The notes under the pieces: model-generated | What the model saw: the letters and a program-made list of their open reading frames with translations, nothing else | Database searches by the model: none | What the model was told of the DNA's origin: nothing | In this document: in pieces, positions 1 to 63,649 of the stretch | Layout: each line of letters opens with the position of its first letter | Numbering within the stretch: the stretch's first letter is position 1 | Position numbers and translations under genes: made by a program | From: Gemmatimonadota bacterium | GTDB lineage: Bacteria > Gemmatimonadota > Gemmatimonadetes > Palauibacterales > KS3-K002 | DNA length: 63,649 bases | NCBI GenBank assembly: GCA_039586795.1 | Contig: JBDHJS010000018.1 | Span: forward strand, 1-63,649 | Reading direction: 5' to 3'

Positions 1-305
1 CGCAGCTATCGGGCGGTCAGCAGCAGCGTGTGGCGGTGGCGCGAGCGATCGTCGGCCAGCCGTTGATCCTGCTGGCGGACGAGCCGACGGGTAATCTCGA
101 CTCGAAGAACGGCGGCCACGTGATGGATCTGATGAAAGAGCTCCATCAAGAAGGCTCGACGATTTGCATGGTCACGCACGATCCGCGCTACGCGCACTTC
201 GCGGACCGGACCGTCAACCTGTTCGATGGCCAGATCATTTCCGAGTCGAACGGCACGGCTGCCGAGCAAATCGAGCAACTGCACGAGAGCGGATTCGACG
301 CCTGA
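1..305 (+). CDS. ABC transporter ATP-binding protein (LolD/MacB type), 5'-truncated by window edge
   Basis: Frame from nt 3 reads QLSGGQQQRVAVARA (signature), LILLADEPTGNLD (Walker B/D-loop), MVTHD (H-loop). Confidence 0.93.
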   Translation, partial: QLSGGQQQRVAVARAIVGQPLILLADEPTGNLDSKNGGHVMDLMKELHQEGSTICMVTHDPRYAHFADRTVNLFDGQIISESNGTAAEQIEQLHESGFDA

Positions 306-337
306 TTTGCGGCAGCGGGCCTTGAGGAACAGCTGAA

Positions 338-409
338 GGAGTTGTGGAGTTCAGGAGTCTGAAGCGATGCCCGGCCTGCATCCTTCGCCCTCCATCCCTC
401 CACAACTCC
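338..409. repeat. Imperfect inverted repeat built from ~8-nt periodic units, between convergent genes
   Basis: GGAGTTGTGGAG...GGAG...GAAG.GATGC pairs with GCATC.CTTC...CTCC...CTCCACAACTCC. Confidence 0.7.
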
Positions 410-445
410 AAACGTTTCTGTCCCCTGGCCTCCAGTTGCCGGGAG

Positions 446-1213
446 CTAGACCTTCACTCGCGCGCGTACGGTCGACAGACCACCATCCACGCCAAAGACT
501 TGCCCATTTACCCAGCTTGCCTCCGGGCTCAGCAGCCAAGTGATCGCCGAGCTTATGTCTGAAGGCTCGCCGAGCCGGCCAGAGGGATGCATTGCAACGG
601 AAGCGCGCTCAGCGTGCTCGTTCTCGACGATGTGCGCGGTCAGCGGCGTGCGCACCATGCCAGGCGCGACGGCATTGACGCGAATCCCAGCGCGTGCGTA
701 GGTGGCGGCGGCCGACAGTACGAGGCCGATCACTCCGGCCTTCGCCGCCCCGATCGCCTCGTGGTTCGCGAGTCCGACTCGCGCAGCCGCAGACGATACG
801 AGCACGATCGACCCGCCTGTCTTCATCATAGCCCGAGCGCCAGCACGTACGGCAGAGAACGCGCTCTTCAGGTTGACGGTCAACGTCTCATCCCACTCTT
901 CATCGCTCGTCAGGTGCGCAGGCTTTAGCAGCATCGAACCGACGCAATTCACGATGCCGTCCAACCTGCCATACGCATCCACGGTTGCCGAGACAATGCT
1001 GTCCACTTCCCCACTCGTCGTCGCGTCGAGTCGATACGGTCGAACATCGAGCGTACGTGCCAGCTCACCGAGGCGCTCCGCGTCGCGACCTCCGACTACC
1101 AGATTGGCTCCCTGTGCGGCAAGCTTTCGTGCTACATCAGAGCCGATACCGCCTGTCGCACCCAGAATCACGTAGCTTTTTCCCTCAATCGTACTCGCGC
1201 CGTCCATGTTCAT
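446..1213 (-). CDS. SDR family NAD(P)-dependent oxidoreductase
   Basis: GATGGIG Rossmann motif, NCVG, VSS, catalytic motif altered to IGAAK, GIRVNAVAPG. Start reassigned to ATG 1213 (1207 is the alternative) after a GAGG-like RBS. Confidence 0.9.
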   Translation of the reverse strand: MNMDGASTIEGKSYVILGATGGIGSDVARKLAAQGANLVVGGRDAERLGELARTLDVRPYRLDATTSGEVDSIVSATVDAYGRLDGIVNCVGSMLLKPAHLTSDEEWDETLTVNLKSAFSAVRAGARAMMKTGGSIVLVSSAAARVGLANHEAIGAAKAGVIGLVLSAAATYARAGIRVNAVAPGMVRTPLTAHIVENEHAERASVAMHPSGRLGEPSDISSAITWLLSPEASWVNGQVFGVDGGLSTVRARVKV

Positions 1214-1300
1214 CTCGCCTCGATTGCCAACATGTCGATGTCGACCCAATTGACGCCATGACAACTTCCGGAAATAGAGATCATTCAACCTTCACTTCAA

Positions 1301-1337
1301 CAAAACGCGGGGAGATGCGTTCGGCGCCTCCCCGCGT
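1301..1337 (-). terminator. Intrinsic terminator downstream of fasciclin gene
   Basis: ACGCGGGGAG...CTCCCCGCGT stem, followed on the minus strand by TTTTGTTG. Confidence 0.65.
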
Positions 1338-1445
1338 ACGGCTCATGGCATGACCACCCGGCCAAACACCCCCGAACCTCAATCCACCTCTTGATACCCT
1401 GTCCCGGCAGTCTCTTCAATGATCTATCACAACAATTAACCTCAG

Positions 1446-1490
1446 CTGGCGTTGCGGGGCCTCCTGACGGATCGACGCCCGCAACGCCAG
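1446..1490. other. Stable hairpin directly after fasciclin stop codon
   Basis: CTGGCGTTGCGGG / CCCGCAACGCCAG, 13-bp perfect stem. Confidence 0.6.
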
Positions 1491-1498
1491 TCCACCCA

Positions 1499-2011
1499 CT
1501 ACTTGTCGCCAGGTAAAACGACGCTGTCGATCACGTGGATCACGCCATTGCTGGCCGAGATGTCGGTCTTGATGATCTGGGCGTCGTCGATATACGCCTT
1601 ACCGTCCTTCATCCAGATTTTCAGCTCCTCGCCCTGTACCGTCTTTAGAGAGCTCATCTCCAACACGTCACTGGCCATCAGCTCGCCGGGAACTACGTGA
1701 TACATGAGGATCGCCGCCAACTTCTCGCGATTCTCGGGCTTCAACAGCTCTTCGACCGTGCCGGCCGGCAATTTGGCGAACGCTTCATCCGTCGGCGCGA
1801 AAACCGTGAACGGGCCATCGCTCTTGAGGACGTCGACCAGACCCGCCGCCTGCGCCGCCGCGAGCAGCGTGTTGAACTGGCCCGCCGCGGAAGCGGTCTC
1901 GACGATGTCTCTGTCGTACTCGTGCGAGGACATGTGCTGCGCTTGGGCCGGCAAGCTCACCGCGAGGATCGCTGCCAGCGCTACCAAAGGAGAAATCATC
2001 CGTTTCTGCAT
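1499..2011 (-). CDS. Secreted fasciclin (FAS1) domain protein
   Basis: Signal peptide (AQA), [10 protein letters not shown] (H1), [20 protein letters not shown] (H2); AGGAGG RBS. Confidence 0.95.
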
Positions 2012-2095
2012 CCTGCTATCCTCCTATTTTGCCCGGCCTCAACCGAGCCTGGGGAACCTGGCGGGTGGCCCCAAATAGCCACGTGGCCGCCTTGT

Positions 2096-2193
2096 TGTCT
2101 AAGTGTTGTCAATTAAACTAATGGACAATACCTCGATGTCAATGGTTTGTCTAACATCTAATTCTTGACATTTAATGGACAGAGTCATACTTT
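2096..2193. promoter_or_regulatory. Divergent promoter with CarH/LitR-type operator (11-bp-spaced TNGACA pairs)
   Basis: Minus-strand motifs at 2096/2107 and 2137/2148, plus-strand motifs at 2165/2176. Plus promoter TTGACA-N17-TACTTT (2165-2193); minus promoter TTGACA-N16-TAGTTT (2142-2115). Confidence 0.75.
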
Positions 2194-2202
2194 TCGATCA
2201 CC

Positions 2203-3201
2203 ATGATTAAGAAACGTGTTGTGAACGAGCCTGAACACAGCGTGAAACGCCACCCGATCCGGGTCGTCTCCCGGCGCACGGGTCTCAGCCGCGACGTCTT
2301 GCGGGCCTGGGAAAGCCGCTACGGGTTGCTTGATCCGGAGCGCTCGAAGGGGGGCCAGCGACTGTATTCGGATGAAGACATACAGCGGCTGCAGCTGATC
2401 CGCCGTTCCCTGGAGGCGGGGCGTCGCATCGGCCAGGTGGCAAGGCTCCCGATCGAGGAGTTGCAGCACCTGGTGAATGAGGACCTGCGGGCCGGCGAGT
2501 CCAGGCCAGACGGCGATGGCCATGTCGGTTCGCGTCCCGAGGCACTCAAGCTGCTCGAAGCGAGCCTGGCGGCGGTGGAGGATCTGAACCCGAAGGGTCT
2601 GGAGACCGCGCTGAGCCGTGCCGCTGTGTCCCTGCCGGCCTCCGCCTATATCGACCGGGTCCTCACGCCGCTGCTGATCGGGATCGGGGACCTCTGGGCG
2701 GCCGGGTTCATCACTCCGGGCCACGAGCGCGTCGCCACCATGATCATCAGACGCCAGCTCGACCAGATTCGCACCGCAGCCAACGACCCTGAGGGTCCGT
2801 TGCTCGTGGTCGCCACGCCTTCCGGTCAGCATCACGAGTTAGGCGCTATGTTGGCGGCGGCGGCAGCCGCGACGGCGGGGTGGCAGGTCGTCTACCTGGG
2901 GCCGGATCTGCCCTCAGGATCGATAGCCAAGGCGGTGGTGGAGACGGGGGCTGCGGCGATGGCGCTCAGCATCACTTACCCGCCATCCGATCCGGGCTTG
3001 CTGGTGGAGCTCCGGGAGGTGCGGCGTTTACTGCCGAATGGCTTCCCTGTTATCGTTGGTGGACGTGCAGCGGCGAGCTACCAAGATGTGTTGGAGGAGA
3101 TCGAGGCTGTCCGTCTACCCAATGAACCGTCGGTGCGCTCGGCCCTTGATTGGGTCCGCTTATCACGAGAGGTGCGGGAGCCGAGCCAAGCGTCCGACTA
3201 G
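2203..3201 (+). CDS. carH: MerR-family regulator with B12-binding domain (CarH/LitR-like), paralog 1
   Basis: MerR HTH (LRAWESRYGLLDPERSKGGQRLYS), helical bundle W-x9-ER, Rossmann QHHELG...YLG...ALSIT...VGG. Confidence 0.9.
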   Translation: MIKKRVVNEPEHSVKRHPIRVVSRRTGLSRDVLRAWESRYGLLDPERSKGGQRLYSDEDIQRLQLIRRSLEAGRRIGQVARLPIEELQHLVNEDLRAGESRPDGDGHVGSRPEALKLLEASLAAVEDLNPKGLETALSRAAVSLPASAYIDRVLTPLLIGIGDLWAAGFITPGHERVATMIIRRQLDQIRTAANDPEGPLLVVATPSGQHHELGAMLAAAAAATAGWQVVYLGPDLPSGSIAKAVVETGAAAMALSITYPPSDPGLLVELREVRRLLPNGFPVIVGGRAAASYQDVLEEIEAVRLPNEPSVRSALDWVRLSREVREPSQASD

Positions 3202-3213
3202 TTGAGCGGATCG

Positions 3214-4674
3214 ATGACCGTACCGGAGTCAAGAGTAACGACCTGCACGAACGCTCCGTCTCGCGAAGACGGAGCGTTCGTGCTCTACTGGATGGTCACC
3301 AGTCGACGCACGCGCTGGAATTTCGGGCTGCAGCACGCCGTGGACTGGGCGCAGCGGCTCAACAAGCCGCTGCTGGTCCTCGAAGCGCTGCGCAGTGGTT
3401 ACCCGTGGGCCAGTGACCGCATCCATCGCTTCGTTCTTGACGGAATGGCAGACAACGCCAGGCGTCTGCAATCCACCGCGGCGACGGCCTACAGCTATAT
3501 CGAGGACGAACGCGGCGCCGGCAGCGGGCTGCTGGAAGCGCTCGGCGAACAGGCCTGCGTCGTCATCGCTGACGAGTATCCCGCCTTCTTCATCCCTCGG
3601 ATGATCGCGGCTGTGGCCCCCCGTATTGGGGTGCGTTTCGAACAGGTCGACTCCAACGGACTACTGCCCCTGCGTGCCAGCGAAAGGGTCTTCCCTACCG
3701 CGCACTCTTTCCGCAGACACCTACAGAAGACGTTGCCGGCGCATCTCGCGGCAATTCCCGACGAGGATCCGCTGAAGGGTGTCGACCTGCCCCGCCTGGC
3801 GGGGCTTCCCAAGCCGATCCTCGAGCGCTGGCCCAACGCGATGGACTCGCTGATCGCCGGAGACATCACGCTGAGCGAATTGCCCATCGATCATGCGGTA
3901 GCGACGGTCGACATGGTGGGCGGCGCTGCCGAAGCGGACCGCCGGTTGGAGCGCTTCATCGACCAGAGGCTCGATGACTATGCCGAGCTAAGAAACCACC
4001 CCGACCATGAAGCGACCACTGACCTGTCTCCCTACTTACACTTCGGACACGTGTCGACTCATGAGATCTTCGCGCGACTGAGCGCTCGTGAGGATTGGGA
4101 TGTAGATCGCCTGGACGCCGACACCAGCGGCAAGCGGAGCGGCTGGTGGGGGATGAGCGAGAGCGCTGAGGCGCTGCTCGACCAGCTCGTCACCTGGCGC
4201 GAACTGGGCTTCAACATGTGCGCGCTGGCCGCTGACTACGAAAGCTACGAGTCGCTACCGGGTTGGGCGCAGACGACGCTGGCCGAACATGAGCGGGACC
4301 ACCGCCCGCACCTCTACACGCTGGCCGAGTTGGAGCGTGCGCGTACCCACGATCATTTGTGGAACGCCGCCCAGACGCAGCTGCTCCGCGAGGGCCGTCT
4401 TCACAACTATCTGCGCATGCTGTGGGGAAAGCGCATCCTCGAGTGGAGTCCCACGCCGCGCGACGCGCTGGACGTGATGATCGAGCTGAACAACAAGTAC
4501 GCCCTGGACGGCCGCGACCCCAACTCCTACAGCGGTATCTTCTGGTGCCTGGGTCGCTACGATCGCGCCTGGGGCCCCGAGCGACCGATCTTCGGCAAGA
4601 TCCGCTACATGAGCTCGGAGAATACTCTGCGCAAGCTGCGGCTCTCCGAGTACCTGGAGCGCTACACGCCGTGA
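3214..4674 (+). CDS. Class II CPD deoxyribodipyrimidine photolyase
   Basis: VLYWM, LSPYLHFG, HNYLRMLWGKRILEW, DGRDPNSY, FGKIRYM. Alternative TTG start at 3202. Confidence 0.93.
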   Translation: MTVPESRVTTCTNAPSREDGAFVLYWMVTSRRTRWNFGLQHAVDWAQRLNKPLLVLEALRSGYPWASDRIHRFVLDGMADNARRLQSTAATAYSYIEDERGAGSGLLEALGEQACVVIADEYPAFFIPRMIAAVAPRIGVRFEQVDSNGLLPLRASERVFPTAHSFRRHLQKTLPAHLAAIPDEDPLKGVDLPRLAGLPKPILERWPNAMDSLIAGDITLSELPIDHAVATVDMVGGAAEADRRLERFIDQRLDDYAELRNHPDHEATTDLSPYLHFGHVSTHEIFARLSAREDWDVDRLDADTSGKRSGWWGMSESAEALLDQLVTWRELGFNMCALAADYESYESLPGWAQTTLAEHERDHRPHLYTLAELERARTHDHLWNAAQTQLLREGRLHNYLRMLWGKRILEWSPTPRDALDVMIELNNKYALDGRDPNSYSGIFWCLGRYDRAWGPERPIFGKIRYMSSENTLRKLRLSEYLERYTP

Positions 4675-6350
4675 CCCTCTTCACCCGCCAGTTGTCTGAA
4701 CGGCAGCCCTCGTCACACGACCGCCGCTGGCTCTACGTACCCTACGATCAGCTGTCGGATCGCATCGGACCTCTGTCGCGAGAAGACCCCGCCGAGCTCG
4801 GCATTGTGCTGGTCGAGAACGCCTGGAAGGCGGCACTACGTCCTTACCACAAGGCCAAACTGGTGCTAATCCTGGCAAACCAGCGGCACTTCGCCCTGGA
4901 ACAGGCCGCGCGCGGCGTCGCGGTCCGCTACGAATTCGCGAATGCCCCGTTTGCAGAAGCGCTAGCCGTACCGGTTGACGAGCTCGGTCCGCTCCGCGTC
5001 ATGGAGCCTGCCGAGCGAGAGCTGCGCGTCGACCTGGCGCCGTTGATTGGGGCTGGCGGTCTCCAGGTCATTCCCCACGAAGGCTGGCTGACGACGGAAG
5101 ATGATTTCCGCGCCAGTCACCCGAAGGGGCCGCCGTGGCGCATGGACAAGTTCTACAGATATGTGCGCAAGAAGACGCGCATCTTGATGGAGGATGGCAA
5201 GCCGGTCGGCGGCAAGCTCAGCTTCGACAGCGATAACCGCAGCGCCTGGCAGGGTGACCCGCCGCCGCCCGAGCTGCCAAGCTTTCCACTCGATGAGATC
5301 AAGCAGGAAGTGCTCGATCTCATCGAGGAGCGTTTTTCCCAGCACCCCGGCCAGCTCGATCCGCAAGCGCTGCCGGCCACGGCGACCGACGCGACGGCGC
5401 TCTGGCAGTGGGCACGGGCGGAATGCCTACCGCGCTTCGGCCCCTACCAGGACGCCATGTCCTTGCGCTCGGACAGCCTCTTTCACACGCGCATATCGGC
5501 GCTGCTGAATCTGCATCGCGTGACCCCGCGTCAGGTCGTCGATGACGCGCTCGCCGTCGATGCGCCCATCGCGAGTATCGAAGGATTCATTCGCCAGGTG
5601 CTGGGCTGGCGCGAGTACGTGCGACACGTTCACCGGGCCACCGACGGATTCCGATCGGCCCCCACAGGCACCGTGGCCGTGGCGGCGGAACCCGGCGACG
5701 GCGGATACGAACGTTGGCAAGGCGAAAGTTGGAAGCGGCCGTCGCTGGAATCCGACTTGGATGGAGGCGCCCAGCCCTCCGACCTCGGATCGGCTGAGCC
5801 GCTCCCTTCCGCCTTCTGGTCCGGGGGCTCAGGGCTGAACTGCCTGGACCATGTGGTCAAGGATGTCTGGTCGACGGGCTACGGCCATCACATCACGCGC
5901 CTGATGGTCCTCGCCAACATCGCGACTCTGGTCGATACGTCTCCCAGGCAATTGACCGATTGGTTCTGGTGTGCCTACGCGGATGCTTACGATTGGGTGG
6001 TTGAACCCAATGTTCTGGGAATGGGGAGCTACGGCGTTGGCGAACTGATGACCACCAAACCCTACATTTCGGGCGCCGCCTACATCAACCGGATGAGCGA
6101 TTATTGCGCTGACTGCGGATTCGACCCGAAGACGAACTGCCCGATAACCGGACTTTACTGGTCGTTCCTCGACCGCCACGAGGAGAAGCTAGCGTCGAAC
6201 CCACGACTGCGCCTACCGATGGCATCGCTACGAAAGCGATCTGTCCAGCAGCGCCAGCGCGACCGAGCCGTCTTCGAATGGGTGCGCACCAAATTCGGAC
6301 AGGGCGCACAGCTGCGGCCGGGTGAGGTCAGCCACCCGAAGGATTGCTGA
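4671..6350 (+). CDS. FeS-cluster bacterial cryptochrome/(6-4) photolyase (FeS-BCP, PhrB/CryB-like)
   Basis: DQL, HKAKL, EGFIRQVLGWREY, HHITRLM, DAYDWVVEPNVLGM, TKPY; four Cys (LNCL, YCADC, NCP). GTG start overlaps the upstream TGA (GTGA). Confidence 0.92.
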   Translation: MTLFTRQLSERQPSSHDRRWLYVPYDQLSDRIGPLSREDPAELGIVLVENAWKAALRPYHKAKLVLILANQRHFALEQAARGVAVRYEFANAPFAEALAVPVDELGPLRVMEPAERELRVDLAPLIGAGGLQVIPHEGWLTTEDDFRASHPKGPPWRMDKFYRYVRKKTRILMEDGKPVGGKLSFDSDNRSAWQGDPPPPELPSFPLDEIKQEVLDLIEERFSQHPGQLDPQALPATATDATALWQWARAECLPRFGPYQDAMSLRSDSLFHTRISALLNLHRVTPRQVVDDALAVDAPIASIEGFIRQVLGWREYVRHVHRATDGFRSAPTGTVAVAAEPGDGGYERWQGESWKRPSLESDLDGGAQPSDLGSAEPLPSAFWSGGSGLNCLDHVVKDVWSTGYGHHITRLMVLANIATLVDTSPRQLTDWFWCAYADAYDWVVEPNVLGMGSYGVGELMTTKPYISGAAYINRMSDYCADCGFDPKTNCPITGLYWSFLDRHEEKLASNPRLRLPMASLRKRSVQQRQRDRAVFEWVRTKFGQGAQLRPGEVSHPKDC

Positions 6351-7851
6351 CCTCGGTGCTCGCCGCGCGGTGGGCGTGTCCGGCGGCGCCGTTCTCTCCC
6401 TCGGCCATCGCCGCTACAATGCCGCGCAGCGTACCGGCGAAGACCAACTGGTGCAGCGGAAACAGCGCGTACCAGTAGAGCAACCCCAACAGCCCCACCG
6501 GGTCGAAGATCGACGTTTGCCGGATGGTTGACCCATTCCCTTCCGGCTCGACTTCGAACTGCAACCACGCGCGCCCGGGCAGCTTCATCTCGGCGTAGAG
6601 CCGTAGCAGCTTGTTCGGCTCTATCGCCTCCACACGCCAGAAATCGAGCGCGTCACCGGGAACTAGGTTTTCAGGATCGCGGCGACCACGTCGCAAGCCC
6701 ACGCCGCCAACAAGCAGATCGAGGAAGCCGCGCAGCTGCCAAAGCCGGTTATTTCCGGAGTACCAACCGGTGGCGCCACCGATGCGTTGGATCGGCCGAA
6801 ACGCCTGCTCGGGCCGATACGGCACTCGAGCCGTACGCGAGTCGACGATACGCGAACCGAACTTCGCGCCTCCCCATTCCAGCGTGTCTCCCGACGAGAG
6901 CGCGTCTGACCAGCTAGTCGCGGCGAACTCCTGGTCTTCGTTGACCAGCGCCCGCTCGATCGCTTCGCGAATTCCCCGCGGCCGGATGTCGGGAAACAAC
7001 CAGACCGCCGCGTCGTCATCCACCACCGTGGCGTTGCGCAGGCTGTCGATCAGCTCCCGACCGACGCGGGCATAGACCGGAGTCACTAGCCCCAACCAGA
7101 GGCTGGAGAGCCGAGGACTGAGGACCGGAACACGAATCATGAACCGCCTCAGCCCGCGCTGACGCGCGTACTCCTTCATGATGTCCATGTAGGAGACCGC
7201 GTCGCCGCCGCCAATTTCCACCACGCGACTTTCCTGCAACTGGATGCTTCGCGCGCTCACCAGATACCCGATCAGGTCCTCGATTGCCAACGGTTGCGTC
7301 TGTTGGCTTACCCAACGCGGCGTGATCATCACGGGGAGCTTCTGCACCAGGGCACGAATCATCTCGAACGAAAGACTTCCCGACCCGATGATGATCGAGG
7401 CGCGCAGTTCGACTGTCGCGACGCCGGACTCGCGAAGGATACGGCCCACTTCCTGGCGGCTCCGCAAGTGCGGCGAGAGCCCGGGCTCGCGGCCGAGGCC
7501 GCCCAGATAGATGATCCTGCGGACCCCGGAGTCACGGGCCGCCTGCGCGAAGTTGTGAGCAGCGCGGCGGTCCTCTTCCTCGAAGTCACCCCGCGAGCCC
7601 ATGGAGTGGATCATGTAGTAGGTCACATCCACGCCCGCCATCGCTCTTCGCAGCGACTCGACGTCGAACACATCACCCGCCACCACCTCAGTCGAAGTTG
7701 CGACTCGGGGTGTCAAGAACTCGGGTCGACGGGCCAGGCAGCGGATCGGTTCATTGCGTCGCTCCAGCTCCCTAACTAACCGACCACCCACGTAACCGCT
7801 GGCTCCTGTCACCAGCGTCAATCCGGCTGAGGCTTCGTGCGGTTCAGTCAT
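6328..7851 (-). CDS. NAD(P)-binding SDR-like protein with C-terminal DUF2867 (YbjT-like)
   Basis: TGASGYVG, YYMIHSM, LRASIIIGSGS, LDFWRVE, AEMKLPGRAWL. Confidence 0.88.
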   Translation of the reverse strand: MTEPHEASAGLTLVTGASGYVGGRLVRELERRNEPIRCLARRPEFLTPRVATSTEVVAGDVFDVESLRRAMAGVDVTYYMIHSMGSRGDFEEEDRRAAHNFAQAARDSGVRRIIYLGGLGREPGLSPHLRSRQEVGRILRESGVATVELRASIIIGSGSLSFEMIRALVQKLPVMITPRWVSQQTQPLAIEDLIGYLVSARSIQLQESRVVEIGGGDAVSYMDIMKEYARQRGLRRFMIRVPVLSPRLSSLWLGLVTPVYARVGRELIDSLRNATVVDDDAAVWLFPDIRPRGIREAIERALVNEDQEFAATSWSDALSSGDTLEWGGAKFGSRIVDSRTARVPYRPEQAFRPIQRIGGATGWYSGNNRLWQLRGFLDLLVGGVGLRRGRRDPENLVPGDALDFWRVEAIEPNKLLRLYAEMKLPGRAWLQFEVEPEGNGSTIRQTSIFDPVGLLGLLYWYALFPLHQLVFAGTLRGIVAAMAEGENGAAGHAHRAASTEVSNPSGG

Positions 7852-7871
7852 GCTGCGGCGGTCACCTCCGT

Positions 7872-8657
7872 TCAGCGCTCGGCACGTCGCGGGAACCAGG
7901 GGAAGAACGCGTTGGTGCGCTCCGCATAGTCACGATAGGCCGGCTTCGTCTCCTTCAAATTCTTCTCCAGCAGCGTCACTCCGGAGACCCGTCTCAAGAG
8001 CAACGTCATGAGCAGCGGGCTGTAGACCGTCCACCACGCGCCGGGCGTCGCCGCGGCGAAGCAGAACAACCCCCACCAGAGGAGGGCATCACCGAAGTAG
8101 TTGGGGTGCCGCGTATAGCGCCAGAAACCCCGTTCCATCACTTGGCCTCGGTTCGCCAGGTCGCTCTTGAAACGCGCCAATTGCCAGTCGCCGCCCGCTT
8201 CGAACAGAAAGCCTACGGCGAACAGCACGACACCTAGCATGTCGAGCCAAATCAGCTCGACGGGCTGCGCGCTGCGCTCCGCCTTCATGAGCGGCATCGA
8301 TATCGCCCACAGCAAGACGGCTTGCAGCCAGAACACTGTTATCAAGCTGCGGGCGGGAAACGTCTTGGGATTCGCTTCGCGCATCGCCTGGTACCGATAG
8401 TCCTCACCCCGGCCCCAGTTGCGCCAAAGGATATACAGCGAGAGCCTGACGCCCCAGACGGTCACGAGCGCCGCGACCAGATACGACCGCGTTGTCGGTG
8501 ACGGGCTGAACCCGAAGTAGAGCCAGGCTATGACCGCGAAGCCAAGGCCCCAGACGACGTCGATGATGCTTGCGTCCTTCTTCATGAGACTCAGCACCCA
8601 CGCTACGGTCATCATACCGAGGGCAGCGCCAAGCGCTACGAACGCGGTCGAGTACAT
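7872..8657 (-). CDS. DUF1295 / steroid 5-alpha-reductase-like membrane protein
   Basis: IDVVWG, GEDYRY, DWQL, GFWRYTRHPNYFGD, SGVTLLE; multiple TM segments. Confidence 0.9.
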   Translation of the reverse strand: MYSTAFVALGAALGMMTVAWVLSLMKKDASIIDVVWGLGFAVIAWLYFGFSPSPTTRSYLVAALVTVWGVRLSLYILWRNWGRGEDYRYQAMREANPKTFPARSLITVFWLQAVLLWAISMPLMKAERSAQPVELIWLDMLGVVLFAVGFLFEAGGDWQLARFKSDLANRGQVMERGFWRYTRHPNYFGDALLWWGLFCFAAATPGAWWTVYSPLLMTLLLRRVSGVTLLEKNLKETKPAYRDYAERTNAFFPWFPRRAER

Positions 8658-9764
8658 CTAGCCGACCAGCCCATGCGTAAGTTGCCTGAACGTCGGTCGC
8701 GGGACCCCGGCCGCCGGCTTTGGCGAGAACCGATAGTGGGAGACCCACCACTCATTTCCGCCGTTGAACGCAAACAACTCCGCGCACGCCATGAAGAATA
8801 GTCGCCATCGCATTAGCCAACGGCGCGCCGCGACTGGACCATAGATCTCGCGAAATAAGTCCAGCACTTGCTCGCGTCGAGCGTCGAGATTTCTCAGCCA
8901 CGCCTCAGCAGTCTCAGCGTAGTGTCGGCCATTCACCACCCAATGGTCGGTCAGCGCCATGTCCTGCTGGAAATGGAGCAGCAGGTCGTCGGACGGCATG
9001 ATGCCACCGGTGAAAAAGTAGCGACCCATCCAGTTCCCCGCCCCCTCGATTTCGAACGGGTATGCGACCGTTCGGTGACAGAAGATGTGAACAAACAGCT
9101 CGCCGTCAGGCTTCAGCCAACCAGAGATTCTGCGCAGCAGCACTTCGTAGTTCCGCATGTGCTCGAACATCTCGATCGAAATGACCCGGTCGAACTCGCG
9201 ATCCGTATGGAAGTCGTTCATATCGGCGGTAACGACCTCGACGTTCCTCAGGCCGCGGCGTCGGCACTCTCCCTCGATGAAACGACGTTGTGACGACGAG
9301 TTCGACACCGCGACGATCTCGCTGTTCGGATACCGGCTCGCCATCCAGAGTGTCAGGGAGCCCCACCCGCAGCCGAGCTCGAGGATCGACTGACCGTCCT
9401 GCAATCGCGCGCGCTCGCATGTCAGCCTCAACATTGCCGCTTCAGCCTCATCCAATGAAGACACACCGGCTGGCCAGTAAGCGCTCGAGTACTTGCGCTC
9501 TTTCCCGAGCACCAGTTGATAGAACTCCGCCGGTACTTCGTAGTGCTGCTCGTTCGCGGCGCTGGGATGAATAGCCACCGGGCTGTCTCTGAGCGCCGCG
9601 ATGAAGCCGCGCATCATCTGCCGCTGGACCTCTGCGTTCTCTCGCATTTCCTGACGAAGCCGCGCCTTCAGTAGGCGGCGTATGCCCCAACGCACCAGCG
9701 CGTCGGGCACTCGGCCACGCTCGGTCAGGTCTATTAGCACTGATTGAAGAGTCTCGAATCTCAT
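8658..9764 (-). CDS. SAM-dependent methyltransferase, CFA/CMAS family (coclaurine N-methyltransferase-like branch)
   Basis: [42 protein letters not shown]. Start 9764 (ATG) or 9779 (GTG). Confidence 0.9.
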
Positions 9765-9783
9765 ATTAATAACACACACTCTC

Positions 9784-11061
9784 TCATGTCGCAGGCGCGC
9801 CTATCGTCTTGTTCAGCGGATTCACGCCGGTGTCGATCTCTGTCCTGCGTTCATACGGCCAGGCGGGCAGCGACCGATTCCCGGCCCGCGCGAAGACGAG
9901 CTGAAGATCGTAGATATAGCGCTCGGCAAAGCCACCTTCGCAGTAGGCCAGGTAGTATTCCCAGCGGCGGATGAAAGCATCGTCAAAGCCGAGCGCTCTC
10001 ACTTCAGCCACCCGCTCGAGGAATTGCAGTCGCCATCGCCGCAACGTCTCGGCATAATGGATGCCGATATTCTCCAGCCCCTCGATCGAGAGCTGGGTAT
10101 GATCCGCGACCGCATTGGTCATCGCCTGTAGCGAGGGCAGCAGCGAGCCCGGGAAGATGTACTTGTTTATGTAGTCCGGACGCCGACGATAAGAGCCGTA
10201 TCTCTGATCGGGAATCGTGATTACCTGGACTACAGCCAGGCCATCATCGTCAAGCAGTTCGTCAACCTTGGCGAAGAACGCCGGTAGGTACGCATGACCC
10301 ACCGCCTCGAGCATCTCGATGGAAACGATCTTGTCGAAGCGGCCCGTCATTTGACGATAGTCGATCAGCTCGATGCTTACGCTGTCCTCGAGGCCGGCGC
10401 GCTTCATACGCTGCCGGGCATAGCGTGCCTGCTCCTCCGAGATCGTGATACCAATCACTCGGCACCCGTATTCCCGAGCCGCGAACTCGGCAAAGCCTCC
10501 CCACCCGCAACCGATCTCCAGGACACGATCATCGCGCTCGAGGCGCGCTTTCTCGGCGATCTTCCGGTACTTGTTCCGTTGAGCTTGCTCTAGCGTGTCC
10601 GCTTCACTCGCAAAGTACCCGCACGAATAGGTCATCGAAGGATCGAGGAAGAGGGCAAAGAAGTCGTTGCTCAGATCGTAGTGTTCCCGAATGTTGCGAC
10701 GGGAACCGCCGATCGTGTTCCTGCGTAGCCGATGCCGTATGAGATCGAGCAGTCCGCCCAGCCAGGCGACGGGAGACGAGCTGTCGAGGACTCTGGCATT
10801 CACGATTCCCAAACGAATCAGTCCAACGAGATCATCCGCCTCCCACTCGCCGCGAATGTAGGACTCACCGACCCCGGTGCCGCCCTCCAACAGCATCCGT
10901 CGGAAGAACGCCCAGTCGCGCACCCGAACCTTAACTTCCGGTCCCGAACCGGTGGCACCTTCGTAGACGCCCGTCTTGCCGTCCGGGGTCGTCACCTCGA
11001 GCCGGCCACGATCGAGACGACCGAGAGCACCTAGGATCAAACGCGCTGCGGTGCTAGCCAT
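9784..11061 (-). CDS. cfa: Cyclopropane-fatty-acyl-phospholipid synthase family methyltransferase (UfaM/CfaS-like)
   Basis: [61 protein letters not shown]. Confidence 0.93.
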
Positions 11062-11839
11062 TGGTCCTCCACGCCTGTGGCGGCAACTCCGGCTTCGGAT
11101 AGAAGGGCGCCCGCTTGAACCAGAGTTTGAGCGCCTGCCAATGTATCAGGAACATCGTTCGCGCCGTCATGTGCGGGTAGCGAAACAGCGACCACACCAG
11201 GTTGCGGCCGCTGAAGCGCTTCTGCTTCATATTCAACGTCGCATCGAAGAACTTGGCACCGTCCCTGAACGCGTCGATTTGAACGGTCAGCGATTCTCCC
11301 GGCGGAGTCATCACCCAGTCGTAGTGAATGTTCTCCATTCCGATGAACGGCGACACATGAAACACCTTCTGCCGTCGCGCGATCAACGCCCGACCGCGCA
11401 GCGGCTTGAGGTCGTCCAGCAGATAACAGTAGGTCTCACCGAACGTGTTGTTCACCTCGGCGACGATGAAACGTAGTTCTCCCGCTTCGCTGAAGCAGTA
11501 GTAGTAGCTCACCGGATTGAATACATAGCCCAGCACCCGAAGGTTGGTGAGCAGTTGCACCGGCCCGTCGCCCAGGTCGACGCCCCGTTCCGCCAGCCAC
11601 ACCGCGAGCTTGGCTCGAACCGGCTCCGGGCTCGCCCCCATGTGGTCGCGGTCGTGAAAACTGGTGATGTTGGCTCGATTGTAGCCGAAGATCGCTACCC
11701 GCTCGGCGAGCAACGGCAACTCGTCGAGATCGAGCAGGACCTGGTAGACCCCGTACGTAAACGCGTTCTTGACCGGCTCCGATCTGCGGTGCCGGATCGT
11801 GCCGGCGAAGATCGCTGAGTTCAATTGTTCCTTGCTCAT
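11054..11839 (-). CDS. DUF1365 protein (UfaO-like)
   Basis: HRR, GYVFNPVSYYYC, AEVNNTFGE, KVFHVSPF, IHWQALKLW. ATG 11839 overlaps the upstream TGA (ATGA). Confidence 0.92.
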   Translation of the reverse strand: MSKEQLNSAIFAGTIRHRRSEPVKNAFTYGVYQVLLDLDELPLLAERVAIFGYNRANITSFHDRDHMGASPEPVRAKLAVWLAERGVDLGDGPVQLLTNLRVLGYVFNPVSYYYCFSEAGELRFIVAEVNNTFGETYCYLLDDLKPLRGRALIARRQKVFHVSPFIGMENIHYDWVMTPPGESLTVQIDAFRDGAKFFDATLNMKQKRFSGRNLVWSLFRYPHMTARTMFLIHWQALKLWFKRAPFYPKPELPPQAWRTNG

Positions 11840-13098
11840 GGCATACTGATCCCGAACATATCCGCCACCTGCACAGCCGACCGTAAGCCGTCCTCGTGAA
11901 AACCGTAGCCGAAATGGGCGCCGCAGAAGTACGTGCCCCGGGGACCGTTCAGCCCGGGCAGTTCGCTCTGGGTCTGCACGGCAACTTCGGTGAAGACCGG
12001 ATGCATGTAGCTCATGCGCTTGATCACGCAATCGGCGGCCGGCGGCCGGGCCGGGTTGAGCGTAACAATGAAGTCCTCTTTTGTCTCCAACTGCTGCAGT
12101 CGGTTCAGATAGTAACTCACCGAAACCGAGTCGCTTGATTTCTGACAATCCGACTGCATGTAGCTCCAAGATGCCCAGGCGGCAGGGCGCCGCGGCAAAT
12201 GACTGGTGTCCGTGTGCAACCAGGTGTCGTTCCGGGAGTAGCTCCAGCGGGATAGCAGTTCGTGCTCCTCACGAGACGGGTCGCAGAGCATGGCCAGCGC
12301 CTGATCCGCGTGCGCCGCGATCACCACTCGATCGAACAGGTGCGAACTACCGTCATGCAAGAAAAGGCGCGGCCCATCGTTTGTCCGGGCAATCCCCTTC
12401 ACCGGCGTGTTCAGGTGAACGCGTTCTTCGAAGTCACGCGTCACGGCTCTCACGTAATTCTGGCTACCGCCAGACACCGTGCGCCACTTGAGACGATCCT
12501 TGACCTGCAGCAAACCGTGTGTCTCGAAGAACCGGAGCAGGCTCTGCATCGGGAACTCCTCGATCGCCCCCGTGCCCGATGACCAGAGGGCAGATGCCAT
12601 CGGTACGAGGTAGTGGGCGCTGAAGTCCCGTCCGTATTCGCCGGCTGAGAGAAACTCGCCCAACGTCTGGTTACGGGCGGTTCCCTCCTCCAGCGCCCGC
12701 CGCCCGGCCCGATTGAAGCGCTCAATGTCGGCCAGCATCCGATAATGGGATGGCCGCAGCAGATTGCGCCGCTGTGCAAAGAGGCCGCGGATGCTATGCC
12801 CGCTATACTCGACGTCGCAGCGCTCGCAGCTTATCCCGAACGACATGTCGGTCTCCTGCGACTCGACCCCGAGCCGCTCGAAGAGACGCGTCAGGTTCGG
12901 GTAGTTGTCCTGGTTGAAAACCAGGAACCCGGTGTCCAACCCCAGGCGACGACCGTCCGACTCGACGTCGACAGTGTGGGCGTGGCCTCCCAGTCGGTCA
13001 CGGGCCTCGAACAGGTGGACGTCATGTTTCCGATTCAGCAGCCACGCTGCCCCGAGTCCCGATACTCCGCTTCCTATAACTGCTACGCGCATTTGCAC
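11836..13098 (-). CDS. FAD-dependent oxidoreductase (amine oxidase-like; UfaD-like fatty acid desaturase)
   Basis: VAVIGSGVSG, RLGGHAHT, DTGFLVFN...YPNL, AWASW, YMHP, GYGFHEDG. Confidence 0.92.
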   Translation of the reverse strand: MQMRVAVIGSGVSGLGAAWLLNRKHDVHLFEARDRLGGHAHTVDVESDGRRLGLDTGFLVFNQDNYPNLTRLFERLGVESQETDMSFGISCERCDVEYSGHSIRGLFAQRRNLLRPSHYRMLADIERFNRAGRRALEEGTARNQTLGEFLSAGEYGRDFSAHYLVPMASALWSSGTGAIEEFPMQSLLRFFETHGLLQVKDRLKWRTVSGGSQNYVRAVTRDFEERVHLNTPVKGIARTNDGPRLFLHDGSSHLFDRVVIAAHADQALAMLCDPSREEHELLSRWSYSRNDTWLHTDTSHLPRRPAAWASWSYMQSDCQKSSDSVSVSYYLNRLQQLETKEDFIVTLNPARPPAADCVIKRMSYMHPVFTEVAVQTQSELPGLNGPRGTYFCGAHFGYGFHEDGLRSAVQVADMFGISMP

Positions 13099-13155
13099 TT
13101 ACCGTGATCGTGCAGGTTCCGTGTGCCCCGGCAAGGCCTGGGGGTCGACCGCTGC

Positions 13156-13240
13156 TGTCGAACTAGTGTCAAAGAATATGCGGCCCTATCCAACTTTTGT
13201 CAAGCTATTTGCTCGCCAAAAGATAGACAAACCATGGACA
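13156..13240. promoter_or_regulatory. Divergent promoter with CarH/LitR-type operator (11-bp-spaced TNGACA pairs)
   Basis: Minus-strand motifs (plus reads TGTCGA/TGTCAA) at 13156/13167 and (TATCCA/TGTCAA) at 13187/13198; plus-strand TAGACA/TGGACA at 13224/13235. Confidence 0.75.
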
Positions 13241-13327
13241 GTGGGGGTCCTGCGACCCTCTTGCCGATCGCCGGTTTTTTTCGAGTATTAGCCAGATCTC
13301 TGAGCTGATGGAGGAAAGATCCCTAAA

Positions 13328-14296
13328 ATGACCGACGCTGCAAGACCGATTGTCGTCGTCAGCCGTTGCCTGGACTTCGAGCCGGTGCGCTACAACGGCC
13401 AGGTGATACCCTACGAATTCGTGCGTGAGCTGGAGCCGTTTGTGACCTACGTGCTGATCTGCCCGGAGCTCGAGATCGGTCTGGGAGTTCCCCGGGACCC
13501 GATTAGGATCGTGGCGATCGACGGCGAAGCGCGACTCATCCAACCGGATACCGGTGGCGACCTCACCGGCGAGATGGAGAGATTCTCGGGCCGCTTCCTG
13601 GGCTCGCTGGGCGAAGTCGACGGGTTCATCCTCAAGAACCGTTCACCCTCCTGCGGGATCAGCGACGTCAAGATCTATCAGGGCCTTGAGCCGTCGGCGT
13701 CGTCGGAGCGCGGGCCGGGCTTCTTCGGCGGCGCGGTGCTGGAGCGCTTCCCGGGGATGGCGATCGAAGACGAGGGTCGGCTACGCAACTACGCGATACG
13801 CGAGCACTTCCTGTCCCGACTGTTCGCCCTGGCCCGGCTGCGCGGAGTGAAGAAGACCGGGGCGATGCGAGAGCTGGTGCGCTTCCAGGCGGAGAACAAG
13901 CTGTTGCTGATGGCTTACAACCAGAAGGAGCTGCGCGAACTGGGACGGATCGTGGCGAACCCCGGCAAGTCCCCGTTCGCGGAGGTCGTCGAAAACTATG
14001 AGAGTCATTTCCAGGCGGCGCTGTCACGTGCACCGCGCTATACGTCAGTGATCAACGTTTTCGAGCATGCGGCAGGCTACTTTTCAAAGGAGCTCAACCG
14101 CAACGAGAAGGCCTATTACAGGAGGGCGTTGGAGAGGTACCGAAAACGGCAAGTCCCGGTAAGCGCGGTCACCTCGATTCTGCGTGCCTGGATCGTTCGC
14201 TTCGACGAACCCTACCTAATGCCGCAGACCTTCTTCACTCCCTACCCCGAAGAACTGATGAGCGTCAGCGACTCAGGCAAAGGTCGTCAGGCCTGA
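13328..14296 (+). CDS. ybgA: DUF523-DUF1722 fusion (YbgA/RudS-like [4Fe-4S] thiouridine desulfidase)
   Basis: SRCL...VRYNG, ICPE.EIGLGVPR, ILKNRSPSCG, EDEGRL, NVFEHAAGYF, QTFFTPYP. Confidence 0.9.
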   Translation: MTDAARPIVVVSRCLDFEPVRYNGQVIPYEFVRELEPFVTYVLICPELEIGLGVPRDPIRIVAIDGEARLIQPDTGGDLTGEMERFSGRFLGSLGEVDGFILKNRSPSCGISDVKIYQGLEPSASSERGPGFFGGAVLERFPGMAIEDEGRLRNYAIREHFLSRLFALARLRGVKKTGAMRELVRFQAENKLLLMAYNQKELRELGRIVANPGKSPFAEVVENYESHFQAALSRAPRYTSVINVFEHAAGYFSKELNRNEKAYYRRALERYRKRQVPVSAVTSILRAWIVRFDEPYLMPQTFFTPYPEELMSVSDSGKGRQA

Positions 14297-14312
14297 CCCC
14301 TCAGCTAGCGCG

Positions 14313-15245
14313 CTACGACATATCGTTCAGGGTCGACCGTAGCTCATCGAGACTCTCGACGCGCTGGGCGCCAATTCTGTCCAGGACCTTCGCATAGCTG
14401 TCGGTGCTGGCGCCGCCCACCAGTATCGGAACATCGTCGGACAGCTCCTTACGCAACTCGAGGAGCGACTCGACCAACTCATCCGCATCGAACCCCGGGC
14501 TGACGATGCTCAGCGCTACCGCTTCGGCGCCCGTCGAGTTGGCGGTCGCCGCGATGTCCGCGCCGGGAAGATCTCGACCCAGATATGTCACGCGCCAACC
14601 CTCCGACGCCGCTGTCGCCGCGGCGAATAACGCGCCAAACTCGTGTAACTGACCCGCCGGTGTAGCGACGACCAGGTTCGGGGCCTCTCCGGAAGGCTCC
14701 GCCGCCGCTATCACATCGCCAAGAACTCGAACGACGATCGCCGACGCCAGATGCTCGTTCGCCGGGCTCAGCATGCCGTGGCTCCACCGCTCACCAATCT
14801 GCCCGAGTAGCGGCGCCAACACACCTTCGATGAGCACCGGGCCACTCAGCGTGATCAGGGCGCGATTGAGTGTCGCTTCCAACTCCCGCGGGTTGAGTCG
14901 CTCGACGGCCGCGAGGCAAGCTTTGAGAAAGATCCCCGCTGACAGGTCAGTTTCCGCTCCCGTCGCTGCCGTCGCCTCCTCGCTTTCATCCTCCTCGACC
15001 ATCGCCGCGAGCTCGTCGATGTTCAGCTTCGATATTCGACTGATTCGGCGACCGGCGTCGCTGGCCCTCTTCAGCAGACGCAACCGCTCGACATCTTCAT
15101 CAGAGTACAGCCGCCGACCCCCTTCCGTCCGCTCCGGCTCAACGACGCCGTAGCGCTTCTCCCAGGCCCGCAGGAGATCCAACGACAGACCCGTCCGGCG
15201 CGCGACGACTTGTATGGGATGACGTTTTTCGTCCGCTGGACTCAT
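14313..15245 (-). CDS. carH: MerR-family regulator with B12-binding domain (CarH/LitR-like), paralog 2
   Basis: MerR HTH (LRAWEKRYG...GGRRLYS), canonical W-x9-EH (WSHGMLSPANEH), QLHEFG...YLG...ALSIV...VGG. ATG 15245 after GGAGG. Confidence 0.9.
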   Translation of the reverse strand: MSPADEKRHPIQVVARRTGLSLDLLRAWEKRYGVVEPERTEGGRRLYSDEDVERLRLLKRASDAGRRISRISKLNIDELAAMVEEDESEEATAATGAETDLSAGIFLKACLAAVERLNPRELEATLNRALITLSGPVLIEGVLAPLLGQIGERWSHGMLSPANEHLASAIVVRVLGDVIAAAEPSGEAPNLVVATPAGQLHEFGALFAAATAASEGWRVTYLGRDLPGADIAATANSTGAEAVALSIVSPGFDADELVESLLELRKELSDDVPILVGGASTDSYAKVLDRIGAQRVESLDELRSTLNDMS

Positions 15246-15289
15246 CTCACCCTCCGCGTGAAGCCACAAACCGCCCGTCAATCCAGCAA

Positions 15290-15346
15290 AGAGTAACGCG
15301 GCCGGCGAGATGCTGTCAAGCACGTGTCATAGACAAAGAGTAGACG
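15290..15346. promoter_or_regulatory. Divergent promoter with CarH/LitR-type operator
   Basis: Plus reads TGTCAA 15314 / TGTCAT 15325 (minus pair) and TAGACA 15330 / TAGACG 15341 (plus pair), each 11 bp apart. Minus promoter TTGACA-N18-TACTCT. Confidence 0.68.
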
Positions 15347-15426
15347 CCCAGCCCCGTTACGCCGTGTCTTTGACCGACGTGCTATATTGCTTCTCTCTTC
15401 TGAAACACTCGTTGCTCTGGGGTGTG

Positions 15427-16245
15427 ATGCTAGCGCTAGGAATCGGGCTGGGCCTACTGATCGGTCTCGCCCTCGGCCTGTTGGGCGGGGGCGGCTCCAT
15501 CCTGACAGTTCCGATCTTCGTCTACGTGTTGGGCTACGATGCCAAGCAGTCAATCGCGATGAGCCTGGCGGTCGTCGGCGTGACAGCGCTGTTCGGTGCG
15601 GTTGGCCACTGGCGGATCGGGAACGTTCACACCCGTGTTGCCCTGGTATTTGGGGCGGTGGCGATGGCCGGCACCTATCTGGGGGCGCGGCTTTCGGTCT
15701 TTTTCAGCGGAGCGGTGCAGCTCGTGCTGTTTGCCCTGGTGATGATCGTCGCTGCCTACTTCATGTTGCGGGGCAGCGTTCCCGGGGTGCGCGCGGTGCC
15801 TAAAGACCTTCAGCCCGAGAAGAGGCGGAGCGTTCCAATCCTACTGATCGCGGTGGAGGGGATAGCGGTTGGCGTGCTGACCGGTCTGGTCGGCGTGGGA
15901 GGCGGATTCCTGATCGTGCCCGTTTTGGTGCTGTTAGCACGCATACCCATGAAACAGGCGGTGGGAACCTCCCTGGCGATCATCGCGATGAAGTCAATGA
16001 CGGGATTCGCGGGCTATCTCGGCCAGGTCGAGATCGCCTGGGGATTCATGGTCACGTTTACGGCCGTAGCGATCGTCGGGATCATGCTGGGTACAGTCCT
16101 GGTCCGGTTCGTACCGCACAAAACGTTGCGGAAGGGTTTTGCCATCTTCCTGTTGCTAATGGGTGCCGCGATTCTCTACCAGAACCGGGGCGTATTCATA
16201 CCGGAAGCGGAGGCGAAGGATGTTGTTGAAGCGTTTCTACGATGA
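15427..16245 (+). CDS. TauE/SafE family sulfite exporter
   Basis: LGLLGGGGSILTVP and TGLVGVGGGFLIVP repeats, AVGTSL; about 8 TM segments. Confidence 0.92.
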   Translation: MLALGIGLGLLIGLALGLLGGGGSILTVPIFVYVLGYDAKQSIAMSLAVVGVTALFGAVGHWRIGNVHTRVALVFGAVAMAGTYLGARLSVFFSGAVQLVLFALVMIVAAYFMLRGSVPGVRAVPKDLQPEKRRSVPILLIAVEGIAVGVLTGLVGVGGGFLIVPVLVLLARIPMKQAVGTSLAIIAMKSMTGFAGYLGQVEIAWGFMVTFTAVAIVGIMLGTVLVRFVPHKTLRKGFAIFLLLMGAAILYQNRGVFIPEAEAKDVVEAFLR

Positions 16246-17650
16246 CAAGCTCGCGCAGGCGAGCTACCTGGTGGGTTGCGCGGCAACCGGGGAGGCCCTT
16301 GTTGTCGACCCCAACCGAGACGTCGAGCCCTACGTCAAGGCGGCCGAAGAGGAAGGACTGCGCATCACGCACGTTACGGAGACGCACATCCACGCGGACT
16401 TCGTGTCTGGCTCCCGGGAGCTGGCCCGCTGTACCGGTGCGAAGATGTACCTGTCCGACGAGGGCGACGAGGATTGGAAGTACTTGTTCGCAGGCGAGGA
16501 TGGCGCCGTACTGCTGAAGGACGGGGACTCGTTCATGGTCGGGAACGTTCGCATCGAGGCGCTCCACACGCCGGGACACACACCCGAACACATTTGCTTT
16601 GTCGTCACGGACACCGCCAGCGCCAACGAGCCGATGGGCGTCTTCACGGGTGACTTCGTGTTCGTGGGGGACGTCGGACGACCCGATTTGCTCGAACGTG
16701 CCGCTCAGTACGAAGGAACGATGGAAATCGCCGCCAACAAGCTCTACGAGTCGATTCAGAACTTCCGCGGGCTTCCGGATTATCTGCAGCTCTGGCCCGG
16801 CCACGGCGCTGGCTCGGCCTGCGGAAAATCACTGGGCGCCGTACCTCAATCCACGGTCGGCTACGAGCGCATGTTCAACTGGGCATTCGGCTACACCGAG
16901 CAGCCCCCGTTCGTCGGTGCCGTGCTGGAGGGGCAGCCGGAGCCGCCGAAGTACTTTGCGGTGATGAAGCGAATCAACAAAGAGGGGCCGCCGATTCTGG
17001 GAGGTTATCGCAGGCCGCAGCGGCTGCCCGAGATGAGGCTGGCCGGTTTGCTCGAGGAGGGGGCAATCATCGTCGATACCCGCCAGACCGGCGATTTCGC
17101 CGAGGGCCACATTCCGGGAACGATAAACATCCCCTTCGACCGCTCCTTCACGACCTGGGCCGGCTGGCTCCTCCCGTACGATCGCGAGTTCTACCTGATC
17201 ATCGACGATCACGCCCAGCTGCAGGGCATTGACGAGGCGGTGCGCGATCTTTCCCTCATCGGACTCGACAATGTCGGTGGTTACTTTGGAAGCGCTGTGA
17301 TCAAGACCTGGGCCGAGGAAAGACGCAAGCTAGAAACATCCAAAGAGGTGACCGTGGGCGAATTGACCCGCAAGATGGCCGACGGCGGTGTTACGGTGAT
17401 CGACGTTCGCGGTCAGGTAGAGTGGGAGTCCGGCCATATGCCGGGCGTCGCCTGCATACCGCTGGGCTACCTCTCGGAGCGGTCCGCCGAGATACCCACA
17501 GACGGGACCGTCGTGCTGCACTGCCAGGAAGGCTGGCGTTCGGGGATCGGATCCAGCTTGCTCCGCGCCCTTGGCATGAAGAACGTCGTGAGCCTGAAGG
17601 GTGGCATCCGCGCCTGGATTACGGAGGGTCAGCCCGTAGAGAAGGAGTAG
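16220..17650 (+). CDS. MBL-fold persulfide dioxygenase with tandem rhodanese domains (CstB-like)
   Basis: ETHIHADF, TPGHTPEH, FTGDFVFVGDVGRPDL, PGHGAGSACGK, GHIPG, C-terminal rhodanese HCQEGWRS. ATG 16220 after GGAGG. Confidence 0.92.
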   Translation: MLLKRFYDDKLAQASYLVGCAATGEALVVDPNRDVEPYVKAAEEEGLRITHVTETHIHADFVSGSRELARCTGAKMYLSDEGDEDWKYLFAGEDGAVLLKDGDSFMVGNVRIEALHTPGHTPEHICFVVTDTASANEPMGVFTGDFVFVGDVGRPDLLERAAQYEGTMEIAANKLYESIQNFRGLPDYLQLWPGHGAGSACGKSLGAVPQSTVGYERMFNWAFGYTEQPPFVGAVLEGQPEPPKYFAVMKRINKEGPPILGGYRRPQRLPEMRLAGLLEEGAIIVDTRQTGDFAEGHIPGTINIPFDRSFTTWAGWLLPYDREFYLIIDDHAQLQGIDEAVRDLSLIGLDNVGGYFGSAVIKTWAEERRKLETSKEVTVGELTRKMADGGVTVIDVRGQVEWESGHMPGVACIPLGYLSERSAEIPTDGTVVLHCQEGWRSGIGSSLLRALGMKNVVSLKGGIRAWITEGQPVEKE

Positions 17651-17743
17651 TTGCCGAGCATCCTGACGTCCAGCTAGGTTGGTAAAGGCAGCCAGCGGCA
17701 TGCCGCATCACACCCGCCACACACGAATCACCAGGAGAGACTT

Positions 17744-18676
17744 TTGTTGGCACTGGGACGGCAGTTCTTTCTCTGGGCTTCCGAGAACAAGTGGCTCGAA
17801 AAGCAGCTCACAGAGCGCGCGTTCACCCGGCGCGCCGTCCAGCGTTTCCTACCCGGCGAGTCGCTCGAGGATGCCGTCGGCGCCAGCGAGGTACTCCGCG
17901 AACGAGGGATCAAATCAATCCTCACGCAGCTCGGCGAAAACGTATCCGAGGGTCATGATGCCGACGCTGTCGCAGAGCACTACCTGAGCGTTCTCGATCT
18001 CATCAACGAGCGCCAACTGGATGCCGACGTCTCGCTGAAGCCGACCCAGTTCGGACTCGACATGGGACTCGATGAGGCACAGTCGAGGATCGAACGAATC
18101 GTTCGGCGTGCTGGCTCACTCCGCCGCCTTGTCGCCATCGACATGGAAAGCTCAGCCTACGTCTCGACCACGATCGAACTGTACAAGCGACTGCGCTCCG
18201 AACACTCCAACGTTGCCCTATGCCTCCAGGCATATCTGCACCGCACGGCTTCCGACGTCGTTTCGCTTCTTCCCTTGTCGCCTACCATCAGACTCGTGAA
18301 GGGCGCCTACAAGGAGCCCGGCAACATCGTCTTCACGAAGAAGCGCGATGTCGATGCAAACTTCCTCAGGCTAGCGGGTACGTTGTTGCAGGAAGTCAAA
18401 CAGGGAAACGCCCGCGTCTTCTTCGGGACCCACGACCCGCGCATGATTTCCGGCGTTAGCGAGCGGGCCAAGAAACTGGGACTCAAGAAGAACTCATTCG
18501 AAATCCAGATGCTTTACGGCATTCAGGGCGAAACGCAGGCGCGGCTCGCATCCAAGGGCTACGTGGTGCGCTCGTTGATCAGCTACGGCGAGTCCTGGTA
18601 CCCGTGGTACATGAGGCGGCTGGCGGAGCGCCCGGCGAACGTGTTCTTTCTGGCCAAGAATCTCTTCAAGCGGTAG
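17744..18676 (+). CDS. Monofunctional proline dehydrogenase
   Basis: RFLPGE, SLKPTQ, IDME, LQAYL, RLVKGAY, GTHD, QMLYG, YMRRLAERPAN; AGGAGA RBS. Confidence 0.93.
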   Translation: MLALGRQFFLWASENKWLEKQLTERAFTRRAVQRFLPGESLEDAVGASEVLRERGIKSILTQLGENVSEGHDADAVAEHYLSVLDLINERQLDADVSLKPTQFGLDMGLDEAQSRIERIVRRAGSLRRLVAIDMESSAYVSTTIELYKRLRSEHSNVALCLQAYLHRTASDVVSLLPLSPTIRLVKGAYKEPGNIVFTKKRDVDANFLRLAGTLLQEVKQGNARVFFGTHDPRMISGVSERAKKLGLKKNSFEIQMLYGIQGETQARLASKGYVVRSLISYGESWYPWYMRRLAERPANVFFLAKNLFKR

Positions 18677-18679
18677 CGG

Positions 18680-18728
18680 CGGGTGAGGGGTGAAGGGGTA
18701 AGGAGTAGGGTGTATGGGGTAGAGGGTA
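18680..18728 (+). repeat. G-rich degenerate heptamer tandem repeat (7 units)
   Basis: CGGGTGA GGGGTGA AGGGGTA AGGAGTA GGGTGTA TGGGGTA GAGGGTA, directly after a stop codon. Confidence 0.75.
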
Positions 18729-18863
18729 CGGAAGGCGGCGGTAACGCGTTCCCTTCTTGGTTACCAAACAGTAACATTCAGGCCTTTCTCGGTGGCCCTT
18801 TTTCGAGGGCAAGAATCTCGTAAATCCTTACAAAGGTTATGCTTAGGCCATGTAGTACGGGCG

Positions 18864-18878
18864 TGGTATGGCTCCTGC
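18864..18878 (+). promoter_or_regulatory. Candidate sigma-54 (-24/-12) promoter
   Basis: TGGTATGGCTCCTGC fits GG-N10-GC, preceded by an AT-rich tract (about 18818-18845). Confidence 0.45.
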
Positions 18879-18947
18879 CCTGTGGAGAGGCGGAAGTGCG
18901 AAAGTAGCAGCCTCAATCGGAGCAGTAAGATGAGTAAGGAGCACAGT

Positions 18948-19127
18948 ATGCATTGCCCGCACTGCAACAACGTTGGTCCCTGCGTCTGGGTCGGCTTCGG
19001 GAAAGACTGGGTTCTCTGTCAGTTCTGCCAGCGCCGGGTTCGGTGGGTGGAAGTCAAAGCGAAGCACCTGATCACCGACGAACAGGGATCGGAATCGACC
19101 GCTCAGAAAGCCGCAGCTTATCACTAG
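18948..19127 (+). CDS. Small zinc-ribbon-like protein (59 aa)
   Basis: TAAGGAG RBS 6 nt before ATG; CPHC-x17-CQFC; hairpin at 19128-19168 after the stop. Confidence 0.6.
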   Translation: MHCPHCNNVGPCVWVGFGKDWVLCQFCQRRVRWVEVKAKHLITDEQGSESTAQKAAAYH

Positions 19128-19495
19128 GCGTGCCCGGCGCGGAGGCAGGCGTACCGCGTCAGGCACGTCATAGACTGGGTGCTGGTCAGGACGAGAGCGC
19201 TCGACCTATACGCTAGTCCCACCTTCCAGTTTCAAACTTCCCAGCAAAAAATCCAGCAATGAGTAAACGGCCGCTCCACGGTCAGCCGCCTGCTTCAGCA
19301 GCAGTTCCGGTCTGTTCCGCAGGCGTCGGGAGCGGCCCTTGATGTCATGCCATTATCGCGGGCTTGCGATTCGCGGAGGCCCTGAATTGAGAACAGATTG
19401 GACTTTGGTGGGGTTCCGAAAAGGGTCTGAATACAAGACGAGGCCCTGCCTCACTTCGCCCACTTGTTTCCGGGCTCAGCGCAGACCAGGGCCCC

Positions 19496-19666
19496 CTAGG
19501 AAAGGTAGGCCGTCCAGAACCGGCTGGACCGGTAGGACATGCTCACCAGAAAGGACAATGGACGGGATCCTACATCTTTCAGCCAGCTGGCGATCGACCT
19601 CTTTTCTTCCCCTGTGGCGGCCAATCCGCCGCATTTCTCTATCATTTCAGCTCTTGCACAACCCAT
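19496..19666 (-). CDS. Small hypothetical protein (56 aa), below the ORF-track length cutoff
   Basis: AGGAGGAG RBS, then MGCARAEMIEKCGGLAATGEEKRSIASWLKDVGSRPLSFLVSMSYRSSRFWTAYLS*. Upstream ECF-like promoter. Confidence 0.45.
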   Translation of the reverse strand: MGCARAEMIEKCGGLAATGEEKRSIASWLKDVGSRPLSFLVSMSYRSSRFWTAYLS

Positions 19667-19708
19667 CGTTCTCCTCCTGCTCCAGTTCCTCCCTGCTTCC
19701 TGTCTATT

Positions 19709-19736
19709 TAGACGCAGTTAGGGTCAAAAGCGTTGC
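19709..19736 (-). promoter_or_regulatory. Candidate ECF sigma promoter
   Basis: GCAAC-N17-CGTCTA on the minus strand. Confidence 0.4.
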
Positions 19737-19772
19737 GTCAGATCCGGAACCACCTCTGGAATGGCTTAAGAA

Positions 19773-19829
19773 GCGGGTACAAAGACGCGAGGGGCGACCA
19801 CCGGCCGCCCCTCGCGTCCTTGTACCCGC
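19773..19829 (-). terminator. Long hairpin/terminator downstream of etfA
   Basis: GCGGGTACAA.GACGCGAGGGGCG pairs with CGCCCCTCGCGTC.TTGTACCCGC. Confidence 0.65.
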
Positions 19830-19847
19830 GGCTGAAGGCCGCCGCAG

Positions 19848-20867
19848 CTAACCGAGCAACTCGTTAACCTTCTTCAGGACCTCGAACGCATCGGCCACAT
19901 AGAGCACGTCGGCCTTGCCCTGCGCCCAGCCACATCCGGCATCCAGGTTGACGGCACGGCGCTCGTTGATGAATCGCCAGCCGACGACGTGTGGCTCCTC
20001 GCCGTGGCAACAAGTGGCCAGTCCTTTCGGGTGTCGCGGCGTCGATCCGGTCTGCCCGACCTGATTCATGTGGGTCATGAAAGAGATCACTTCGTGGCCT
20101 TCCCCTGCCTGATCGACGAGCGACTTGCTGCTGCCCAGTGAGGCCTGAGTGGCATTCAGAAAGCCGAGAATCAGGGTCTCGGCATCTTTGATGTGGCTCT
20201 GGCCATCCGTCTGCTTCTTTGTCCAGCCGGCTCCGGCCACGAACAGCACATCGGCATCCGGCCTGATGGTCTGGGCTTCCACCGCCGGCGCTTCTTCTCC
20301 GACGACTTCGGTGCGCGGGCTCGGGAGATCAACGTCGACCTGAACCAGCGATGCCGTTCCCGCGGGTCCGTCCCAAGCCTCCAAGACCCCGGAATCGACG
20401 AGCATGAACCAGGGCCGCTGGCTTCGGGTCAGGGTGGCCACCATGCGCTGGCGGTAATACCAACGCTCGATTCTTGGTGCGCCGTCGGCAACATCGATCG
20501 CGCCTATGTGCGTGTCGATGCGTCCGTCCATCCGCGAAGCGACGCCGGGCATCGACCGGGAGACTCGCGATGTCCCCGGCGCCAGAACTACCGTCGCCTC
20601 CGCCGCTCTGACCAGAGCCTCGAACGCCGCCGCGTCGGTCGAGTAGCGCGACGCCGCCAGCTCATCTGCGGTCGCCGCGAAGAACGACTCGGCGCCACAA
20701 CCCGCCACCGTGTCCGCCGCGCTCTGGACGTCGGTGCCCACGAGACCAACGGACAACGGGGCGCCCAAGTCGGCAGCCAGCCTCACAGCGCCTCCCAATA
20801 CCTCGCGGGCGGCGCGAGGCAGCGAGCCGTCCTGTTCCGTGTGAGAGATGAAGAGCACCTTCTCCAT
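19848..20867 (-). CDS. etfA: Electron transfer flavoprotein alpha subunit (divergent)
   Basis: ETF N-domain, QVGQTG motif, ADVLYVADAF C-terminus; follows etfB. ATG 20867 after AGGAG. Confidence 0.85.
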   Translation of the reverse strand: MEKVLFISHTEQDGSLPRAAREVLGGAVRLAADLGAPLSVGLVGTDVQSAADTVAGCGAESFFAATADELAASRYSTDAAAFEALVRAAEATVVLAPGTSRVSRSMPGVASRMDGRIDTHIGAIDVADGAPRIERWYYRQRMVATLTRSQRPWFMLVDSGVLEAWDGPAGTASLVQVDVDLPSPRTEVVGEEAPAVEAQTIRPDADVLFVAGAGWTKKQTDGQSHIKDAETLILGFLNATQASLGSSKSLVDQAGEGHEVISFMTHMNQVGQTGSTPRHPKGLATCCHGEEPHVVGWRFINERRAVNLDAGCGWAQGKADVLYVADAFEVLKKVNELLG

Positions 20868-20869
20868 GT

Positions 20870-21679
20870 TCAGCTCCTGAGCCACTCGACGATATCGCGC
20901 GCGACCTCGTCGACCGACATATCTTTCTCGATCCGCGTCTCGCGCCGCTGCTGCGGCACTTCGACCTTCACGTAGGTCACTCCTTCGGCGCCCACCTGCG
21001 CGGCCTGCGCCTTTTGCAGTGCCGGCATGATCCCCCGCATGTTCTGCATGCCTACCTGCGGATTGTTCGGCGGCTCGGGAAGCTCGCCAGTCGACCAGGC
21101 GAGCGCCGCCGGTGCGCCCTGGCAAACGGAGACCAGGTAGCGGCCGCCCTCGATGCGCTCGAGGACGCGCAACGAGCCGTCGTCCTGAACCGTCAGCTTG
21201 TCGACGGCCAGAAACTGATCGGTGATTCCGAGGCGCTCGCCGACCATCTGCAGCGTGACACCCGCATCACGGGACGCGGACGCGCGACCTCCAAACAGCA
21301 GCATGCGCGATCGATCCAGCCCATCGATGCCTTCGATCGCTTGCGCCAACGCCGTCGCCGTCTCAACAGGGTCGACGAAACCGCCGGCCGGACCGTCAGC
21401 GGCGACCAGCTCGAACGGCACCTTCTGCGCGATCGACATCATCAGCTGCTGTAACCGGGCCTTGGGTCCCAGGCTCACCAGCCAGACCTTGCTGTCACCA
21501 CTCTGCGCGGCCAGGTGCGCCGCCTCGTACAGGGCATGCCCCGCCCACGGGTCGAGCACCGACGGCAGCATCATCTCGTTCTTCAGCGCCGGACCCGACG
21601 GTCCCTCTACGGGCTCCAGGACCTGCAGCGGGTCAGGAACGAGACTGCCGCAAACAACGATGTGAAAGCCTGAACTCAT
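20870..21679 (-). CDS. etfB: Electron transfer flavoprotein beta subunit (divergent)
   Basis: HIVVCGSLVPD, LDPWAGHALYEA, VSLGP, GGRASASRDAG. Confidence 0.85.
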   Translation of the reverse strand: MSSGFHIVVCGSLVPDPLQVLEPVEGPSGPALKNEMMLPSVLDPWAGHALYEAAHLAAQSGDSKVWLVSLGPKARLQQLMMSIAQKVPFELVAADGPAGGFVDPVETATALAQAIEGIDGLDRSRMLLFGGRASASRDAGVTLQMVGERLGITDQFLAVDKLTVQDDGSLRVLERIEGGRYLVSVCQGAPAALAWSTGELPEPPNNPQVGMQNMRGIMPALQKAQAAQVGAEGVTYVKVEVPQQRRETRIEKDMSVDEVARDIVEWLRS

Positions 21680-21693
21680 GAAAATAGTCCCCT

Positions 21694-22266
21694 TCAGAAA
21701 CTGAGGCCGAGGTCCACCTGCACAACTCTGTTCTTAATGGTCCCCGCCTCCGATTTCCAGACATCGGTCGTGCCGAAGATGTAGGCAACGTCGAGGGAGA
21801 ACATGAGGAGCTTTCCGCCTACACCGACTTTGTAGCCGAAGTCGAACGCCTCGGTCTGGTTGTCTTCGCAGAAGAACGCCTCACCGTTCAGCAGCACCGG
21901 GCCGTTCTGGGTATTACAGTCGATCTCGAACCCCAGGTTGATCCCGGCGTAGGCTCGGATAAACGGGATGGTGACGCGCAGCATGACCGGGACTTCGATG
22001 TAGTCCAGATTCACGCTGGCCGTGTCGCTGTCGAACCCCTTCTGACTGTAGTACGCTCCTCCCATGAACCCGATCATACCGCCGCGCTCGGTGAAGATAC
22101 CGACGTTGAAGCCACTGACATCCTTGACGCTTCCAACATCCTGACCGTCTACCTGCACAGTCGGCATGGAGTAGTTCCAACCGGCCTGGATTCCGACCTG
22201 AGCGCCGGCCGGCGCTGCGATGACCAGAATCGCCGCGCTCACCAACAACAGCGTTGCAGCTCTCAT
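21694..22266 (-). CDS. Outer-membrane beta-barrel / porin family protein
   Basis: Signal peptide (AGA-Q), YSQKG, LDYIEVP, alternating beta-strands, C-terminal Phe. ATG 22266 after GAGGTG. Confidence 0.8.
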   Translation of the reverse strand: MRAATLLLVSAAILVIAAPAGAQVGIQAGWNYSMPTVQVDGQDVGSVKDVSGFNVGIFTERGGMIGFMGGAYYSQKGFDSDTASVNLDYIEVPVMLRVTIPFIRAYAGINLGFEIDCNTQNGPVLLNGEAFFCEDNQTEAFDFGYKVGVGGKLLMFSLDVAYIFGTTDVWKSEAGTIKNRVVQVDLGLSF

Positions 22267-22276
22267 CTTATCACCT

Positions 22277-24136
22277 CTAGTTCTCGGCTGAATGCAGCCC
22301 GCCGGCACCAGCCCGGAACTCGATGTTGCCCCGTTCCAGCTCACCCTCTACCGGCTGGGTGCAGTTCCAAACGCAAGCACCGCAGTGAATGCACTTCTCG
22401 CGGTCGAACTGCGGCACTCCGCTTTCGTCCGGCGTTATCGCCTCGCCGGAACAAACCTCGATGCACAACTGATTGTCACACGCTTCGCAGACGCTCGGAT
22501 ATATGAACACCACATGGTCCGGATATCCCGGCGGCGCCTGCACTTTGCCGCCCATCAGCAGGGCGTCCTGGTGCGACACGAGCAACTTGCCATCGTAAGG
22601 GATCTCGGGCCAGCCGGCAGCCAACATCAGCGCATCGTGCATCGCTGAGCCCGCCGCAGCGGCCTCACCGCGGACTCTCTGGATATCGCTGCCGGTCAGC
22701 GTTCCCTCATAGTAGTCAGTCAAGGATGGGACGTGATCCTGGGGGCGTTTGACTTCGCTCGAGATATTGATCTTGCCCTTGGAAAGCCCGGTCAGCCCCA
22801 TCCCCAGTAGCCCCTGCACGAAGCCCTTCTGGAAGCCGTCCCGCGCCTTCTCCGCCACGCCCAGTTCTTTCTCCAGCCAGCTGCCGCGCCGCCGCTGCAC
22901 GTATGCCTTTTCCAGATTCTCTTTCGTGAACGGTCGCTCGTGTTTGAGCAGGTCGATGACGCCTTCGGCGAGCTGGACGCCGGTCGTCCACGCCTCGTCG
23001 ACGCCCGAACCCGTTAGCACGTTGGTGCTGCCCGACCCTTCCCCAACCCGCGCGTATCCGTCGCCCACCAGGTGCGGCTCGCCACGGCGCCCCGATTCGG
23101 CGAGCGTCTTCGCGCCCCACGATCGCATGGTTCCGCCCTCGAGGTGACGCCAGATATAGGGATGCATCATCCAGTGCTGGAGATAGCGGTAGCTCGCACG
23201 GACGGGGCTCTCGAACCACGAAGGAACGAAGATGCCGACGGACGCCACGTTGTCGGGGTAGACGTAGAAGAAGCCGAAGATCTCAGGTTCCGGGTACCCG
23301 ATCGTGTGGAACACCGTACCCGGCTCCAGCGAACAACCCTCCGGTAGGTCGACGACCATCTTCATGCCGACCGCCCAGTCCCGCTGGTGATGGCCTTCGG
23401 GGAGCCCGAAGTGCTCATCGATCTGCCGGCCCACCGGGCCGATTGGCCCATCGGCGACGACCGTCAGCGCCGCCCGAACATCCATACCGGGCATGTACCC
23501 GGCGTCGGGGGTCCCCTGTGCATCGACGCCCTGGTCGGCAAGTCGCACGCCGACGACCGCATCCTTCTCGATGATCGGCCCGGCAACCGGCGAGCTTGGC
23601 CAAAGCTGGATGAGCCCCTGGGCCATCAGCTGCTGACCCACCCACTGGTTGAACTGCCCGATGGACAGGACGATCCCGTCCTTCTTCTCCATGAAGTCGG
23701 GGATGTACGGTAACTCGACCGCTTTCTCCCGGCTCTTACCGATGAGCTTCAGGCTAGCCGTCAGCGCATCCATGCTCTTCACGCCCCTCGGCCTTCGGCT
23801 CGCCCCTACTGGGTCTTTGAGATAGACGAGTTTCTCCCTTGTCACCTCATGAGCCATCGGGATCTGCGAGAGATCGAGGTTAGGGAAGGACTCACGGATT
23901 CCGCGGGCCCGAGTTACGACGCCCGAGACGCCGAATCCGATGTCGTCCGCTCGTTCGTAGCAAAGCACCTGGAGCGGCATGCCCGGCATCGCCGAGCTCA
24001 TCATGTAGGGCTGAAGATCCGGGTCCTGCATGGCCCGGGACAGCGTCGTCAGGAAACCGCCCGACGCCGGACCGAACCCGACGCAGACGATATCAACGTC
24101 CATGCTCTGGCGCTGGACGTCCACCGCTTCGATCAT
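22277..24136 (-). CDS. ETF-quinone oxidoreductase (FixC-FixX-like fusion with C-terminal 4Fe-4S)
   Basis: DIVCVGFGPASG, ADGPIG, SWGAKTL, C-terminal CEAC...C...C and CIHCGACVWNC. Confidence 0.88.
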   Translation of the reverse strand: MIEAVDVQRQSMDVDIVCVGFGPASGGFLTTLSRAMQDPDLQPYMMSSAMPGMPLQVLCYERADDIGFGVSGVVTRARGIRESFPNLDLSQIPMAHEVTREKLVYLKDPVGASRRPRGVKSMDALTASLKLIGKSREKAVELPYIPDFMEKKDGIVLSIGQFNQWVGQQLMAQGLIQLWPSSPVAGPIIEKDAVVGVRLADQGVDAQGTPDAGYMPGMDVRAALTVVADGPIGPVGRQIDEHFGLPEGHHQRDWAVGMKMVVDLPEGCSLEPGTVFHTIGYPEPEIFGFFYVYPDNVASVGIFVPSWFESPVRASYRYLQHWMMHPYIWRHLEGGTMRSWGAKTLAESGRRGEPHLVGDGYARVGEGSGSTNVLTGSGVDEAWTTGVQLAEGVIDLLKHERPFTKENLEKAYVQRRRGSWLEKELGVAEKARDGFQKGFVQGLLGMGLTGLSKGKINISSEVKRPQDHVPSLTDYYEGTLTGSDIQRVRGEAAAAGSAMHDALMLAAGWPEIPYDGKLLVSHQDALLMGGKVQAPPGYPDHVVFIYPSVCEACDNQLCIEVCSGEAITPDESGVPQFDREKCIHCGACVWNCTQPVEGELERGNIEFRAGAGGLHSAEN

Positions 24137-24149
24137 CGATGGCCCTCCA

Positions 24150-26384
24150 TCACTGCGGGTAGTCGAGGGCCTCGGGGATCGTGACCTCGGTGATCGCTCG
24201 CGCCGCCCGGTCTTTGGCCAGGCGTGAACCCGTGAGGCAGCCGTCAAGCTTACCGCGCCGAAGCGTGAAGGGCTCGTAACCGTCGAAGCGGACACACGGC
24301 CCGCGCTTCAGCGGAGCTTCACCGTCTTCATCGAACGCGTCGACCGCACACGAACACAGACCTGGCGCCACCGCCTCAAGAACCGCTAGCTCCCTGCCCT
24401 GGAAGGCGCGGTCGGCGTCGCTGGTCCACGAGGGATGCTGGTTGTAGCCGAATACCAACGAAGAACAGATCCTTCCCACTTCACCGCCAGCGCTCGCCGC
24501 CTGGACGTGCGCCAGGTCCGTGAAGAACCGCACGAAACCGGGCAGTGCCTCTGCCAGACTCGGGTTCAGACCCCCGTTCTCGTCCAACTCGATCACGTCC
24601 ATGATCTGATAGCGCGAAGCCATCAGCCAGCACAGCGCGTCGGCCATCGGGAAGGTGACACCCTGGCGGTGCCCCTTGTACAGCGGCGCGCCGCTGTCGT
24701 CGGTCGCGTCGAGCAGGTGGCGAAGCGTCCAGAGCCACAGGTCCATCGCCGACGCCAGCGTGCAGCCGCCGGAACCCGGACGGTGCCCCGCGACCTGGCG
24801 CAACTCCCGAATCCATTCCTCGAACTGCGCCAGGAAAACCGGATTTGTCATCGTGACGCTCAGCTGCCGGCGTTGCACAGCTTCCGGCCCTTCGTACGTC
24901 GCTTCCAGCTGCGCGTCCATCCACTTCTGCGGCAAGAACCCTGGACAGTCTTCCGTGATCCCATACCCGCCCATCAGGCTCACCGCCTCGCGCATCATGT
25001 TCGCGCCGTGCCCGGTGTTCCACAGCTTGATAGCGGGGCATAGAACATTGGCCAGCGAGTCTTTCACCAGATACTGGATCAGTTCGTTCGACTCCAGTTC
25101 CTGGAACCGAGCCTGATCGCGCTCGTTCTCCGGTTTCGCGGCGAGGCGTACGTACTCAACCGCCTGGTCCGTCCACTTGGCCAACGCTCGAATAGACTTT
25201 CGGCCTTCGGGTATTTCATACCGCTTGAAGATCTCCTCGCGGCTATGATCCAGTGGATCCAACTCGTCAAATAACCTCGCTCCCGCGAAGCCCAGTGATG
25301 CGCTCGCCTCGCCCGTCGCCCAGATGTCGGTCACGCGGTGCAACACGTCTTCCTTCTGCTGCAGACCCAACTCGTGGCGTGGCGTGCCCGGCGTGTCCAT
25401 CGATCCGCCGCGGAAGCGACCTCGATGGTACCGGATCACCGGCTCTACCGCCGACAACAGCTTGGCCGCAGTCATCATGCCGACCGTCACACGCGTACGG
25501 CGGAACACCGAGTCGATGATCTCGGAGTGCGTGTAGTTCGGAACGATCACGCCGTCCTCGATGGTGTAGCCACCGATGATACGGCTCGCGGGAACATCGA
25601 GGCTGAATGCGGGATCACTGGTGGCAGAGAGCTGGTGAACGAGCTTCTTGGTCGGAGTGCCGCGATCGTACGTCCCTGGATCGCTCTCCTCGAGAATGAT
25701 CATGCAACTGCTCTTGATGCGATCATCGCCGGTATCCACCGCCGCGGACACAAAGTTGGCAAACGCCATGTTGGTGATGAATCGACCGCGCTTCTCTACA
25801 TGTAGGACCGGCTCCTCGCCTTCTTTCCACTCCTTCACCGTGACTTTTCCGCCCAGGATACCCGTGTCCACACCGACGTAAGGGATCGGCTCCGTCAACG
25901 CGAACGCGCTGCGCTCAACCTCACGATCCTCGCCAGGCTGCGGCGGCGCAAACCGCCTCGAGTACTCCTCCTTCTGCTCGAGCGTCCCTTTCTCATGAAT
26001 CGGCGACAGACCCAGGTGACCCGCCATGGCGCCCGTCGATGCGCCGCCGTCCACCCAGGCCAGCTCGAACGCCGCCAATGCCATCGCCAGGTTCTTTGGA
26101 CCTTCGATGAAGCCGCCGTACTCCGGCTCCAGGAACACGCTGGTGATCCCCGCCTCGTCGTAGGCCTTGAGCAGCGCGTTCTTCTCTTCCGTCCATTCGT
26201 GCGTGTTTCGCGCACCCTCGGCGACCAGTCTCGCCACGGGTCCGCGCGCCACCGCTCGCGCCGCCTGCACCAGCATCTGAAGGTCGTAGCGATCGCTGAA
26301 CCGCCACATCACCTGGCGCACGTCATCGCCCGGAAGCGTGCCGAGACCGGTCTGGGTCTGAGTATCAGGGTTGGCTGAGCTCAT
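24150..26384 (-). CDS. Large acyl-CoA dehydrogenase family protein
   Basis: AFALTEP, KRGRFITN, LMGGYG, TYEGPEAVQR. Confidence 0.9.
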   Translation of the reverse strand: MSSANPDTQTQTGLGTLPGDDVRQVMWRFSDRYDLQMLVQAARAVARGPVARLVAEGARNTHEWTEEKNALLKAYDEAGITSVFLEPEYGGFIEGPKNLAMALAAFELAWVDGGASTGAMAGHLGLSPIHEKGTLEQKEEYSRRFAPPQPGEDREVERSAFALTEPIPYVGVDTGILGGKVTVKEWKEGEEPVLHVEKRGRFITNMAFANFVSAAVDTGDDRIKSSCMIILEESDPGTYDRGTPTKKLVHQLSATSDPAFSLDVPASRIIGGYTIEDGVIVPNYTHSEIIDSVFRRTRVTVGMMTAAKLLSAVEPVIRYHRGRFRGGSMDTPGTPRHELGLQQKEDVLHRVTDIWATGEASASLGFAGARLFDELDPLDHSREEIFKRYEIPEGRKSIRALAKWTDQAVEYVRLAAKPENERDQARFQELESNELIQYLVKDSLANVLCPAIKLWNTGHGANMMREAVSLMGGYGITEDCPGFLPQKWMDAQLEATYEGPEAVQRRQLSVTMTNPVFLAQFEEWIRELRQVAGHRPGSGGCTLASAMDLWLWTLRHLLDATDDSGAPLYKGHRQGVTFPMADALCWLMASRYQIMDVIELDENGGLNPSLAEALPGFVRFFTDLAHVQAASAGGEVGRICSSLVFGYNQHPSWTSDADRAFQGRELAVLEAVAPGLCSCAVDAFDEDGEAPLKRGPCVRFDGYEPFTLRRGKLDGCLTGSRLAKDRAARAITEVTIPEALDYPQ

Positions 26385-26624
26385 TACACGATGCCCCTTT
26401 CAACAGCCTCTCTAACTGAAGCCAGATCTTCTGGAATGCTCGCTGTCTATCCGGGACAAATTGCCACAGATAGAGCATAAAGATTCTCGTTATTCCCTGG
26501 GAGATCCCCTGGAACCTAAGGATTCATTGCCGTTTGCGACACTCAATTTAGCAAGAGGTGAGCCAGTCGGTTAGCCGCCGGCGCTCTGCGCAACCGCGTT
26601 CGGTGTCGGGAACGCCGAGACACG

Positions 26625-26930
26625 CTAGGAGCCCAGGGTATCGAGAGCAACCTCGTGCATCTCGAGCTCGGACCGGCCCCTGAACATGTCCTTTGGCGGC
26701 ACCCGGCTGTGGGCCTCCTTAAAGGCATCGCTTTCGGTCCATGCCTGGAAGGCGGCCTCATTCTCCCAGAACGTCAGCACTATGAAATAGTCGCTCTTCA
26801 AGGGGCGAAGAACCATGTTGCGGATGAAGCCGGGCTGGCCATCGACCAGCCCTCTTCGTGTGCGGAATCGTTCGAGGAAAGCCTCCTCATGTCCATCGGC
26901 GACGGGAATGCGATTCTGAACGACGATCAT
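26625..26930 (-). CDS. ABM-family monooxygenase, heme-degrading IsdG/HmoA/MhuD-like
   Basis: MIVVQNRI, F.ERF, PGF, TFWE, AWTESDAFKEAH (Asn/Trp/His triad). Confidence 0.85.
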   Translation of the reverse strand: MIVVQNRIPVADGHEEAFLERFRTRRGLVDGQPGFIRNMVLRPLKSDYFIVLTFWENEAAFQAWTESDAFKEAHSRVPPKDMFRGRSELEMHEVALDTLGS

Positions 26931-28460
26931 CTAGTCACTCTCTTCCTCGGGAACGCGGATCAGCGTCGCTCCCATCAGCTCGAGCGCTTTGACTTTGCCG
27001 TCGCTGCCGATGACGAACGTGGCAGTCCCTTCTCCCACCCACCGATTGCGGTAGACGGCGAGGAACGTGTCGTAGTGCCAGTGCTCGAGGTCGGCAGTGA
27101 GGTAGGGAGAGCGTTCGAGGATCAAGGCGCCGTCACCGTAGCTGACGCTTACCGAACCGAACAACCTATCCGTATACGTTCCGGCATACTCAGCGAGCGG
27201 TAGGGTCGGCTCGGTGTCGAGAATTTGTTCGTTGCGGAACTTCTCCTCCTGCTCCGCCGCTTCCGCGGCGAACCCATCGTACAACTCCTTCAGCTCGGAG
27301 CTCCAGTCACGCCACGGCTCGCCGAGGTACGCATCGAACACCCTTAGCATCAATGCATGACGCAACTCCGTGTGGTCACGGTTGGCGAATACGACCACGC
27401 CCAATTCGTGATCGGGGAGCAACCCAACGATGGCCACGGTGCCGTCGATGCTGCCGGTGTGAAACGCGACGAACTGGCCACGGTAATCCTGAAGGAACCA
27501 GCCGAGCCCGTAAGCGGTGAATCGCGGCCGAGTGAGACGCGCCGTAGGATAGAAGTTCCTCTGGGGTATGAGGGTCTGAGGTCGGAAGAGCTCTTCGAAC
27601 ACCTCTTCGCTGACTAGTTGCTGGCCGCCCACCGAACCTTCGTTCAACAGAAAGCGGAGCCAGCGCGTCATGTCCATCACGCTCGAGTACATGGAACCGG
27701 CGGGGGCGATGGGGTCGACGAGGCCGACTCCGGTGCCGGAGATTTCTCGCAGCGTGTCGTCGATCACGTCGTGGATGGCGGCAACGTTGTCCTTGCCCTG
27801 CACGTGGAGTCCCTGGGTCACCGTCTCTTCCATACCCAACGGCTGCAGGATTCGCTCAATCACCAGTTCGTCCCAGGTCGTGCCATCCGCCTGTCCCGCA
27901 ATGATCCCAGCCGTCGCGAAAGAGACGTTGTTGTAGGCGTAGGCGGAGCGGAAGCTGGATTGCGGTTCTACAAATCGTAGGCGACCGATCACTTCGGAGA
28001 AGTCCAGGTCGATGCCCCACCATAGGTACCACGGATCGCCAAACCCGACCCGGTGGGAGAGCAGGTCGCGGATGGTGATCTCCCGGGTCGGATACGGATC
28101 GTAGAGAACGAATCCCGGGACGTGCTTACTGACCGGATCGTCCCAAGAGAGCTTACCGGCATCCACCATCATCGCAACAGCCATAGACGTGAAAGCTTTG
28201 GTCGTTGACGCATTGGCGAACAGCGTGTGAACGTCCACAGGCTCATCGTCGCCCAGTCGCCGCACGCCATAGCCCTCGGCAAACACCACCGCGCCGTCTT
28301 TCACGACCGCCACGGCAAGGCCCGGGACTCCCCAGTCGCTGACAGCCTGGCTCACGTACGCGTCAAAGCCGGCGAGTGGGTCACCGGCGCCTGGGTCCTG
28401 CGCCGATAGCGGCGCGCTCGCGAACAGAAGCAGACATACAGCCAAAGTTACGGCCCGCAT
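26931..28460 (-). CDS. Secreted serine hydrolase (beta-lactamase class C family) with DUF3471
   Basis: Signal peptide, STTK (SxxK), YNN, HTG, YAGTY C-domain. ATG 28460 after AGGAGG. Confidence 0.9.
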   Translation of the reverse strand: MRAVTLAVCLLLFASAPLSAQDPGAGDPLAGFDAYVSQAVSDWGVPGLAVAVVKDGAVVFAEGYGVRRLGDDEPVDVHTLFANASTTKAFTSMAVAMMVDAGKLSWDDPVSKHVPGFVLYDPYPTREITIRDLLSHRVGFGDPWYLWWGIDLDFSEVIGRLRFVEPQSSFRSAYAYNNVSFATAGIIAGQADGTTWDELVIERILQPLGMEETVTQGLHVQGKDNVAAIHDVIDDTLREISGTGVGLVDPIAPAGSMYSSVMDMTRWLRFLLNEGSVGGQQLVSEEVFEELFRPQTLIPQRNFYPTARLTRPRFTAYGLGWFLQDYRGQFVAFHTGSIDGTVAIVGLLPDHELGVVVFANRDHTELRHALMLRVFDAYLGEPWRDWSSELKELYDGFAAEAAEQEEKFRNEQILDTEPTLPLAEYAGTYTDRLFGSVSVSYGDGALILERSPYLTADLEHWHYDTFLAVYRNRWVGEGTATFVIGSDGKVKALELMGATLIRVPEEESD

Positions 28461-28513
28461 CGAGACCTCCTGAGGCAGGATCTTGTCGATAGGATCGAGC
28501 TTGAGGACGTTGA

Positions 28514-28789
28514 TCAGTCTTCGTCGTCCGGAATGTCCACCGGCGTCGTATGCAGGCAGCTGTCCAGCATCATCTCCAGCCGCTCCGGGTTGAAGCCGAT
28601 GACGAAGTCTTTGCCATGCGCGATCACCGGCACGCCGACGCCGCCAGTCAGCGCACGCCACTCTCTGAGTTCGAAGACATCCTTGGTGATGTCTGCTTCC
28701 ACAAACTCACAGCCGTTTTCTCTCAGCCAATCCTTGGCGAGCCCGCAATAGGGTCAAGTCGGCGTCGTGTAGACTTTGATATCAGGCAT
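28514..28789 (-). CDS. Selenocysteine-containing glutaredoxin (NrdH/YruB-like, UPYC active site), 91 aa
   Basis: MPDIKVYTTPT-U(TGA 28754-28756)-PYCGLAKDWL...GVPVI...GF. GAGGA RBS; the ORF track shows only the part after the TGA. Confidence 0.85.
28722..28741 (-). other. Bacterial SECIS-like hairpin
   Basis: CUC-GCCAA-GGA-UUGGC-U-GAG begins 12 nt after the UGA; G-first apical loop and a bulged U. Confidence 0.65.
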
Positions 28790-28839
28790 CGTCACATTCC
28801 TCGCTTGCGAACGTGAGTATGGAGAGTTGGTTTAAAGGG

Positions 28840-28942
28840 TGTTGATGATTGTGATCGAACGTTTGTAGACTAGGCCTTTAACTTTAGACATACAAGGCCC
28901 GAGAATTGATCACGATCATCAACAACTCAGCCCGCAGCCCTC
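28840..28942. repeat. Intergenic inverted repeat, ATCACAATCATCAACA family
   Basis: TGTTGATGATTGTGATC / GATCACGATCATCAACA(ACTCAGCCC); the arm is shared with 47412-47515. Confidence 0.75.
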
Positions 28943-28958
28943 GATTATCAAGTTGCTC

Positions 28959-31868
28959 ATGAAAGATGAGCTGATACCGTTTCCGAAGCAGATCGAGGCC
29001 ATCGAGGCCGACCCAGGGCCGGTCCTTGTCCTCGCCGGGCCCGGCGCCGGAAAGACGTTCTGCCTGATCCGACGCGTCGCTCGCCTTATTCAAAACGCAG
29101 GCTTCTCGCCCGAGCGGATCTGCGCCGTCACGTTCACCAACAAAGCCGCTGAAGAAGTCACGGCCCGACTCCACGCTCAGCTCGGCGCGGAGGCCGACAA
29201 AATCACTCGCGGAACCCTTCACTCCCTTTGCCTGGGCATTCTGCGGGACCACCCCGAGAAGCTTGGACTGCGCCGTGGCTTCGGGGTTGCCGACGACGAG
29301 TACCAAAAGCTGCTGCTGCGGCGCCTCAACGTCTGGCCCGAGAAACGGCGCGGGCGCCTGCTGAATCTATTCGGGCGTCGCCGCCTCCAGGGCTACGAGC
29401 TGACCGAAAACGACGATGCGATCTACGAGAGCTACCTCTCGTCACTGCGCGAGAAGAACCTGGTCGACTTCGACGACATCATCGCCCTCACGGACCGGCT
29501 GTTCCGCGAACACCCGGAGGTGGCCGTGGAGGTCGCCTCGCGCTGGGACTACGTACTTGTTGACGAGTTTCAGGACCTGGACGCGTCACAGTACACCATC
29601 ATCAAGCGCCTGGCCGAAGAGCACCGCAACATCTTCGCGGTGGGTGACGACGAGCAATCGATCTTTTCGTGGCGCGGTTCAGATCCTCGTATCATCTGGC
29701 GCTTCAGTACCGAGTTCAAAGCAAAGGAGATCATCCTCGACAAAAACTGTCGCTGCAGCCGGCAGATCTTCGACGTCGCGCGACGCCTGATGCGAGAAAA
29801 TCCTGAGTTGTTCCGCAAGGAAATCGAGGCGGACCGGGAGTCGGAACATGAAGTGATTGCCTACGCCTTCGATGATGAAGACGCCGAAGCCAACTGGATA
29901 ATCGACGACATACTGGCCGACCGTGCGGAATCGGGGCTCGGCTGGGGTGACTACGCCGTGCTATATAGACAGCACCTCGTGGGGCGTCACCTGGAGAGCC
30001 GCATGGTCGCGGCGGAGCTGCCCTGTCGTCTGGCTCGCGGGCGATCGTTGCTCGATGACTCGGTCATCGCCTATGTGGTCGCCTCGCTCCGCCTCGTCGC
30101 CGCGCCCGATGACCCGATCAACGTGGAAGCCTTCGCCGAGCGCATGTTGCCGCGGGCGCTGATCGGTGAGGTCCGGACGCTGGCCCAGCGAAACGATGTC
30201 GAGCTCCTGCAGGCGCTTCGCCTCTACGCGCGCAACCACCCGAAGGATCATCCCGACACCAAGAAAGCGTGGCGGCTCATCTTCCACGTGGAGAACCTGC
30301 GGGCGCTGTATGAGTCCCACGAGTCGCTGGACGACTTAATCAACGAGCTACTAACGCAGCGCGTTCGGCGCTACGACAACAAGCTGGAAGAGCGATATGA
30401 AGACCTCGATGACCCGCTAGGCTTTCCTGGGGCTGCAGAGCTAGCCGAGCAGTTGCGCGAAGTCGTGAAGCGGGGCGGTCGAATCTGGATAGAGCCGCGG
30501 GGCGGCGGCGAGATCGCGATACGCGGGATGATGATGGCGGCCAAGCTCCCCGCCGCCGTAGACTACCTGACTGATGACGTCGATCCGGTCCCCGCGGATC
30601 TGGTGTTGCGGGCGGAAGCCAAGTGCGAGCGCCCCTTCATCACCACCCTGTTCAAGGCGCTGCAGTTCGTGCACAGCCGCGACTTTGCTGATGGGCTTCG
30701 CGAATTCGTCACCTTCGATCTCGAGACGACGGATCTGGACCCGATGACCTGCGAGATCGTCGAGATCGGAGCCTCCCGGGTGCGCGGCGGACAGGTGGTC
30801 GAGACGTTCCACTCCCTCGTTCGCCCCGGGAAGCCGGTGGCGCCCGGCGCGTCAGAGGTCCACGGCTATACCGACGACGAGTTGCGCGACGCTCCACCGC
30901 TGGAGCAGGTCTGGCCCGAGTTCGCCGCGTTCGCCGGAGATGATGTGCTGGTCGCCCACAACGGGCTCGCCTTCGATGTTCCCGTCTTGAGGAGACAGGC
31001 CGGGGAGTTCGCCGATGTCTCCAATCTCGTCTTCTTCGACACCCTGCCCCTCGCCCGATCGCTGTTCAAAGAGAGCGCCCGCCTGACGGACCTGGCGACC
31101 CGCTTCGGCGTGGCGATCGAGCGGGCACACCATGCGCTGGACGACGCGGTCGCTCTCGCCCACGTGTTCCGTGGCCTGAGCGAACTGAAGCGCGTTCGAG
31201 CCCGCAAAGCTTCGATGGTCAATCTGCTGGACCACGTCGCGCTGGGATTGGCGCTCGAGAAGTGGAACGTGCTGAAAGACGAAGACCGCTTGCTCCAGGA
31301 GCTCGCGGTGCCATTCGCTCTCGGACGCTACAGCGACTGTCTCGACTTCTACGCCACCGAACGGGACCGGGTACCGGAGGCGCCCGAGCTCGATGAGGTC
31401 ATCGCGCGCCTGGGCGGCCGCAAGATGATGGAACGAATCCGGGCCGAGCGACCACCCGCGGAGCGCTACCCGGCGGCGATGGCTCGCTTGGCCACGCTCG
31501 TCGAGGTGAGCCAGGCTGACACGCTTGAAGAGAGCGTTGCGAACTTCCTGGAGCGGGTCGCCCTCTCCACCTCTGAAGGCGTTGAGGCCGATCCGCACCG
31601 GGTGAATCTCTTGACCCTCCACTCCACCAAGGGGCTGGAGTTCTCCCGCGTCTACGTGGTCGGCGTAGAGGACTTCCAGATGCCCGGCTACTACGCGGCG
31701 GTGGAGAACCGCAAGGACGACACAGACGAGGCCCGACGTCTGCTTTATGTGGGTATGACGCGGGCGAAAGACCGATTGGTGCTGACCCGCACCGCCCGCC
31801 GCCGGGGCAAGGACTCTGGCGGAGAGATGTTCCTCAACGAGCTCGACCTCACCCCGACTCGCCCCTAG
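28959..31868 (+). CDS. UvrD/PcrA SF1 helicase with inserted DEDDh 3'-5' exonuclease domain
   Basis: AGPGAGKT, TFTNKAA, VDEFQD, VGDDEQSIFSWRG, LTLHSTKGLEF, RRLLYVGMTRAK; exonuclease FDLETT, AHNGLAFD, HHALDD. Confidence 0.92.
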   Translation: MKDELIPFPKQIEAIEADPGPVLVLAGPGAGKTFCLIRRVARLIQNAGFSPERICAVTFTNKAAEEVTARLHAQLGAEADKITRGTLHSLCLGILRDHPEKLGLRRGFGVADDEYQKLLLRRLNVWPEKRRGRLLNLFGRRRLQGYELTENDDAIYESYLSSLREKNLVDFDDIIALTDRLFREHPEVAVEVASRWDYVLVDEFQDLDASQYTIIKRLAEEHRNIFAVGDDEQSIFSWRGSDPRIIWRFSTEFKAKEIILDKNCRCSRQIFDVARRLMRENPELFRKEIEADRESEHEVIAYAFDDEDAEANWIIDDILADRAESGLGWGDYAVLYRQHLVGRHLESRMVAAELPCRLARGRSLLDDSVIAYVVASLRLVAAPDDPINVEAFAERMLPRALIGEVRTLAQRNDVELLQALRLYARNHPKDHPDTKKAWRLIFHVENLRALYESHESLDDLINELLTQRVRRYDNKLEERYEDLDDPLGFPGAAELAEQLREVVKRGGRIWIEPRGGGEIAIRGMMMAAKLPAAVDYLTDDVDPVPADLVLRAEAKCERPFITTLFKALQFVHSRDFADGLREFVTFDLETTDLDPMTCEIVEIGASRVRGGQVVETFHSLVRPGKPVAPGASEVHGYTDDELRDAPPLEQVWPEFAAFAGDDVLVAHNGLAFDVPVLRRQAGEFADVSNLVFFDTLPLARSLFKESARLTDLATRFGVAIERAHHALDDAVALAHVFRGLSELKRVRARKASMVNLLDHVALGLALEKWNVLKDEDRLLQELAVPFALGRYSDCLDFYATERDRVPEAPELDEVIARLGGRKMMERIRAERPPAERYPAAMARLATLVEVSQADTLEESVANFLERVALSTSEGVEADPHRVNLLTLHSTKGLEFSRVYVVGVEDFQMPGYYAAVENRKDDTDEARRLLYVGMTRAKDRLVLTRTARRRGKDSGGEMFLNELDLTPTRP

Positions 31869-32971
31869 GGGAGAGGCTCGCTACCGAGCACGAACGATTC
31901 GACAAACAGCCGCGCGACGTCGGAGCGCATCACGTTGGCGTCAACGCCCAGGCCGTAAACGCGACTCAACGCGTCGGTGTTGGCCAGGACGACGAACGCG
32001 AGGCCGTGCTCCGGCGCCCGCACGATGAGCGACGAGTTGCCTATCCAATAGCCGTAGTGCCACTGCAACTCGACGCCTTGATAGCGGTAGATGAACCAGC
32101 CCAGAGCGTATGGCAGGGTCACGCCACCGTTAGAGACAGCCGGCGTGAAGACGGAGTCCCAGGTCTCACCGGACAGGAACTGCCCTCGGTCGATAGCGAT
32201 TGAGTACGCAGCGTAGTCTTCGGCCGACGCCACCATGCCAGCCGCGGTTCCGAAGTATCGCGGTAATTCGACCTGCACTACGCCGGTGCCACTAGACTCG
32301 TAGCCACGGGCCATCCGGCGCATAAAGTCCTCGCGGTCCAGTCCGGTCAGGAGAAAGTCCTCGAGGTCACTGGGGTTGGGGGCTGTGTTCCGCGCCTGCA
32401 ACGGGTCGAGGATCTTCTCGACTACGAGCTCGCCGAAGGTCCGCCCTGACGACTCCTCGATGACGTAATCCAGCAGGCCGAACCGATCGCCGGAGTACTC
32501 GTACTGAGATCCGGGCGTCCCTTTCGACGTGTGGTTCATCAAGTGACGCACGCGTATCGCATCGTTCCCCAGATCTATACCGTAGTCGCCGACTGGATCA
32601 TCGAGATCCACCAGTCCCTGCTCCACTAACTGCATCACGATCGTCGATGCGTATGTCTTGGTAAGTGAGGCCAGGTGGAAGGGCGTTTCGGGTGTGACGC
32701 GTCGTTCGGTCTCGACGTCCGAATAGCCGAAGCCAGCCGACCAAACGATCTCTTCGTCCTTGACGATGGCCGCCGCTAGACCCGGAATCTTGAGACCCAC
32801 CCGCAGACTATCCAACCGGGCCTCGAAACCCTGCAGGCCCGGTTCGAACGAAATCTCAATGGCCGATGGCTCAGTTGGATCATTGTCACACGCCAGCACC
32901 AAAGAAAGAAGGACTGCAAGAGCGCCCAAACCCATGTATTGCACTCCGGTCAACATTCGTCTCTTCCTCAT
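31865..32971 (-). CDS. Lipoprotein serine hydrolase (beta-lactamase family)
   Basis: Lipobox LVLAC, SLTK, YEYS, HYG. Confidence 0.88.
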   Translation of the reverse strand: MRKRRMLTGVQYMGLGALAVLLSLVLACDNDPTEPSAIEISFEPGLQGFEARLDSLRVGLKIPGLAAAIVKDEEIVWSAGFGYSDVETERRVTPETPFHLASLTKTYASTIVMQLVEQGLVDLDDPVGDYGIDLGNDAIRVRHLMNHTSKGTPGSQYEYSGDRFGLLDYVIEESSGRTFGELVVEKILDPLQARNTAPNPSDLEDFLLTGLDREDFMRRMARGYESSGTGVVQVELPRYFGTAAGMVASAEDYAAYSIAIDRGQFLSGETWDSVFTPAVSNGGVTLPYALGWFIYRYQGVELQWHYGYWIGNSSLIVRAPEHGLAFVVLANTDALSRVYGLGVDANVMRSDVARLFVESFVLGSEPLP

Positions 32972-33051
32972 CTATTCACCACTTACTCTCCAACTTCAAC
33001 CCTTCACCCCCCGAACCTCGCAATCCCCAACCCCCCGAATCCCTGACTCTA

Positions 33052-33131
33052 ACCGCCGCTGCCGCTGCCGCTATCGGCGGGCACTCCGGGACAGGATTAG
33101 TCGACTCGATAGCGACAACGACAACGACAGC
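33052..33131 (-). repeat. 25-bp strand-specific RNA hairpin made of hexamer repeats
   Basis: Minus-strand GCUGUCGUUGUCGUUGUCGCUAUCG pairs fully with CGAUAGCGGCAGCGGCAGCGGCGGU, using 7 G-U pairs. Confidence 0.75.
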
Positions 33132-33141
33132 TTCACTTCTT

Positions 33142-33801
33142 CTAGCTCCCGCCAACCGGTAGCAGGTAGCCCGCCGTCAGCATGAGCGTTCTGTTCTTCG
33201 CCTCCGTCGGGTCGCCCGCCTCGTCAATCAGGTTGGACAAACCCAGGTCGTAGGCGATGTCTAATTGGATGTCGCCCGGCCCGGCGCCGATCCCGACACC
33301 GCCGCCGAAGAACAGGCTGAAGTCCGTGCTCTTGGTCTTCGCCTCGAAAGTCTCGGAATCGCACTTGTCTTCGACCCTCTGTCCGCTCCCCTCGACCCAG
33401 ATATTGCAGCTCAACTGGAAGCCGATCGCCGGGCCCGCATACAGATGAAACGACAGCCTGCTGTCGCCCTGCGTCGGGATCGTCGCCCGGAGAAGCAATG
33501 GAACCTCGATGTAATCCACTTCAACCGCCCCGTCGTCGAACGCGGGGTCTTCGACCTTCGCGCCCTTCGCCGTGTACATGCCGGCAAGTTCCACTGCCCA
33601 GTTTGGCGTGAAGTTCACCGCGGCCATCGCGCCCACGTTGAACCCGTTTCTGGGGCTCACATCGAACGGCTCTTCGCTGAAGCTGATCGTGGATCTGTTC
33701 CAGCCCCCGAAAGCGCCGACCGAGAAACTCTGCGCCTGCGCCAAGTCAGCGCCGGCTACCAGGGTAGCCAACGTTAGAGCGGCTACAGTCGTCTTATTCA
33801 T
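33142..33801 (-). CDS. Porin family / outer-membrane beta-barrel protein
   Basis: Signal peptide AQA-Q, YTAKG, VDYIEVP, YAGP, YDLGL. ATG 33801 after AGGAGG. Confidence 0.85.
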   Translation of the reverse strand: MNKTTVAALTLATLVAGADLAQAQSFSVGAFGGWNRSTISFSEEPFDVSPRNGFNVGAMAAVNFTPNWAVELAGMYTAKGAKVEDPAFDDGAVEVDYIEVPLLLRATIPTQGDSRLSFHLYAGPAIGFQLSCNIWVEGSGQRVEDKCDSETFEAKTKSTDFSLFFGGGVGIGAGPGDIQLDIAYDLGLSNLIDEAGDPTEAKNRTLMLTAGYLLPVGGS

Positions 33802-33940
33802 TAGAAACCTCCTATTCGTTCGATTCGTAGTGGGCCATGGTTCCGGGAACCTCGCTCCCCGTTTCCCTGGAGCCCGGGATAACACTTCCGAGTCGCTGTT
33901 TTCGTTTGCTCGTGGTCGTCCGGGGCTTCAGTTCGCGCTC

Positions 33941-33999
33941 ACAATAGAAAAGTCCCGTTTTTCGGCCGTTTTCTAGGCGTTATTCGGCGGATTTTAGCC
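33941..33999 (-). promoter_or_regulatory. Four 11-bp direct repeats plus -10 box: candidate SARP operator/promoter of the porin gene
   Basis: Plus strand CGTTTTTCGGC CGTTTTCTAGG CGTTATTCGGC GGATTTTAGCC (33956-33999); minus-strand TATTGT at 33946-33941. Confidence 0.6.
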
Positions 34000-36588
34000 A
34001 TGGACATACCGCTTTCAGAGGTTCCGAAGACCGAGTTTCGGGTCCTGGGCACCGCAGAGCTCAAAGGGCCAGAGGGCAATCAGCTGCTCTCGATCCTGGC
34101 CCGGCCCAAGCTCGTCGCGCTTCTCTCCTATCTGGCAGCCAGTGCTCGCCGCGGCCTGGTCCGCAGGGACACGCTGATCCGACTCTTTTGGGCTGACAGC
34201 GATCCCGATCGGGCCCGCAACGCGTTGCGCCAGTCGCTGCACCACCTGCGGAAGTCGCTTGGCGAGGATGTCCTGCTGACGCGTGGCGACGATGAGGTTG
34301 GTCTGGCCGGTGACATGTTCTGGTGCGATGTGGCGGCGTTCGAGAACGCCATCCAGGCCGGCGAGCGAGAGACGGCGCTCGAGCTCTATCGCGGCGAGCT
34401 GTTGGAGGGCTTCTACATCGCCGACGCGCCGGATTTCGAGAAGTGGATCGACGGCCGCCGGGCCGAGCTCCGAGACATGGCAGCAACGACGGCGTGGACG
34501 CTGGCCGAGGAGTCAGAAGATAAAGACAACGAAGCCGCAGTGCGCTGGGCGCGGCGCGCTCTTGCCCTCGCTCCGCTGGACGAGGCGCTGGTACGCCGGG
34601 TCGTCGAGTTGCTCGACCGGGTCGGAGACCGCTCGGTCGCCGTGCAGGAATACGAAGCGTTTGCTCGAAGACTGAAGGCCGAGCTCGATCTCGAGCCCGC
34701 ACCCGAGACCCGCACGCTCGTGGAGGGCATTCGCGGGCGCAGGAAGCCGAACGGCGAGGCAGCCGCAGCGAAAGAGACCGCCGTCGGGCCAGCGCCGGCG
34801 TTCGCTGAGCCCAAGCATCGACCCGTCACGAAGTCGAAAGCTTTTCGACTCGGCATGGTCGCCGGGGCAACCATGGTGATCGCGCTGCTCGTGGTCTGGG
34901 GCGTCACGTCAGACGACTCGGCGGGCAATCCCGGTCTCAGCCCAAGACGCGTACTCGTGATGCCGTTCGAGAACCAGACCGGCAACGCTCAACTCGATCA
35001 ATTGGGGCTCCTCGCGTCGGATGGAATCACACGAAGCTTGGAGAGCACGGGATTGGTCGAGACCGTGCCGCCGGAAGCCGCGCTTCAGCTACAGCGATCC
35101 CGAGTCACGTCCGAAAGCGGGAGCGAAGACGCTAGGGTCGTCACGTTGGCCGAGGCGACGAACGCGGGCACGGTGGTCAGCGGTACGATCTACCTCGTCG
35201 GCGACTCGCTACAGATCGAGACACTCGTAACGGATGTTGGAAGCAACCGCGTGATCGCGAATATCGCTTCGGGCCCAGCGCACATCGACGAGCCGACGGT
35301 TGCTGTGGAGGTCATTCAACAGCGAGTCGCCGGTGCGATCGCGACGACGTTGGATGGCCGGATAGGCCTGTTCGCCGATGCGTTGAGGCATCCTCCAACC
35401 TTTGAGGCCTACCGCGCTTTTGTCGACGGGCAAGAACTCGCCGACCGTGGTCACAGTGTGGAGGGAACCCGTCGCTTCGCAGAGGCGAAGGACCTGTATC
35501 TCGAGGCCTTTCGGCTGGACACGACCCTCGTGGCGGCGCTCGTCAGAGCGGGCTGGTCGGCTTTCTCGGACAATTCGCCCGCCGAAGCCGATTCACTCGC
35601 CCGGGAGGCCGATACGCGGCGCGAAAAGTTGACACCGCTAGGTGCGGCTCAACTCGACCTGCTCATCGCGGAGACAACCGGCGACCGTGCCGCCGCCCTG
35701 AGAGCCGCCCGCCGGCAACCCGAAGCGCCCCTCGATCTGGCATTGCGCGCGCTGTGGGTCAATCATCCAACCGAGGCGGTCGAGGCCCTCACCGAGGCTG
35801 ATTGGTACCCGAGCCTCGTTCGATCGGCAGGCCTCTACGGTGTTGAGCGTCTCTACTGGTTTGCGCTCACCTCCAGCTACCACATGCTCGGCGAACACGA
35901 AGCGGAGCTGGAAGCCGCGCGCCGCGCTAAAGAACACTACCCAGAACAGCTGGACGTTCTGAACCTGGAGAGTCGGGCACTGGCAGCCCTCGGGCGATTC
36001 GATGAACTGGACGAATCACTCGATTCAATTGCCGCTCTTCCGCCGAACGGCGTTTGGGTGCCTACTCCGGCTAACCTGATGGCGGCCGCCGGTTTCGAGT
36101 TGCGGGCACATGGGCACCACGAAGCCGCGATCCGCACGGCGAATCGCTCCGTCGCCTGGTACGAGAGCAATCCGCACGACGACCCGAACGACCGGCAGCG
36201 CCGGAGCTTCATCGCGCTCTCTCTGTATGGCGCCGAGCGTTGGGATGAAGCGGCCAACATGTTTCGGGAACTGGCCGCTGAATACCCGGACAGCGTCAAC
36301 TTTCAGGGCTTCCTTGGCGCCATTGCCGCGCGCCGCGGCGACAAAGAAGAAGCGCGGGCCATCGCGGAGCGCCTGGCCGGCACGAACGACCCGTACGATT
36401 TCGGCCGCGACACCTACTGGCAGGCCTGCGTCTATGCGCTGTTGGGCGAACGAGATCTGGCCATGCGGCTCTTACGTCAATCGTACGCCGAGGGCCGGAA
36501 GTTCAATCTTCAACTGCACCGGGACCTCGACCTGCAACCGTTGTGGGGCGACCGGAAGTTTTTGGATTTTCTTGAGCCCAAGGGGTAG
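34000..36588 (+). CDS. SARP/BTAD transcriptional regulator with TM helix, TolB-like and TPR domains
   Basis: FRVLG, LFW...ARNALRQSLHHLRK, CDVAAF, LYRGELLEGF, LEPAPET; one TM helix; VLVMPFEN; TPR-like C-terminus. Confidence 0.88.
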   Translation: MDIPLSEVPKTEFRVLGTAELKGPEGNQLLSILARPKLVALLSYLAASARRGLVRRDTLIRLFWADSDPDRARNALRQSLHHLRKSLGEDVLLTRGDDEVGLAGDMFWCDVAAFENAIQAGERETALELYRGELLEGFYIADAPDFEKWIDGRRAELRDMAATTAWTLAEESEDKDNEAAVRWARRALALAPLDEALVRRVVELLDRVGDRSVAVQEYEAFARRLKAELDLEPAPETRTLVEGIRGRRKPNGEAAAAKETAVGPAPAFAEPKHRPVTKSKAFRLGMVAGATMVIALLVVWGVTSDDSAGNPGLSPRRVLVMPFENQTGNAQLDQLGLLASDGITRSLESTGLVETVPPEAALQLQRSRVTSESGSEDARVVTLAEATNAGTVVSGTIYLVGDSLQIETLVTDVGSNRVIANIASGPAHIDEPTVAVEVIQQRVAGAIATTLDGRIGLFADALRHPPTFEAYRAFVDGQELADRGHSVEGTRRFAEAKDLYLEAFRLDTTLVAALVRAGWSAFSDNSPAEADSLAREADTRREKLTPLGAAQLDLLIAETTGDRAAALRAARRQPEAPLDLALRALWVNHPTEAVEALTEADWYPSLVRSAGLYGVERLYWFALTSSYHMLGEHEAELEAARRAKEHYPEQLDVLNLESRALAALGRFDELDESLDSIAALPPNGVWVPTPANLMAAAGFELRAHGHHEAAIRTANRSVAWYESNPHDDPNDRQRRSFIALSLYGAERWDEAANMFRELAAEYPDSVNFQGFLGAIAARRGDKEEARAIAERLAGTNDPYDFGRDTYWQACVYALLGERDLAMRLLRQSYAEGRKFNLQLHRDLDLQPLWGDRKFLDFLEPKG

Positions 36589-36620
36589 GGGCGGGGTTGG
36601 AAGCGGTGCAAGGCAAGAGG

Positions 36621-36703
36621 TCTAATATTCATCAACATCTAATCCTCAATCCTCAACTCCCCATAGAATGTTTGGGATTGAGGATTAGATTTTGAGGACT
36701 AGA
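36621..36703. repeat. Intergenic inverted repeat with 6-nt periodicity (related to 47412 element)
   Basis: TCATCAACATCTAATCCTCAATCC / GGATTGAGGATTAGATTTTGAGGA. Confidence 0.7.
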
Positions 36704-36771
36704 GCACAGCTTCACGCCAGCCAGAAGATTCTTCGAAAAACAGTCTGTGTGTGTGGCCCGGTGACCGACCG

Positions 36772-36797
36772 GGAACCTGATAATCCGGCTCACCGTT
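36772..36797 (+). promoter_or_regulatory. Candidate ECF sigma promoter
   Basis: GGAAC-N17-CGTT upstream of the dehalogenase. Confidence 0.35.
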
Positions 36798-36880
36798 TTT
36801 CATCGTTCGGAGCGAGCTGACCGGAGAAGAGTACGGTGACGGTGCCGTAGCCCGCTCCAATCATGGCAAGGAGGCCGGCA

Positions 36881-37765
36881 ATGTCAGAAGCGAAGAAGAT
36901 CTCCGCCGCTTTCCCATTTGAATCCCGCTTCGTTGAGGTGAAGGGGTCGAAACTCCACTATGTAGAAGAAGGGTCGGGCGACCCGGTGCTCTTCCTACAT
37001 GGTAACCCGACGTCGTCCTATCTGTGGCGTAACATTATGCCATATGTGAGTCAGAATCGCCGGGCGATCGCCATGGATCTCATCGGGATGGGCAAGTCGG
37101 ACAAGCCTGATATCGACTATCGCTTCTTCGATCACTACGAGTACGTCGATGGCTTCATCGAGGCGCTGGAGCTGAAGAACATCACCCTCGTGATCCACGA
37201 CTGGGGATCGGGTCTCGGGCTGCACTACGCCCGCCAGAACGAGGGTAATGTCAAAGCGCTCGCCATGATGGAGGCGATTCTCGCGCCGGTACCCGGCTGG
37301 GACGAGTTCCCAGCTGACTTCGTCGAAACGTTCCAGGCCTTTCGCGCTCCCGAGATGGGGTGGGAGATGATCGTTAACCAGAACATGTTCGTCGAAGCCG
37401 TGCTGCCCGGCGCCATCGTCCGCGACCTGTCGGACGAAGAGATGAACGTCTACCGCAAACCTTATCTCGAGACGCCGAGTCGCAAGCCGCTGTGGCGCTG
37501 GCCGAACGAACTGCCCATCGCGGGCGAGCCAGCGGACGTCGTCGATGCGATCGTCACCTATAACGGCTGGCTGCAAGAGACCGAGATTCCGAAGCTTCTA
37601 TTCCATGCGACGCCCGGCGCGATCATGCCACCGCCTATGGTCGAGTGGTGTCAGGCAAACCTGAAGAATCTGGAAACGGTCGATCTGGGTGAAGGAATCC
37701 ACTTTCTACAGGAGGACCACCCTCACGAGATCGGAAAAGCGCTGGCGCGTTGGCTCAACGCGTAG
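36881..37765 (+). CDS. dhaA: Haloalkane dehalogenase (HLD-II, DhaA-like)
   Basis: LHGNPTSSYLWRN, DLIGMGKSDKP, HDWG nucleophile, MEA acid, WPNELP, HFLQED; AGGAGG RBS. Confidence 0.93.
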   Translation: MSEAKKISAAFPFESRFVEVKGSKLHYVEEGSGDPVLFLHGNPTSSYLWRNIMPYVSQNRRAIAMDLIGMGKSDKPDIDYRFFDHYEYVDGFIEALELKNITLVIHDWGSGLGLHYARQNEGNVKALAMMEAILAPVPGWDEFPADFVETFQAFRAPEMGWEMIVNQNMFVEAVLPGAIVRDLSDEEMNVYRKPYLETPSRKPLWRWPNELPIAGEPADVVDAIVTYNGWLQETEIPKLLFHATPGAIMPPPMVEWCQANLKNLETVDLGEGIHFLQEDHPHEIGKALARWLNA

Positions 37766-37848
37766 TGACAAGATTGGATGCCGGGCTACGCCGAGCCCGG
37801 CATCCCGACCACCCCAGACTGTTGCCACCCTCCACGATTACAGCGATC

Positions 37849-37875
37849 TGAAACGCCCGGCGTCGCCCGTTCGTA
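37849..37875 (+). promoter_or_regulatory. Candidate ECF (SigW-like) promoter
   Basis: TGAAAC-N17-CGTA upstream of the permease. Confidence 0.45.
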
Positions 37876-37926
37876 GGATTGGGCAAGCCATGCGAGCCCC
37901 GCGACCCGAAAAGCAAAATACAGATC

Positions 37927-40398
37927 ATGGAAACTCTGCTTCAGGACCTGAGGTTCGGCGCCAAGCTCCTATGGAAGGAGAAGGCGCTGAGCTTGACCGT
38001 TTTGCTCACGCTGGCTGTCTGCGTGGGAGCCAACACGGCCATCTTCAGCGTCGTCAATACCGTGATGCTCGATCCGCTCCCTTTCGAGGAGTCAGATCGG
38101 CTCGTCAGAGTCTTCAACAGCTACCCCAACGCCGGGGCCGAACGGGCAGCCGCCAGCGCGCCAGACTACTTCTATCGGCGCGACGCGGTCTCCGCATTCT
38201 CCGATATTGCCGAGTATCAGAACTGGGGCCACACCATCGGTGAGACCGGGAGCCCTGAACGCGTCCTGTCGCAAAGGATAACGGCCTCCTTCTTCTCCAC
38301 GCTGGGTGTCCGCCCGTTGTTGGGCCGCGGCTTCACCGAAGAGGAGATGGAAGTCGGCAGCGAGCAGGTGACGATCTTGAGCTACGGCTTCTGGCAGGAA
38401 CGCTACGCCGGCGATCCCGCTGCCCTAGGTCAGGATCTGCGAATCAACGGGCGACCCTACACCATCGTGGGTGTGATGCCGGAGGATTTCCACTTCCTCG
38501 GCCAACGCGAGACGCGATTCTATGTACCGATCCCGTTCACAGCTGAGGATCGCACCACGGAACGACTGCACAACAACAGCTACAACATGATCGCGCGCCT
38601 TGCTCCTGGAGCGACTATCGAGCAAGCGTTGGAGCAGATTGCTGCTCTGGATCGCGGGCTGATCGAGGAATGGCCCGTCCCCAACGCGGCGCAAATCCTT
38701 GCCGATGCCGGTTACACCGTAGTTATCGTCAATCTACTGGACGACCTGGTGCGCGACATCAGACCCGCGCTCATCATGCTGTGGGTCGGAGTAGCGTTTG
38801 TTTTGCTCATCGGCTGCCTGAACATCGCCAACTTGATGCTGGCCCGCTCCAACGTCCGTCTTCGGGAGATGGCGATACGCATCGCCGTCGGCGCTGACCG
38901 GGCCCGGTTGAGCCGCCAGCTGCTCACCGAGGCGGTACTGGTGGCTGCGCTCGGCGGTCTGTTAGGTCTCGGCGTGGCGGCGGGAGGGCTGAGTCTGCTC
39001 GAAAGCCTGGGCATCGAAGATCTACCGCGCGGCGCGCAGGTGGGCATCGACGGTACCGTCGTACTCTTTACCCTGTCGATAGCGGTTGCCGCCGGTGTCC
39101 TGTTTGGCTTGATCCCCTTGGTCCACATGTTCCGAAGCGATCTGAGCTCCGTCTTCCGATCGGAAAGTCGAACCGGTTCGGCAAGCCGCGGGACGGTGAC
39201 CGTTCGTAGCGCACTTGTGATGGGCCAAGTGGCGATTGCATTCATCTTGCTGATTGGGGCCGGTCTGATGTTCGCCAGCATGCGCGCGGTGCTGAACGAA
39301 GATCCCGGCTTCCAGCCGGAGAACGTGCTAACTGGCTTCGTATCGCTTCCCAATTCCCGTTATGAAGAAGATGACGCGCGCAGACAGTTCCTGGACGAGA
39401 TGCTCTTCGAGGTCCGGGCACTGCCCGGCGTCACCGCCGCTTCGATCGTTACCAACCTCCCGTTCAGCGGCAGCAACAGCTCCAGCGTGATCACCCCCGA
39501 AGGCTACGTACCGACCCCAGGCGAGTCGCTACTGGCGCCGTTCAGTAACGTCGTCGGTCCGGACTACTTCGAGACGATGGGCATCCCTCTACTCAGCGGC
39601 CGCACGTTCGACGAGACGGATACGGAGGAGTCGGGCAACGTCATCATCCTCGACGCATGGCTGGCCAATCGCTACTTCCCGAACGAGAGTCCGCTGGGCA
39701 AGCGAATGTTGTACGGCTCGGTGCCCGGCATGGAGGATGCCGACGACGAAGAGAACTTGTACACCATCATCGGTGTGGTCGCTGAGATCAAACACAACGA
39801 TCTGACTGCGACGGATCAGGTTGGAGCTTACTACTTCACCTACAAGCAACAGACGCCCAACTTCGTCACGCTGACCGCCCGTACCGCGATGGAACCCACC
39901 GCCGCCACCTCCTCGATTCGAAACGTCGTCAGCGGCATTGACCCAGATCTGCCTTTCTACCTGCCGGAGACCATGGAGGAGCGGGTAGCGGATTCCCTGG
40001 TGACGCGTCGGACTCCGATGCTGCTGCTGATGACCTTCGCGGCCGTCGCCCTATTCCTGGCCGCGGTGGGAATCTATGGCGTGTTGGCGTACACCGTGGC
40101 CCAACGTACTCGTGAATTGGGAATACGTATGGCGCTCGGGAGCAGTCCCGAGCAGGTGTATCGCCTGGTTATCCGACAGGGTGTGAAAGTGGTGGGCCTC
40201 GGTGTGGCGATCGGGATCCTGGGCAGCCTCGGCCTGGTCCAACTGATACAAGCGCTGCTCTACGGCGTGCGGCCAACCGACCCCGGCGTCTTGGTCTCGG
40301 TGGCGCTTTTGCTGGCGGCCGTCGGGATCGGCGCCTGTGCGTTACCCGCACGGCGGGCAACCCGTATCGATCCGGTCGTGGCGCTGAGTAGCGATTAG
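37927..40398 (+). CDS. Duplicated MacB/FtsX-type ABC permease (ADOP family)
   Basis: METLLQDLRFG, GANTAIFS, LIGCLNIANLML, RTRELGIRMALG, PARRATRIDP. Confidence 0.93.
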   Translation: METLLQDLRFGAKLLWKEKALSLTVLLTLAVCVGANTAIFSVVNTVMLDPLPFEESDRLVRVFNSYPNAGAERAAASAPDYFYRRDAVSAFSDIAEYQNWGHTIGETGSPERVLSQRITASFFSTLGVRPLLGRGFTEEEMEVGSEQVTILSYGFWQERYAGDPAALGQDLRINGRPYTIVGVMPEDFHFLGQRETRFYVPIPFTAEDRTTERLHNNSYNMIARLAPGATIEQALEQIAALDRGLIEEWPVPNAAQILADAGYTVVIVNLLDDLVRDIRPALIMLWVGVAFVLLIGCLNIANLMLARSNVRLREMAIRIAVGADRARLSRQLLTEAVLVAALGGLLGLGVAAGGLSLLESLGIEDLPRGAQVGIDGTVVLFTLSIAVAAGVLFGLIPLVHMFRSDLSSVFRSESRTGSASRGTVTVRSALVMGQVAIAFILLIGAGLMFASMRAVLNEDPGFQPENVLTGFVSLPNSRYEEDDARRQFLDEMLFEVRALPGVTAASIVTNLPFSGSNSSSVITPEGYVPTPGESLLAPFSNVVGPDYFETMGIPLLSGRTFDETDTEESGNVIILDAWLANRYFPNESPLGKRMLYGSVPGMEDADDEENLYTIIGVVAEIKHNDLTATDQVGAYYFTYKQQTPNFVTLTARTAMEPTAATSSIRNVVSGIDPDLPFYLPETMEERVADSLVTRRTPMLLLMTFAAVALFLAAVGIYGVLAYTVAQRTRELGIRMALGSSPEQVYRLVIRQGVKVVGLGVAIGILGSLGLVQLIQALLYGVRPTDPGVLVSVALLLAAVGIGACALPARRATRIDPVVALSSD

Positions 40399-40422
40399 TA
40401 GGACAGCAAGTGATATATCCGC

Positions 40423-41106
40423 TCAGCCTTCCGTTTCGCCAGTCGGGCCCGGCAATCGGAAGGCTTGAGCGAGCAGGTAGGCAACCACAAAGACGAAGAT
40501 CCCCGAGAAGATCACATCGCTCAGGAAGTGGGCGCCCTGGATGATACGGCCCAAGCCGACCAATCCACCAAACACCATCGACGCTGCGAAGATCGTCCTA
40601 CGCCGACGCCACAAAACAAATCCGAACGCCGCTAGCGCGAAGGGCACCGAGGAGTGCCCGGAAACGAACGAGCAGTTTCGATCACACTGGTCGCTGATCA
40701 CGAAGGCCGGCGTGAACGTTCTGTCCCCACCGAACTCGACGATGTCCCGCGGCCGCGCCCTGCCCCACTGATCCTTGAACACAGTATTCACGACGAGGCC
40801 CGGCCCGATGGCGATCGCCGCGATCAGGAACAGCACCGCCCGCGTCGTGAACAAGCCGACGGTGCGGCGCCGTACGAGATTGTGGATGAGGATCGAGATG
40901 AGTCCTACCGCAAGCACGATAGTCGCCGGAGCTACCGACTTATAAAGAAGCCTCACCCACCAGGAGTTCTGGAGGTAGAAGCCACCAGCTTCACTGTAGA
41001 ACAGAGCGGAGAACCAGAGGTCGATGCCCGGCACGAAGAGGAAGAAGAATGCTAACCCCGTCGAGCTAGCGACGAAAGCAGCCGCCACCCATCTTTTCCG
41101 ATTCAT
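40423..41106 (-). CDS. PAP2-family phosphatase (LpxF/LpxE-like)
   Basis: KDQWGRARP, SFVSGH, GRIIQGAHFLSDV. Confidence 0.9.
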   Translation of the reverse strand: MNRKRWVAAAFVASSTGLAFFFLFVPGIDLWFSALFYSEAGGFYLQNSWWVRLLYKSVAPATIVLAVGLISILIHNLVRRRTVGLFTTRAVLFLIAAIAIGPGLVVNTVFKDQWGRARPRDIVEFGGDRTFTPAFVISDQCDRNCSFVSGHSSVPFALAAFGFVLWRRRRTIFAASMVFGGLVGLGRIIQGAHFLSDVIFSGIFVFVVAYLLAQAFRLPGPTGETEG

Positions 41107-41221
41107 AGACCACCTTCTTTGAGCCTTTGGGCCTTCTTGATAGCCTGCCAGCCCGATTCTAGCAACCACACTCGGTCGTTCCCGTGACGTCCGGCCGGCT
41201 CGGCCATAGTATTCACTGCCT

Positions 41222-43453
41222 ATGACAGGGAAATTAGCACGACGTTTCGCCGCCGTACTCGCGCTGTGGGCAGGGCCCACCGGCGTATCGGTGGGGCAGG
41301 CCCAAGACGCCGACGGCGAGACGCCCAGTCTACGAGCTCAACGCGTTGGACCTGACGTAGCCATTCGGCTGGATGGTAATCTCGAAGAGCCGATCTGGCA
41401 GCGGGCCGATTCCGCGTTCGGCTTTCGACAGCGTGAACCGAGCGAGGGCACAGCAGCCAGCGAGCTCACGAGCGTCAGAGTTCTATACGACGACGAGTAT
41501 TTGTACGTAGGGGTGTGGGCCTACGACTCGGACCCGAGCCGCATCGTTTCCCGCCAGTTGGAGCGCGACGCACCGCTGGGGCTTTCCCGCTTCGGACCGG
41601 CCGGCGCTGATGACGCGATCGAGATCATCCTCGACACCTTTCACGACCAGCGCAACGCCTACTACTTCGCGACCAACCCGAACGGCGTCCAGGTCGACGG
41701 CTACATCACCGACGAGTCGGAGTCACCCGACATCAATTGGGACGCCGTCTGGGACGTTCGCGCGCGAAGAACAACTTTCGGTTGGACGGCGGAGTTCGCG
41801 ATCCCGATGCGGTCTCTGCGGTTCCGCTCGGCGGCCGAACAGACGTGGGGCTTCAACGTGCAGCGGGTGGTCGTGCGAAAGACGGAACAAAACCTGTGGA
41901 CCGCCTGGTCGCGGGACAACGAAGGGCTGCACCGGATCAGCCGGGCCGGTCTTCTGACCGGACTCGACTCGCTGACGAGCCGGGTAAGCGCCTACGTCAA
42001 GCCGTACATACTCGCCGAGGCCGAACAGAACTACATTCTACGCCCCAATGGCAGCATACTTTTCGACCCCAAGGCCGGCGCCGACGCGAAGATTGGCCTC
42101 AAATCGGGACTCAACATCGACCTGACGGTAAACACCGACTTCGCCCAGGTCGAAGCGGACGACGAGCAGATCGATCTCTCCCGTTTCAACCTCTTCTTCC
42201 CCGAGAAGCGCGAGTTCTTCTTGGAGAACGCCGGGATCTTCGAGTTTGGCGCACCACAGTTCTTCGGGCCGCCGCTGATGCTGCTCTTCTTCTCTCGACG
42301 CATCGGCCTGAAGCGCACCGGCTTTGCCGGGGCGCTGCCGGTACCGATGCTAGCCGGTGGACGACTAACCGGTCGCGTCGGCGGCCAGACGGTTGGCTTC
42401 CTCGATGTCGTCACCGGCCGGGACGACGTGCTGAACGCGCCGCTCACCAACTTCGCGGTCGCGCGGGTCAAGCGCGATTGGGGTCGCGCCGGTTATGTCG
42501 GCGGTATCGTCACGCATCGCTACGAGGAGATGGGCGTCAGCAACCTGGCGGCCGGTATCGATTGGGCACGTTGGTTGTCTCAACCGCTGGTGTTCGAGGG
42601 CTTCTTCTCCGGAACGGTGGATTCGCGACCGGTCGGCAACGCTATCGCCTGGCAACTCAAGCTCGACTACACCGGTGACTGGATCGGGTGGCTGGTCGAG
42701 CACACCGAGATCGGTCCCAATTTCCGACCCGAGGTCGGCTTCGTGATGCGCGGCGACATGGCGCGCACCAACGCCGGCATGCGGCTAACCCCGCGGCCGC
42801 GCATACCGGGGCTGCGCAAAATCGACATCTTCAACCAGTTCCAGTACATCGTCAGCCAGAAGACGCGGGAGATCCAAGACCGCCTTTGGGAGATCAGTTT
42901 CATGCCGCAGCTCGATAGCGGCGACCAGGGGCGTGCCGCGTTCCAATACCTGTTCCAGAGGCTCGTCGACCCATTCGAGTTGACGCCGGGCGTGATCGTC
43001 CCCCCTGGCGACTACACGGACCTGTCATTGGATCTCAGTTTGCAGTCGGCTCGAAACCGAGCCGTCGCCGGCGAACTATCGGGCGGGTTCGGCCGCTTTT
43101 GGAGCGGTACCCGGTGGAGCGCGGCAGCGTCCGCCATCTACAACAGCCCTCACGTTGGCATAGAGCTAGCCTACGCCCACAACGATGTCGACGTGCCTGG
43201 CGGCGCCTTCACCACCGACCTGTTCCAGACTCGGATCAAGCTGGCGGTCAACACCCGGCTGTTCGGAGCCGCCTTGCTGCAGTACAACAGCCAGACCGAA
43301 TCCTTCTCCGCCAACCTGCGGATCGATTGGATCCACCGCCCGGGCAGCGACCTGTTCATCGTGTTCAACGAACGGCGTGGGGTCGACGGCAGACTATGGG
43401 AGCCGGGGGCTCGGGCGTTCATCGTGAAGCTGACCTACCTGCATTGGTTCTAG
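41222..43453 (+). CDS. CBM9-like / DUF5916 outer-membrane protein
   Basis: Signal peptide, LDGNLEEPIW, FATNPNG, GWTAEFAIP, NTDFAQVEAD, LFFPEKREFFLE, C-terminal Phe. Confidence 0.88.
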   Translation: MTGKLARRFAAVLALWAGPTGVSVGQAQDADGETPSLRAQRVGPDVAIRLDGNLEEPIWQRADSAFGFRQREPSEGTAASELTSVRVLYDDEYLYVGVWAYDSDPSRIVSRQLERDAPLGLSRFGPAGADDAIEIILDTFHDQRNAYYFATNPNGVQVDGYITDESESPDINWDAVWDVRARRTTFGWTAEFAIPMRSLRFRSAAEQTWGFNVQRVVVRKTEQNLWTAWSRDNEGLHRISRAGLLTGLDSLTSRVSAYVKPYILAEAEQNYILRPNGSILFDPKAGADAKIGLKSGLNIDLTVNTDFAQVEADDEQIDLSRFNLFFPEKREFFLENAGIFEFGAPQFFGPPLMLLFFSRRIGLKRTGFAGALPVPMLAGGRLTGRVGGQTVGFLDVVTGRDDVLNAPLTNFAVARVKRDWGRAGYVGGIVTHRYEEMGVSNLAAGIDWARWLSQPLVFEGFFSGTVDSRPVGNAIAWQLKLDYTGDWIGWLVEHTEIGPNFRPEVGFVMRGDMARTNAGMRLTPRPRIPGLRKIDIFNQFQYIVSQKTREIQDRLWEISFMPQLDSGDQGRAAFQYLFQRLVDPFELTPGVIVPPGDYTDLSLDLSLQSARNRAVAGELSGGFGRFWSGTRWSAAASAIYNSPHVGIELAYAHNDVDVPGGAFTTDLFQTRIKLAVNTRLFGAALLQYNSQTESFSANLRIDWIHRPGSDLFIVFNERRGVDGRLWEPGARAFIVKLTYLHWF

Positions 43454-43471
43454 GATGGCGAGCGTGGAGAG

Positions 43472-43520
43472 AGGGTGAGGGGTAGGGGGTGAAGGGTAGG
43501 AAGTAGGGGGTGAAGGAAGA
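43472..43520 (+). repeat. G-rich degenerate heptamer tandem repeat (7 units)
   Basis: AGGGTGA GGGGTAG GGGGTGA AGGGTAG GAAGTAG GGGGTGA AGGAAGA. Confidence 0.75.
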
Positions 43521-43605
43521 AGACCGGTCGCGATGATTTCCAAAGCGCGGGTGTACTGTATAATAGGATAGAGCGACGACCCATTTGCAGTGTGAGGGAT
43601 AGACC

Positions 43606-44094
43606 ATGCGTTACGCTTTGGCCGGCAAAGAGACCCTTCAGTTGCTTACTGGCGGCGGCGGCGCGGCAGCCGGCGCGGCGGGCCTCGCCATATACTTCAC
43701 GAAGAAGGCCCTGTTCCCGATGGCCGTACCGCTGGCGGTGGGCGGCGGCCTCTTATGGCTGGGTCGCAGTTTGGGCGACTCCTTTGTAGACGTCAGCGAT
43801 CGCGGCCTGCGCGTCAAGATGGGCCTGCTATTCGACCAGACGATCCCGCTCTCCGATATCGCCCGTGTGAAGACGACCCAGTGGAACCTGCTGGGCGGCC
43901 TGGGCGTGCGGACGAACATGAAGGACATGGTCGCTGTCGTGACACGAACGGGTCAGGTCGCCGACATCCAGCTGTGGAAACCCATCCGACTTCCCGTGAT
44001 CCCGAAGGTGTACCATGTGAAGGCCCTGAGGCTGATCGTTAGCCCAGAGAAGCTTGATAGCTTTCTGACGGACTTGAAAGCCAGGCTAGGGTAG
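43606..44094 (+). CDS. Hypothetical membrane protein (two N-terminal TM segments)
   Basis: GAGGGA RBS, GC3-rich codon usage, hydrophobic N-terminus. Confidence 0.7.
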   Translation: MRYALAGKETLQLLTGGGGAAAGAAGLAIYFTKKALFPMAVPLAVGGGLLWLGRSLGDSFVDVSDRGLRVKMGLLFDQTIPLSDIARVKTTQWNLLGGLGVRTNMKDMVAVVTRTGQVADIQLWKPIRLPVIPKVYHVKALRLIVSPEKLDSFLTDLKARLG

Positions 44095-44218
44095 AGATTC
44101 TGGGATGCGGGGCTTACGAGAGTCTGGGATTGAAACGCCCAACGGTTGAGCGGTTCCAAAATCCAGAATGAGCGAATTGTTGAATCAGCTTCGACAATTC
44201 AGCTCGACATTCCCCAAC

Positions 44219-45214
44219 TCAGCTTCCCGAAATCCCACCCTCCCGAACCCGGCTAAGCGCCTCCAGCCTCCCCTCGACTCGGGACAGCGCGCCCTCCGCC
44301 TCTTCGAGATTCCCAATAGAGTACCGCGCCTGCTTGATCGCCGTTTCCAACACCGACCGCATCGACTCCACGTCTCCTTGAAGATGCGTCAGAGAGGCCA
44401 GCATCTCCCGCGCGTGTTGCTGTAGCTGAAAGCCCCGTAGCCCCATCCGCACCACCGCGAGGTAGGCGTGCAGGGTGTTCGGCGATACCGGCACGACTTG
44501 TCTTCGCTGTGCATACTCCGCCAGCGACGCGCCGTTGCCCTCGAGTCCGCCGACAGCGATCTCGTGAAACACCGATTCCGACGGGATGTACATGAAGGCG
44601 ACGTCCAGCGCCCCGTCTTCTGGCACGAGGTACTTCCCGGCGATGTCATCAACGTGACGCATCACATCCCGGGCGAACGCACGGCGACAAGCATCGGCTT
44701 CGCCGTCACCTGTGCTTCGGAGCTCCACCCAACGGCGGAAGTTATCCAGCGGAAACTTCGAGTCGATGGGAAGCACTCGCCCCTCACCCAACAACAAGGC
44801 CGCATCAACCCTAACGCCGCTGCTCGGATAGCAGTACTGGGTCTTGTAGTGCTGGCGTGGTAGTGCGTCCGCAAGCAACTCCTCCAACAATCGTTCGCCG
44901 AAGGCTCCACGAAGCTGCGGCGGCTGGAGTAAACGCTGCAGCTCGCCAATTCCCACTCCGAGCTGTTCAACGTTCTCCGTCGCCTTCGCCAGGTGCCCTA
45001 TCCGCAAACTCAACTCCCGCGACTGTTCCAGATGCTCTCGCAGCCGGTCGTCCACTCCGGACCGCACCGCCTCCACCTCCCGCTGCAAGAGCTGGAGCGA
45101 CGCCGGCGCGGGCCCCGCTCCACTTTCCAGAGCCCTTCCCAGCCGGCCTATCCGCCAGGCTAGCCAGAGGATGACCAGCATCAAAGCTGATATAAACGCC
45201 GTCTCGATCGTCAT
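44219..45214 (-). CDS. rmuC: DNA recombination protein RmuC
   Basis: RGAFGE, VDA, IDSKFPL, IAGKYL, FMYIPSE, VSPNT; N-terminal TM and coiled coil. Confidence 0.9.
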   Translation of the reverse strand: MTIETAFISALMLVILWLAWRIGRLGRALESGAGPAPASLQLLQREVEAVRSGVDDRLREHLEQSRELSLRIGHLAKATENVEQLGVGIGELQRLLQPPQLRGAFGERLLEELLADALPRQHYKTQYCYPSSGVRVDAALLLGEGRVLPIDSKFPLDNFRRWVELRSTGDGEADACRRAFARDVMRHVDDIAGKYLVPEDGALDVAFMYIPSESVFHEIAVGGLEGNGASLAEYAQRRQVVPVSPNTLHAYLAVVRMGLRGFQLQQHAREMLASLTHLQGDVESMRSVLETAIKQARYSIGNLEEAEGALSRVEGRLEALSRVREGGISGS

Positions 45215-45426
45215 CTTCCCCTCCCCGCTCCCCCGGGACGCGCGGCATACGCCTATGGGAGAGAGCCTCATAAGTACTTATATTTGTGAAGGATAGGGGG
45301 CTGGAGATCCTTCAGTACATTAGGCCTGATAGGCGACGTCGGCAAGCACTCGCAATCAAATCGCTGCGAGGGTAGATTACTGACGGATTAGAGCAGCGGC
45401 TGGACGATTCATCCGGGAGTAGTCGA

Positions 45427-46245
45427 ATGGGCAGCGAAGAGCAGTACACGTTCAAGGCGTTCAGCGAGCACGCCTTCTATAAGCGGGTCAATGAGGCGCT
45501 GGTGAACCGGGCTCATCTGGAGCGCGGCATGACGGTCGTCGACGTGGCCTGCGGCAGCGGAGCCATCACGCAGCTTATCCTCGAGAAGATCCGCGGGGCG
45601 AGAGAGGCGATGGTAATCGGCGTCGACATGTCGGCGACGGCGATCCGCGAAGCCAGCGAAAAGGTCGCCGGAGTCACGGACGCGGTGGTCGAGTTCGTAC
45701 AGGCACGCGCCGAGGAGATGTCGGTGAAGGTCCGGCGCGCCGTCGACGCGGTGATCTTCTGCAACGGCATCCATTACATCGAAGACAAAGGCGAACTATT
45801 GGCCGAGGTGAAGAAGACGCTCCGCCCTGGCGGCGTGTTCGCCTTCAATACCGGCTTCTTCGATGGCGCTCTACCCGATGAGACGATTGCATACTACAAG
45901 CGTTGGATGCTGAAGTCGCTGCGAAAGCTGAAGAAAGAGCATAATCTCAAGGTGGAGCACTCGAAAGTCGAGTCCCGCGTTACCTTGACGGCTGACGAGT
46001 ACGTCAAGTTGCTCAAAGAAGAAGGATTCAAGATCGAGTCGGCAGAGATCTACCCCGGCGAATTGACCGAGCAGGGTTGGATCGACTTGAGCCGCTTCTC
46101 TGATTTTGTAGCCGGAGCGCTCCCCGGCGTGCCAATACCGATCGCCAGCGACGTGTTGGTCGAGTCGTTGAAGGAGACGTTCGAGGAGTTCGAACTTAAG
46201 GTCTGGCCGCGCAACTGGCTGACGGTCGTAGCGGCACGACCCTAA
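45427..46245 (+). CDS. Class I SAM-dependent methyltransferase
   Basis: VVDVACGSG, GVDMS, LRPGG. Confidence 0.88.
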   Translation: MGSEEQYTFKAFSEHAFYKRVNEALVNRAHLERGMTVVDVACGSGAITQLILEKIRGAREAMVIGVDMSATAIREASEKVAGVTDAVVEFVQARAEEMSVKVRRAVDAVIFCNGIHYIEDKGELLAEVKKTLRPGGVFAFNTGFFDGALPDETIAYYKRWMLKSLRKLKKEHNLKVEHSKVESRVTLTADEYVKLLKEEGFKIESAEIYPGELTEQGWIDLSRFSDFVAGALPGVPIPIASDVLVESLKETFEEFELKVWPRNWLTVVAARP

Positions 46246-46267
46246 CACCCAAAAGTCGGGCTGGTCG

Positions 46268-46309
46268 AGGAACCGTCACGCGGATCACCGCCTGGCGGTT
46301 CCTTTCTTT
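46268..46309 (+). terminator. Intrinsic terminator
   Basis: AGGAACCGTCACGCGG-ATCA-CCGCCTGGCGGTTCCT followed by TTCTTT. Confidence 0.75.
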
Positions 46310-46387
46310 ATGTCGACACCAGGTTGCCAGTGAGGATCTCTGGCGACACCTTCATGCGGTAACGCACCAAAGCGCTAAAGAACCGCC

Positions 46388-47377
46388 ATGCCTGCGAACC
46401 TGACGCCAGCCTACCACACTGCTGAGAAGCGCTACCGTCAAGCTAACACGCCGGAAGAGAAACTTGATGCGCTGCGCGAGATGCTCGCCGTCATGCCCAA
46501 GCACAAGGGCACCGACAAGCTGCAGGCAGACATCAAGCGGCGGATGGCCCAGATCAAAGAGCAGGCGAAGAAGTCGGCAGCAACGCGGCAGACGCCCCAT
46601 TGGGTCATCGAGAAGGTCGGAGCCGGACAGGTCCCCGTGATCGGTCCGCCAAATGCCGGAAAGTCCGCGCTCATCGCCAGCGTCACCCACGCCGACGTGA
46701 AGGTAGCAGAGTACCCGTTCACCACCCAGATGCCGGCGCCGGCGATGATGCCGTTCGAGAACATCCAGGTCCAACTGATCGACGCGCCCGCTCACTCCGA
46801 AGAGTTCAGCGTCAACTGGCTGCCCGAGCTGATAAGACGGGCCGACGCATGCGTGCTTGTCGCGGATCTGGCGGACGACACGACGCCGCTACAAGTCGCT
46901 TACGTCCTCGACTCGCTGGCCGAGCGTGATGTCCTGCTGATGGGAACGGTACCCGACGAACGCGAAGGGTTCGAGGTCATCATTCCAACGTTATTGGCGG
47001 CGAACAAGGCAGAGACTGATGGCGCGGACGCCGTTCTGGCTGATCTCAAAGAGCTCTACGGAGACCGTTTTCCCGTCGTCACCATCTCCGTCGAGTCTGG
47101 AGAGGGACTCGATGAGTTCAAGCGGGCCCTGTTCGACGTGATGAAGATCACCCGCGTATTCACCAAGCAGCCCGGCAAAGACGCCGATCTGGGAGAACCG
47201 TTCGTGCTGCCAGCCGGGAGCACGGTGCACGAGTTGGCGCGCAAGATTCACAAGGAGATCCTGGAGAACTTCAAGTACGGGCGGTTATGGGGATCGTCGG
47301 GTCGATTTCAGGGGCAGCGGGTTGGGGAGGAGCATGTATTGGAGGATGGGGATATTGTGGAGCTCCACACTAGATAA
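46388..47377 (+). CDS. DRG/Obg-family GTPase with TGS domain
   Basis: PKHKGT, GPPNAGKS, YPFTT, NKAE, KIH...HVLEDGDIVEL. Confidence 0.9.
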   Translation: MPANLTPAYHTAEKRYRQANTPEEKLDALREMLAVMPKHKGTDKLQADIKRRMAQIKEQAKKSAATRQTPHWVIEKVGAGQVPVIGPPNAGKSALIASVTHADVKVAEYPFTTQMPAPAMMPFENIQVQLIDAPAHSEEFSVNWLPELIRRADACVLVADLADDTTPLQVAYVLDSLAERDVLLMGTVPDEREGFEVIIPTLLAANKAETDGADAVLADLKELYGDRFPVVTISVESGEGLDEFKRALFDVMKITRVFTKQPGKDADLGEPFVLPAGSTVHELARKIHKEILENFKYGRLWGSSGRFQGQRVGEEHVLEDGDIVELHTR

Positions 47378-47411
47378 CAGCACGACTTCAAATACCTGAC
47401 GTGTAACGCCT

Positions 47412-47515
47412 AAGGCATAATCACAATCATCAACAACTCAGCCCTCAATCCTCATCCCTCAACCATTTTCCCCTGAGCGTTGAGGGCTAGGTGTTGATGA
47501 GTGTGATTATGCCTT
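47412..47515. repeat. ~36-bp-arm inverted repeat between convergent genes (ATCACAATCATCAACA family)
   Basis: AAGGCATAATCACAATCATCAACAACTCAGCCCTCAA / TTGAGGGCTAGGTGTTGATGAGTGTGATTATGCCTT. Confidence 0.8.
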
Positions 47516-47542
47516 GCGCCTTGGCCATTCGACGGTTGTGCG

Positions 47543-49780
47543 TTACCCACCCTGGACCACAAAGACGCGCTCAGCAAAAGCCTCTTCACCAGACACGAGA
47601 TCCGCAATCCGCACCCGCACAGCATACGCCCCCTCATCCAGATCGGGAACCTCCACGCTGAGATACTCCATCGACCGATCGCCTTCCACCGCCACAACGC
47701 GTTCCCAGCTCACCTCCGGCTCCTGGTCATCGCCGCGACTGAACAGCTCGGTGATACCGCTGGCGATCCGCGACACCAGATTCCGGTTCTCCGCATCGTC
47801 CACTGCGAAGTCGACCCGATATTGAGCCAAGCCCTGACCATCGGCTTGCAGCCCGTACACCTCAAAGTAGACGCTGATCGGATCGCCGGATCGCACGACC
47901 AGCGAGCGGCTGGGCCAGATCCTCAGGTCATCGCGCTTGCTCGGCGGCTGGTTGAGCGCCCGGATGGCGTCCGCCAGGAGGATATCCGAGACGTTCAGCT
48001 GGCCGGTGGGAAAGCCGGCGACGACAAGGGAGTCCCGGGCCCGCGCCAGAGCACGAGCTTGCTGCTCCTCGAGCTCGCCACGCGCCTCCAGCCCGTAGTA
48101 GAACTTCCCTGCCGGAACCTCGATCTGGTAGCTGAGGCCGGGTGGCGTCCCTTCAACCGGTACGCTCAAGCGCCGGGACCACAGCTCCCGATAGGATATG
48201 TCGAATAGGAAGGCGCCGGTCTCGATGGTCGTGCCGGGGATGATCCCCAGAAGAGCAACGGGCGGACCGGAGTAGATCTCGACTCGCGTATATGCCGGCT
48301 CGCTGCCACGGAAGCGCGCGATCTGATGAGGGTAGTCGACGATCTCAGTGATCATCGCCGGCCGATAGAGCTGCGGCTGGCGGATCGTCATCTCGTCGGC
48401 GACGAACTTTGATGCCGTCGTCATCATGGCATGCCGGTACGTCAGCTGGCGGGCGAAGACGAAGACGGGTCCGTTTCGCGAATAGCCCCAATACTCGTAG
48501 CGCCCCTGGGAAATACGGCCGGTATTATTCAGGTTGCCGCCGTAGCAGCACTGGTACTGGACCCACGGCTTTCCATAACGAATCCAGATCTTGCCGCGCT
48601 CGCTATCCCAACCGTAGTTGTTCGTGACCGGCTCGCCGAACATTAGCTCGGCCCAGGCAACCCGCGAGTAGTGTTCCAAACGCCGTTCCTCGGCCGCGGT
48701 CAAGAACATGGGGTCGGTGGAAGTGAAGAACAGTCGCTCTACATCAGCCTGGCCGACGCTGTCGGCACTGTAGTAGATGCTGCGGCCCGACTCACCGAGT
48801 AGCGGGGAGATGTCGTTGAATACCAACCGATCATACTCCGGAAGCAGATCAATCGCCGTCGCGAAGAACGGCGACGCCTGATCCTCGTAGCCGTTCTCGT
48901 GCAGCCCAAGGCCATAGAACAGGTGCGCGCGCGCTTCGTCTGGCTGCAAACCGAGAAGAGCGCCGGCAACATCCGTATACTCTTCCCACTCGTCTCCCTC
49001 GGCCAGGTGGCCGAGCAGGCGGTAGGCCGCATCGGTGTAAGTCGAATCCGACCCGAACGCAATCCGGAAGTGTTCCATCATCCGGGCGCGCTCCGGGTCC
49101 TTCAAGTCTCCCAGGTGCATCAGCCCCTTCAGCTGGTCGGCCCAGCGCTCGGGGCAGATGACGGAGGCATCCCAGTGCGAGACGTTTCTGCCCTGGGTCA
49201 CATCAGTCACGAGACTCGATTGCAGCGCGGAACAGGCGACCGGCTCCGCCGAGCTCGGAATCCGCACCAGATTCTTCCAATCGAGCCACCACGACTCATA
49301 GATGAGGCCCAGCGTGTAGTGAAGCTCCGCCCGGGCTTCCGGGCTCATGCTGGCGCCTTCACTGTCCGCCGCCCGACTGGCTCGCTGTAGAACGCGCTCC
49401 GCATCGCCCTTCAATTGCTGACGTCGAAGCAGCAAGCCATACTGGACCAGGACCTCCGGATCATCGCCCATCAGCCGCCGCGCTTCTTCCAGCGCCTCAC
49501 GAGCACGCTTGCGCTGCGGGTAGTTCTCCTCCAGCTCGCCCGCCTGAGCGCTCAGCAATTCGCCGAGCTTGAGCCATGCCAGTCCAAATTCGGGGTAGTT
49601 GCGATTGGCCTCGACCAGTTTCCTGAGGGCCCCCGCCGTGTCGTCAGCGCTTAGATAGTCCAGAGCTTCTTGGTAGGGGCGTGGCGGCTCCTGAACCTCC
49701 TGACCCACGACGGATCCGGGCCCAACGACCGATAATGCGGCGATCACCGCGATGGCAAGTGAACAGCTGGGGATTTGCAT
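47543..49780 (-). CDS. GWxTD-domain protein with N-terminal TPRs
   Basis: Signal peptide, TPR-like repeats, DPMFLT...EHYSRVAWA...GWDSERGKIWIRYGKP, VYFEVYGL. Start reassigned to ATG 49780. Confidence 0.8.
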   Translation of the reverse strand: MQIPSCSLAIAVIAALSVVGPGSVVGQEVQEPPRPYQEALDYLSADDTAGALRKLVEANRNYPEFGLAWLKLGELLSAQAGELEENYPQRKRAREALEEARRLMGDDPEVLVQYGLLLRRQQLKGDAERVLQRASRAADSEGASMSPEARAELHYTLGLIYESWWLDWKNLVRIPSSAEPVACSALQSSLVTDVTQGRNVSHWDASVICPERWADQLKGLMHLGDLKDPERARMMEHFRIAFGSDSTYTDAAYRLLGHLAEGDEWEEYTDVAGALLGLQPDEARAHLFYGLGLHENGYEDQASPFFATAIDLLPEYDRLVFNDISPLLGESGRSIYYSADSVGQADVERLFFTSTDPMFLTAAEERRLEHYSRVAWAELMFGEPVTNNYGWDSERGKIWIRYGKPWVQYQCCYGGNLNNTGRISQGRYEYWGYSRNGPVFVFARQLTYRHAMMTTASKFVADEMTIRQPQLYRPAMITEIVDYPHQIARFRGSEPAYTRVEIYSGPPVALLGIIPGTTIETGAFLFDISYRELWSRRLSVPVEGTPPGLSYQIEVPAGKFYYGLEARGELEEQQARALARARDSLVVAGFPTGQLNVSDILLADAIRALNQPPSKRDDLRIWPSRSLVVRSGDPISVYFEVYGLQADGQGLAQYRVDFAVDDAENRNLVSRIASGITELFSRGDDQEPEVSWERVVAVEGDRSMEYLSVEVPDLDEGAYAVRVRIADLVSGEEAFAERVFVVQGG

Positions 49781-50129
49781 CCAGCAATGTATCCGGGCGG
49801 ACCATATGCGACAACGTGAATCTGTGGTCCGTTGGGCCGCCCCGTATTGGGTCAAGCTGCACGAGCGCGCTCGACACATGTTCACCAATTCTGGCGGCAT
49901 TGAGTCCTCCAACCGGCCCGCAACTTGCAACCTACAATGTGTGAGAACCTTCCTCGTTTGGCCCCTCAGATGACAATTAACCTTCTTAACAATGGTGTGC
50001 TGGCCACTCTTGCCGGGCTCAGGGACCCCAAAAATGAAACAACCGACAGCCGGTGATCGTTGCCCGAGGTCCTCCTGGGCGATAGATGCCAACCTCTCCA
50101 CCGTCGATGTCTCCGCTGCCTATCGGGAG

Positions 50130-50387
50130 ATGCGCAGCGAAGAGCTGAAGCGAGCAGTGCTGGACCTGATCATCCAAGAATACACAGATAAAAGCCCTGA
50201 CCACGAACTCAGTATCGACACGCCGCTGCTCAGCGGCGGGATCGTCGATTCGGATTCCATCGCCAGTCTCACGGAACTGCTCGAGCGGACGTTCCGAGTA
50301 CGAATCCCCGCGGAGGAAGCGACGGCTGAATCCTTCGAGACCGTGGAGAGCATAGCCAAACTGGTCGACCGTCACAGCCGGGCTTAA
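50130..50387 (+). CDS. Acyl/peptidyl carrier protein
   Basis: 85 aa, acidic, GGIVDS phosphopantetheine motif, LERTFRVRIP. Confidence 0.85.
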   Translation: MRSEELKRAVLDLIIQEYTDKSPDHELSIDTPLLSGGIVDSDSIASLTELLERTFRVRIPAEEATAESFETVESIAKLVDRHSRA

Positions 50388-50408
50388 GGCCGAGAGATTG
50401 GGGCTCCT

Positions 50409-51656
50409 ATGGCCTATAACAGAGCTACCCGTGAACGGTATCGGAACGAGCTGGAGAGCATTCGCGAGGCCGGACTCTTCAGGAAGGAGCGTTACATCCA
50501 CGCGCCGCAAGGTGCCGAAGTAGAAGTCGAATTCCCCGAAGGCTCCGATCTCCGAACCGTCATCAATCTGTGTTCCAACAACTACCTGGGTCTGTCGAGT
50601 CACCCGGATGTGATAAGGGCGGCCCACGAGGGTCTCGATGCCCGGGGATACGGCCTGTCGTCGGTACGCTTCATCTGCGGAACTCAGGACATCCATCGCC
50701 AGCTAGAGGTCAAGCTCACCGAGTTTCTGGGCACGGAGGACACGCTCCTCTTTCCGTCCTGTATGGATGCCAACATCGGCGCGTTCGAAGCGATCCTAAA
50801 CGAGCAGGATGTGATGATCGCTGACCGATTGGTGCACGCGTCGATCATCGATGGGATGCGGCCGTGTCGCGCGGCACACGACAGTTACAAGCACGCGGAT
50901 ATGGGCCACCTGGAACAGAAGCTCCAGGAGCATCAGAACCGGCGCGCCCAAATGATCATAACAGATGGCGTCTTCGCGATGGATGGAGACGTGGCGAAGC
51001 TGGATCAAATCGTCGCGCTAGCTGAGAAATACGATGCGATGGTCTTCCTCGATGATTCACACGCTACGGGCTACCTGGGGCAGACGGGCCGCGGAACGCA
51101 CGAGTATTGCGACGTCGTCGGCCGGGTCGACCTGATCACGACCACGTTGGGCAAGGCGCTGGGCGGTGCGACTGGTGGCTGCGTTAGCGGGCGTCGTGAG
51201 CTCGTCGAGATCTGCCGCCAGAGAGCGCGCCCATTCCTGCTCTCGAACAGCGTCGCACCAGTCATCGTCGCTGGAGCCCTCAAGGTTCTCGACCTAGTCA
51301 CGAACGGTACCGAACGGCGTGATAAACTGGAATGGAACACGAAGTACTGGCGGAAGCTGCTGAGCGACGCTGGTTTCGACGTCAAGCCGGGCAACAGCCC
51401 CATCGTTCCCGTGATGCTGTACAATTCCAAGCTCGCCTTGGACTTCTCCCGCGATCTGTATGACGAGGGCATCTACGTCATCGGGTTCTTCTATCCGGTC
51501 GTGCCGAAGAGGCAAGCCAGGATTCGAACCCAGCTGTCGGCGGCTCACGAGAAGATGCACCTGGACCGGGCCATAGAGGCGTTCGTCAAAGTGGGGAGGA
51601 AGTACGACATCTTGGGCAAGCGAAGGAAGGAGATCATCTCCCAATACGGTCTGTGA
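50409..51656 (+). CDS. kbl: Alpha-oxoamine synthase, glycine C-acetyltransferase-like
   Basis: NLCSNNYLGL, SSVRFICGTQDIH, HASIIDG, DGVFAMDG, DDSHA, TLGKALGG, ARIRTQ. Confidence 0.9.
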   Translation: MAYNRATRERYRNELESIREAGLFRKERYIHAPQGAEVEVEFPEGSDLRTVINLCSNNYLGLSSHPDVIRAAHEGLDARGYGLSSVRFICGTQDIHRQLEVKLTEFLGTEDTLLFPSCMDANIGAFEAILNEQDVMIADRLVHASIIDGMRPCRAAHDSYKHADMGHLEQKLQEHQNRRAQMIITDGVFAMDGDVAKLDQIVALAEKYDAMVFLDDSHATGYLGQTGRGTHEYCDVVGRVDLITTTLGKALGGATGGCVSGRRELVEICRQRARPFLLSNSVAPVIVAGALKVLDLVTNGTERRDKLEWNTKYWRKLLSDAGFDVKPGNSPIVPVMLYNSKLALDFSRDLYDEGIYVIGFFYPVVPKRQARIRTQLSAAHEKMHLDRAIEAFVKVGRKYDILGKRRKEIISQYGL

Positions 51657-51681
51657 CGGTCCAGTATCGAGTGAAAGAGCC

Positions 51682-51721
51682 AGCCGGGCGCCTCGGTTCA
51701 CGGGTCGCCCGGCTTCCTCTT
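51682..51721 (+). terminator. Probable terminator after kbl
   Basis: AGCCGGGCG...CGCCCGGCT followed by TCCTCTT. Confidence 0.5.
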
Positions 51722-51832
51722 GCGGTGACGCCGCCACCCAGAGATAGTGTCGCGGGGGGGGCGTAGCCCCGCTCGCATACCCTCAGAATCACGGCAAAGA
51801 AACGCTAATCAGATACGAATGAGCAGGTGAAG

Positions 51833-54259
51833 ATGCCTGGTTCACGGATTGCCGTCAGCTTAGCAGCGGTGGCCCTGGCCCTGAGTCTCCCAGCGACAGG
51901 TCTGGCCCAGGAGCCTTCCGAGCAAGTCACCGACACGACCGCCGCCCCTGACGTGCCAACCGCCATCACGGCGGCGGACATGGTGACAATGGCCGAGGAG
52001 AACAGCACGCGGCTCCGGGCCACGCGTGGCCGAATTCAGCCGCTCACCGACATCACGGCACTAGTTGAAGAGCTGCCGAGCGTTATCGCCGGCATCGATT
52101 CGTTGCTCGCAGACTCGGCCAGCCTGGCACCCGAACTACTCTCACGACGGCAGCTCACCAGTCTTCATCTGATATGGGACCGCTACTCCAGACAGCTTGG
52201 GGATTGGCAAGGGATCCTCTCCGAGCGCGCCCAGCAGCTGGGCGAGGAACAGGACTCAGTCGCAGCAATGCGGGCGGTATGGGAGGTGACCTCTGATACA
52301 GCCGCCGCGGCCGGGTATCCAGAGGCGGCCATCGGCGTCATCGGCTCCGCTCTCGCCTTGATCGACAGTGTCGAGGCGGAGATCCGAGTCCGCTTCGACA
52401 CTGTGCTGTCACTACAGAACACCGTGTCGGAGCTCAGAGGCTCCGCCACCGAGGTCCTGGACGGAATCCAGACCGCGCAGTCGCAGGCCCAGCTTCACCT
52501 CTTCACCCCCGAGAGCCCCCCGCTCTGGCAAGCGATCATCTCTCCAGGCGAGCTGTCGTGGACGCACGTTATGGAGTCGTTCCAACAGGACTTTCGCGAG
52601 CTCTCCATGTTCTGGACCGACGCTGACGAGCGAATCCCGGTCCAGGTGGCCACCCTGCTGGCGATTCTGGTCGCTATCCTCCTCCTTCGGAGACGCAGTA
52701 AGCACCTGATCGAGGAGGACCCCGATATCGAGAAGTCGGCACAGATTCTCGACCGTCCGTTCTCGGTATTGCTGCTGATCGCCTTGCTCACTATGCGGAC
52801 CTTTCATCCGCAACTACCGGTCGTTGTCGTTGACCTCGCTCGGCTTCTAGCGCTAATCCCGGCGCTGCGCCTGCTCCCGGCGCTGGTCCACCCTGCCCTG
52901 CGGCGGCCGCTGTACGGGTTCGCCGCACTTTGGCTGTTCAATGACCTACTCAATATCCTGCCGGAGGCCTCGACACTGCATCGCGTCGGAACTCTGCTTG
53001 TCGCCGCGGCCTCCTTGGCGGGGCTCGTCTGGACGCTTCGGAACGTAGCCGATGGCGTCGTGGAGAGTAGAAGGCGCAGGGCGCGCTTTGTCCTTCAAGT
53101 ATCGCGACTCGGTGTCGTCACGCTGAGCGGCTCGATCATCGGGAACGTGCTCGGCTTCGTCGATCTCTCACATATGCTCCTCGATGCGACGCTGCTCAGC
53201 GCGCTCATCGCTCTCGGGCTGTTTGCAGCTGCCGTTATAGTCGAGGCCCTGGTACACCTGCTCATCAGAACACGCACGGCGCAGTCGATCGCCTCGGTTC
53301 GCAGACATTCCAATCTGCTGGTCCGTCGAGTCATTGAGATAGCGCGCGCAGCTGCTTTCATAATGTGGTTCACGTGGACGCTATCCGCTTTTGGGCTGCT
53401 GCGCCCGCTGGTTAGTGCTGGAATGGCAGTGTTGATGACGCCGCTTAACGTTGGCAGTCTATCGATATCCCTGGGCAACATCGTCGCCTTCTTCCTCGCC
53501 ATATACGTTGCCGTGTTGGCATCGCGACTGACCAGGTTCTTGCTCGAGCAGGACGTTTACCCGCGGCTCACCCTGCCCCGCGGGGTGCCGGGCGCGGTCA
53601 CAAAGGTCTCGCAGTACCTGATCATTGGCCTCGGCCTGATGATCGCCTTCGCGGCCAGCGGCTTCGACCTCAGCAGCCTTGCGCTGCTCGCCGGCGCACT
53701 GGGTGTGGGCATCGGATTCGGGTTGCAGGCCATAGTGAACAACTTCGTTTCCGGCTTGATCCTGATATTCGAGCGCCCCGTTCAAGTCGGTGACGCGATA
53801 CAGCTGGATACGCTGACCGGCACCGTAACCAACATCGGGATTCGTGCCAGCACTGTCCGAACCTTCGACGGAGCGGAGGTCATCGTACCCAACGCCGACA
53901 TGATCACGGGTCGCGTCACCAACTGGACCCTGTCCGATCGACTGCGACGCATCGAGATCCAAGTAGGCGTCTCGTATGACTCCGACCCGCGCCGAGTCGG
54001 CGAGCTATTGCTGGAAGTCGCAAAACAGCAGCCCGATTGCCTCAAGGATCCGGAACCTTACGTGCTGTTCGACCGCTTCGGCGACAGCGCCCTCGAGTTC
54101 ATCGTACGGTTCTGGACTTCGGACTACTCGAATTGGCTCGAAATCGAGAGCCAGGCAACGTACGCGGTGCACGATGCGTTGAAGGCCGAAGGTATCCAGA
54201 TTCCGTTCCCGCAGCGGGATGTTCATCTCAAATCGCGGGAGGACGGAGCGGAGAGCTGA
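51833..54259 (+). CDS. MscS/MscK-family mechanosensitive channel
   Basis: Signal peptide, periplasmic coiled coil, many TM segments, GALGVGIGFGLQ, NFVSGLILIFERP, IPFPQRD. Confidence 0.92.
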   Translation: MPGSRIAVSLAAVALALSLPATGLAQEPSEQVTDTTAAPDVPTAITAADMVTMAEENSTRLRATRGRIQPLTDITALVEELPSVIAGIDSLLADSASLAPELLSRRQLTSLHLIWDRYSRQLGDWQGILSERAQQLGEEQDSVAAMRAVWEVTSDTAAAAGYPEAAIGVIGSALALIDSVEAEIRVRFDTVLSLQNTVSELRGSATEVLDGIQTAQSQAQLHLFTPESPPLWQAIISPGELSWTHVMESFQQDFRELSMFWTDADERIPVQVATLLAILVAILLLRRRSKHLIEEDPDIEKSAQILDRPFSVLLLIALLTMRTFHPQLPVVVVDLARLLALIPALRLLPALVHPALRRPLYGFAALWLFNDLLNILPEASTLHRVGTLLVAAASLAGLVWTLRNVADGVVESRRRRARFVLQVSRLGVVTLSGSIIGNVLGFVDLSHMLLDATLLSALIALGLFAAAVIVEALVHLLIRTRTAQSIASVRRHSNLLVRRVIEIARAAAFIMWFTWTLSAFGLLRPLVSAGMAVLMTPLNVGSLSISLGNIVAFFLAIYVAVLASRLTRFLLEQDVYPRLTLPRGVPGAVTKVSQYLIIGLGLMIAFAASGFDLSSLALLAGALGVGIGFGLQAIVNNFVSGLILIFERPVQVGDAIQLDTLTGTVTNIGIRASTVRTFDGAEVIVPNADMITGRVTNWTLSDRLRRIEIQVGVSYDSDPRRVGELLLEVAKQQPDCLKDPEPYVLFDRFGDSALEFIVRFWTSDYSNWLEIESQATYAVHDALKAEGIQIPFPQRDVHLKSREDGAES

Positions 54260-54264
54260 AGCGG

Positions 54265-54816
54265 CTAGTCCGGAAAGAGCTCGACCTGGTCGGACGGCGG
54301 CGCCGGGTAGACCACGCTGCCATCCTCCATCACGCGGGCATTGGGGTTGAGACTGTGATCCTCGGCTTTCCCAGCCGAGAGGATGTGGACAACCTCGCTG
54401 CCCCCGGCCACTACAGCATCGGCAATCAACTGACGGTGACAACGTTGCGGTTCGGCCTCAGCGCACATGAACGCCGTTCGTTCCCTCACAGCCCTGGCAG
54501 TCAGGCGATCTAACGCCGCTTGGAATTCGGTCGTGCTCATGTAGTCTGCATATCCGCGGAAGCCGGCGGATTCCCAAGCCGTGTTGGGAGAGTCTGGTTG
54601 CTCCTTCCGGTAACCGCCCAAAGCCTCCTCGTGGACGTACGCGATCCCCGCACGTGCCAGAGATGCAGCGAGCGTCTCCCTGGTGAAGTGGGGGTGACGT
54701 TTGGACCCCGGGAACCGCCTCACGTCGATCAGGCAAGCGACGTCATGCTCGGCAAGAAGTGCCAGAAACTCATCAGTGGAGCGATTGGAGTGCCCCACGG
54801 TATAGACGCTGGCCAT
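54265..54816 (-). CDS. DUF488 family protein
   Basis: YTVGHSNR, DVRRFPGS, LGG, MCAEA...CHR. Confidence 0.9.
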   Translation of the reverse strand: MASVYTVGHSNRSTDEFLALLAEHDVACLIDVRRFPGSKRHPHFTRETLAASLARAGIAYVHEEALGGYRKEQPDSPNTAWESAGFRGYADYMSTTEFQAALDRLTARAVRERTAFMCAEAEPQRCHRQLIADAVVAGGSEVVHILSAGKAEDHSLNPNARVMEDGSVVYPAPPSDQVELFPD

Positions 54817-54825
54817 AGTACGTCC

Positions 54826-55950
54826 CTATGCTGCCATGGTCCTGCGGAACCGGACCACAGCCAACCACATGGTCACCGTCGCGATGACGGTCAGCACGAC
54901 GAACTGACGCGTCAGGTCAGTGAAACCCGCACCTTTGAGAAACACCGGGCGAACGACTTCCATGAAATGCCGCACGGGATTGATGACGGTGATCCACTGG
55001 AAGACCTCAGGCATACTGCTTATCGGATAGAAGAACCCGGAGAGGATTATCGCCGGCAGCGCGATGAGGAACATGGACATAAACGCTTCCTGCTGCGTCT
55101 TCGAGACTGTCGAGATCAAGAGCCCAATCGCGAGCGTGGCGACGATGTAGATGATCGCAGCCGGCAACAAGACAACGAACGACCCGCGCATTGGGATTCC
55201 GAACCAGAGGATCGCGATCGCCGTGATGACAAAGAGATCGATCAGGCAGATCAGCCCCGCCGGCACTGTCTTCCCGAGCATCAGCTCGAGCGGCGACAGT
55301 GGGCTGACGTTCAACTGATCCAACGTACCCATCTCTCGTTCCCGAACCACCGACATCGAGCTCAGCAGCAAAGCCATGAGAAGGATGAGCATCCCGATTA
55401 CTCCCGGGACGTTATAAGCGCGGCTCTCGAGCTCGGGGTTATACCATGCGCGGCTGCGAATGTCGAGGCCGCCGCTTGGGAGCGCGCCGGCGGCGGCAGC
55501 GCGCTGCAGCGCGAACCGTTGCACGATCTGGCCAAGATAGCCCTGAGCCACAGTGGCACTGTTCGAGTCGGTGCCGTCGAGTATGACCTGCACCGTTGCT
55601 CCCTTACCCGAGGCGACCTGGCGGGCGAAGCCCGGCGGTATCTCTATCCCGACCGTCGCATCCCCGTAATCGAGGGCATGGACCAGGTCGGCAGGCCGTG
55701 CCGAGCGGCCGACGATCCTGAAATAGCCAGTGGACTCGATAACCTCGGTCAGCTCGCGAGAGACGGCGCTGGCGTCGTGGTCGACGACGAACGTCGCCGT
55801 GTTCTTGATATCCGTGTTGACCGCGTAGCCGAATGCGACAAGCTGGATGATCGGTGCGACGAACAGAATCTGCTTCATCTTCGGATCACGAAACATCTGC
55901 CGCAGCTCTTTCTTCAGGAGATGGCTTGTTCGCAGCCTGGAGATCCTCAC
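54826..55950 (-). CDS. ABC-2 type permease (YbhR-like)
   Basis: KELRQMFRD, DGTDSN, WYNPEL, REREMGT, LSGFFYPI. GTG start overlaps the upstream TGA. Confidence 0.92.
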   Translation of the reverse strand: MRISRLRTSHLLKKELRQMFRDPKMKQILFVAPIIQLVAFGYAVNTDIKNTATFVVDHDASAVSRELTEVIESTGYFRIVGRSARPADLVHALDYGDATVGIEIPPGFARQVASGKGATVQVILDGTDSNSATVAQGYLGQIVQRFALQRAAAAGALPSGGLDIRSRAWYNPELESRAYNVPGVIGMLILLMALLLSSMSVVREREMGTLDQLNVSPLSPLELMLGKTVPAGLICLIDLFVITAIAILWFGIPMRGSFVVLLPAAIIYIVATLAIGLLISTVSKTQQEAFMSMFLIALPAIILSGFFYPISSMPEVFQWITVINPVRHFMEVVRPVFLKGAGFTDLTRQFVVLTVIATVTMWLAVVRFRRTMAA

Positions 55951-57062
55951 GCCAGCTCCTTTCTGAACGCGCGGATCGCCAACCCGAGCCCAGCGATCGC
56001 GAAGATGATCATCGCCAGCCCTTCCGCCCACAGCATTTCAGCGCCTACCCCCTTGAGAAAGATCCCCTTGGTCACCGTCACATAGTATCGCGCTGGCACG
56101 ATGTAGGTGACGATCTGCAAGGCGATCGGCATGGTAGCGATAGAGAACATGAAACCCGAGAGCAAAACCGCCGGTAGATACGTGGTCTGAATGGCGATCT
56201 GGGTAGCCAGCACCTGGGTCTTCACGGCGGCGGAGATGAACATCCCGAAGCTCAGCGCACCCAACAGAAAGAGCAGAGTCAGGCCTGAAAGCAGAAGGAT
56301 GTTGCCACGTAGCGGAACGTCGAAGATCAGCAGGCCGGCGATGATTGCCAACGCCACGTCGAACAGGCCGATCACCACATACGGCAGCAGCTTGCCGATC
56401 ACGACCTCGAGGCGGTGCACGGGCGTCGCCGCCAGCTGCTCCATCGTGCCACGCTCCCATTCGCGGGCAATCGTCAGGGCCGTTAGCATAGCGGCGATGA
56501 TCGACATGATCACAGCGACCAAACCGGGTACGATCATGTTACGGCTCTCGAGCGTCTCGTTGAACCAGACGCGGCTCTCCACCTCAACGGGAAGCGCGAT
56601 CTGACGGCCCTTGAGGACGATGTCGGTGGAATAACGAGTGGCAATGGCGGCAGCGTAGTTCTGAGCGATGGACGCGGTATTCGCATCTGAGCCGTCTAGG
56701 AGAACCTGAACCTGTGCGCCGCGCCCGGCTGTCAGGTCAGGATAGAAGCGCGGGGGGACGACGAGGGCGATCTTCACCTTGCCCAGCTGGAGCAACCGGG
56801 ACACTTCGCCATGGCTGTTCGGGTACTCCCGGATGTCGAAATAGCCCGAACTCTCGAACGATTCGATCAACAAACGGCTCGCCTCGCTGTTGCTCTCGTC
56901 GAGCACGGCCATCTCGATGTTCTTGACGTCGAAGCTGATCGCGTAGCCGAAGATGATGATGAGCGCGACGGGCAAGAGGAACGCCATTGCCAGACTCCGC
57001 GGATCGCGACGGAGCTGGATCGTCTCCTTGCGGCTCATGGCAAGCAGGCGCGTCCTGTTCAT
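55947..57062 (-). CDS. ABC-2 type permease (YbhS-like)
   Basis: KETIQLRRD, DGSDAN, REWERGTME, LSGFMF. Confidence 0.92.
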   Translation of the reverse strand: MNRTRLLAMSRKETIQLRRDPRSLAMAFLLPVALIIIFGYAISFDVKNIEMAVLDESNSEASRLLIESFESSGYFDIREYPNSHGEVSRLLQLGKVKIALVVPPRFYPDLTAGRGAQVQVLLDGSDANTASIAQNYAAAIATRYSTDIVLKGRQIALPVEVESRVWFNETLESRNMIVPGLVAVIMSIIAAMLTALTIAREWERGTMEQLAATPVHRLEVVIGKLLPYVVIGLFDVALAIIAGLLIFDVPLRGNILLLSGLTLLFLLGALSFGMFISAAVKTQVLATQIAIQTTYLPAVLLSGFMFSIATMPIALQIVTYIVPARYYVTVTKGIFLKGVGAEMLWAEGLAMIIFAIAGLGLAIRAFRKELA

Positions 57063-57997
57063 CCGACCACCGTCCCGCCAGAGCGGCGAACAAAGGAAAC
57101 GAATACGTCCTCGAGGGACGGCTCGATGGGCCGGAGCGACTCGACGGCATAGCCAGCAGCGGTAAGAACCTCGGGGATCTGCCGCTCGGCCACAGCCTGG
57201 TCTTCCACCATTGCATGCACTGCGCGACCGAACATCGTCACCTCGATGATCCCAGGTTGACCCGCCAGTACTTCAACAGCCCGCGGTGCATCTGGGGTCG
57301 TGACCTCGAGTATCGGCTCCTGAATCTCTCGCTTTAGGACAGACGGTCGGTCCAGGGCGATCAGCAGGCCCCGGTTCATGAGCGCCAGTCGATGGCAGTA
57401 CTCCGCCTCCTCCATGTAGTGCGTGCTCACAAACACCGTCGTACCGCCGCTAGCCAGGCCGTAGATCATATCCCAGAAGTTGCGACGCGAGATCGGGTCG
57501 ACGCCTGATGTCGGCTCGTCGAGGAACAGAATCGGCGGCTCGTGAAGTACGGCGCAGCCCAGCGCCAACCGCTGCTTGAAGCCCAACGGCAACTGACCGG
57601 TGACTCGCTCGCCCTGCTCTTCCAGGTGGGCCATCTCCAGGATCCAGTCGCGGCGTTCCGCGAAGCGAGCGCCGTGGACCCCGTACAGCCCGGCGAAAAG
57701 CTGAATGTTCTCGAGTACGGTGAGATCGGGATAAAGGGAGAAGAGCTGGGACATGTAGCCGATGCTGATCTGTACGTCCTCGATCTGCGTCGCTATGTCG
57801 AAACCGGCTACGCTGGCCGAGCCCGAGGTGGGCCGGAGCAGCCCGGTGAGCATCTTGATGGTGGTCGTCTTCCCCGCCCCATTGGGTCCCAGAAACCCGA
57901 AGATCTCGCCCTCGGCGACGTCAAAGCTCACTCGATCGACGGCCACGAAATCGCCGAACTTGCGCGTAAGCGTGTGGACCTCCACCGCCCTATTCAT
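57059..57997 (-). CDS. ABC transporter ATP-binding protein (YbhF C-half-like)
   Basis: GPNGAGKT, LPLGFKQR, LDEPTSGVD, STH. Confidence 0.93.
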   Translation of the reverse strand: MNRAVEVHTLTRKFGDFVAVDRVSFDVAEGEIFGFLGPNGAGKTTTIKMLTGLLRPTSGSASVAGFDIATQIEDVQISIGYMSQLFSLYPDLTVLENIQLFAGLYGVHGARFAERRDWILEMAHLEEQGERVTGQLPLGFKQRLALGCAVLHEPPILFLDEPTSGVDPISRRNFWDMIYGLASGGTTVFVSTHYMEEAEYCHRLALMNRGLLIALDRPSVLKREIQEPILEVTTPDAPRAVEVLAGQPGIIEVTMFGRAVHAMVEDQAVAERQIPEVLTAAGYAVESLRPIEPSLEDVFVSFVRRSGGTVVG

Positions 57998-58919
57998 CCA
58001 GCGCCTCTTGATGCTCGACCAGATCGATGAAGACATCCTCCAGCGAGGGCTCAATCGGACTCTCCTCCAGAACCGTGATCCCTGCGGAAGCCAGCCCGTC
58101 TCGTGCTTCCGGCCAGTCCTGCGTTCCCTCTCGGAACGTCACGTGTATCGTGTCGCCAAACAGCACGGCCTGTCGAACGGACGTTAGCCGGCGCAGTCGA
58201 TCGCGAGTTCGGCGCGGGGCATCCGTGCGTACGGCCAACACCTGGCCGGCCAGTATCTGCTGGAGAGCTTGTGGCGTATCGATGACCACCGCCCGGCCAT
58301 CGTGGAACAGCGCCACACGGTCGCAGCGCTCCGCCTCATCCATATAGGCCGTGCTCACGATGACTGTGACGCCATCCGCCACCATCTCGTGAACGATGAG
58401 CCAGAGGTCGCGACGCGATATCGGGTCCACGCCGAACGTCGGCTCGTCGAGGAGCAGAACCTTGGGTTCGTGGATGAGCGCAGCGCACAGCCCCAACTTC
58501 TGTTTCATACCACCCGACAGCTGGCCGGCGAGCCGGTTCTCGAACGGGCCGAGTCCGGAGAAGGCGTAGAGGCGCTCCAGTCGTTGGGGTCGTCGAGGCT
58601 TGGGAACTTGGTAGAGATCGGCGTAGAATTCGATGTTCTCGCGCACGGTAAGGTCCGTGTAGAGACCGAATCTCTGCGACATGTAAGCGATATGATGCTT
58701 CACGCCCTCAGGATCCCGCACCACACTCACACCACCCACCGACGCATCACCCGACGTCGGACGGAGCACCCCGGCGAGCATGCGAAGCGTGGTCGTCTTT
58801 CCGGCTCCATCCGGCCCGACGATCCCGAACAGCTCGCCAGAGGCGACCCGGAAGCTCAGGCCGTCGACGGCGCGTAGTCCACCGAACTCTCGGCTCAATC
58901 CATCGAGGGTGACTTCCAT
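57990..58919 (-). CDS. ABC transporter ATP-binding protein (YbhF N-half-like)
   Basis: GPDGAGKT, LSGGMKQK, LDEPTFGVD. Confidence 0.93.
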   Translation of the reverse strand: MEVTLDGLSREFGGLRAVDGLSFRVASGELFGIVGPDGAGKTTTLRMLAGVLRPTSGDASVGGVSVVRDPEGVKHHIAYMSQRFGLYTDLTVRENIEFYADLYQVPKPRRPQRLERLYAFSGLGPFENRLAGQLSGGMKQKLGLCAALIHEPKVLLLDEPTFGVDPISRRDLWLIVHEMVADGVTVIVSTAYMDEAERCDRVALFHDGRAVVIDTPQALQQILAGQVLAVRTDAPRRTRDRLRRLTSVRQAVLFGDTIHVTFREGTQDWPEARDGLASAGITVLEESPIEPSLEDVFIDLVEHQEALDE

Positions 58920-58925
58920 GCCGAC

Positions 58926-59924
58926 TCAGTCTCCACCGACATCGAGTCGAACATCCGCGGCAAGTCCGGGCTTCAGATCGAAGCCGGGGTCGCCGGTGAT
59001 CTGAACCTTCACCCTGTAGACCAGCTTTACTCGCTCTTCCGTCGTCTGCACATTACGCGGCGTGAACTCCGCTTCGCTGGCGATGAAGACGACCGTCCCT
59101 TCGTACTCAAGATCTGGATTCGCATCCCCGGTGATCACCGCCGACTCACCGATGGCGATGCGACCCACCTGATCGGCGCGAACGTAGATGCGCACCCAGC
59201 GGTCATCGGGATTCATCAGCGTCAACACCGGAGAGCCGGCCGGTACGGTCTCGCCTGGCTCCCGATGTCGCACCGTGATCAGCCCATCGAACGGGGCGCG
59301 AACCACGGCGAAGTCGAGAGCGGCGTCGATCTGGGCCACGCTGGCTGTCGCCTGCGCCAGGACGGCGCGCTGGGCGGAGATCCGTTCCTGGCGCGGCCCA
59401 GTCTCGAGGATCTGAAGCGCCTCGAGTGCGCCGTCGTACTCAGTGACGGCTAACTCGTGGGCCGTCTGCGCATCGTCGAGCCGTTGCTGGCTCACCGCTC
59501 CGCCCTCGAATAGCCGTCTCACCCGTTCCAGGTCACGCTCTGTATCGTTGACCCTCTGCTCGGCCGCTCTCAACCGGGCACGTCCCTGCGCGATCTCCTC
59601 AGTTCGGAAACCGCTCTCCAGCTCTTCAAGCAGAGCGCGCGCGCCCGCCACCTGCGCTTCCGCTGCCTGTTTGCGTGCGAACAGCTCGGCGCGATCTAGC
59701 CAGGCGAGCTCCTGGCCAGCCCCGACCCGGTCACCTTCGCGGACCGCGATTCTCTCGATGCGGCCAGGGGTCTGGAATCCCAGGTCGGCCTCGGTCGCCT
59801 CCACCGTGCCCGAGGCAAAGACCGTATCGTCATCACCGTTGCGGAATACAGTGAACCAAAGGGTCGTCGCTATCACCGCCAGCCCAACGACGGCGATCGG
59901 GATCCGCTTCTTCGCACTCATCAT
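58926..59924 (-). CDS. HlyD-family periplasmic adaptor (YbhG-like)
   Basis: SGTVEA, VREGDRV, coiled coil, APFDG, EFTPRNVQT, LKPG. Confidence 0.92.
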   Translation of the reverse strand: MMSAKKRIPIAVVGLAVIATTLWFTVFRNGDDDTVFASGTVEATEADLGFQTPGRIERIAVREGDRVGAGQELAWLDRAELFARKQAAEAQVAGARALLEELESGFRTEEIAQGRARLRAAEQRVNDTERDLERVRRLFEGGAVSQQRLDDAQTAHELAVTEYDGALEALQILETGPRQERISAQRAVLAQATASVAQIDAALDFAVVRAPFDGLITVRHREPGETVPAGSPVLTLMNPDDRWVRIYVRADQVGRIAIGESAVITGDANPDLEYEGTVVFIASEAEFTPRNVQTTEERVKLVYRVKVQITGDPGFDLKPGLAADVRLDVGGD

Positions 59925-61303
59925 CTTCCGATCTCCAGATTGCGGGCCAACCACTCAGGTGTCAGTTCGCCAACGACCCTAGCCAATTCGACACGCGCCG
60001 CGATCTCGGCGTGTTGCGCTTCGACGAGTAGCGCTCGAGCGCGGCTCAAGTTCGCTTCGGCACGCAGATAGTCCGTCTGTGTCCCTGCCCCCGCCTCCAG
60101 TGACAGCTGTTCGATACGCACCACTTCTGAAGAGTGTCGAACGGCCCGGGCAAAGGCTTCCACCAACGCCCTGGTTTCCATCGCGGTGTTGAGCGCGCGA
60201 TCGACATCTTCTTCAACCTGCAGCTCGAGCAGGCGCAGCTCTTCCATTGCCGCCTGGGCCGCGGCGCGCGCCTGACCGATCGCGTTGGAACGCTCGCCGC
60301 CGGTGAAGATCGGCCAGGAAAGCATGACGCCGACGCTCCACAGGTCCGAGTAGTTCCCGGCGTTGCTCGTGAACGCCTGGTAGCCACCCTGGACATCGAA
60401 GTTCGGAATCCACGACGCCCTGGCTACACGGTGCGCGGCCTCAGCGCTCGCCATGTCCTGACGTAGACGTTCCAGCTCCGGGTTGTTCGATTCGGCCCGC
60501 CGAACCAGTTCGATCCGCTCTTGCAGCCCCGAATCCCCAGACAATGCCACGGCCACCAGGTTGCCGAAGCGGGCCTCCGAGACCCGTACGTCGATCAGAC
60601 GCGCCAGGTCGCGCTCCGCCAGATCTAGACGTGCTGTTGTGGCGACCAGCTGTGCTTCAGCCTCAGCCAGAGCGGCTTCGACGCGCAGCAGCTCGACCTC
60701 AGCCGCTTGTCCGGCATCGAGGAACTGCGCAACGCGACGTCGCTCTTCGTTCAACGACGCCATCTGCTGCTCCTGGGCATCGAGTACACCCTGCGCGCTG
60801 AGCACCTGCAGATAGGCAACCGTGACTACAGTCGTCAGGAACTGCTCGGTAGCCATCACCCCGGCGGCGGCTCCCGCGGCTTCCGCCTCGGCGCCGCGAA
60901 TCCGATTCACGCGCGCGCCGCCGTCGAAGAGCGTCCAGCCCATCGACACGGCACCCTGACCGAGCACCTTCTCGAACTCGATCCTTTGGAACTCCTCCTG
61001 TGTGAAGCCGTGAATCGGCGCGACCAGCATCGGCTCGTTGTATCCCACCAGGCTGGCTTGCGTGCCGAGCTGCGGCCACCAGCGCGATTTCGCTCGACCG
61101 ACACCCGCCAGCGCGGCGCTCTCACCGGCACGGGCGATGCCAACGCTGGGGTGCGTGTTCTGCGCCAACGTCACCGCCTGCTGTAACGTTAGCCGCTCAA
61201 CCCTCTGGAACTCTTGTGCAAACAGCGTGGATTCCAGAGCAGCGGACACGAGCAATAGGGCCAACACGCTCCACGCAAGCGCGGTTGCGTTTCGCTCTCT
61301 CAT
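59921..61303 (-). CDS. TolC-family outer-membrane efflux protein
   Basis: Signal peptide, LTLQQAV, WTLFDGG, WPIFTGG, duplicated OEP repeats. Confidence 0.9.
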   Translation of the reverse strand: MRERNATALAWSVLALLLVSAALESTLFAQEFQRVERLTLQQAVTLAQNTHPSVGIARAGESAALAGVGRAKSRWWPQLGTQASLVGYNEPMLVAPIHGFTQEEFQRIEFEKVLGQGAVSMGWTLFDGGARVNRIRGAEAEAAGAAAGVMATEQFLTTVVTVAYLQVLSAQGVLDAQEQQMASLNEERRRVAQFLDAGQAAEVELLRVEAALAEAEAQLVATTARLDLAERDLARLIDVRVSEARFGNLVAVALSGDSGLQERIELVRRAESNNPELERLRQDMASAEAAHRVARASWIPNFDVQGGYQAFTSNAGNYSDLWSVGVMLSWPIFTGGERSNAIGQARAAAQAAMEELRLLELQVEEDVDRALNTAMETRALVEAFARAVRHSSEVVRIEQLSLEAGAGTQTDYLRAEANLSRARALLVEAQHAEIAARVELARVVGELTPEWLARNLEIGR

Positions 61304-61917
61304 TCTCTTTTCTCCGGGTGTGCGGCAAGACCTGCCCTGACGAACTCCACGACGCTCCCGACCAATCGCTTGCGGGTCTTAGGGTCCGTCTGATCAATTC
61401 TCGCACCCTCCTGCACCGGTCGCGCGGCCAGCGTAATCCACAGCGGCTGCGATCCCACGCTCAGCGCCATGAGCATCGGATCGCCCGTACGAATCGACCC
61501 GTCCTCCTGGCCCTCGCGTATCAGAGAAGCCAGTGTCCCGATTCTTCTCTCAAGAGCCTGCCGCAATCCCTCGGGAAGCGGCCGCTCTCGGGCCAACTCG
61601 TGCATGATGAGCTGCGGATAGTCCGGATTCTCGGCGAAGACGTCGAACAGGGCTTGTACGAACCCCCCGATGCGATCGAGTGGTGGTCCCGGCGTTTGCG
61701 CCGCCGCCATCAAGCGGTCATCCACACCCTGATTCACCGCAGCGAGGACCACCTCGTACAGCGCCTCCTTAGAGCCGAAGTGGTACGTGATGGCGCCCAG
61801 GTTGGTCCCGGCGTGACGGGTGATCGCCCGAACGGATGTGCCGTCGTAGCCGTGCTGTGAGAAGAGTTGCCGGGCGGCTTCGACGAGAGCGTCAGCGGTA
61901 GAGCTTGATTGATACAT
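61300..61917 (-). CDS. TetR/AcrR-family regulator (CecR/YbiH-like)
   Basis: LFSQHGYDGTSVRAI...YHFGSKEALY. ATG 61917 after GGAGG; alternative start 61935. Confidence 0.92.
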   Translation of the reverse strand: MYQSSSTADALVEAARQLFSQHGYDGTSVRAITRHAGTNLGAITYHFGSKEALYEVVLAAVNQGVDDRLMAAAQTPGPPLDRIGGFVQALFDVFAENPDYPQLIMHELARERPLPEGLRQALERRIGTLASLIREGQEDGSIRTGDPMLMALSVGSQPLWITLAARPVQEGARIDQTDPKTRKRLVGSVVEFVRAGLAAHPEKRE

Positions 61918-61947
61918 ACGTATGACCTCCTTCATACGTTCGTATCA
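61910..61947. promoter_or_regulatory. Tandem palindromic TetR operator sites
   Basis: TGATACATACGTATGA (61910-61925) and TCATACGTTCGTATCA (61932-61947) flank the RBS. Confidence 0.7.
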
Positions 61948-62005
61948 TACCGCCCTTTTCGCTTCTCGTCAACGGCCACTTTCAAATGGTTCGGGTTCAA
62001 TGCAG

Positions 62006-62040
62006 AGCGGGGGCGCGCCGCTTCGGCGCCACCCCCGCTT
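62006..62040 (-). terminator. Hairpin/terminator downstream of glnA
   Basis: AGCGGGGG.GCGCC...GGCGC..CCCCCGCT. Confidence 0.55.
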
Positions 62041-62085
62041 GATTTCCGGCTTATGGCCTTAGCCGGTCAGTCCTGCTCTTCCCCG

Positions 62086-63498
62086 CTACAGCTCCATATG
62101 TTGCTCGAGATCGAGAGGCGAGATGTAGAGCCGGAACCTCTCGTAGTCAGCCAACTTCGTCTCGACGACCTTGGCGAGCACCACCTCGCCCAGCGCCTCG
62201 GCGACGAGCTCCGACCGCTCAGCTACCTGGATCGCCTCATACAGATCGTGGGGGAGAGACTTGACTCCCAGTTTCTCCCGATCCACCGCCGTCAGCTCGT
62301 ACAGGTCGTCGGTCATCGGTTCGGCCAGCGGCAGCTTGCGCTCCAACCCGTCCAACCCCGCCGCCAACATCGTGGCGAAGGCGAGATACGGGTTGCAGGC
62401 CGCATCCGGAAAGCGCAGCTCGATTCGTGTGGCCAGCTCTTTGCCGGGCTTATACATCGGCACGCGGACCAGTGCCGACCGGTTCCGCTCTCCCCATCCG
62501 ATATAGACGGGCGCCTCGAAACCGACGACCAGACGTTTGTATGAGTTGTACCACTGGTTGGTGATCAGCGCCATCTCACGCGCGTGTTCGAGCACACCCG
62601 CCAGGAAGTGCTTCGCATCCTTGGACAGGTGATAGCTCTCATTATGATCGTAGAAAGCGTTGGTCTTGCCATCGGTGAACAGCGAAAGGTGCGTGTGCAT
62701 GCCGCTGCCGTTCTCTCCCACCAACGGCTTCGGCATGAATGTGGCGTGCACGCCGTTTCGGCGAGCCACTTCCTTGACGACCCACTTGTACGTTTGAAGG
62801 CTGTCCGCCATCCGCATCGCCTCCTGATACTTCAGGTCGATCTCATGCTGGCTCGGGCCCACCTCGTGGTGCACGTACTCTACGGGGATTCCCATCGATT
62901 CGAGTGCAAAGACCGTCGCCTCACGCAGGTCGTCGCCCATGTCCACCGGCACGACATCGAAGTACCCGGCCCGATCGATGATCTCCGGTTTCTTCTCGTC
63001 GCGGAAGTAGTAGTATTCCGCCTCCGGCCCAATGTTCATGTTCTCGTAACCGAAGTCCTTCAACCGCTTCAGGTTTCTCTTCAAGACCTGACGCGGATCG
63101 CTTTCGTAAGGCTTGCCATCGGGAGTACGGATCTCGGCGAACATGCGGATTGCCCTCGAGCCCCCTACCTTGAACGGAACCACCTGAGCTGTGGAAGCGA
63201 TGGGGAACGCCACCATATCGCTTTCCTGGATCCGCTGGTAACCCTCGATCGACGACCCATCAAACCCCATTCCCTCCTCGAACGCGCCCGCGATCTCCGG
63301 AAGCGTCACCGAGAAGGATTTTAGGAACCCCAACATGTCCGTGAACCACAAGCGGATCGAGGTGACGCCGTGCTCGGAGCAGTACTTCATGACGTCTTCC
63401 GGCGTCGACAGGTCGAGGCCGCCGTAGCACTCCATCTCGTGGACGTAGGTTCCCATCTGCTCGCGGAAGCGTTCGACCTGGGCAATAAAATCAAACAT
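62086..63498 (-). CDS. glnA: Glutamine synthetase type I
   Basis: FDGSSIEG, GPEAE, HHEVGPSQHE, TFMPKP, NGSGMH, NSYKRLV, NRSALVR, RIELRFPD. Confidence 0.96.
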   Translation of the reverse strand: MFDFIAQVERFREQMGTYVHEMECYGGLDLSTPEDVMKYCSEHGVTSIRLWFTDMLGFLKSFSVTLPEIAGAFEEGMGFDGSSIEGYQRIQESDMVAFPIASTAQVVPFKVGGSRAIRMFAEIRTPDGKPYESDPRQVLKRNLKRLKDFGYENMNIGPEAEYYYFRDEKKPEIIDRAGYFDVVPVDMGDDLREATVFALESMGIPVEYVHHEVGPSQHEIDLKYQEAMRMADSLQTYKWVVKEVARRNGVHATFMPKPLVGENGSGMHTHLSLFTDGKTNAFYDHNESYHLSKDAKHFLAGVLEHAREMALITNQWYNSYKRLVVGFEAPVYIGWGERNRSALVRVPMYKPGKELATRIELRFPDAACNPYLAFATMLAAGLDGLERKLPLAEPMTDDLYELTAVDREKLGVKSLPHDLYEAIQVAERSELVAEALGEVVLAKVVETKLADYERFRLYISPLDLEQHMEL

Positions 63499-63621
63499 TT
63501 GCGTCCTTTCTCCCTTATTTGATGGACATTTGTAAGCTCTTTACTCTCCGAATCGTCCTAGACGCTGATTATAAGACGCAAATATATACAATTGCCCAGA
63601 TTTCGCCAGTCCCAGGCGTGA

Positions 63622-63649
63622 AGTGGACAGTGGACGGTAGACGGTAGAC
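63622..63649 (+). repeat. Heptamer tandem repeat running off the window end
   Basis: AGTGGAC AGTGGAC GGTAGAC GGTAGAC. Confidence 0.65.

Follow-up and report, generated by a model that had tools for sequence, protein, structure and literature searches.

What do two B12-type MerR regulators control when no carotenoid gene lies among their neighbors? We addressed this in a 63,649-nucleotide stretch of DNA (the window) from a Gemmatimonadota bacterium (GCA_039586795.1 JBDHJS010000018.1:1-63649), whose source habitat is marine and mangrove sediment. We think it probable that two class I CarH/LitR repressors govern a conserved, carotenoid-free regulon at this locus, likely serving as a B12 light switch. 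That is, light would likely induce a pigment-free protection kit, because genes for B12-type sensors and candidate operators sit among protective genes. The first-pass annotation had named the genes of this island and three divergent promoters, and all were present about where it had placed them, as judged by ORF calls and Pfam profile matches (Table 1). The divergent intergenic regions are 2011-2203, 13098-13328 and 15245-15427. The conserved unit is wider than first described, reaching leftward to an SDR gene, likely an extension of the island, and rightward to a proline dehydrogenase gene.

Table 1. Genes and promoter regions of the island, in coordinates of the window.
Feature	Position	Strand	Evidence and remarks
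SDR-family oxidoreductase	446..1288	-	Pfam adh_short_C2 E 5e-61; 3' of fasciclin; same position in many relatives
Secreted fasciclin-domain protein	1499..2011	-	PF02469 E 3e-40; domain family as in RSP_1409 and MPT70
P1, divergent	2085..2195		operator pairs -2112/-2101, -2153/-2142, +2165/+2176; matrix 29.7, 22.3, 22.2 bits
CarH1	2203..3201	+	MerR_1 + B12-binding_2 + B12-binding
Class II CPD photolyase	3202..4674	+	TIGR00591; PDB 2XRY/8OET
FeS-BCP (6-4) photolyase/cryptochrome, PhrB/CryB type	4671..6350	+	PF04244; PDB 8IJY/4DJA/3ZXS
NAD(P)-binding + DUF2867 protein	6328..7851	-	core regulon member
DUF1295 membrane protein	7872..8657	-	PF06966 E 2e-77
Second CMAS-family fatty-acyl methyltransferase	8658..9779	-	PF02353 E 5e-45
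CMAS-family methyltransferase, predicted UfaM	9784..11061	-	PF02353 E 2e-90
DUF1365 protein, predicted UfaO furan-ring oxygenase	11054..11839	-	PF07103 E 2e-78
FAD oxidoreductase, predicted UfaD desaturase	11836..13098	-	PF01593 E 6e-27
P2, divergent	13150..13250		operators +13224/+13235, -13203; weaker -13172/-13161; matrix 25.5, 21.5 bits
RudS (DUF523/TudS-DUF1722), predicted tRNA 4-thiouridine desulfidase	13328..14296	+	domains + catalytic residues
CarH2, MerR-B12 regulator	14313..15245	-	MerR_1 + PF02607 + PF02310
P3	15285..15350		repeat pair over carH2 promoter; opposite pair +15330/+15341
TauE/SafE exporter, accessory	15427..16245	+	PF01925
MBL-fold + tandem rhodanese, persulfide dioxygenase/sulfurtransferase-like, accessory	16220..17650	+	PDB 3TP9 E 1.5e-140, 3R2U
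Monofunctional proline dehydrogenase, conserved neighbor	17744..18676	+	profile matches; 17/19 family loci

We found no crt gene in the window, as had been noted before, among ORFs of at least 90 aa up to 22 kb and of at least 200 aa beyond, read by eye; 20 of the ORFs in the first 22 kb were scanned against Pfam. The description of the system as carotenoid-free holds for the relatives, none of the 24 having a detectable phytoene synthase gene, but needs qualifying for this genome, which has crtY-crtI-crtB and a crtZ-like gene, including its sole phytoene synthase gene, on another contig (C44). No operator-like site was found at those crt genes, and this genome's carotenoid genes apparently lie outside the regulon. 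In other Gemmatimonadota the same type of regulator is beside crtI in four loci (with crtB in three and an operator in three), and among 11 further loci it is beside crtB/crtI in two.

As judged from their sequences, both regulators are class I CarH/LitR proteins, the type with two B12 domains. CarH1 and CarH2 each match MerR_1, PF02607 and PF02310, with both B12 domains above the Pfam cut-off, and each has the RxWExRY recognition helix of the MerR HTH (RAWExRY in both). In the PDB, Thermus thermophilus CarH (TtCarH) was closest in sequence to both proteins (E ~1e-29), and its fold best matched the predicted structure of CarH2 (pLDDT 90). The NCBIfam CarH equivalog NF052513 was the top-scoring family for both, at 129 bits each, below its cut-off of 400. 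We rejected a class II LitR identity, as the Rossmann B12 domain is present and the DNA site is not N12-spaced. The lower axial His of both proteins aligns with Tt His177, in a QxH instead of an ExH motif; the Gln, at the position of Glu175, is also found in 109 of 150 relatives. His132, the light-state ligand in Thermus, is missing from both (CarH2 has Ser there), as it is from 123 of the 150 relatives and from the validated CtMerR. The genome encodes an adenosyltransferase that could supply AdoCbl (also in 19 of 24 relatives) and two mutase-family proteins, and has a cobalamin riboswitch ahead of a TonB-receptor-like ORF.

The first-pass annotation had taken both proteins for B12-type photoreceptors. 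By its residues, only CarH2 would pass as a canonical one: it has all four motifs (GxxW, EH, GxxH, GxxxP) of the validated photoreceptor signature (PMC11796333), plus Wx9EH, and EH is kept in 22 of 22 rows of its clade. CarH1 has GxxW, GxxH (His212) and GxxxP, and we do not class it as a canonical photoreceptor because its Wx9EH position reads Wx9ER. The His-to-Arg substitution is an unusual change in the light-sensing pocket, and likely weakens or retunes the light response. The CarH1 rows form a separate clade (SH-aLRT 99, quick tree, 16 rows), of which 13 read ER, one ES and two EH; the remaining 55 rows all read EH.

Excerpts of PMC9304148 describe Wx9EH as the CarH signature and its loss as marking the CarH-to-CarA transition. 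It is conceivable, from this and from the clade-wide change next to an unaltered recognition helix, that the pair forms a two-input circuit like Myxococcus CarH/CarA, with CarH2 as the photoreceptor and CarH1 as a light-blind co-repressor that has another release signal or partner. We consider this unlikely. CarA has lost the Trp, whereas CarH1 retains Trp and Glu, and no anti-repressor or sigma gene was seen in the island. In addition, CarH1 is broken in one relative (G011), split in another (G016) and absent at the loci of two more (G008 and G012), which suggests that it is dispensable; and, since another 6 of 150 cluster representatives carry Wx9ER as well, the substitution may be one that is tolerated. 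An assignment of CarH1 as a CarA of the myxobacterial type was rejected, as CarA is defined by loss of the Trp with EH kept, and in CarH1 the Trp is retained and it is the His that is gone. We favor CarH1 as a variant co-repressor and dispensable paralogue that, with the same recognition helix, would bind the same operators as CarH2. The most distinctive feature of the system is the family-wide duplication of the regulator.

Candidate operators, overlooked in the first-pass annotation, are present in all three divergent promoters as tandem 11-bp repeats, TnGACA-N5-TnGAC[AG], and all three match the published tandem consensus nnnnTnnACAn. They overlap -35 boxes of the sigma70 type. The -35 and -10 elements are TTGACA-17-TACTTT toward carH1 and TTGACA-16-TAGTTT toward the fasciclin gene in P1, and TTGACA-17-CATATT toward ufaD in P2. 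In P3, a repeat pair overlaps the carH2 promoter, TTGACA-18-TACTCT, and TTGAC[AG]-N18-TAnnnT is kept in 17 of 20 loci.

The sigma70 -35 hexamer is itself TTGACA, and AT-rich intergenic DNA inflates the match rate, as would suit a chance aggregate of genes in which each repeat is just a common promoter element. In the first genome-wide count, 5 of 10 tandem matches fell inside the three promoters, a result that is partly circular because the pattern was composed after the promoters had been inspected. The genome has 7 occurrences of the strict tandem pattern where 0.92 would be expected. The larger numbers of matches at spacers of 1 and 8 came from unrelated heptamer arrays (5/5 and 9/10 matches). 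In five relatives, the pattern had 37 matches and the reversed pattern 3. A matrix built from 33 sites in relatives placed 8 genome sites above 20 bits, 5 of them in P1 and P2; the P3 operator is weak here, at 11.9 bits, with 44 genome sites above 12. Applied to the 32.8-kb Thermus locus, the matrix gave only two matches above 11 bits, both immediately 5' of carH. Sites outside the island lie, in several genera, 5' of the same genes: those for DUF4397, ferritin/DUF3253-flavoprotein, an HlyD-type protein and a small membrane protein. The exact 11-bp periodicity, the reversed-pattern control, recovery of the Thermus site, recurrence of the same downstream genes across genera and synteny across the family largely refute the chance aggregate, which we regard as highly improbable.

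Synteny in relatives had been set beforehand as a check, and it was conserved. The regulator is present in 22 of 24 relatives, a marine-sediment family of Gemmatimonadota, and the core layout of the island is kept across the family. The fasciclin gene is transcribed divergently from carH1 in 7 of the 8 family loci, and in other families it lies close to carH in 8 of 11. In sediment, light is limited to the surface, a caveat for any light switch.

The predicted outputs are protective. The class II CPD photolyase scored 357 bits against TIGR00591, short of the 550-bit cut-off (top PDB match, E 4e-75; 2XRY, 1e-74), and its Trp387, Trp408 and Trp415 align with what we take to be the triad positions of the Methanosarcina enzyme. 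The start of the FeS-BCP photolyase gene overlaps the stop codon of the CPD photolyase gene; Cys391, Cys479, Cys482 and Cys490 are presumably its Fe-S ligands and His407 its catalytic His. The predicted RudS is a TudS-DUF1722 fusion with three Cys, a catalytic Glu, two Ser and an Arg (C14, C45, E47, R56, S106, S108 and C109 match the catalytic set of RudS_KT), and ThiI is encoded in the same genome. By gene content and order, the neighboring genes for an FAD desaturase, a DUF1365 protein and a methylase of the CFA type form a predicted UfaM/UfaD/UfaO furan fatty acid module, arranged as R. palustris ufaD-O-M; UfaO contains DUF1365 (excerpts of PMC7380195). Furan lipids had been presented as a trait of the island, and the genes are there, but the module was found in only 4 of 24 relatives and is an accessory insert, not part of the core.

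By analogy with CarH of Thermus, Bacillus and Myxococcus, from which AdoCbl binding, the dark oligomer, light release and induction are all extrapolated, CarH2-AdoCbl would, in darkness, occupy the 11-bp TnGACA direct repeats that cover the -35 elements and act as a repressor. Illumination would cleave the Co-C bond, and CarH2 would come off the DNA. The outputs would then provide CPD and (6-4) photorepair and RudS to remove UVA-sensitive tRNA 4-thiouridine, together with the fasciclin, DUF2867 and DUF4397 proteins and the paired ferritin-like protein and flavoprotein. A few genomes, this one among them, would add furan fatty acids, made in an O2-dependent way, as scavengers of singlet oxygen. 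The sediment habitat, the missing His132, and outputs that include O2-dependent furan synthesis and ferritin-like and flavoprotein genes would also fit a signal other than light: oxygen, an oxidant or B12 availability, with loss or oxidation of AdoCbl freeing the cobalamin-binding repressor as cells reach the oxic surface. Effective monomerization of TtCarH needs oxygen (PMC11796333). We think this quite improbable, as both photolyases require light, RudS deals with UVA crosslinks, the light signature of CarH2 is complete, and this regulator type and its operator occur at crt genes in other lineages.

The claim that sulfur handling is a CarH output was overstated. Across the 20 loci examined, the repeats are never overlapped by a tauE-facing -35/-10 pair and lie 5' of the apparent tauE -10, which leaves CarH control of tauE and the MBL-rhodanese gene unproven. 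It is possible, if doubtful, that these genes are a true fourth arm of the regulon, in which TauE and the persulfide dioxygenase-rhodanese would clear sulfide from RudS or damaged Fe-S clusters: the repeat pair faces them here and in relatives, each comes immediately after P3 in 10 of the 19 loci of the family, and RudS is an Fe-S desulfidase. Several loci, on the other hand, have rudS without either gene, and proline dehydrogenase then follows directly. Together with the proline dehydrogenase gene, tauE and the persulfide dioxygenase gene make up a unit linked to the island; its repression by CarH is likewise unproven. A combined version, a family-wide pigment-free two-repressor B12 circuit with the Wx9ER paralogue as an independent second CarA-like partner and a regulon coupling tRNA desulfuration to sulfide clean-up, seems to us rather unlikely. 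If true, CarH1 would hold cobalamin and answer oxygen, sulfide or the form of B12, or would mix with CarH2 and set the light threshold.

The outputs resemble those of the Rhodobacter sphaeroides RpoE-ChrR regulon and of class II LitR, a likeness drawn earlier that we uphold. Excerpts of PMC7074977, PMC6852236 and PMC7380195 list phrA, cfaS/ufaM, ufaD, ufaO (DUF1365), the fasciclin RSP_1409 and an SDR in the RpoE-ChrR regulon, and a sugar symporter is shared with the ufa operons of relatives. RpoE-ChrR is, however, a sigma/anti-sigma pair activated by singlet oxygen and not a repressor, and we detected no ChrR cupin in the present genome, which is 97.8% complete. Pseudomonas class II LitR (PplR/PmlR) shares PhrB photolyase, CryB, UfaM, an FAD oxidoreductase and an SDR (excerpts of PMC9758184), and RudS is in the same type of operon (excerpts of PMC11417400). 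Class II LitR, as excerpted in PMC9758184, is without the Rossmann B12 domain, is B12-independent, has a LOV partner and recognizes TGTACA-N12-TGTACA; the regulators here have both B12 domains and an N5 tandem site, TGTACA being a related hexamer. Myxococcus CarH/CarA likewise are duplicated MerR-B12 repressors with a common recognition helix (RxWERRY) and operator, one having a broken Wx9EH. In the excerpts of PMC9304148, it is CarA that has no Trp; its EH is intact, CarS releases it and crt is the target, whereas CarH1 keeps Trp-Glu and has Arg for His, and no CarS- or CarQ-like gene was seen here.

The closest comparison is with the class I CarH/LitR of T. thermophilus (PDB 5C8D, 5C8E, 3WHP) and its pTT27 locus. 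Both have MerR and two B12 domains; TtCarH shares with CarH2 Wx9EH, the lower His, an 11-bp TnnACA direct-repeat operator and an autoregulatory layout. Also shared are the neighbors phr, DUF523-DUF1722 (46% identity), DUF2867-SDR (47%) and DUF4397. Unlike Thermus, the island has no crt genes and no LdrP activator, and has two paralogues (~33% identity to TtCarH, no His132, Gln at 175), class II and FeS-BCP photolyases and the ufa module. Halomonas PhrR, a gammaproteobacterial protein, was reportedly described by Romine et al. (PNAS 2017) as a MerR regulator that binds B12 and acts, without carotenoids, on genes for photolyase and cfa-type lipids as well as on folate and ubiquinone genes; much of this wiring would then already have been published for PhrR. 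The combination seen here, which the first-pass annotation did not recognize as described, is of modest novelty and less new than it appeared: genes for photolyase, RudS, DUF2867 and DUF4397 are already present at carH in Thermus. We regard the island as a variant form of a light switch that bacteria are known to use, set apart from the Thermus locus only by its ufa module and by having lost crt.

We found that all of the genes listed in the first-pass annotation are present in the window, based on open reading frame and profile searches and on matches to solved structures. They are arranged around three divergent promoter regions (P1, P2 and P3; see the table). The window is on a contig (C106) of a genome of 4.68 Mb that is 97.8% complete. 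Those relatives that bear names are Gemmatimonadota/Gemmatimonadales MAGs, and the best DNA matches come from sediment, marine sediment and mangrove metagenomes. Comparison of the island with four public runs involved contigs throughout; the RNA-labelled runs (X13 and X20) gave short pieces only, explicable by DNA.

Features of the island and of related loci. Coordinates are in the window unless a contig of the source genome (C) or a locus (L) is named.
Feature	Position	Content
P1	2085-2195	leftward: SDR, fasciclin; rightward: carH1, class II photolyase, FeS-BCP photolyase
P2	13150-13250	leftward: ufaD, DUF1365, two methylases, DUF1295, DUF2867; rightward: rudS
P3	15285-15350	leftward: carH2; rightward: tauE, MBL-rhodanese, proline dehydrogenase
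carH1	2203-3201 (+)	MerR-B12 regulator
carH2	14313-15245 (-)	MerR-B12 regulator
Proline dehydrogenase	17744-18676	monofunctional, beyond the carH2 divergent region
ETF cluster	19848-26384	ETF alpha and beta, ETF-quinone-oxidoreductase-like and acyl-CoA-dehydrogenase-like genes; no island link seen
UvrD-like helicase	28953-31868	contains a DnaQ-type exonuclease domain insert (read by eye)
C78 operator	C78 23550-23830 (L023 ~7550-7830)	
C94 operator	C94 1-1560 (L024)	
C4 operator	C4 ~56900-57200 (L022 6900-7200)	
Carotenoid genes	C44 (L026 9186-13390)	crtY-crtI-crtB and a convergent crtZ-like gene
Photolyase operon inserts in relatives	L027 7396-9400; L031 8975-11174; L036 13043-15258	SRPBCC-epimerase fusion and Nei/Fpg-like glycosylase (by eye)
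Gemmatirosa kalamazoonensis plasmid 2	L173 5800-11000	CarH-like gene

Both regulators have MerR_1, B12-binding_2 and B12-binding domains that score above the Pfam cut-offs. Thermus CarH is the top solved sequence match for each, and the top fold match for the AlphaFold model of CarH2. Each scored 129 bits against the NCBIfam CarH equivalog, well under its 400-bit cut-off. CarH2 contains Wx9EH, a motif of CarH proteins (PMC9304148), and all four motifs (GxxW, EH, GxxH and GxxxP) of a signature checked by experiment (PMC11796333). CarH1 has Arg at the position expected to hold His142 (Wx9ER). The equal status first given to the two regulators was thus overstated: only CarH2 has the full signature of a canonical photoreceptor.

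In a quick phylogeny of 71 homologues from Gemmatimonadota (rows aligned over fewer than 200 amino acids were excluded), the family copies of CarH1 and CarH2 formed separate clades. The CarH1 clade (16 rows, SH-aLRT 99) had ER in 13 rows, ES in 1 and EH in 2. EH was present in 22 of 22 rows of the CarH2 clade (support 96) and in all 33 rows outside both clades. CarH1 is disrupted in one relative (G011), split in another (G016), and missing from the loci of two more (G008 and G012). The W, the EH and the lower His occurred together in 136 of the 150 best cluster representatives, and W-ER occurred in 6 of the 150; Gln was at the Glu175 position in 109 and His132 was missing in 123. Judged by these alignments, the last two are traits of the entire subfamily and are not island-specific. 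CarH1 would be expected to bind the same operators as CarH2. The two could form a two-input circuit like that of CarH and CarA; we consider this unlikely, and it would be compatible with repression by CarH2 as proposed below. This natural His142-to-Arg paralogue beside a canonical CarH2 offers a clean pair for analyzing EH-motif function, and would be useful to B12 optogenetic tools. Elsewhere, a protein of 1202 amino acids (P0067) has a CarH-like domain set plus ~870 further fused residues. The CarH-like gene on the plasmid of the cultured G. kalamazoonensis is accompanied by several operator-like sites, and its upper motif looks degenerate. Near CarH-like genes on Allorhizobium and Comamonas plasmids, the shared outputs were not found.

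Tandem TnGACA hexamers with an 11-bp repeat are present in all three intergenic regions of the island and match the published CarH operator design. Five of the ten genome-wide matches to this tandem pattern fall in the three promoter regions, and a strict version occurs 7 times in the genome compared to 0.92 expected. Because the pattern was derived from the window itself, we applied three further controls. Five relatives contained 37 matches, compared to 3 for the reversed pattern. With a matrix built from 33 sites in relatives, five sites in P1 and P2 were among the eight in the genome that scored >20 bits; P3 scored only 11.9 bits. The same matrix, applied to 32.8 kb of a Thermus plasmid, found just two sites >11 bits, both immediately 5' of carH. 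Spacers of 1, 8 and 15 gave counts at least as high as the operator spacer of 5, and these were discounted because they are mostly heptamer tandem arrays. A degenerate heptamer (GTAGACR-like) occurs in short tandem arrays that mimic the operator hexamer and are scattered over C53, C68, C91, C22, C85 and other contigs.

The repeats overlap the sigma70-like -35 boxes of carH1, fasciclin, ufaD and carH2, and the carH2 promoter (TTGAC[AG]-N18-TAnnnT) is conserved in 17 of 20 loci. A generic promoter and terminator scan found 3 promoters, compared to 3.7 by chance; its list included P2 and one P1 site. The sulfur genes had also been assigned to the island's outputs. tauE and MBL-rhodanese do lie behind P3, but none of the 20 loci examined had a tauE-facing promoter overlapping the repeats, and this arm was overstated. 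That these genes are truly co-regulated is possible but doubtful; it too would be compatible with the main model.

Operators were also found beyond the island. The top-scoring one in the genome (29.8 bits) lies on C78, flanked on one side by a ferritin-like gene and on the other by a divergently oriented DUF3253-flavoprotein unit, and a similar arrangement is present in G015. A strong site is 5' of a DUF4397 lipoprotein gene on C94, with operators likewise in five other genomes (G001, G005, G015, G010 and G026). The C4 operator precedes an ORF for a small hydrophobic membrane protein (~56 aa), and G005 has a similar ORF with an operator. All of these genes have sites in other genera too, as does an HlyD-type gene, for which the site here is weak (13.1 bits). 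On the basis of the predicted operator, several unstudied proteins (DUF2867, DUF4397, DUF3253 and the small membrane protein) would have a role in light stress. Islands of relatives gain additional stress genes (recognised by eye): SRPBCC-epimerase, Nei-like glycosylase, lipocalin, desaturase and symporter genes. Lipocalin and DUF2177 homologues elsewhere in the source genome had no operator site. Fifteen pattern loci outside the island were read in relatives, and several of them (L089, L093, L097 and L099) resembled chance matches or repeats.

A full-length CarH homologue was found in 22 of the 24 family relatives, DUF1722 in 19 and DUF1365 in 4. Phytoene/squalene synthase and close CrtI were found in none of the 24; because these are MAGs, 65-97% complete, this means not found, not proven absent. 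In 19 family loci (some contigs stop early, and two loci share one genome), rudS adjoins carH2 in 17, with proline dehydrogenase in 17 (often directly adjoining) and tauE and MBL-rhodanese in 10 each. A second proline dehydrogenase paralogue is on C66 of the source genome. In the phylum as a whole, a CarH homologue was present in 81 of 301 genomes. Eleven loci of other families had a fasciclin gene nearby in 8 cases and crtB/crtI in 2, and four more loci of other Gemmatimonadota had crtI near the CarH homologue.

The source genome itself has carotenoid genes, on C44. Control of crtYIB/crtZ by CarH was considered and rejected: upstream sequences scored at best -6 and 1.7 bits, and none of the C44 sites exceeded 15 bits. 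These genes may have been acquired recently, since phytoene synthase was not found in the family relatives. With the regulator in nearly all relatives, phytoene synthase in none, and the crt genes of the sole crt-bearing genome outside the operator network, this B12 photoreceptor switch is not bound to carotenoids. We conclude that the class I CarH regulon is real and well conserved and that it lacks carotenoid targets.

Cofactor and substrates appear to be available. The genome has a cobalamin adenosyltransferase and two mutase-family proteins, and a cobalamin riboswitch 5' of a TonB-receptor-like ORF. RudS has, by sequence comparison, all of the catalytic residues defined in PMC11417400, and would have a substrate since the genome encodes ThiI. 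The FAD enzyme, DUF1365 protein and methylase correspond to UfaD-UfaO-UfaM, which make furan fatty acids using O2 (PMC7380195); by analogy, the product here would be furan fatty acids. The genes of this furan arm hold up, but its importance was overstated, with DUF1365 in so few relatives.

The motifs of CarH2, the operators over -35 boxes and the conserved loci, together with the regulator architecture, support the light-defence reading of the first-pass annotation well. In the dark, CarH2-AdoCbl oligomers would repress P1, P2, the promoter of carH2 and the off-island promoters. Light would cleave the Co-C bond and lift repression. Derepressed cells would repair CPD and (6-4) lesions, rid tRNA of its UVA-sensitive s4U and, in genomes with ufa, make singlet-oxygen-scavenging lipids. 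We consider this course of events probable. An oxygen or B12 signal could act instead of light; with the full CarH signature in CarH2, this seems quite improbable. The regulon also suggests that sediment bacteria of this family encounter surface light and oxygen.

In the main texts of the openly available papers searched, we found no paper joining CarH, photolyase, cyclopropane and B12, and nothing on a PhrR regulon with cobalamin and light or on Gemmatimonad CarH with cobalamin. In Halomonas, photolyase and cfa genes are reportedly regulated by PhrR, a MerR protein that binds B12. The RudS gene neighbourhoods in Fig. S10 of PMC11417400 may already include class I LitR together with this gene set. 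The first-pass annotation did not recognise the combination as described, and its novelty was overstated. In Thermus HB27, phr, DUF523-DUF1722, DUF2867-SDR and DUF4397 are already present beside crt genes at the canonical B12 locus, a likeness of gene neighbourhood. The DUF4397 gene near Thermus carH has a counterpart here in the operator-bearing C94 gene. Matching output sets are described for the RpoE regulon of R. sphaeroides (phrA, cfaS, RSP_1091/1090 and fasciclin; PMC7074977) and for Pseudomonas loci with class II LitR (PMC9758184). In M. kansasii, too, light induces fasciclin genes (PMC9861118). The ChrR cupin was not found in the source genome. Here, a class I sensor accompanies the photo-oxidative output kit of RpoE-ChrR and class II LitR (photolyases, fasciclin, RudS and ufa), consistent with a modular cassette whose regulator can be exchanged.

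Follow-up and report, generated by a model that had tools for sequence, protein, structure and literature searches.

This locus raises the question of whether a stop codon, placed at the active site of a small redox protein, is read as selenocysteine (Sec). The gene is at positions 28789-28514, on the minus strand, of contig JBDHJS010000018.1 from a Gemmatimonadota bacterium. Note that the window, by which we mean the whole stretch of DNA analysed, covers positions 1-63,649 of this contig (63,649 nucleotides). From the ATG the frame encodes MPDIKVYTTPT, then an in-frame TGA, then PYC, and it remains open until a second TGA. The initial annotation had described this arrangement, with a ribosome binding site, an ATG at 28789, and a TGA where the first cysteine of a CPYC motif is expected. 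All of these elements are in the sequence (Table 1). It had also pointed out that the open reading frame track holds only a fragment of the gene. Indeed, the table-11 list yields just a 62-aa product, started by GTG, at 28514-28702. Public gene calls are shortened products of 50-75 aa, without the active site, and some are named 'hypothetical protein'.

Table 1. Positions, in the window, of features of the redoxin gene and its predicted hairpin
Feature	Positions	Strand	Remarks
CDS, 91-aa glutaredoxin-fold (YruB/Cp9/NrdH-like) protein, probable selenoprotein	28514..28789	-	stop TGA 28516-28514
Shine-Dalgarno-like AGGA	28798..28801	-	8 nt 5' of ATG
TGA at codon 12, in frame; predicted Sec of U12-P-Y-C15	28754..28756	-	TGA 61, TGC/TGT 31 among 92 distinct homologous genes
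Cys15, predicted resolving cysteine	28745..28747	-	Cys in 28/28 TGA forms and 25/25 Cys-form proteins
Full predicted hairpin, including the lower CUC/GAG extension and the U bulged on the 3' side	28722..28741	-	extension variable in relatives
Conserved SECIS core GCCAA-GGA-UUGGC	28726..28738	-	loop 28733-28731, 20 nt past UGA; 5/5 pairs kept in 25/25 distinct rows
Cys27, subfamily-specific conserved cysteine	28709..28711	-	59/61 TGA forms, 31/31 Cys forms
G52-V53-P54, predicted cis-proline loop of thioredoxin fold	28628..28636	-	invariant in alignment
Cys78, in conserved C-terminal C/CC motif, end of last helix	28556..28558	-	Cys at residues 75-80: 60/61 TGA forms, 31/31 Cys forms

The read-through protein matches the Pfam Glutaredoxin family (PF00462) with 46.5 bits, where the gathering score is 22.9 (E 4e-12). 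An AlphaFold2 model, made with a 26-sequence alignment, has glutaredoxin topology (mean pLDDT 82.9) and its top Foldseek matches are archaeal Grx-1, NrdH, cGrx1 and BC3987. A full glutaredoxin/NrdH fold with a GVP motif, as originally proposed, is borne out by these results and by the presence of G52-V53-P54. Features of the Sec-containing glutaredoxin family (PF00462, UxxC) are all found here, namely the PF00462 domain, a thioredoxin fold, the cis-Pro motif and U12-P-Y-C15. A scan of the locus for promoters and terminators returned 0 sites. RNA-library contigs, one each in X18 and X20, contain part of the gene. We discounted both as evidence of expression, since the TGA is outside the part covered and the word share is small.

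Conservation of the in-frame TGA

Contigs from two studies (runs X2 and X4) span the TGA, and no letter differs at the site. The gene is present in 26 of 30 same-family genomes, with one copy cut by a contig end. The initial annotation had weighed the case in which relatives all have TGC or TGT at this codon. This does not apply; codon 12 is TGA in 25/25 full-length same-family copies. In a sample of the phylum, 11 of 401 genomes match at E 1e-15 or better, and nine of these have one TGA while two have none. TGA forms are also present in families f2, f3 and f6, which makes four families in all. The named relatives are Gemmatimonadota.

To compare homologues, genome and metagenome loci were pooled. 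The 125 loci, once deduplicated and stripped of six (three truncated and three with <50% identity), left 92 distinct genes. Among these, which still include near-duplicates and kin, the active-site codon is TGA in 61 and TGC or TGT in 31, with no third alternative. Homologues with Cys aligned to the UGA, as initially envisaged, are thus at hand in these 31 genes; the same alignment is seen for 25/25 full-length database proteins. Residues encoded 5' of the TGA (T8, P10 and T11) are conserved, with synonymous variation. Hence, the 5' part of the gene is under coding constraint. In most orthologues, GGAG- or AGGA-like words precede the start.

Could the TGA be a genuine stop, or a sequencing error, so that the gene is a pseudogene or makes a 62-75-aa product devoid of the active site? 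The 50-75-aa products of public gene calls would agree with this, as would the weak energy of the hairpin described below. Conversely, TGA is found in 61 distinct genes over four families, with TGC/TGT as the sole alternative. The contigs of two studies agree at the site, and the 5' residues and ribosome binding site are conserved. Hairpin constraint that is tied to the TGA, and a complete Sec machinery, also count against a stop or error. We consider such a reading extremely improbable.

Alternatively, TGA might be reassigned throughout the genome, as in the Trp or Gly codes, or be read as Cys. We found no support for reassignment. The gene, and many orthologues, terminate in TGA. Furthermore, orthologue Trp codons are TGG (28/28 at W21 and W44), and matches to selA, selB, TrxR, MsrA and RNR have no internal stops under table 11. 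Reassignment is next to inconceivable.

The hairpin downstream of the UGA

A SECIS-like hairpin that has GGA as its loop and contains a bulged U had been proposed to start 12 nt downstream of the UGA. The structure, CUCGCCAA-GGA-UUGGC-U-GAG, is present as described at 28741-28722, with its first nucleotide 12 nt past the UGA. According to PMC13188914, the bSECIS model has a loop of 3-9 nt, a stem of 4-16 bp, G in the first two loop positions, and a distance of 16-37 nt from the UGA. The geometry here agrees with these rules. There is a 3-nt GGA loop, a 5-bp core (8 bp with the extension) and a spacing of 20 nt.

Alone, the 20-nt hairpin folds at -6.9 kcal/mol (z -2.46; 4/200 shuffles were as good). 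This is 0.6 kcal/mol short of the bSECIS energy rule, which is -7.5 or lower. The 47 nt from the UGA fold at -11.9 kcal/mol; note that the model applies its rule to a window of its own. In longer windows stability is not above that of shuffled sequences (z is -0.38 at 47 nt and 0.03 at 121 nt). A competing fold wins in windows of 46 and 38 nt, and stem probability is 0.04 in one 60-nt window. We rejected hairpin stability as stand-alone evidence because the longer windows are not significant. The hairpin fold alone is within chance, while conservation of the hairpin is beyond chance.

Within the 5-bp core, four pairs are invariant and there is one C-G/U-G change in 25 distinct rows of the alignment. 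No compensatory change in the core was seen among those rows. Pairs of the CUC/GAG extension are kept in 16, 23 and 18 of 28, and we rejected conservation of the bulged U. A putative lower helix, formed by columns 10-12 with 41-43, is just 69% paired and was also rejected. We conclude that the conserved part of the SECIS is a 5-bp stem with a GGA loop. The hairpin first proposed therefore stands in this core; its extension, with the bulged U, varies.

The hairpin loop falls on Lys19-Asp20, and 58/61 TGA forms have GAT as codon 20 (the remainder are two GAG and one GCT), compared with 0/31 Cys forms. Considering only genes that encode Asp here, GAT is used in 58/58 TGA forms and GAC in all three Cys forms. 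Other Asp codons in TGA forms are mostly GAC (Asp33 in 46/61, Asp37 in 55/61 and Asp61 in 40/60). Similarly, the predicted stem probability exceeds 0.5 in 57/61 TGA forms compared with 5/31 Cys forms. Codon constraint at the loop is the best evidence for the putative SECIS. Note that a quick tree, made from 80 columns, needs four label changes, of which one is forced by strong branches, and the count of Sec/Cys switches is unreliable. Since the gene set also includes near-duplicates and kin, the link between TGA and hairpin rests on few independent events. Together, the Sec and Cys genes make a clean natural experiment on a minimal SECIS, in that GAT is fixed at the loop codon in genes with the UGA and not in the others. 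Across the genome, a strict GG-loop hairpin pattern is found 3' of 1556 of the 129,485 TGA triplets (1.2%). A loose SECIS scan gave 11,974 matches and was too noisy to use.

Selenocysteine machinery and other TGA genes

SelA, SelB, SelC and SelD had been inferred to be encoded elsewhere in the genome, and this proved correct. The genome is 97.8% complete, and selA (560.6 bits, contig C96), selB (364.3 bits, contig C19), selD (375.1 bits, contig C23) and the tRNA-Sec gene selC (75.8 bits, contig C19) are each above the curated cut-off. The selD gene has an in-frame TGA of its own. Of 41 chosen genomes, 38 gave a selA match, and the other three are 65-76% complete. Two of these three, at 71% and 76%, carry the TGA form. 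All three Cys-form host genomes tested have selA, as do 320 of 401 sampled genomes of the phylum (the tally includes G209, flagged as unpublished). Hence, co-occurrence with selA is consistent with Sec insertion but does not discriminate, and we treat it as an uninformative test. Sec use looks widespread in Gemmatimonadota. We conclude, from the sequence, that the UGA at codon 12 is very likely read as Sec.

The genome has at least eight TGA genes. Six besides the redoxin, encoding SelD, ArsM-like, deiodinase-like, AhpD-like, MerB-like and DUF411 proteins, were chosen by eye from 31 pattern matches. In all six the hairpin is longer, and its loop, which starts with GG, lies 17-20 nt past the UGA. 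Likely selenoproteins with SECIS-like hairpins are encoded at C53:46943 (+), C59:16450 (+), C58:7287 (-) and C66:26842 (+), which are loci L083, L084, L085 and L087. The kinds of protein at these four loci are an ArsM-like methyltransferase, a deiodinase-like protein with a hydrophobic N-terminus, an AhpD/CMD protein with CxxU, and a MerB-like lyase.

The DUF411 (PF04214) protein is encoded at C22:122107-122604 (-; locus L086/L099). Here, TGA is at the first Cys of a CGCC motif and there is a 9-bp GG-loop hairpin. That site is TGA in 12/12 top loci examined, own genome included, and one internal TGA is present in 19/38 matches. The main text of the 2026 review PMC13188914 does not name DUF411/PF04214, and a literature search found no paper. 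The DUF411 TGA protein is probably more novel than the redoxin. The genome's seven matches to the molybdopterin Fe4S4 domain have no stop within the 55 positions of that domain, which were the part examined.

Relatives, reductant and possible targets

The best NCBIfam model for the protein is TIGR02196 (GlrX_YruB). It aligns with residues 4-75, but the score of 64.9 bits does not reach the 88.55 cut-off, and the same is true of five Cys-form homologues (52.3-76.4). Second-best are the UXX-star families (NF041212, NF041211, NF041114 and NF047338) of small glutaredoxin-like (seleno)proteins, with NF041212 at 56.3 bits (cut-off 66). The protein and the five homologues are below every NCBIfam cut-off, YruB and UXX-star included. 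We take the UXX-star name to mean a C-terminal U-x-x-stop, and none was seen in the present protein. Motifs listed for UXX-star are UxxT and GxGU (PMC13188914), whereas UxxC is found here. In the alignment, the subfamily keeps REWR and GGxGVP. Cys27 is present in 90/92 distinct genes and a C-terminal Cys or CC in 91/92. A protein atlas search returned glutaredoxin/NrdH clusters only.

The closest characterised relative is cGrx1 of Clostridium oremlandii (PDB 7C10, 7C12 and 7C13), which is also the best PDB sequence match (E 4e-11). Using Foldseek, 7C10 and our model have an rmsd of 1.2 over 72 columns, with 38% identity. The cGrx1 protein is a native selenoprotein that has a U/C-P-X-C active site with Sec at the attacking position (PMC7642778). 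Unlike the present protein, cGrx1 has no Cys aligned to C27, and the alignment stops at residue 76, short of the C-terminal cysteines. Its host belongs to a different phylum. The cycle described for cGrx1 uses glutathione. It is also the proposed reductant of a selenoprotein MsrA; the MsrA of the present genome is Cys-type, without an internal stop.

Top structural matches include the Cp9, BC3987 (Bacillus cereus) and NrdH redoxins (PDB 3ZIJ, 4HS1 and 4FIW), which have Cys at position 12 where the present gene has TGA. With the same numbering, our protein shares markers of this class, namely [IV]-x-[ILV]-[YF]-[ST] at 4-8 (here I4-K-V-Y-T8), P54, G65, F66 and L71 (PMC3720550). Residue 44 is Trp, rather than the Leu/Met of Cp9/BC3987. 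In the same source, CP[YW]C is a common Cp9 motif and Cp9 redoxins reduce peroxiredoxins. The Cp9 gene is flanked by those of TrxR and Prx, and NrdH belongs to nrdHIEF operons; the present gene is in neither context.

A search that covered gshB (TIGR01380) alone found no match in the 97.8%-complete genome, and 0/41 related genomes had one above the cut-off. Hence, the protein is probably not glutathione-dependent. The label 'glutaredoxin', given in the initial annotation, holds as the name of a fold but probably not as a sign of glutathione dependence. There is one GCS2-family match in the genome (E 6e-12). A TrxR gene is above the cut-off, as is bshC, which was the one bsh gene searched and was also matched in 38/41 related genomes. 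The reductant is likely to be either TrxR or bacillithiol. Given the glutathione cycle of cGrx1 and the bshC of the host, TrxR is not the sole candidate for this role. At C91:62768-63988 (-; locus L088), a glutaredoxin-like domain with CPDC is fused to a thioredoxin reductase domain.

Taken as a whole, we find it probable that the gene encodes a Sec redoxin, its UGA decoded via the GGA-loop hairpin, that works by a thioredoxin-like dithiol cycle and is recycled by TrxR rather than glutathione. As in the known bacterial pathway, SelB would bring Sec-tRNA to the hairpin, bind there and decode the UGA. By analogy with the Cp9/BC3987/NrdH class, the selenolate of Sec12 would attack a target disulfide. 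Cys15, helped by Thr8, would resolve this to a selenenylsulfide, which TrxR and NADPH would re-reduce. Likely targets would be oxidised peroxiredoxins or MsrA, and the target is the weakest step of the scheme. The genome has nine AhpC/TSA-family loci and one RNR large subunit. At C91:48228 (-), there is also a peroxiredoxin-like gene that has a T-x-x-U motif, with one in-frame TGA, and a hairpin whose loop starts with CGU. This TxxU peroxiredoxin is a candidate substrate of the redoxin.

If the selenoprotein were instead recycled by a low-molecular-weight thiol, bacillithiol, it might remove protein mixed disulfides like a true glutaredoxin or bacilliredoxin. The occurrence of bshC, here and in 38/41 related genomes, is consistent with this. 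So are the classical Grx CPYC motif and the thiol-dependent cycle described for cGrx1 (PMC7642778). However, the markers fit the Cp9/BC3987/NrdH class, for which function is thioredoxin-like (PMC3720550), and no bacilliredoxin family is among the NCBIfam matches. We regard recycling by bacillithiol as quite unlikely.

A role mainly in handling metals or metalloids, via U12/C15 with C27 and C77/C78 rather than disulfide exchange, is suggested by the near-invariance of C27 and the C-terminal Cys in both TGA and Cys forms. Other TGA genes of the genome include ArsM-like, MerB-like and DUF411 examples, and the second-best NCBIfam matches, UXX-star, are tied to metal binding in a review (PMC13188914). 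Yet metal-resistance genes are not conserved as neighbours and the protein retains an intact redox signature (TxxxCPYC and GVP), leaving this role very unlikely. A more elaborate proposal, which we consider unlikely, is that the genes form an unmodelled Sec redoxin subfamily of glutathione-less, bacillithiol-making Gemmatimonadota. In such a subfamily, C27 and the C-terminal C/CC would be a redox relay or metal site, and the redoxin would be a dedicated reductant of the host's own selenoproteins (TxxU peroxiredoxin, ArsM-like and MerB-like).

Returning to the Sec redoxin recycled by TrxR, the 2005 Sargasso survey (PMC1088965) already lists UxxC glutaredoxin as a selenoprotein family, and the 2026 review (PMC13188914) catalogues it as well. 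Hence, knowledge of Sec biology is unchanged. Selenoprotein glutaredoxins with UxxC are already known, and the present gene adds a member that is conserved in its family. What is gained is a corrected annotation, because the public calls drop the active site, and a view of one Gemmatimonadota family using Sec widely. Literature searches by motif, YruB or lineage found no paper on the gene; they covered main texts, mostly of open papers, and Gemmatimonadota selenoproteins could be listed in supplements.

Neighbouring genes encode a UvrD-DEDD helicase and a serine hydrolase, and are variable in other genomes. Among the loci compared, no gene for a redox partner is conserved beside the redoxin gene. 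The helicase gene, at 28953-31868 (+) of the window, is divergent from the redoxin gene and encodes a UvrD/PcrA-like protein of about 970 aa with an inserted DEDD exonuclease domain. It flanks the redoxin gene in most same-family loci but was absent from that position in all the more distant loci examined, and the downstream gene varies. Hence, we read the adjacency as plain synteny, confined as it is to same-family loci, and rejected a functional link. Elsewhere in the window, a run of electron-transfer genes lies at 19848-26384 (-). It encodes a long acyl-CoA dehydrogenase and a 4Fe-4S domain protein that resembles ETF-quinone oxidoreductase. Two ORFs in the same run resemble, by eye, the ETF beta and alpha subunits.
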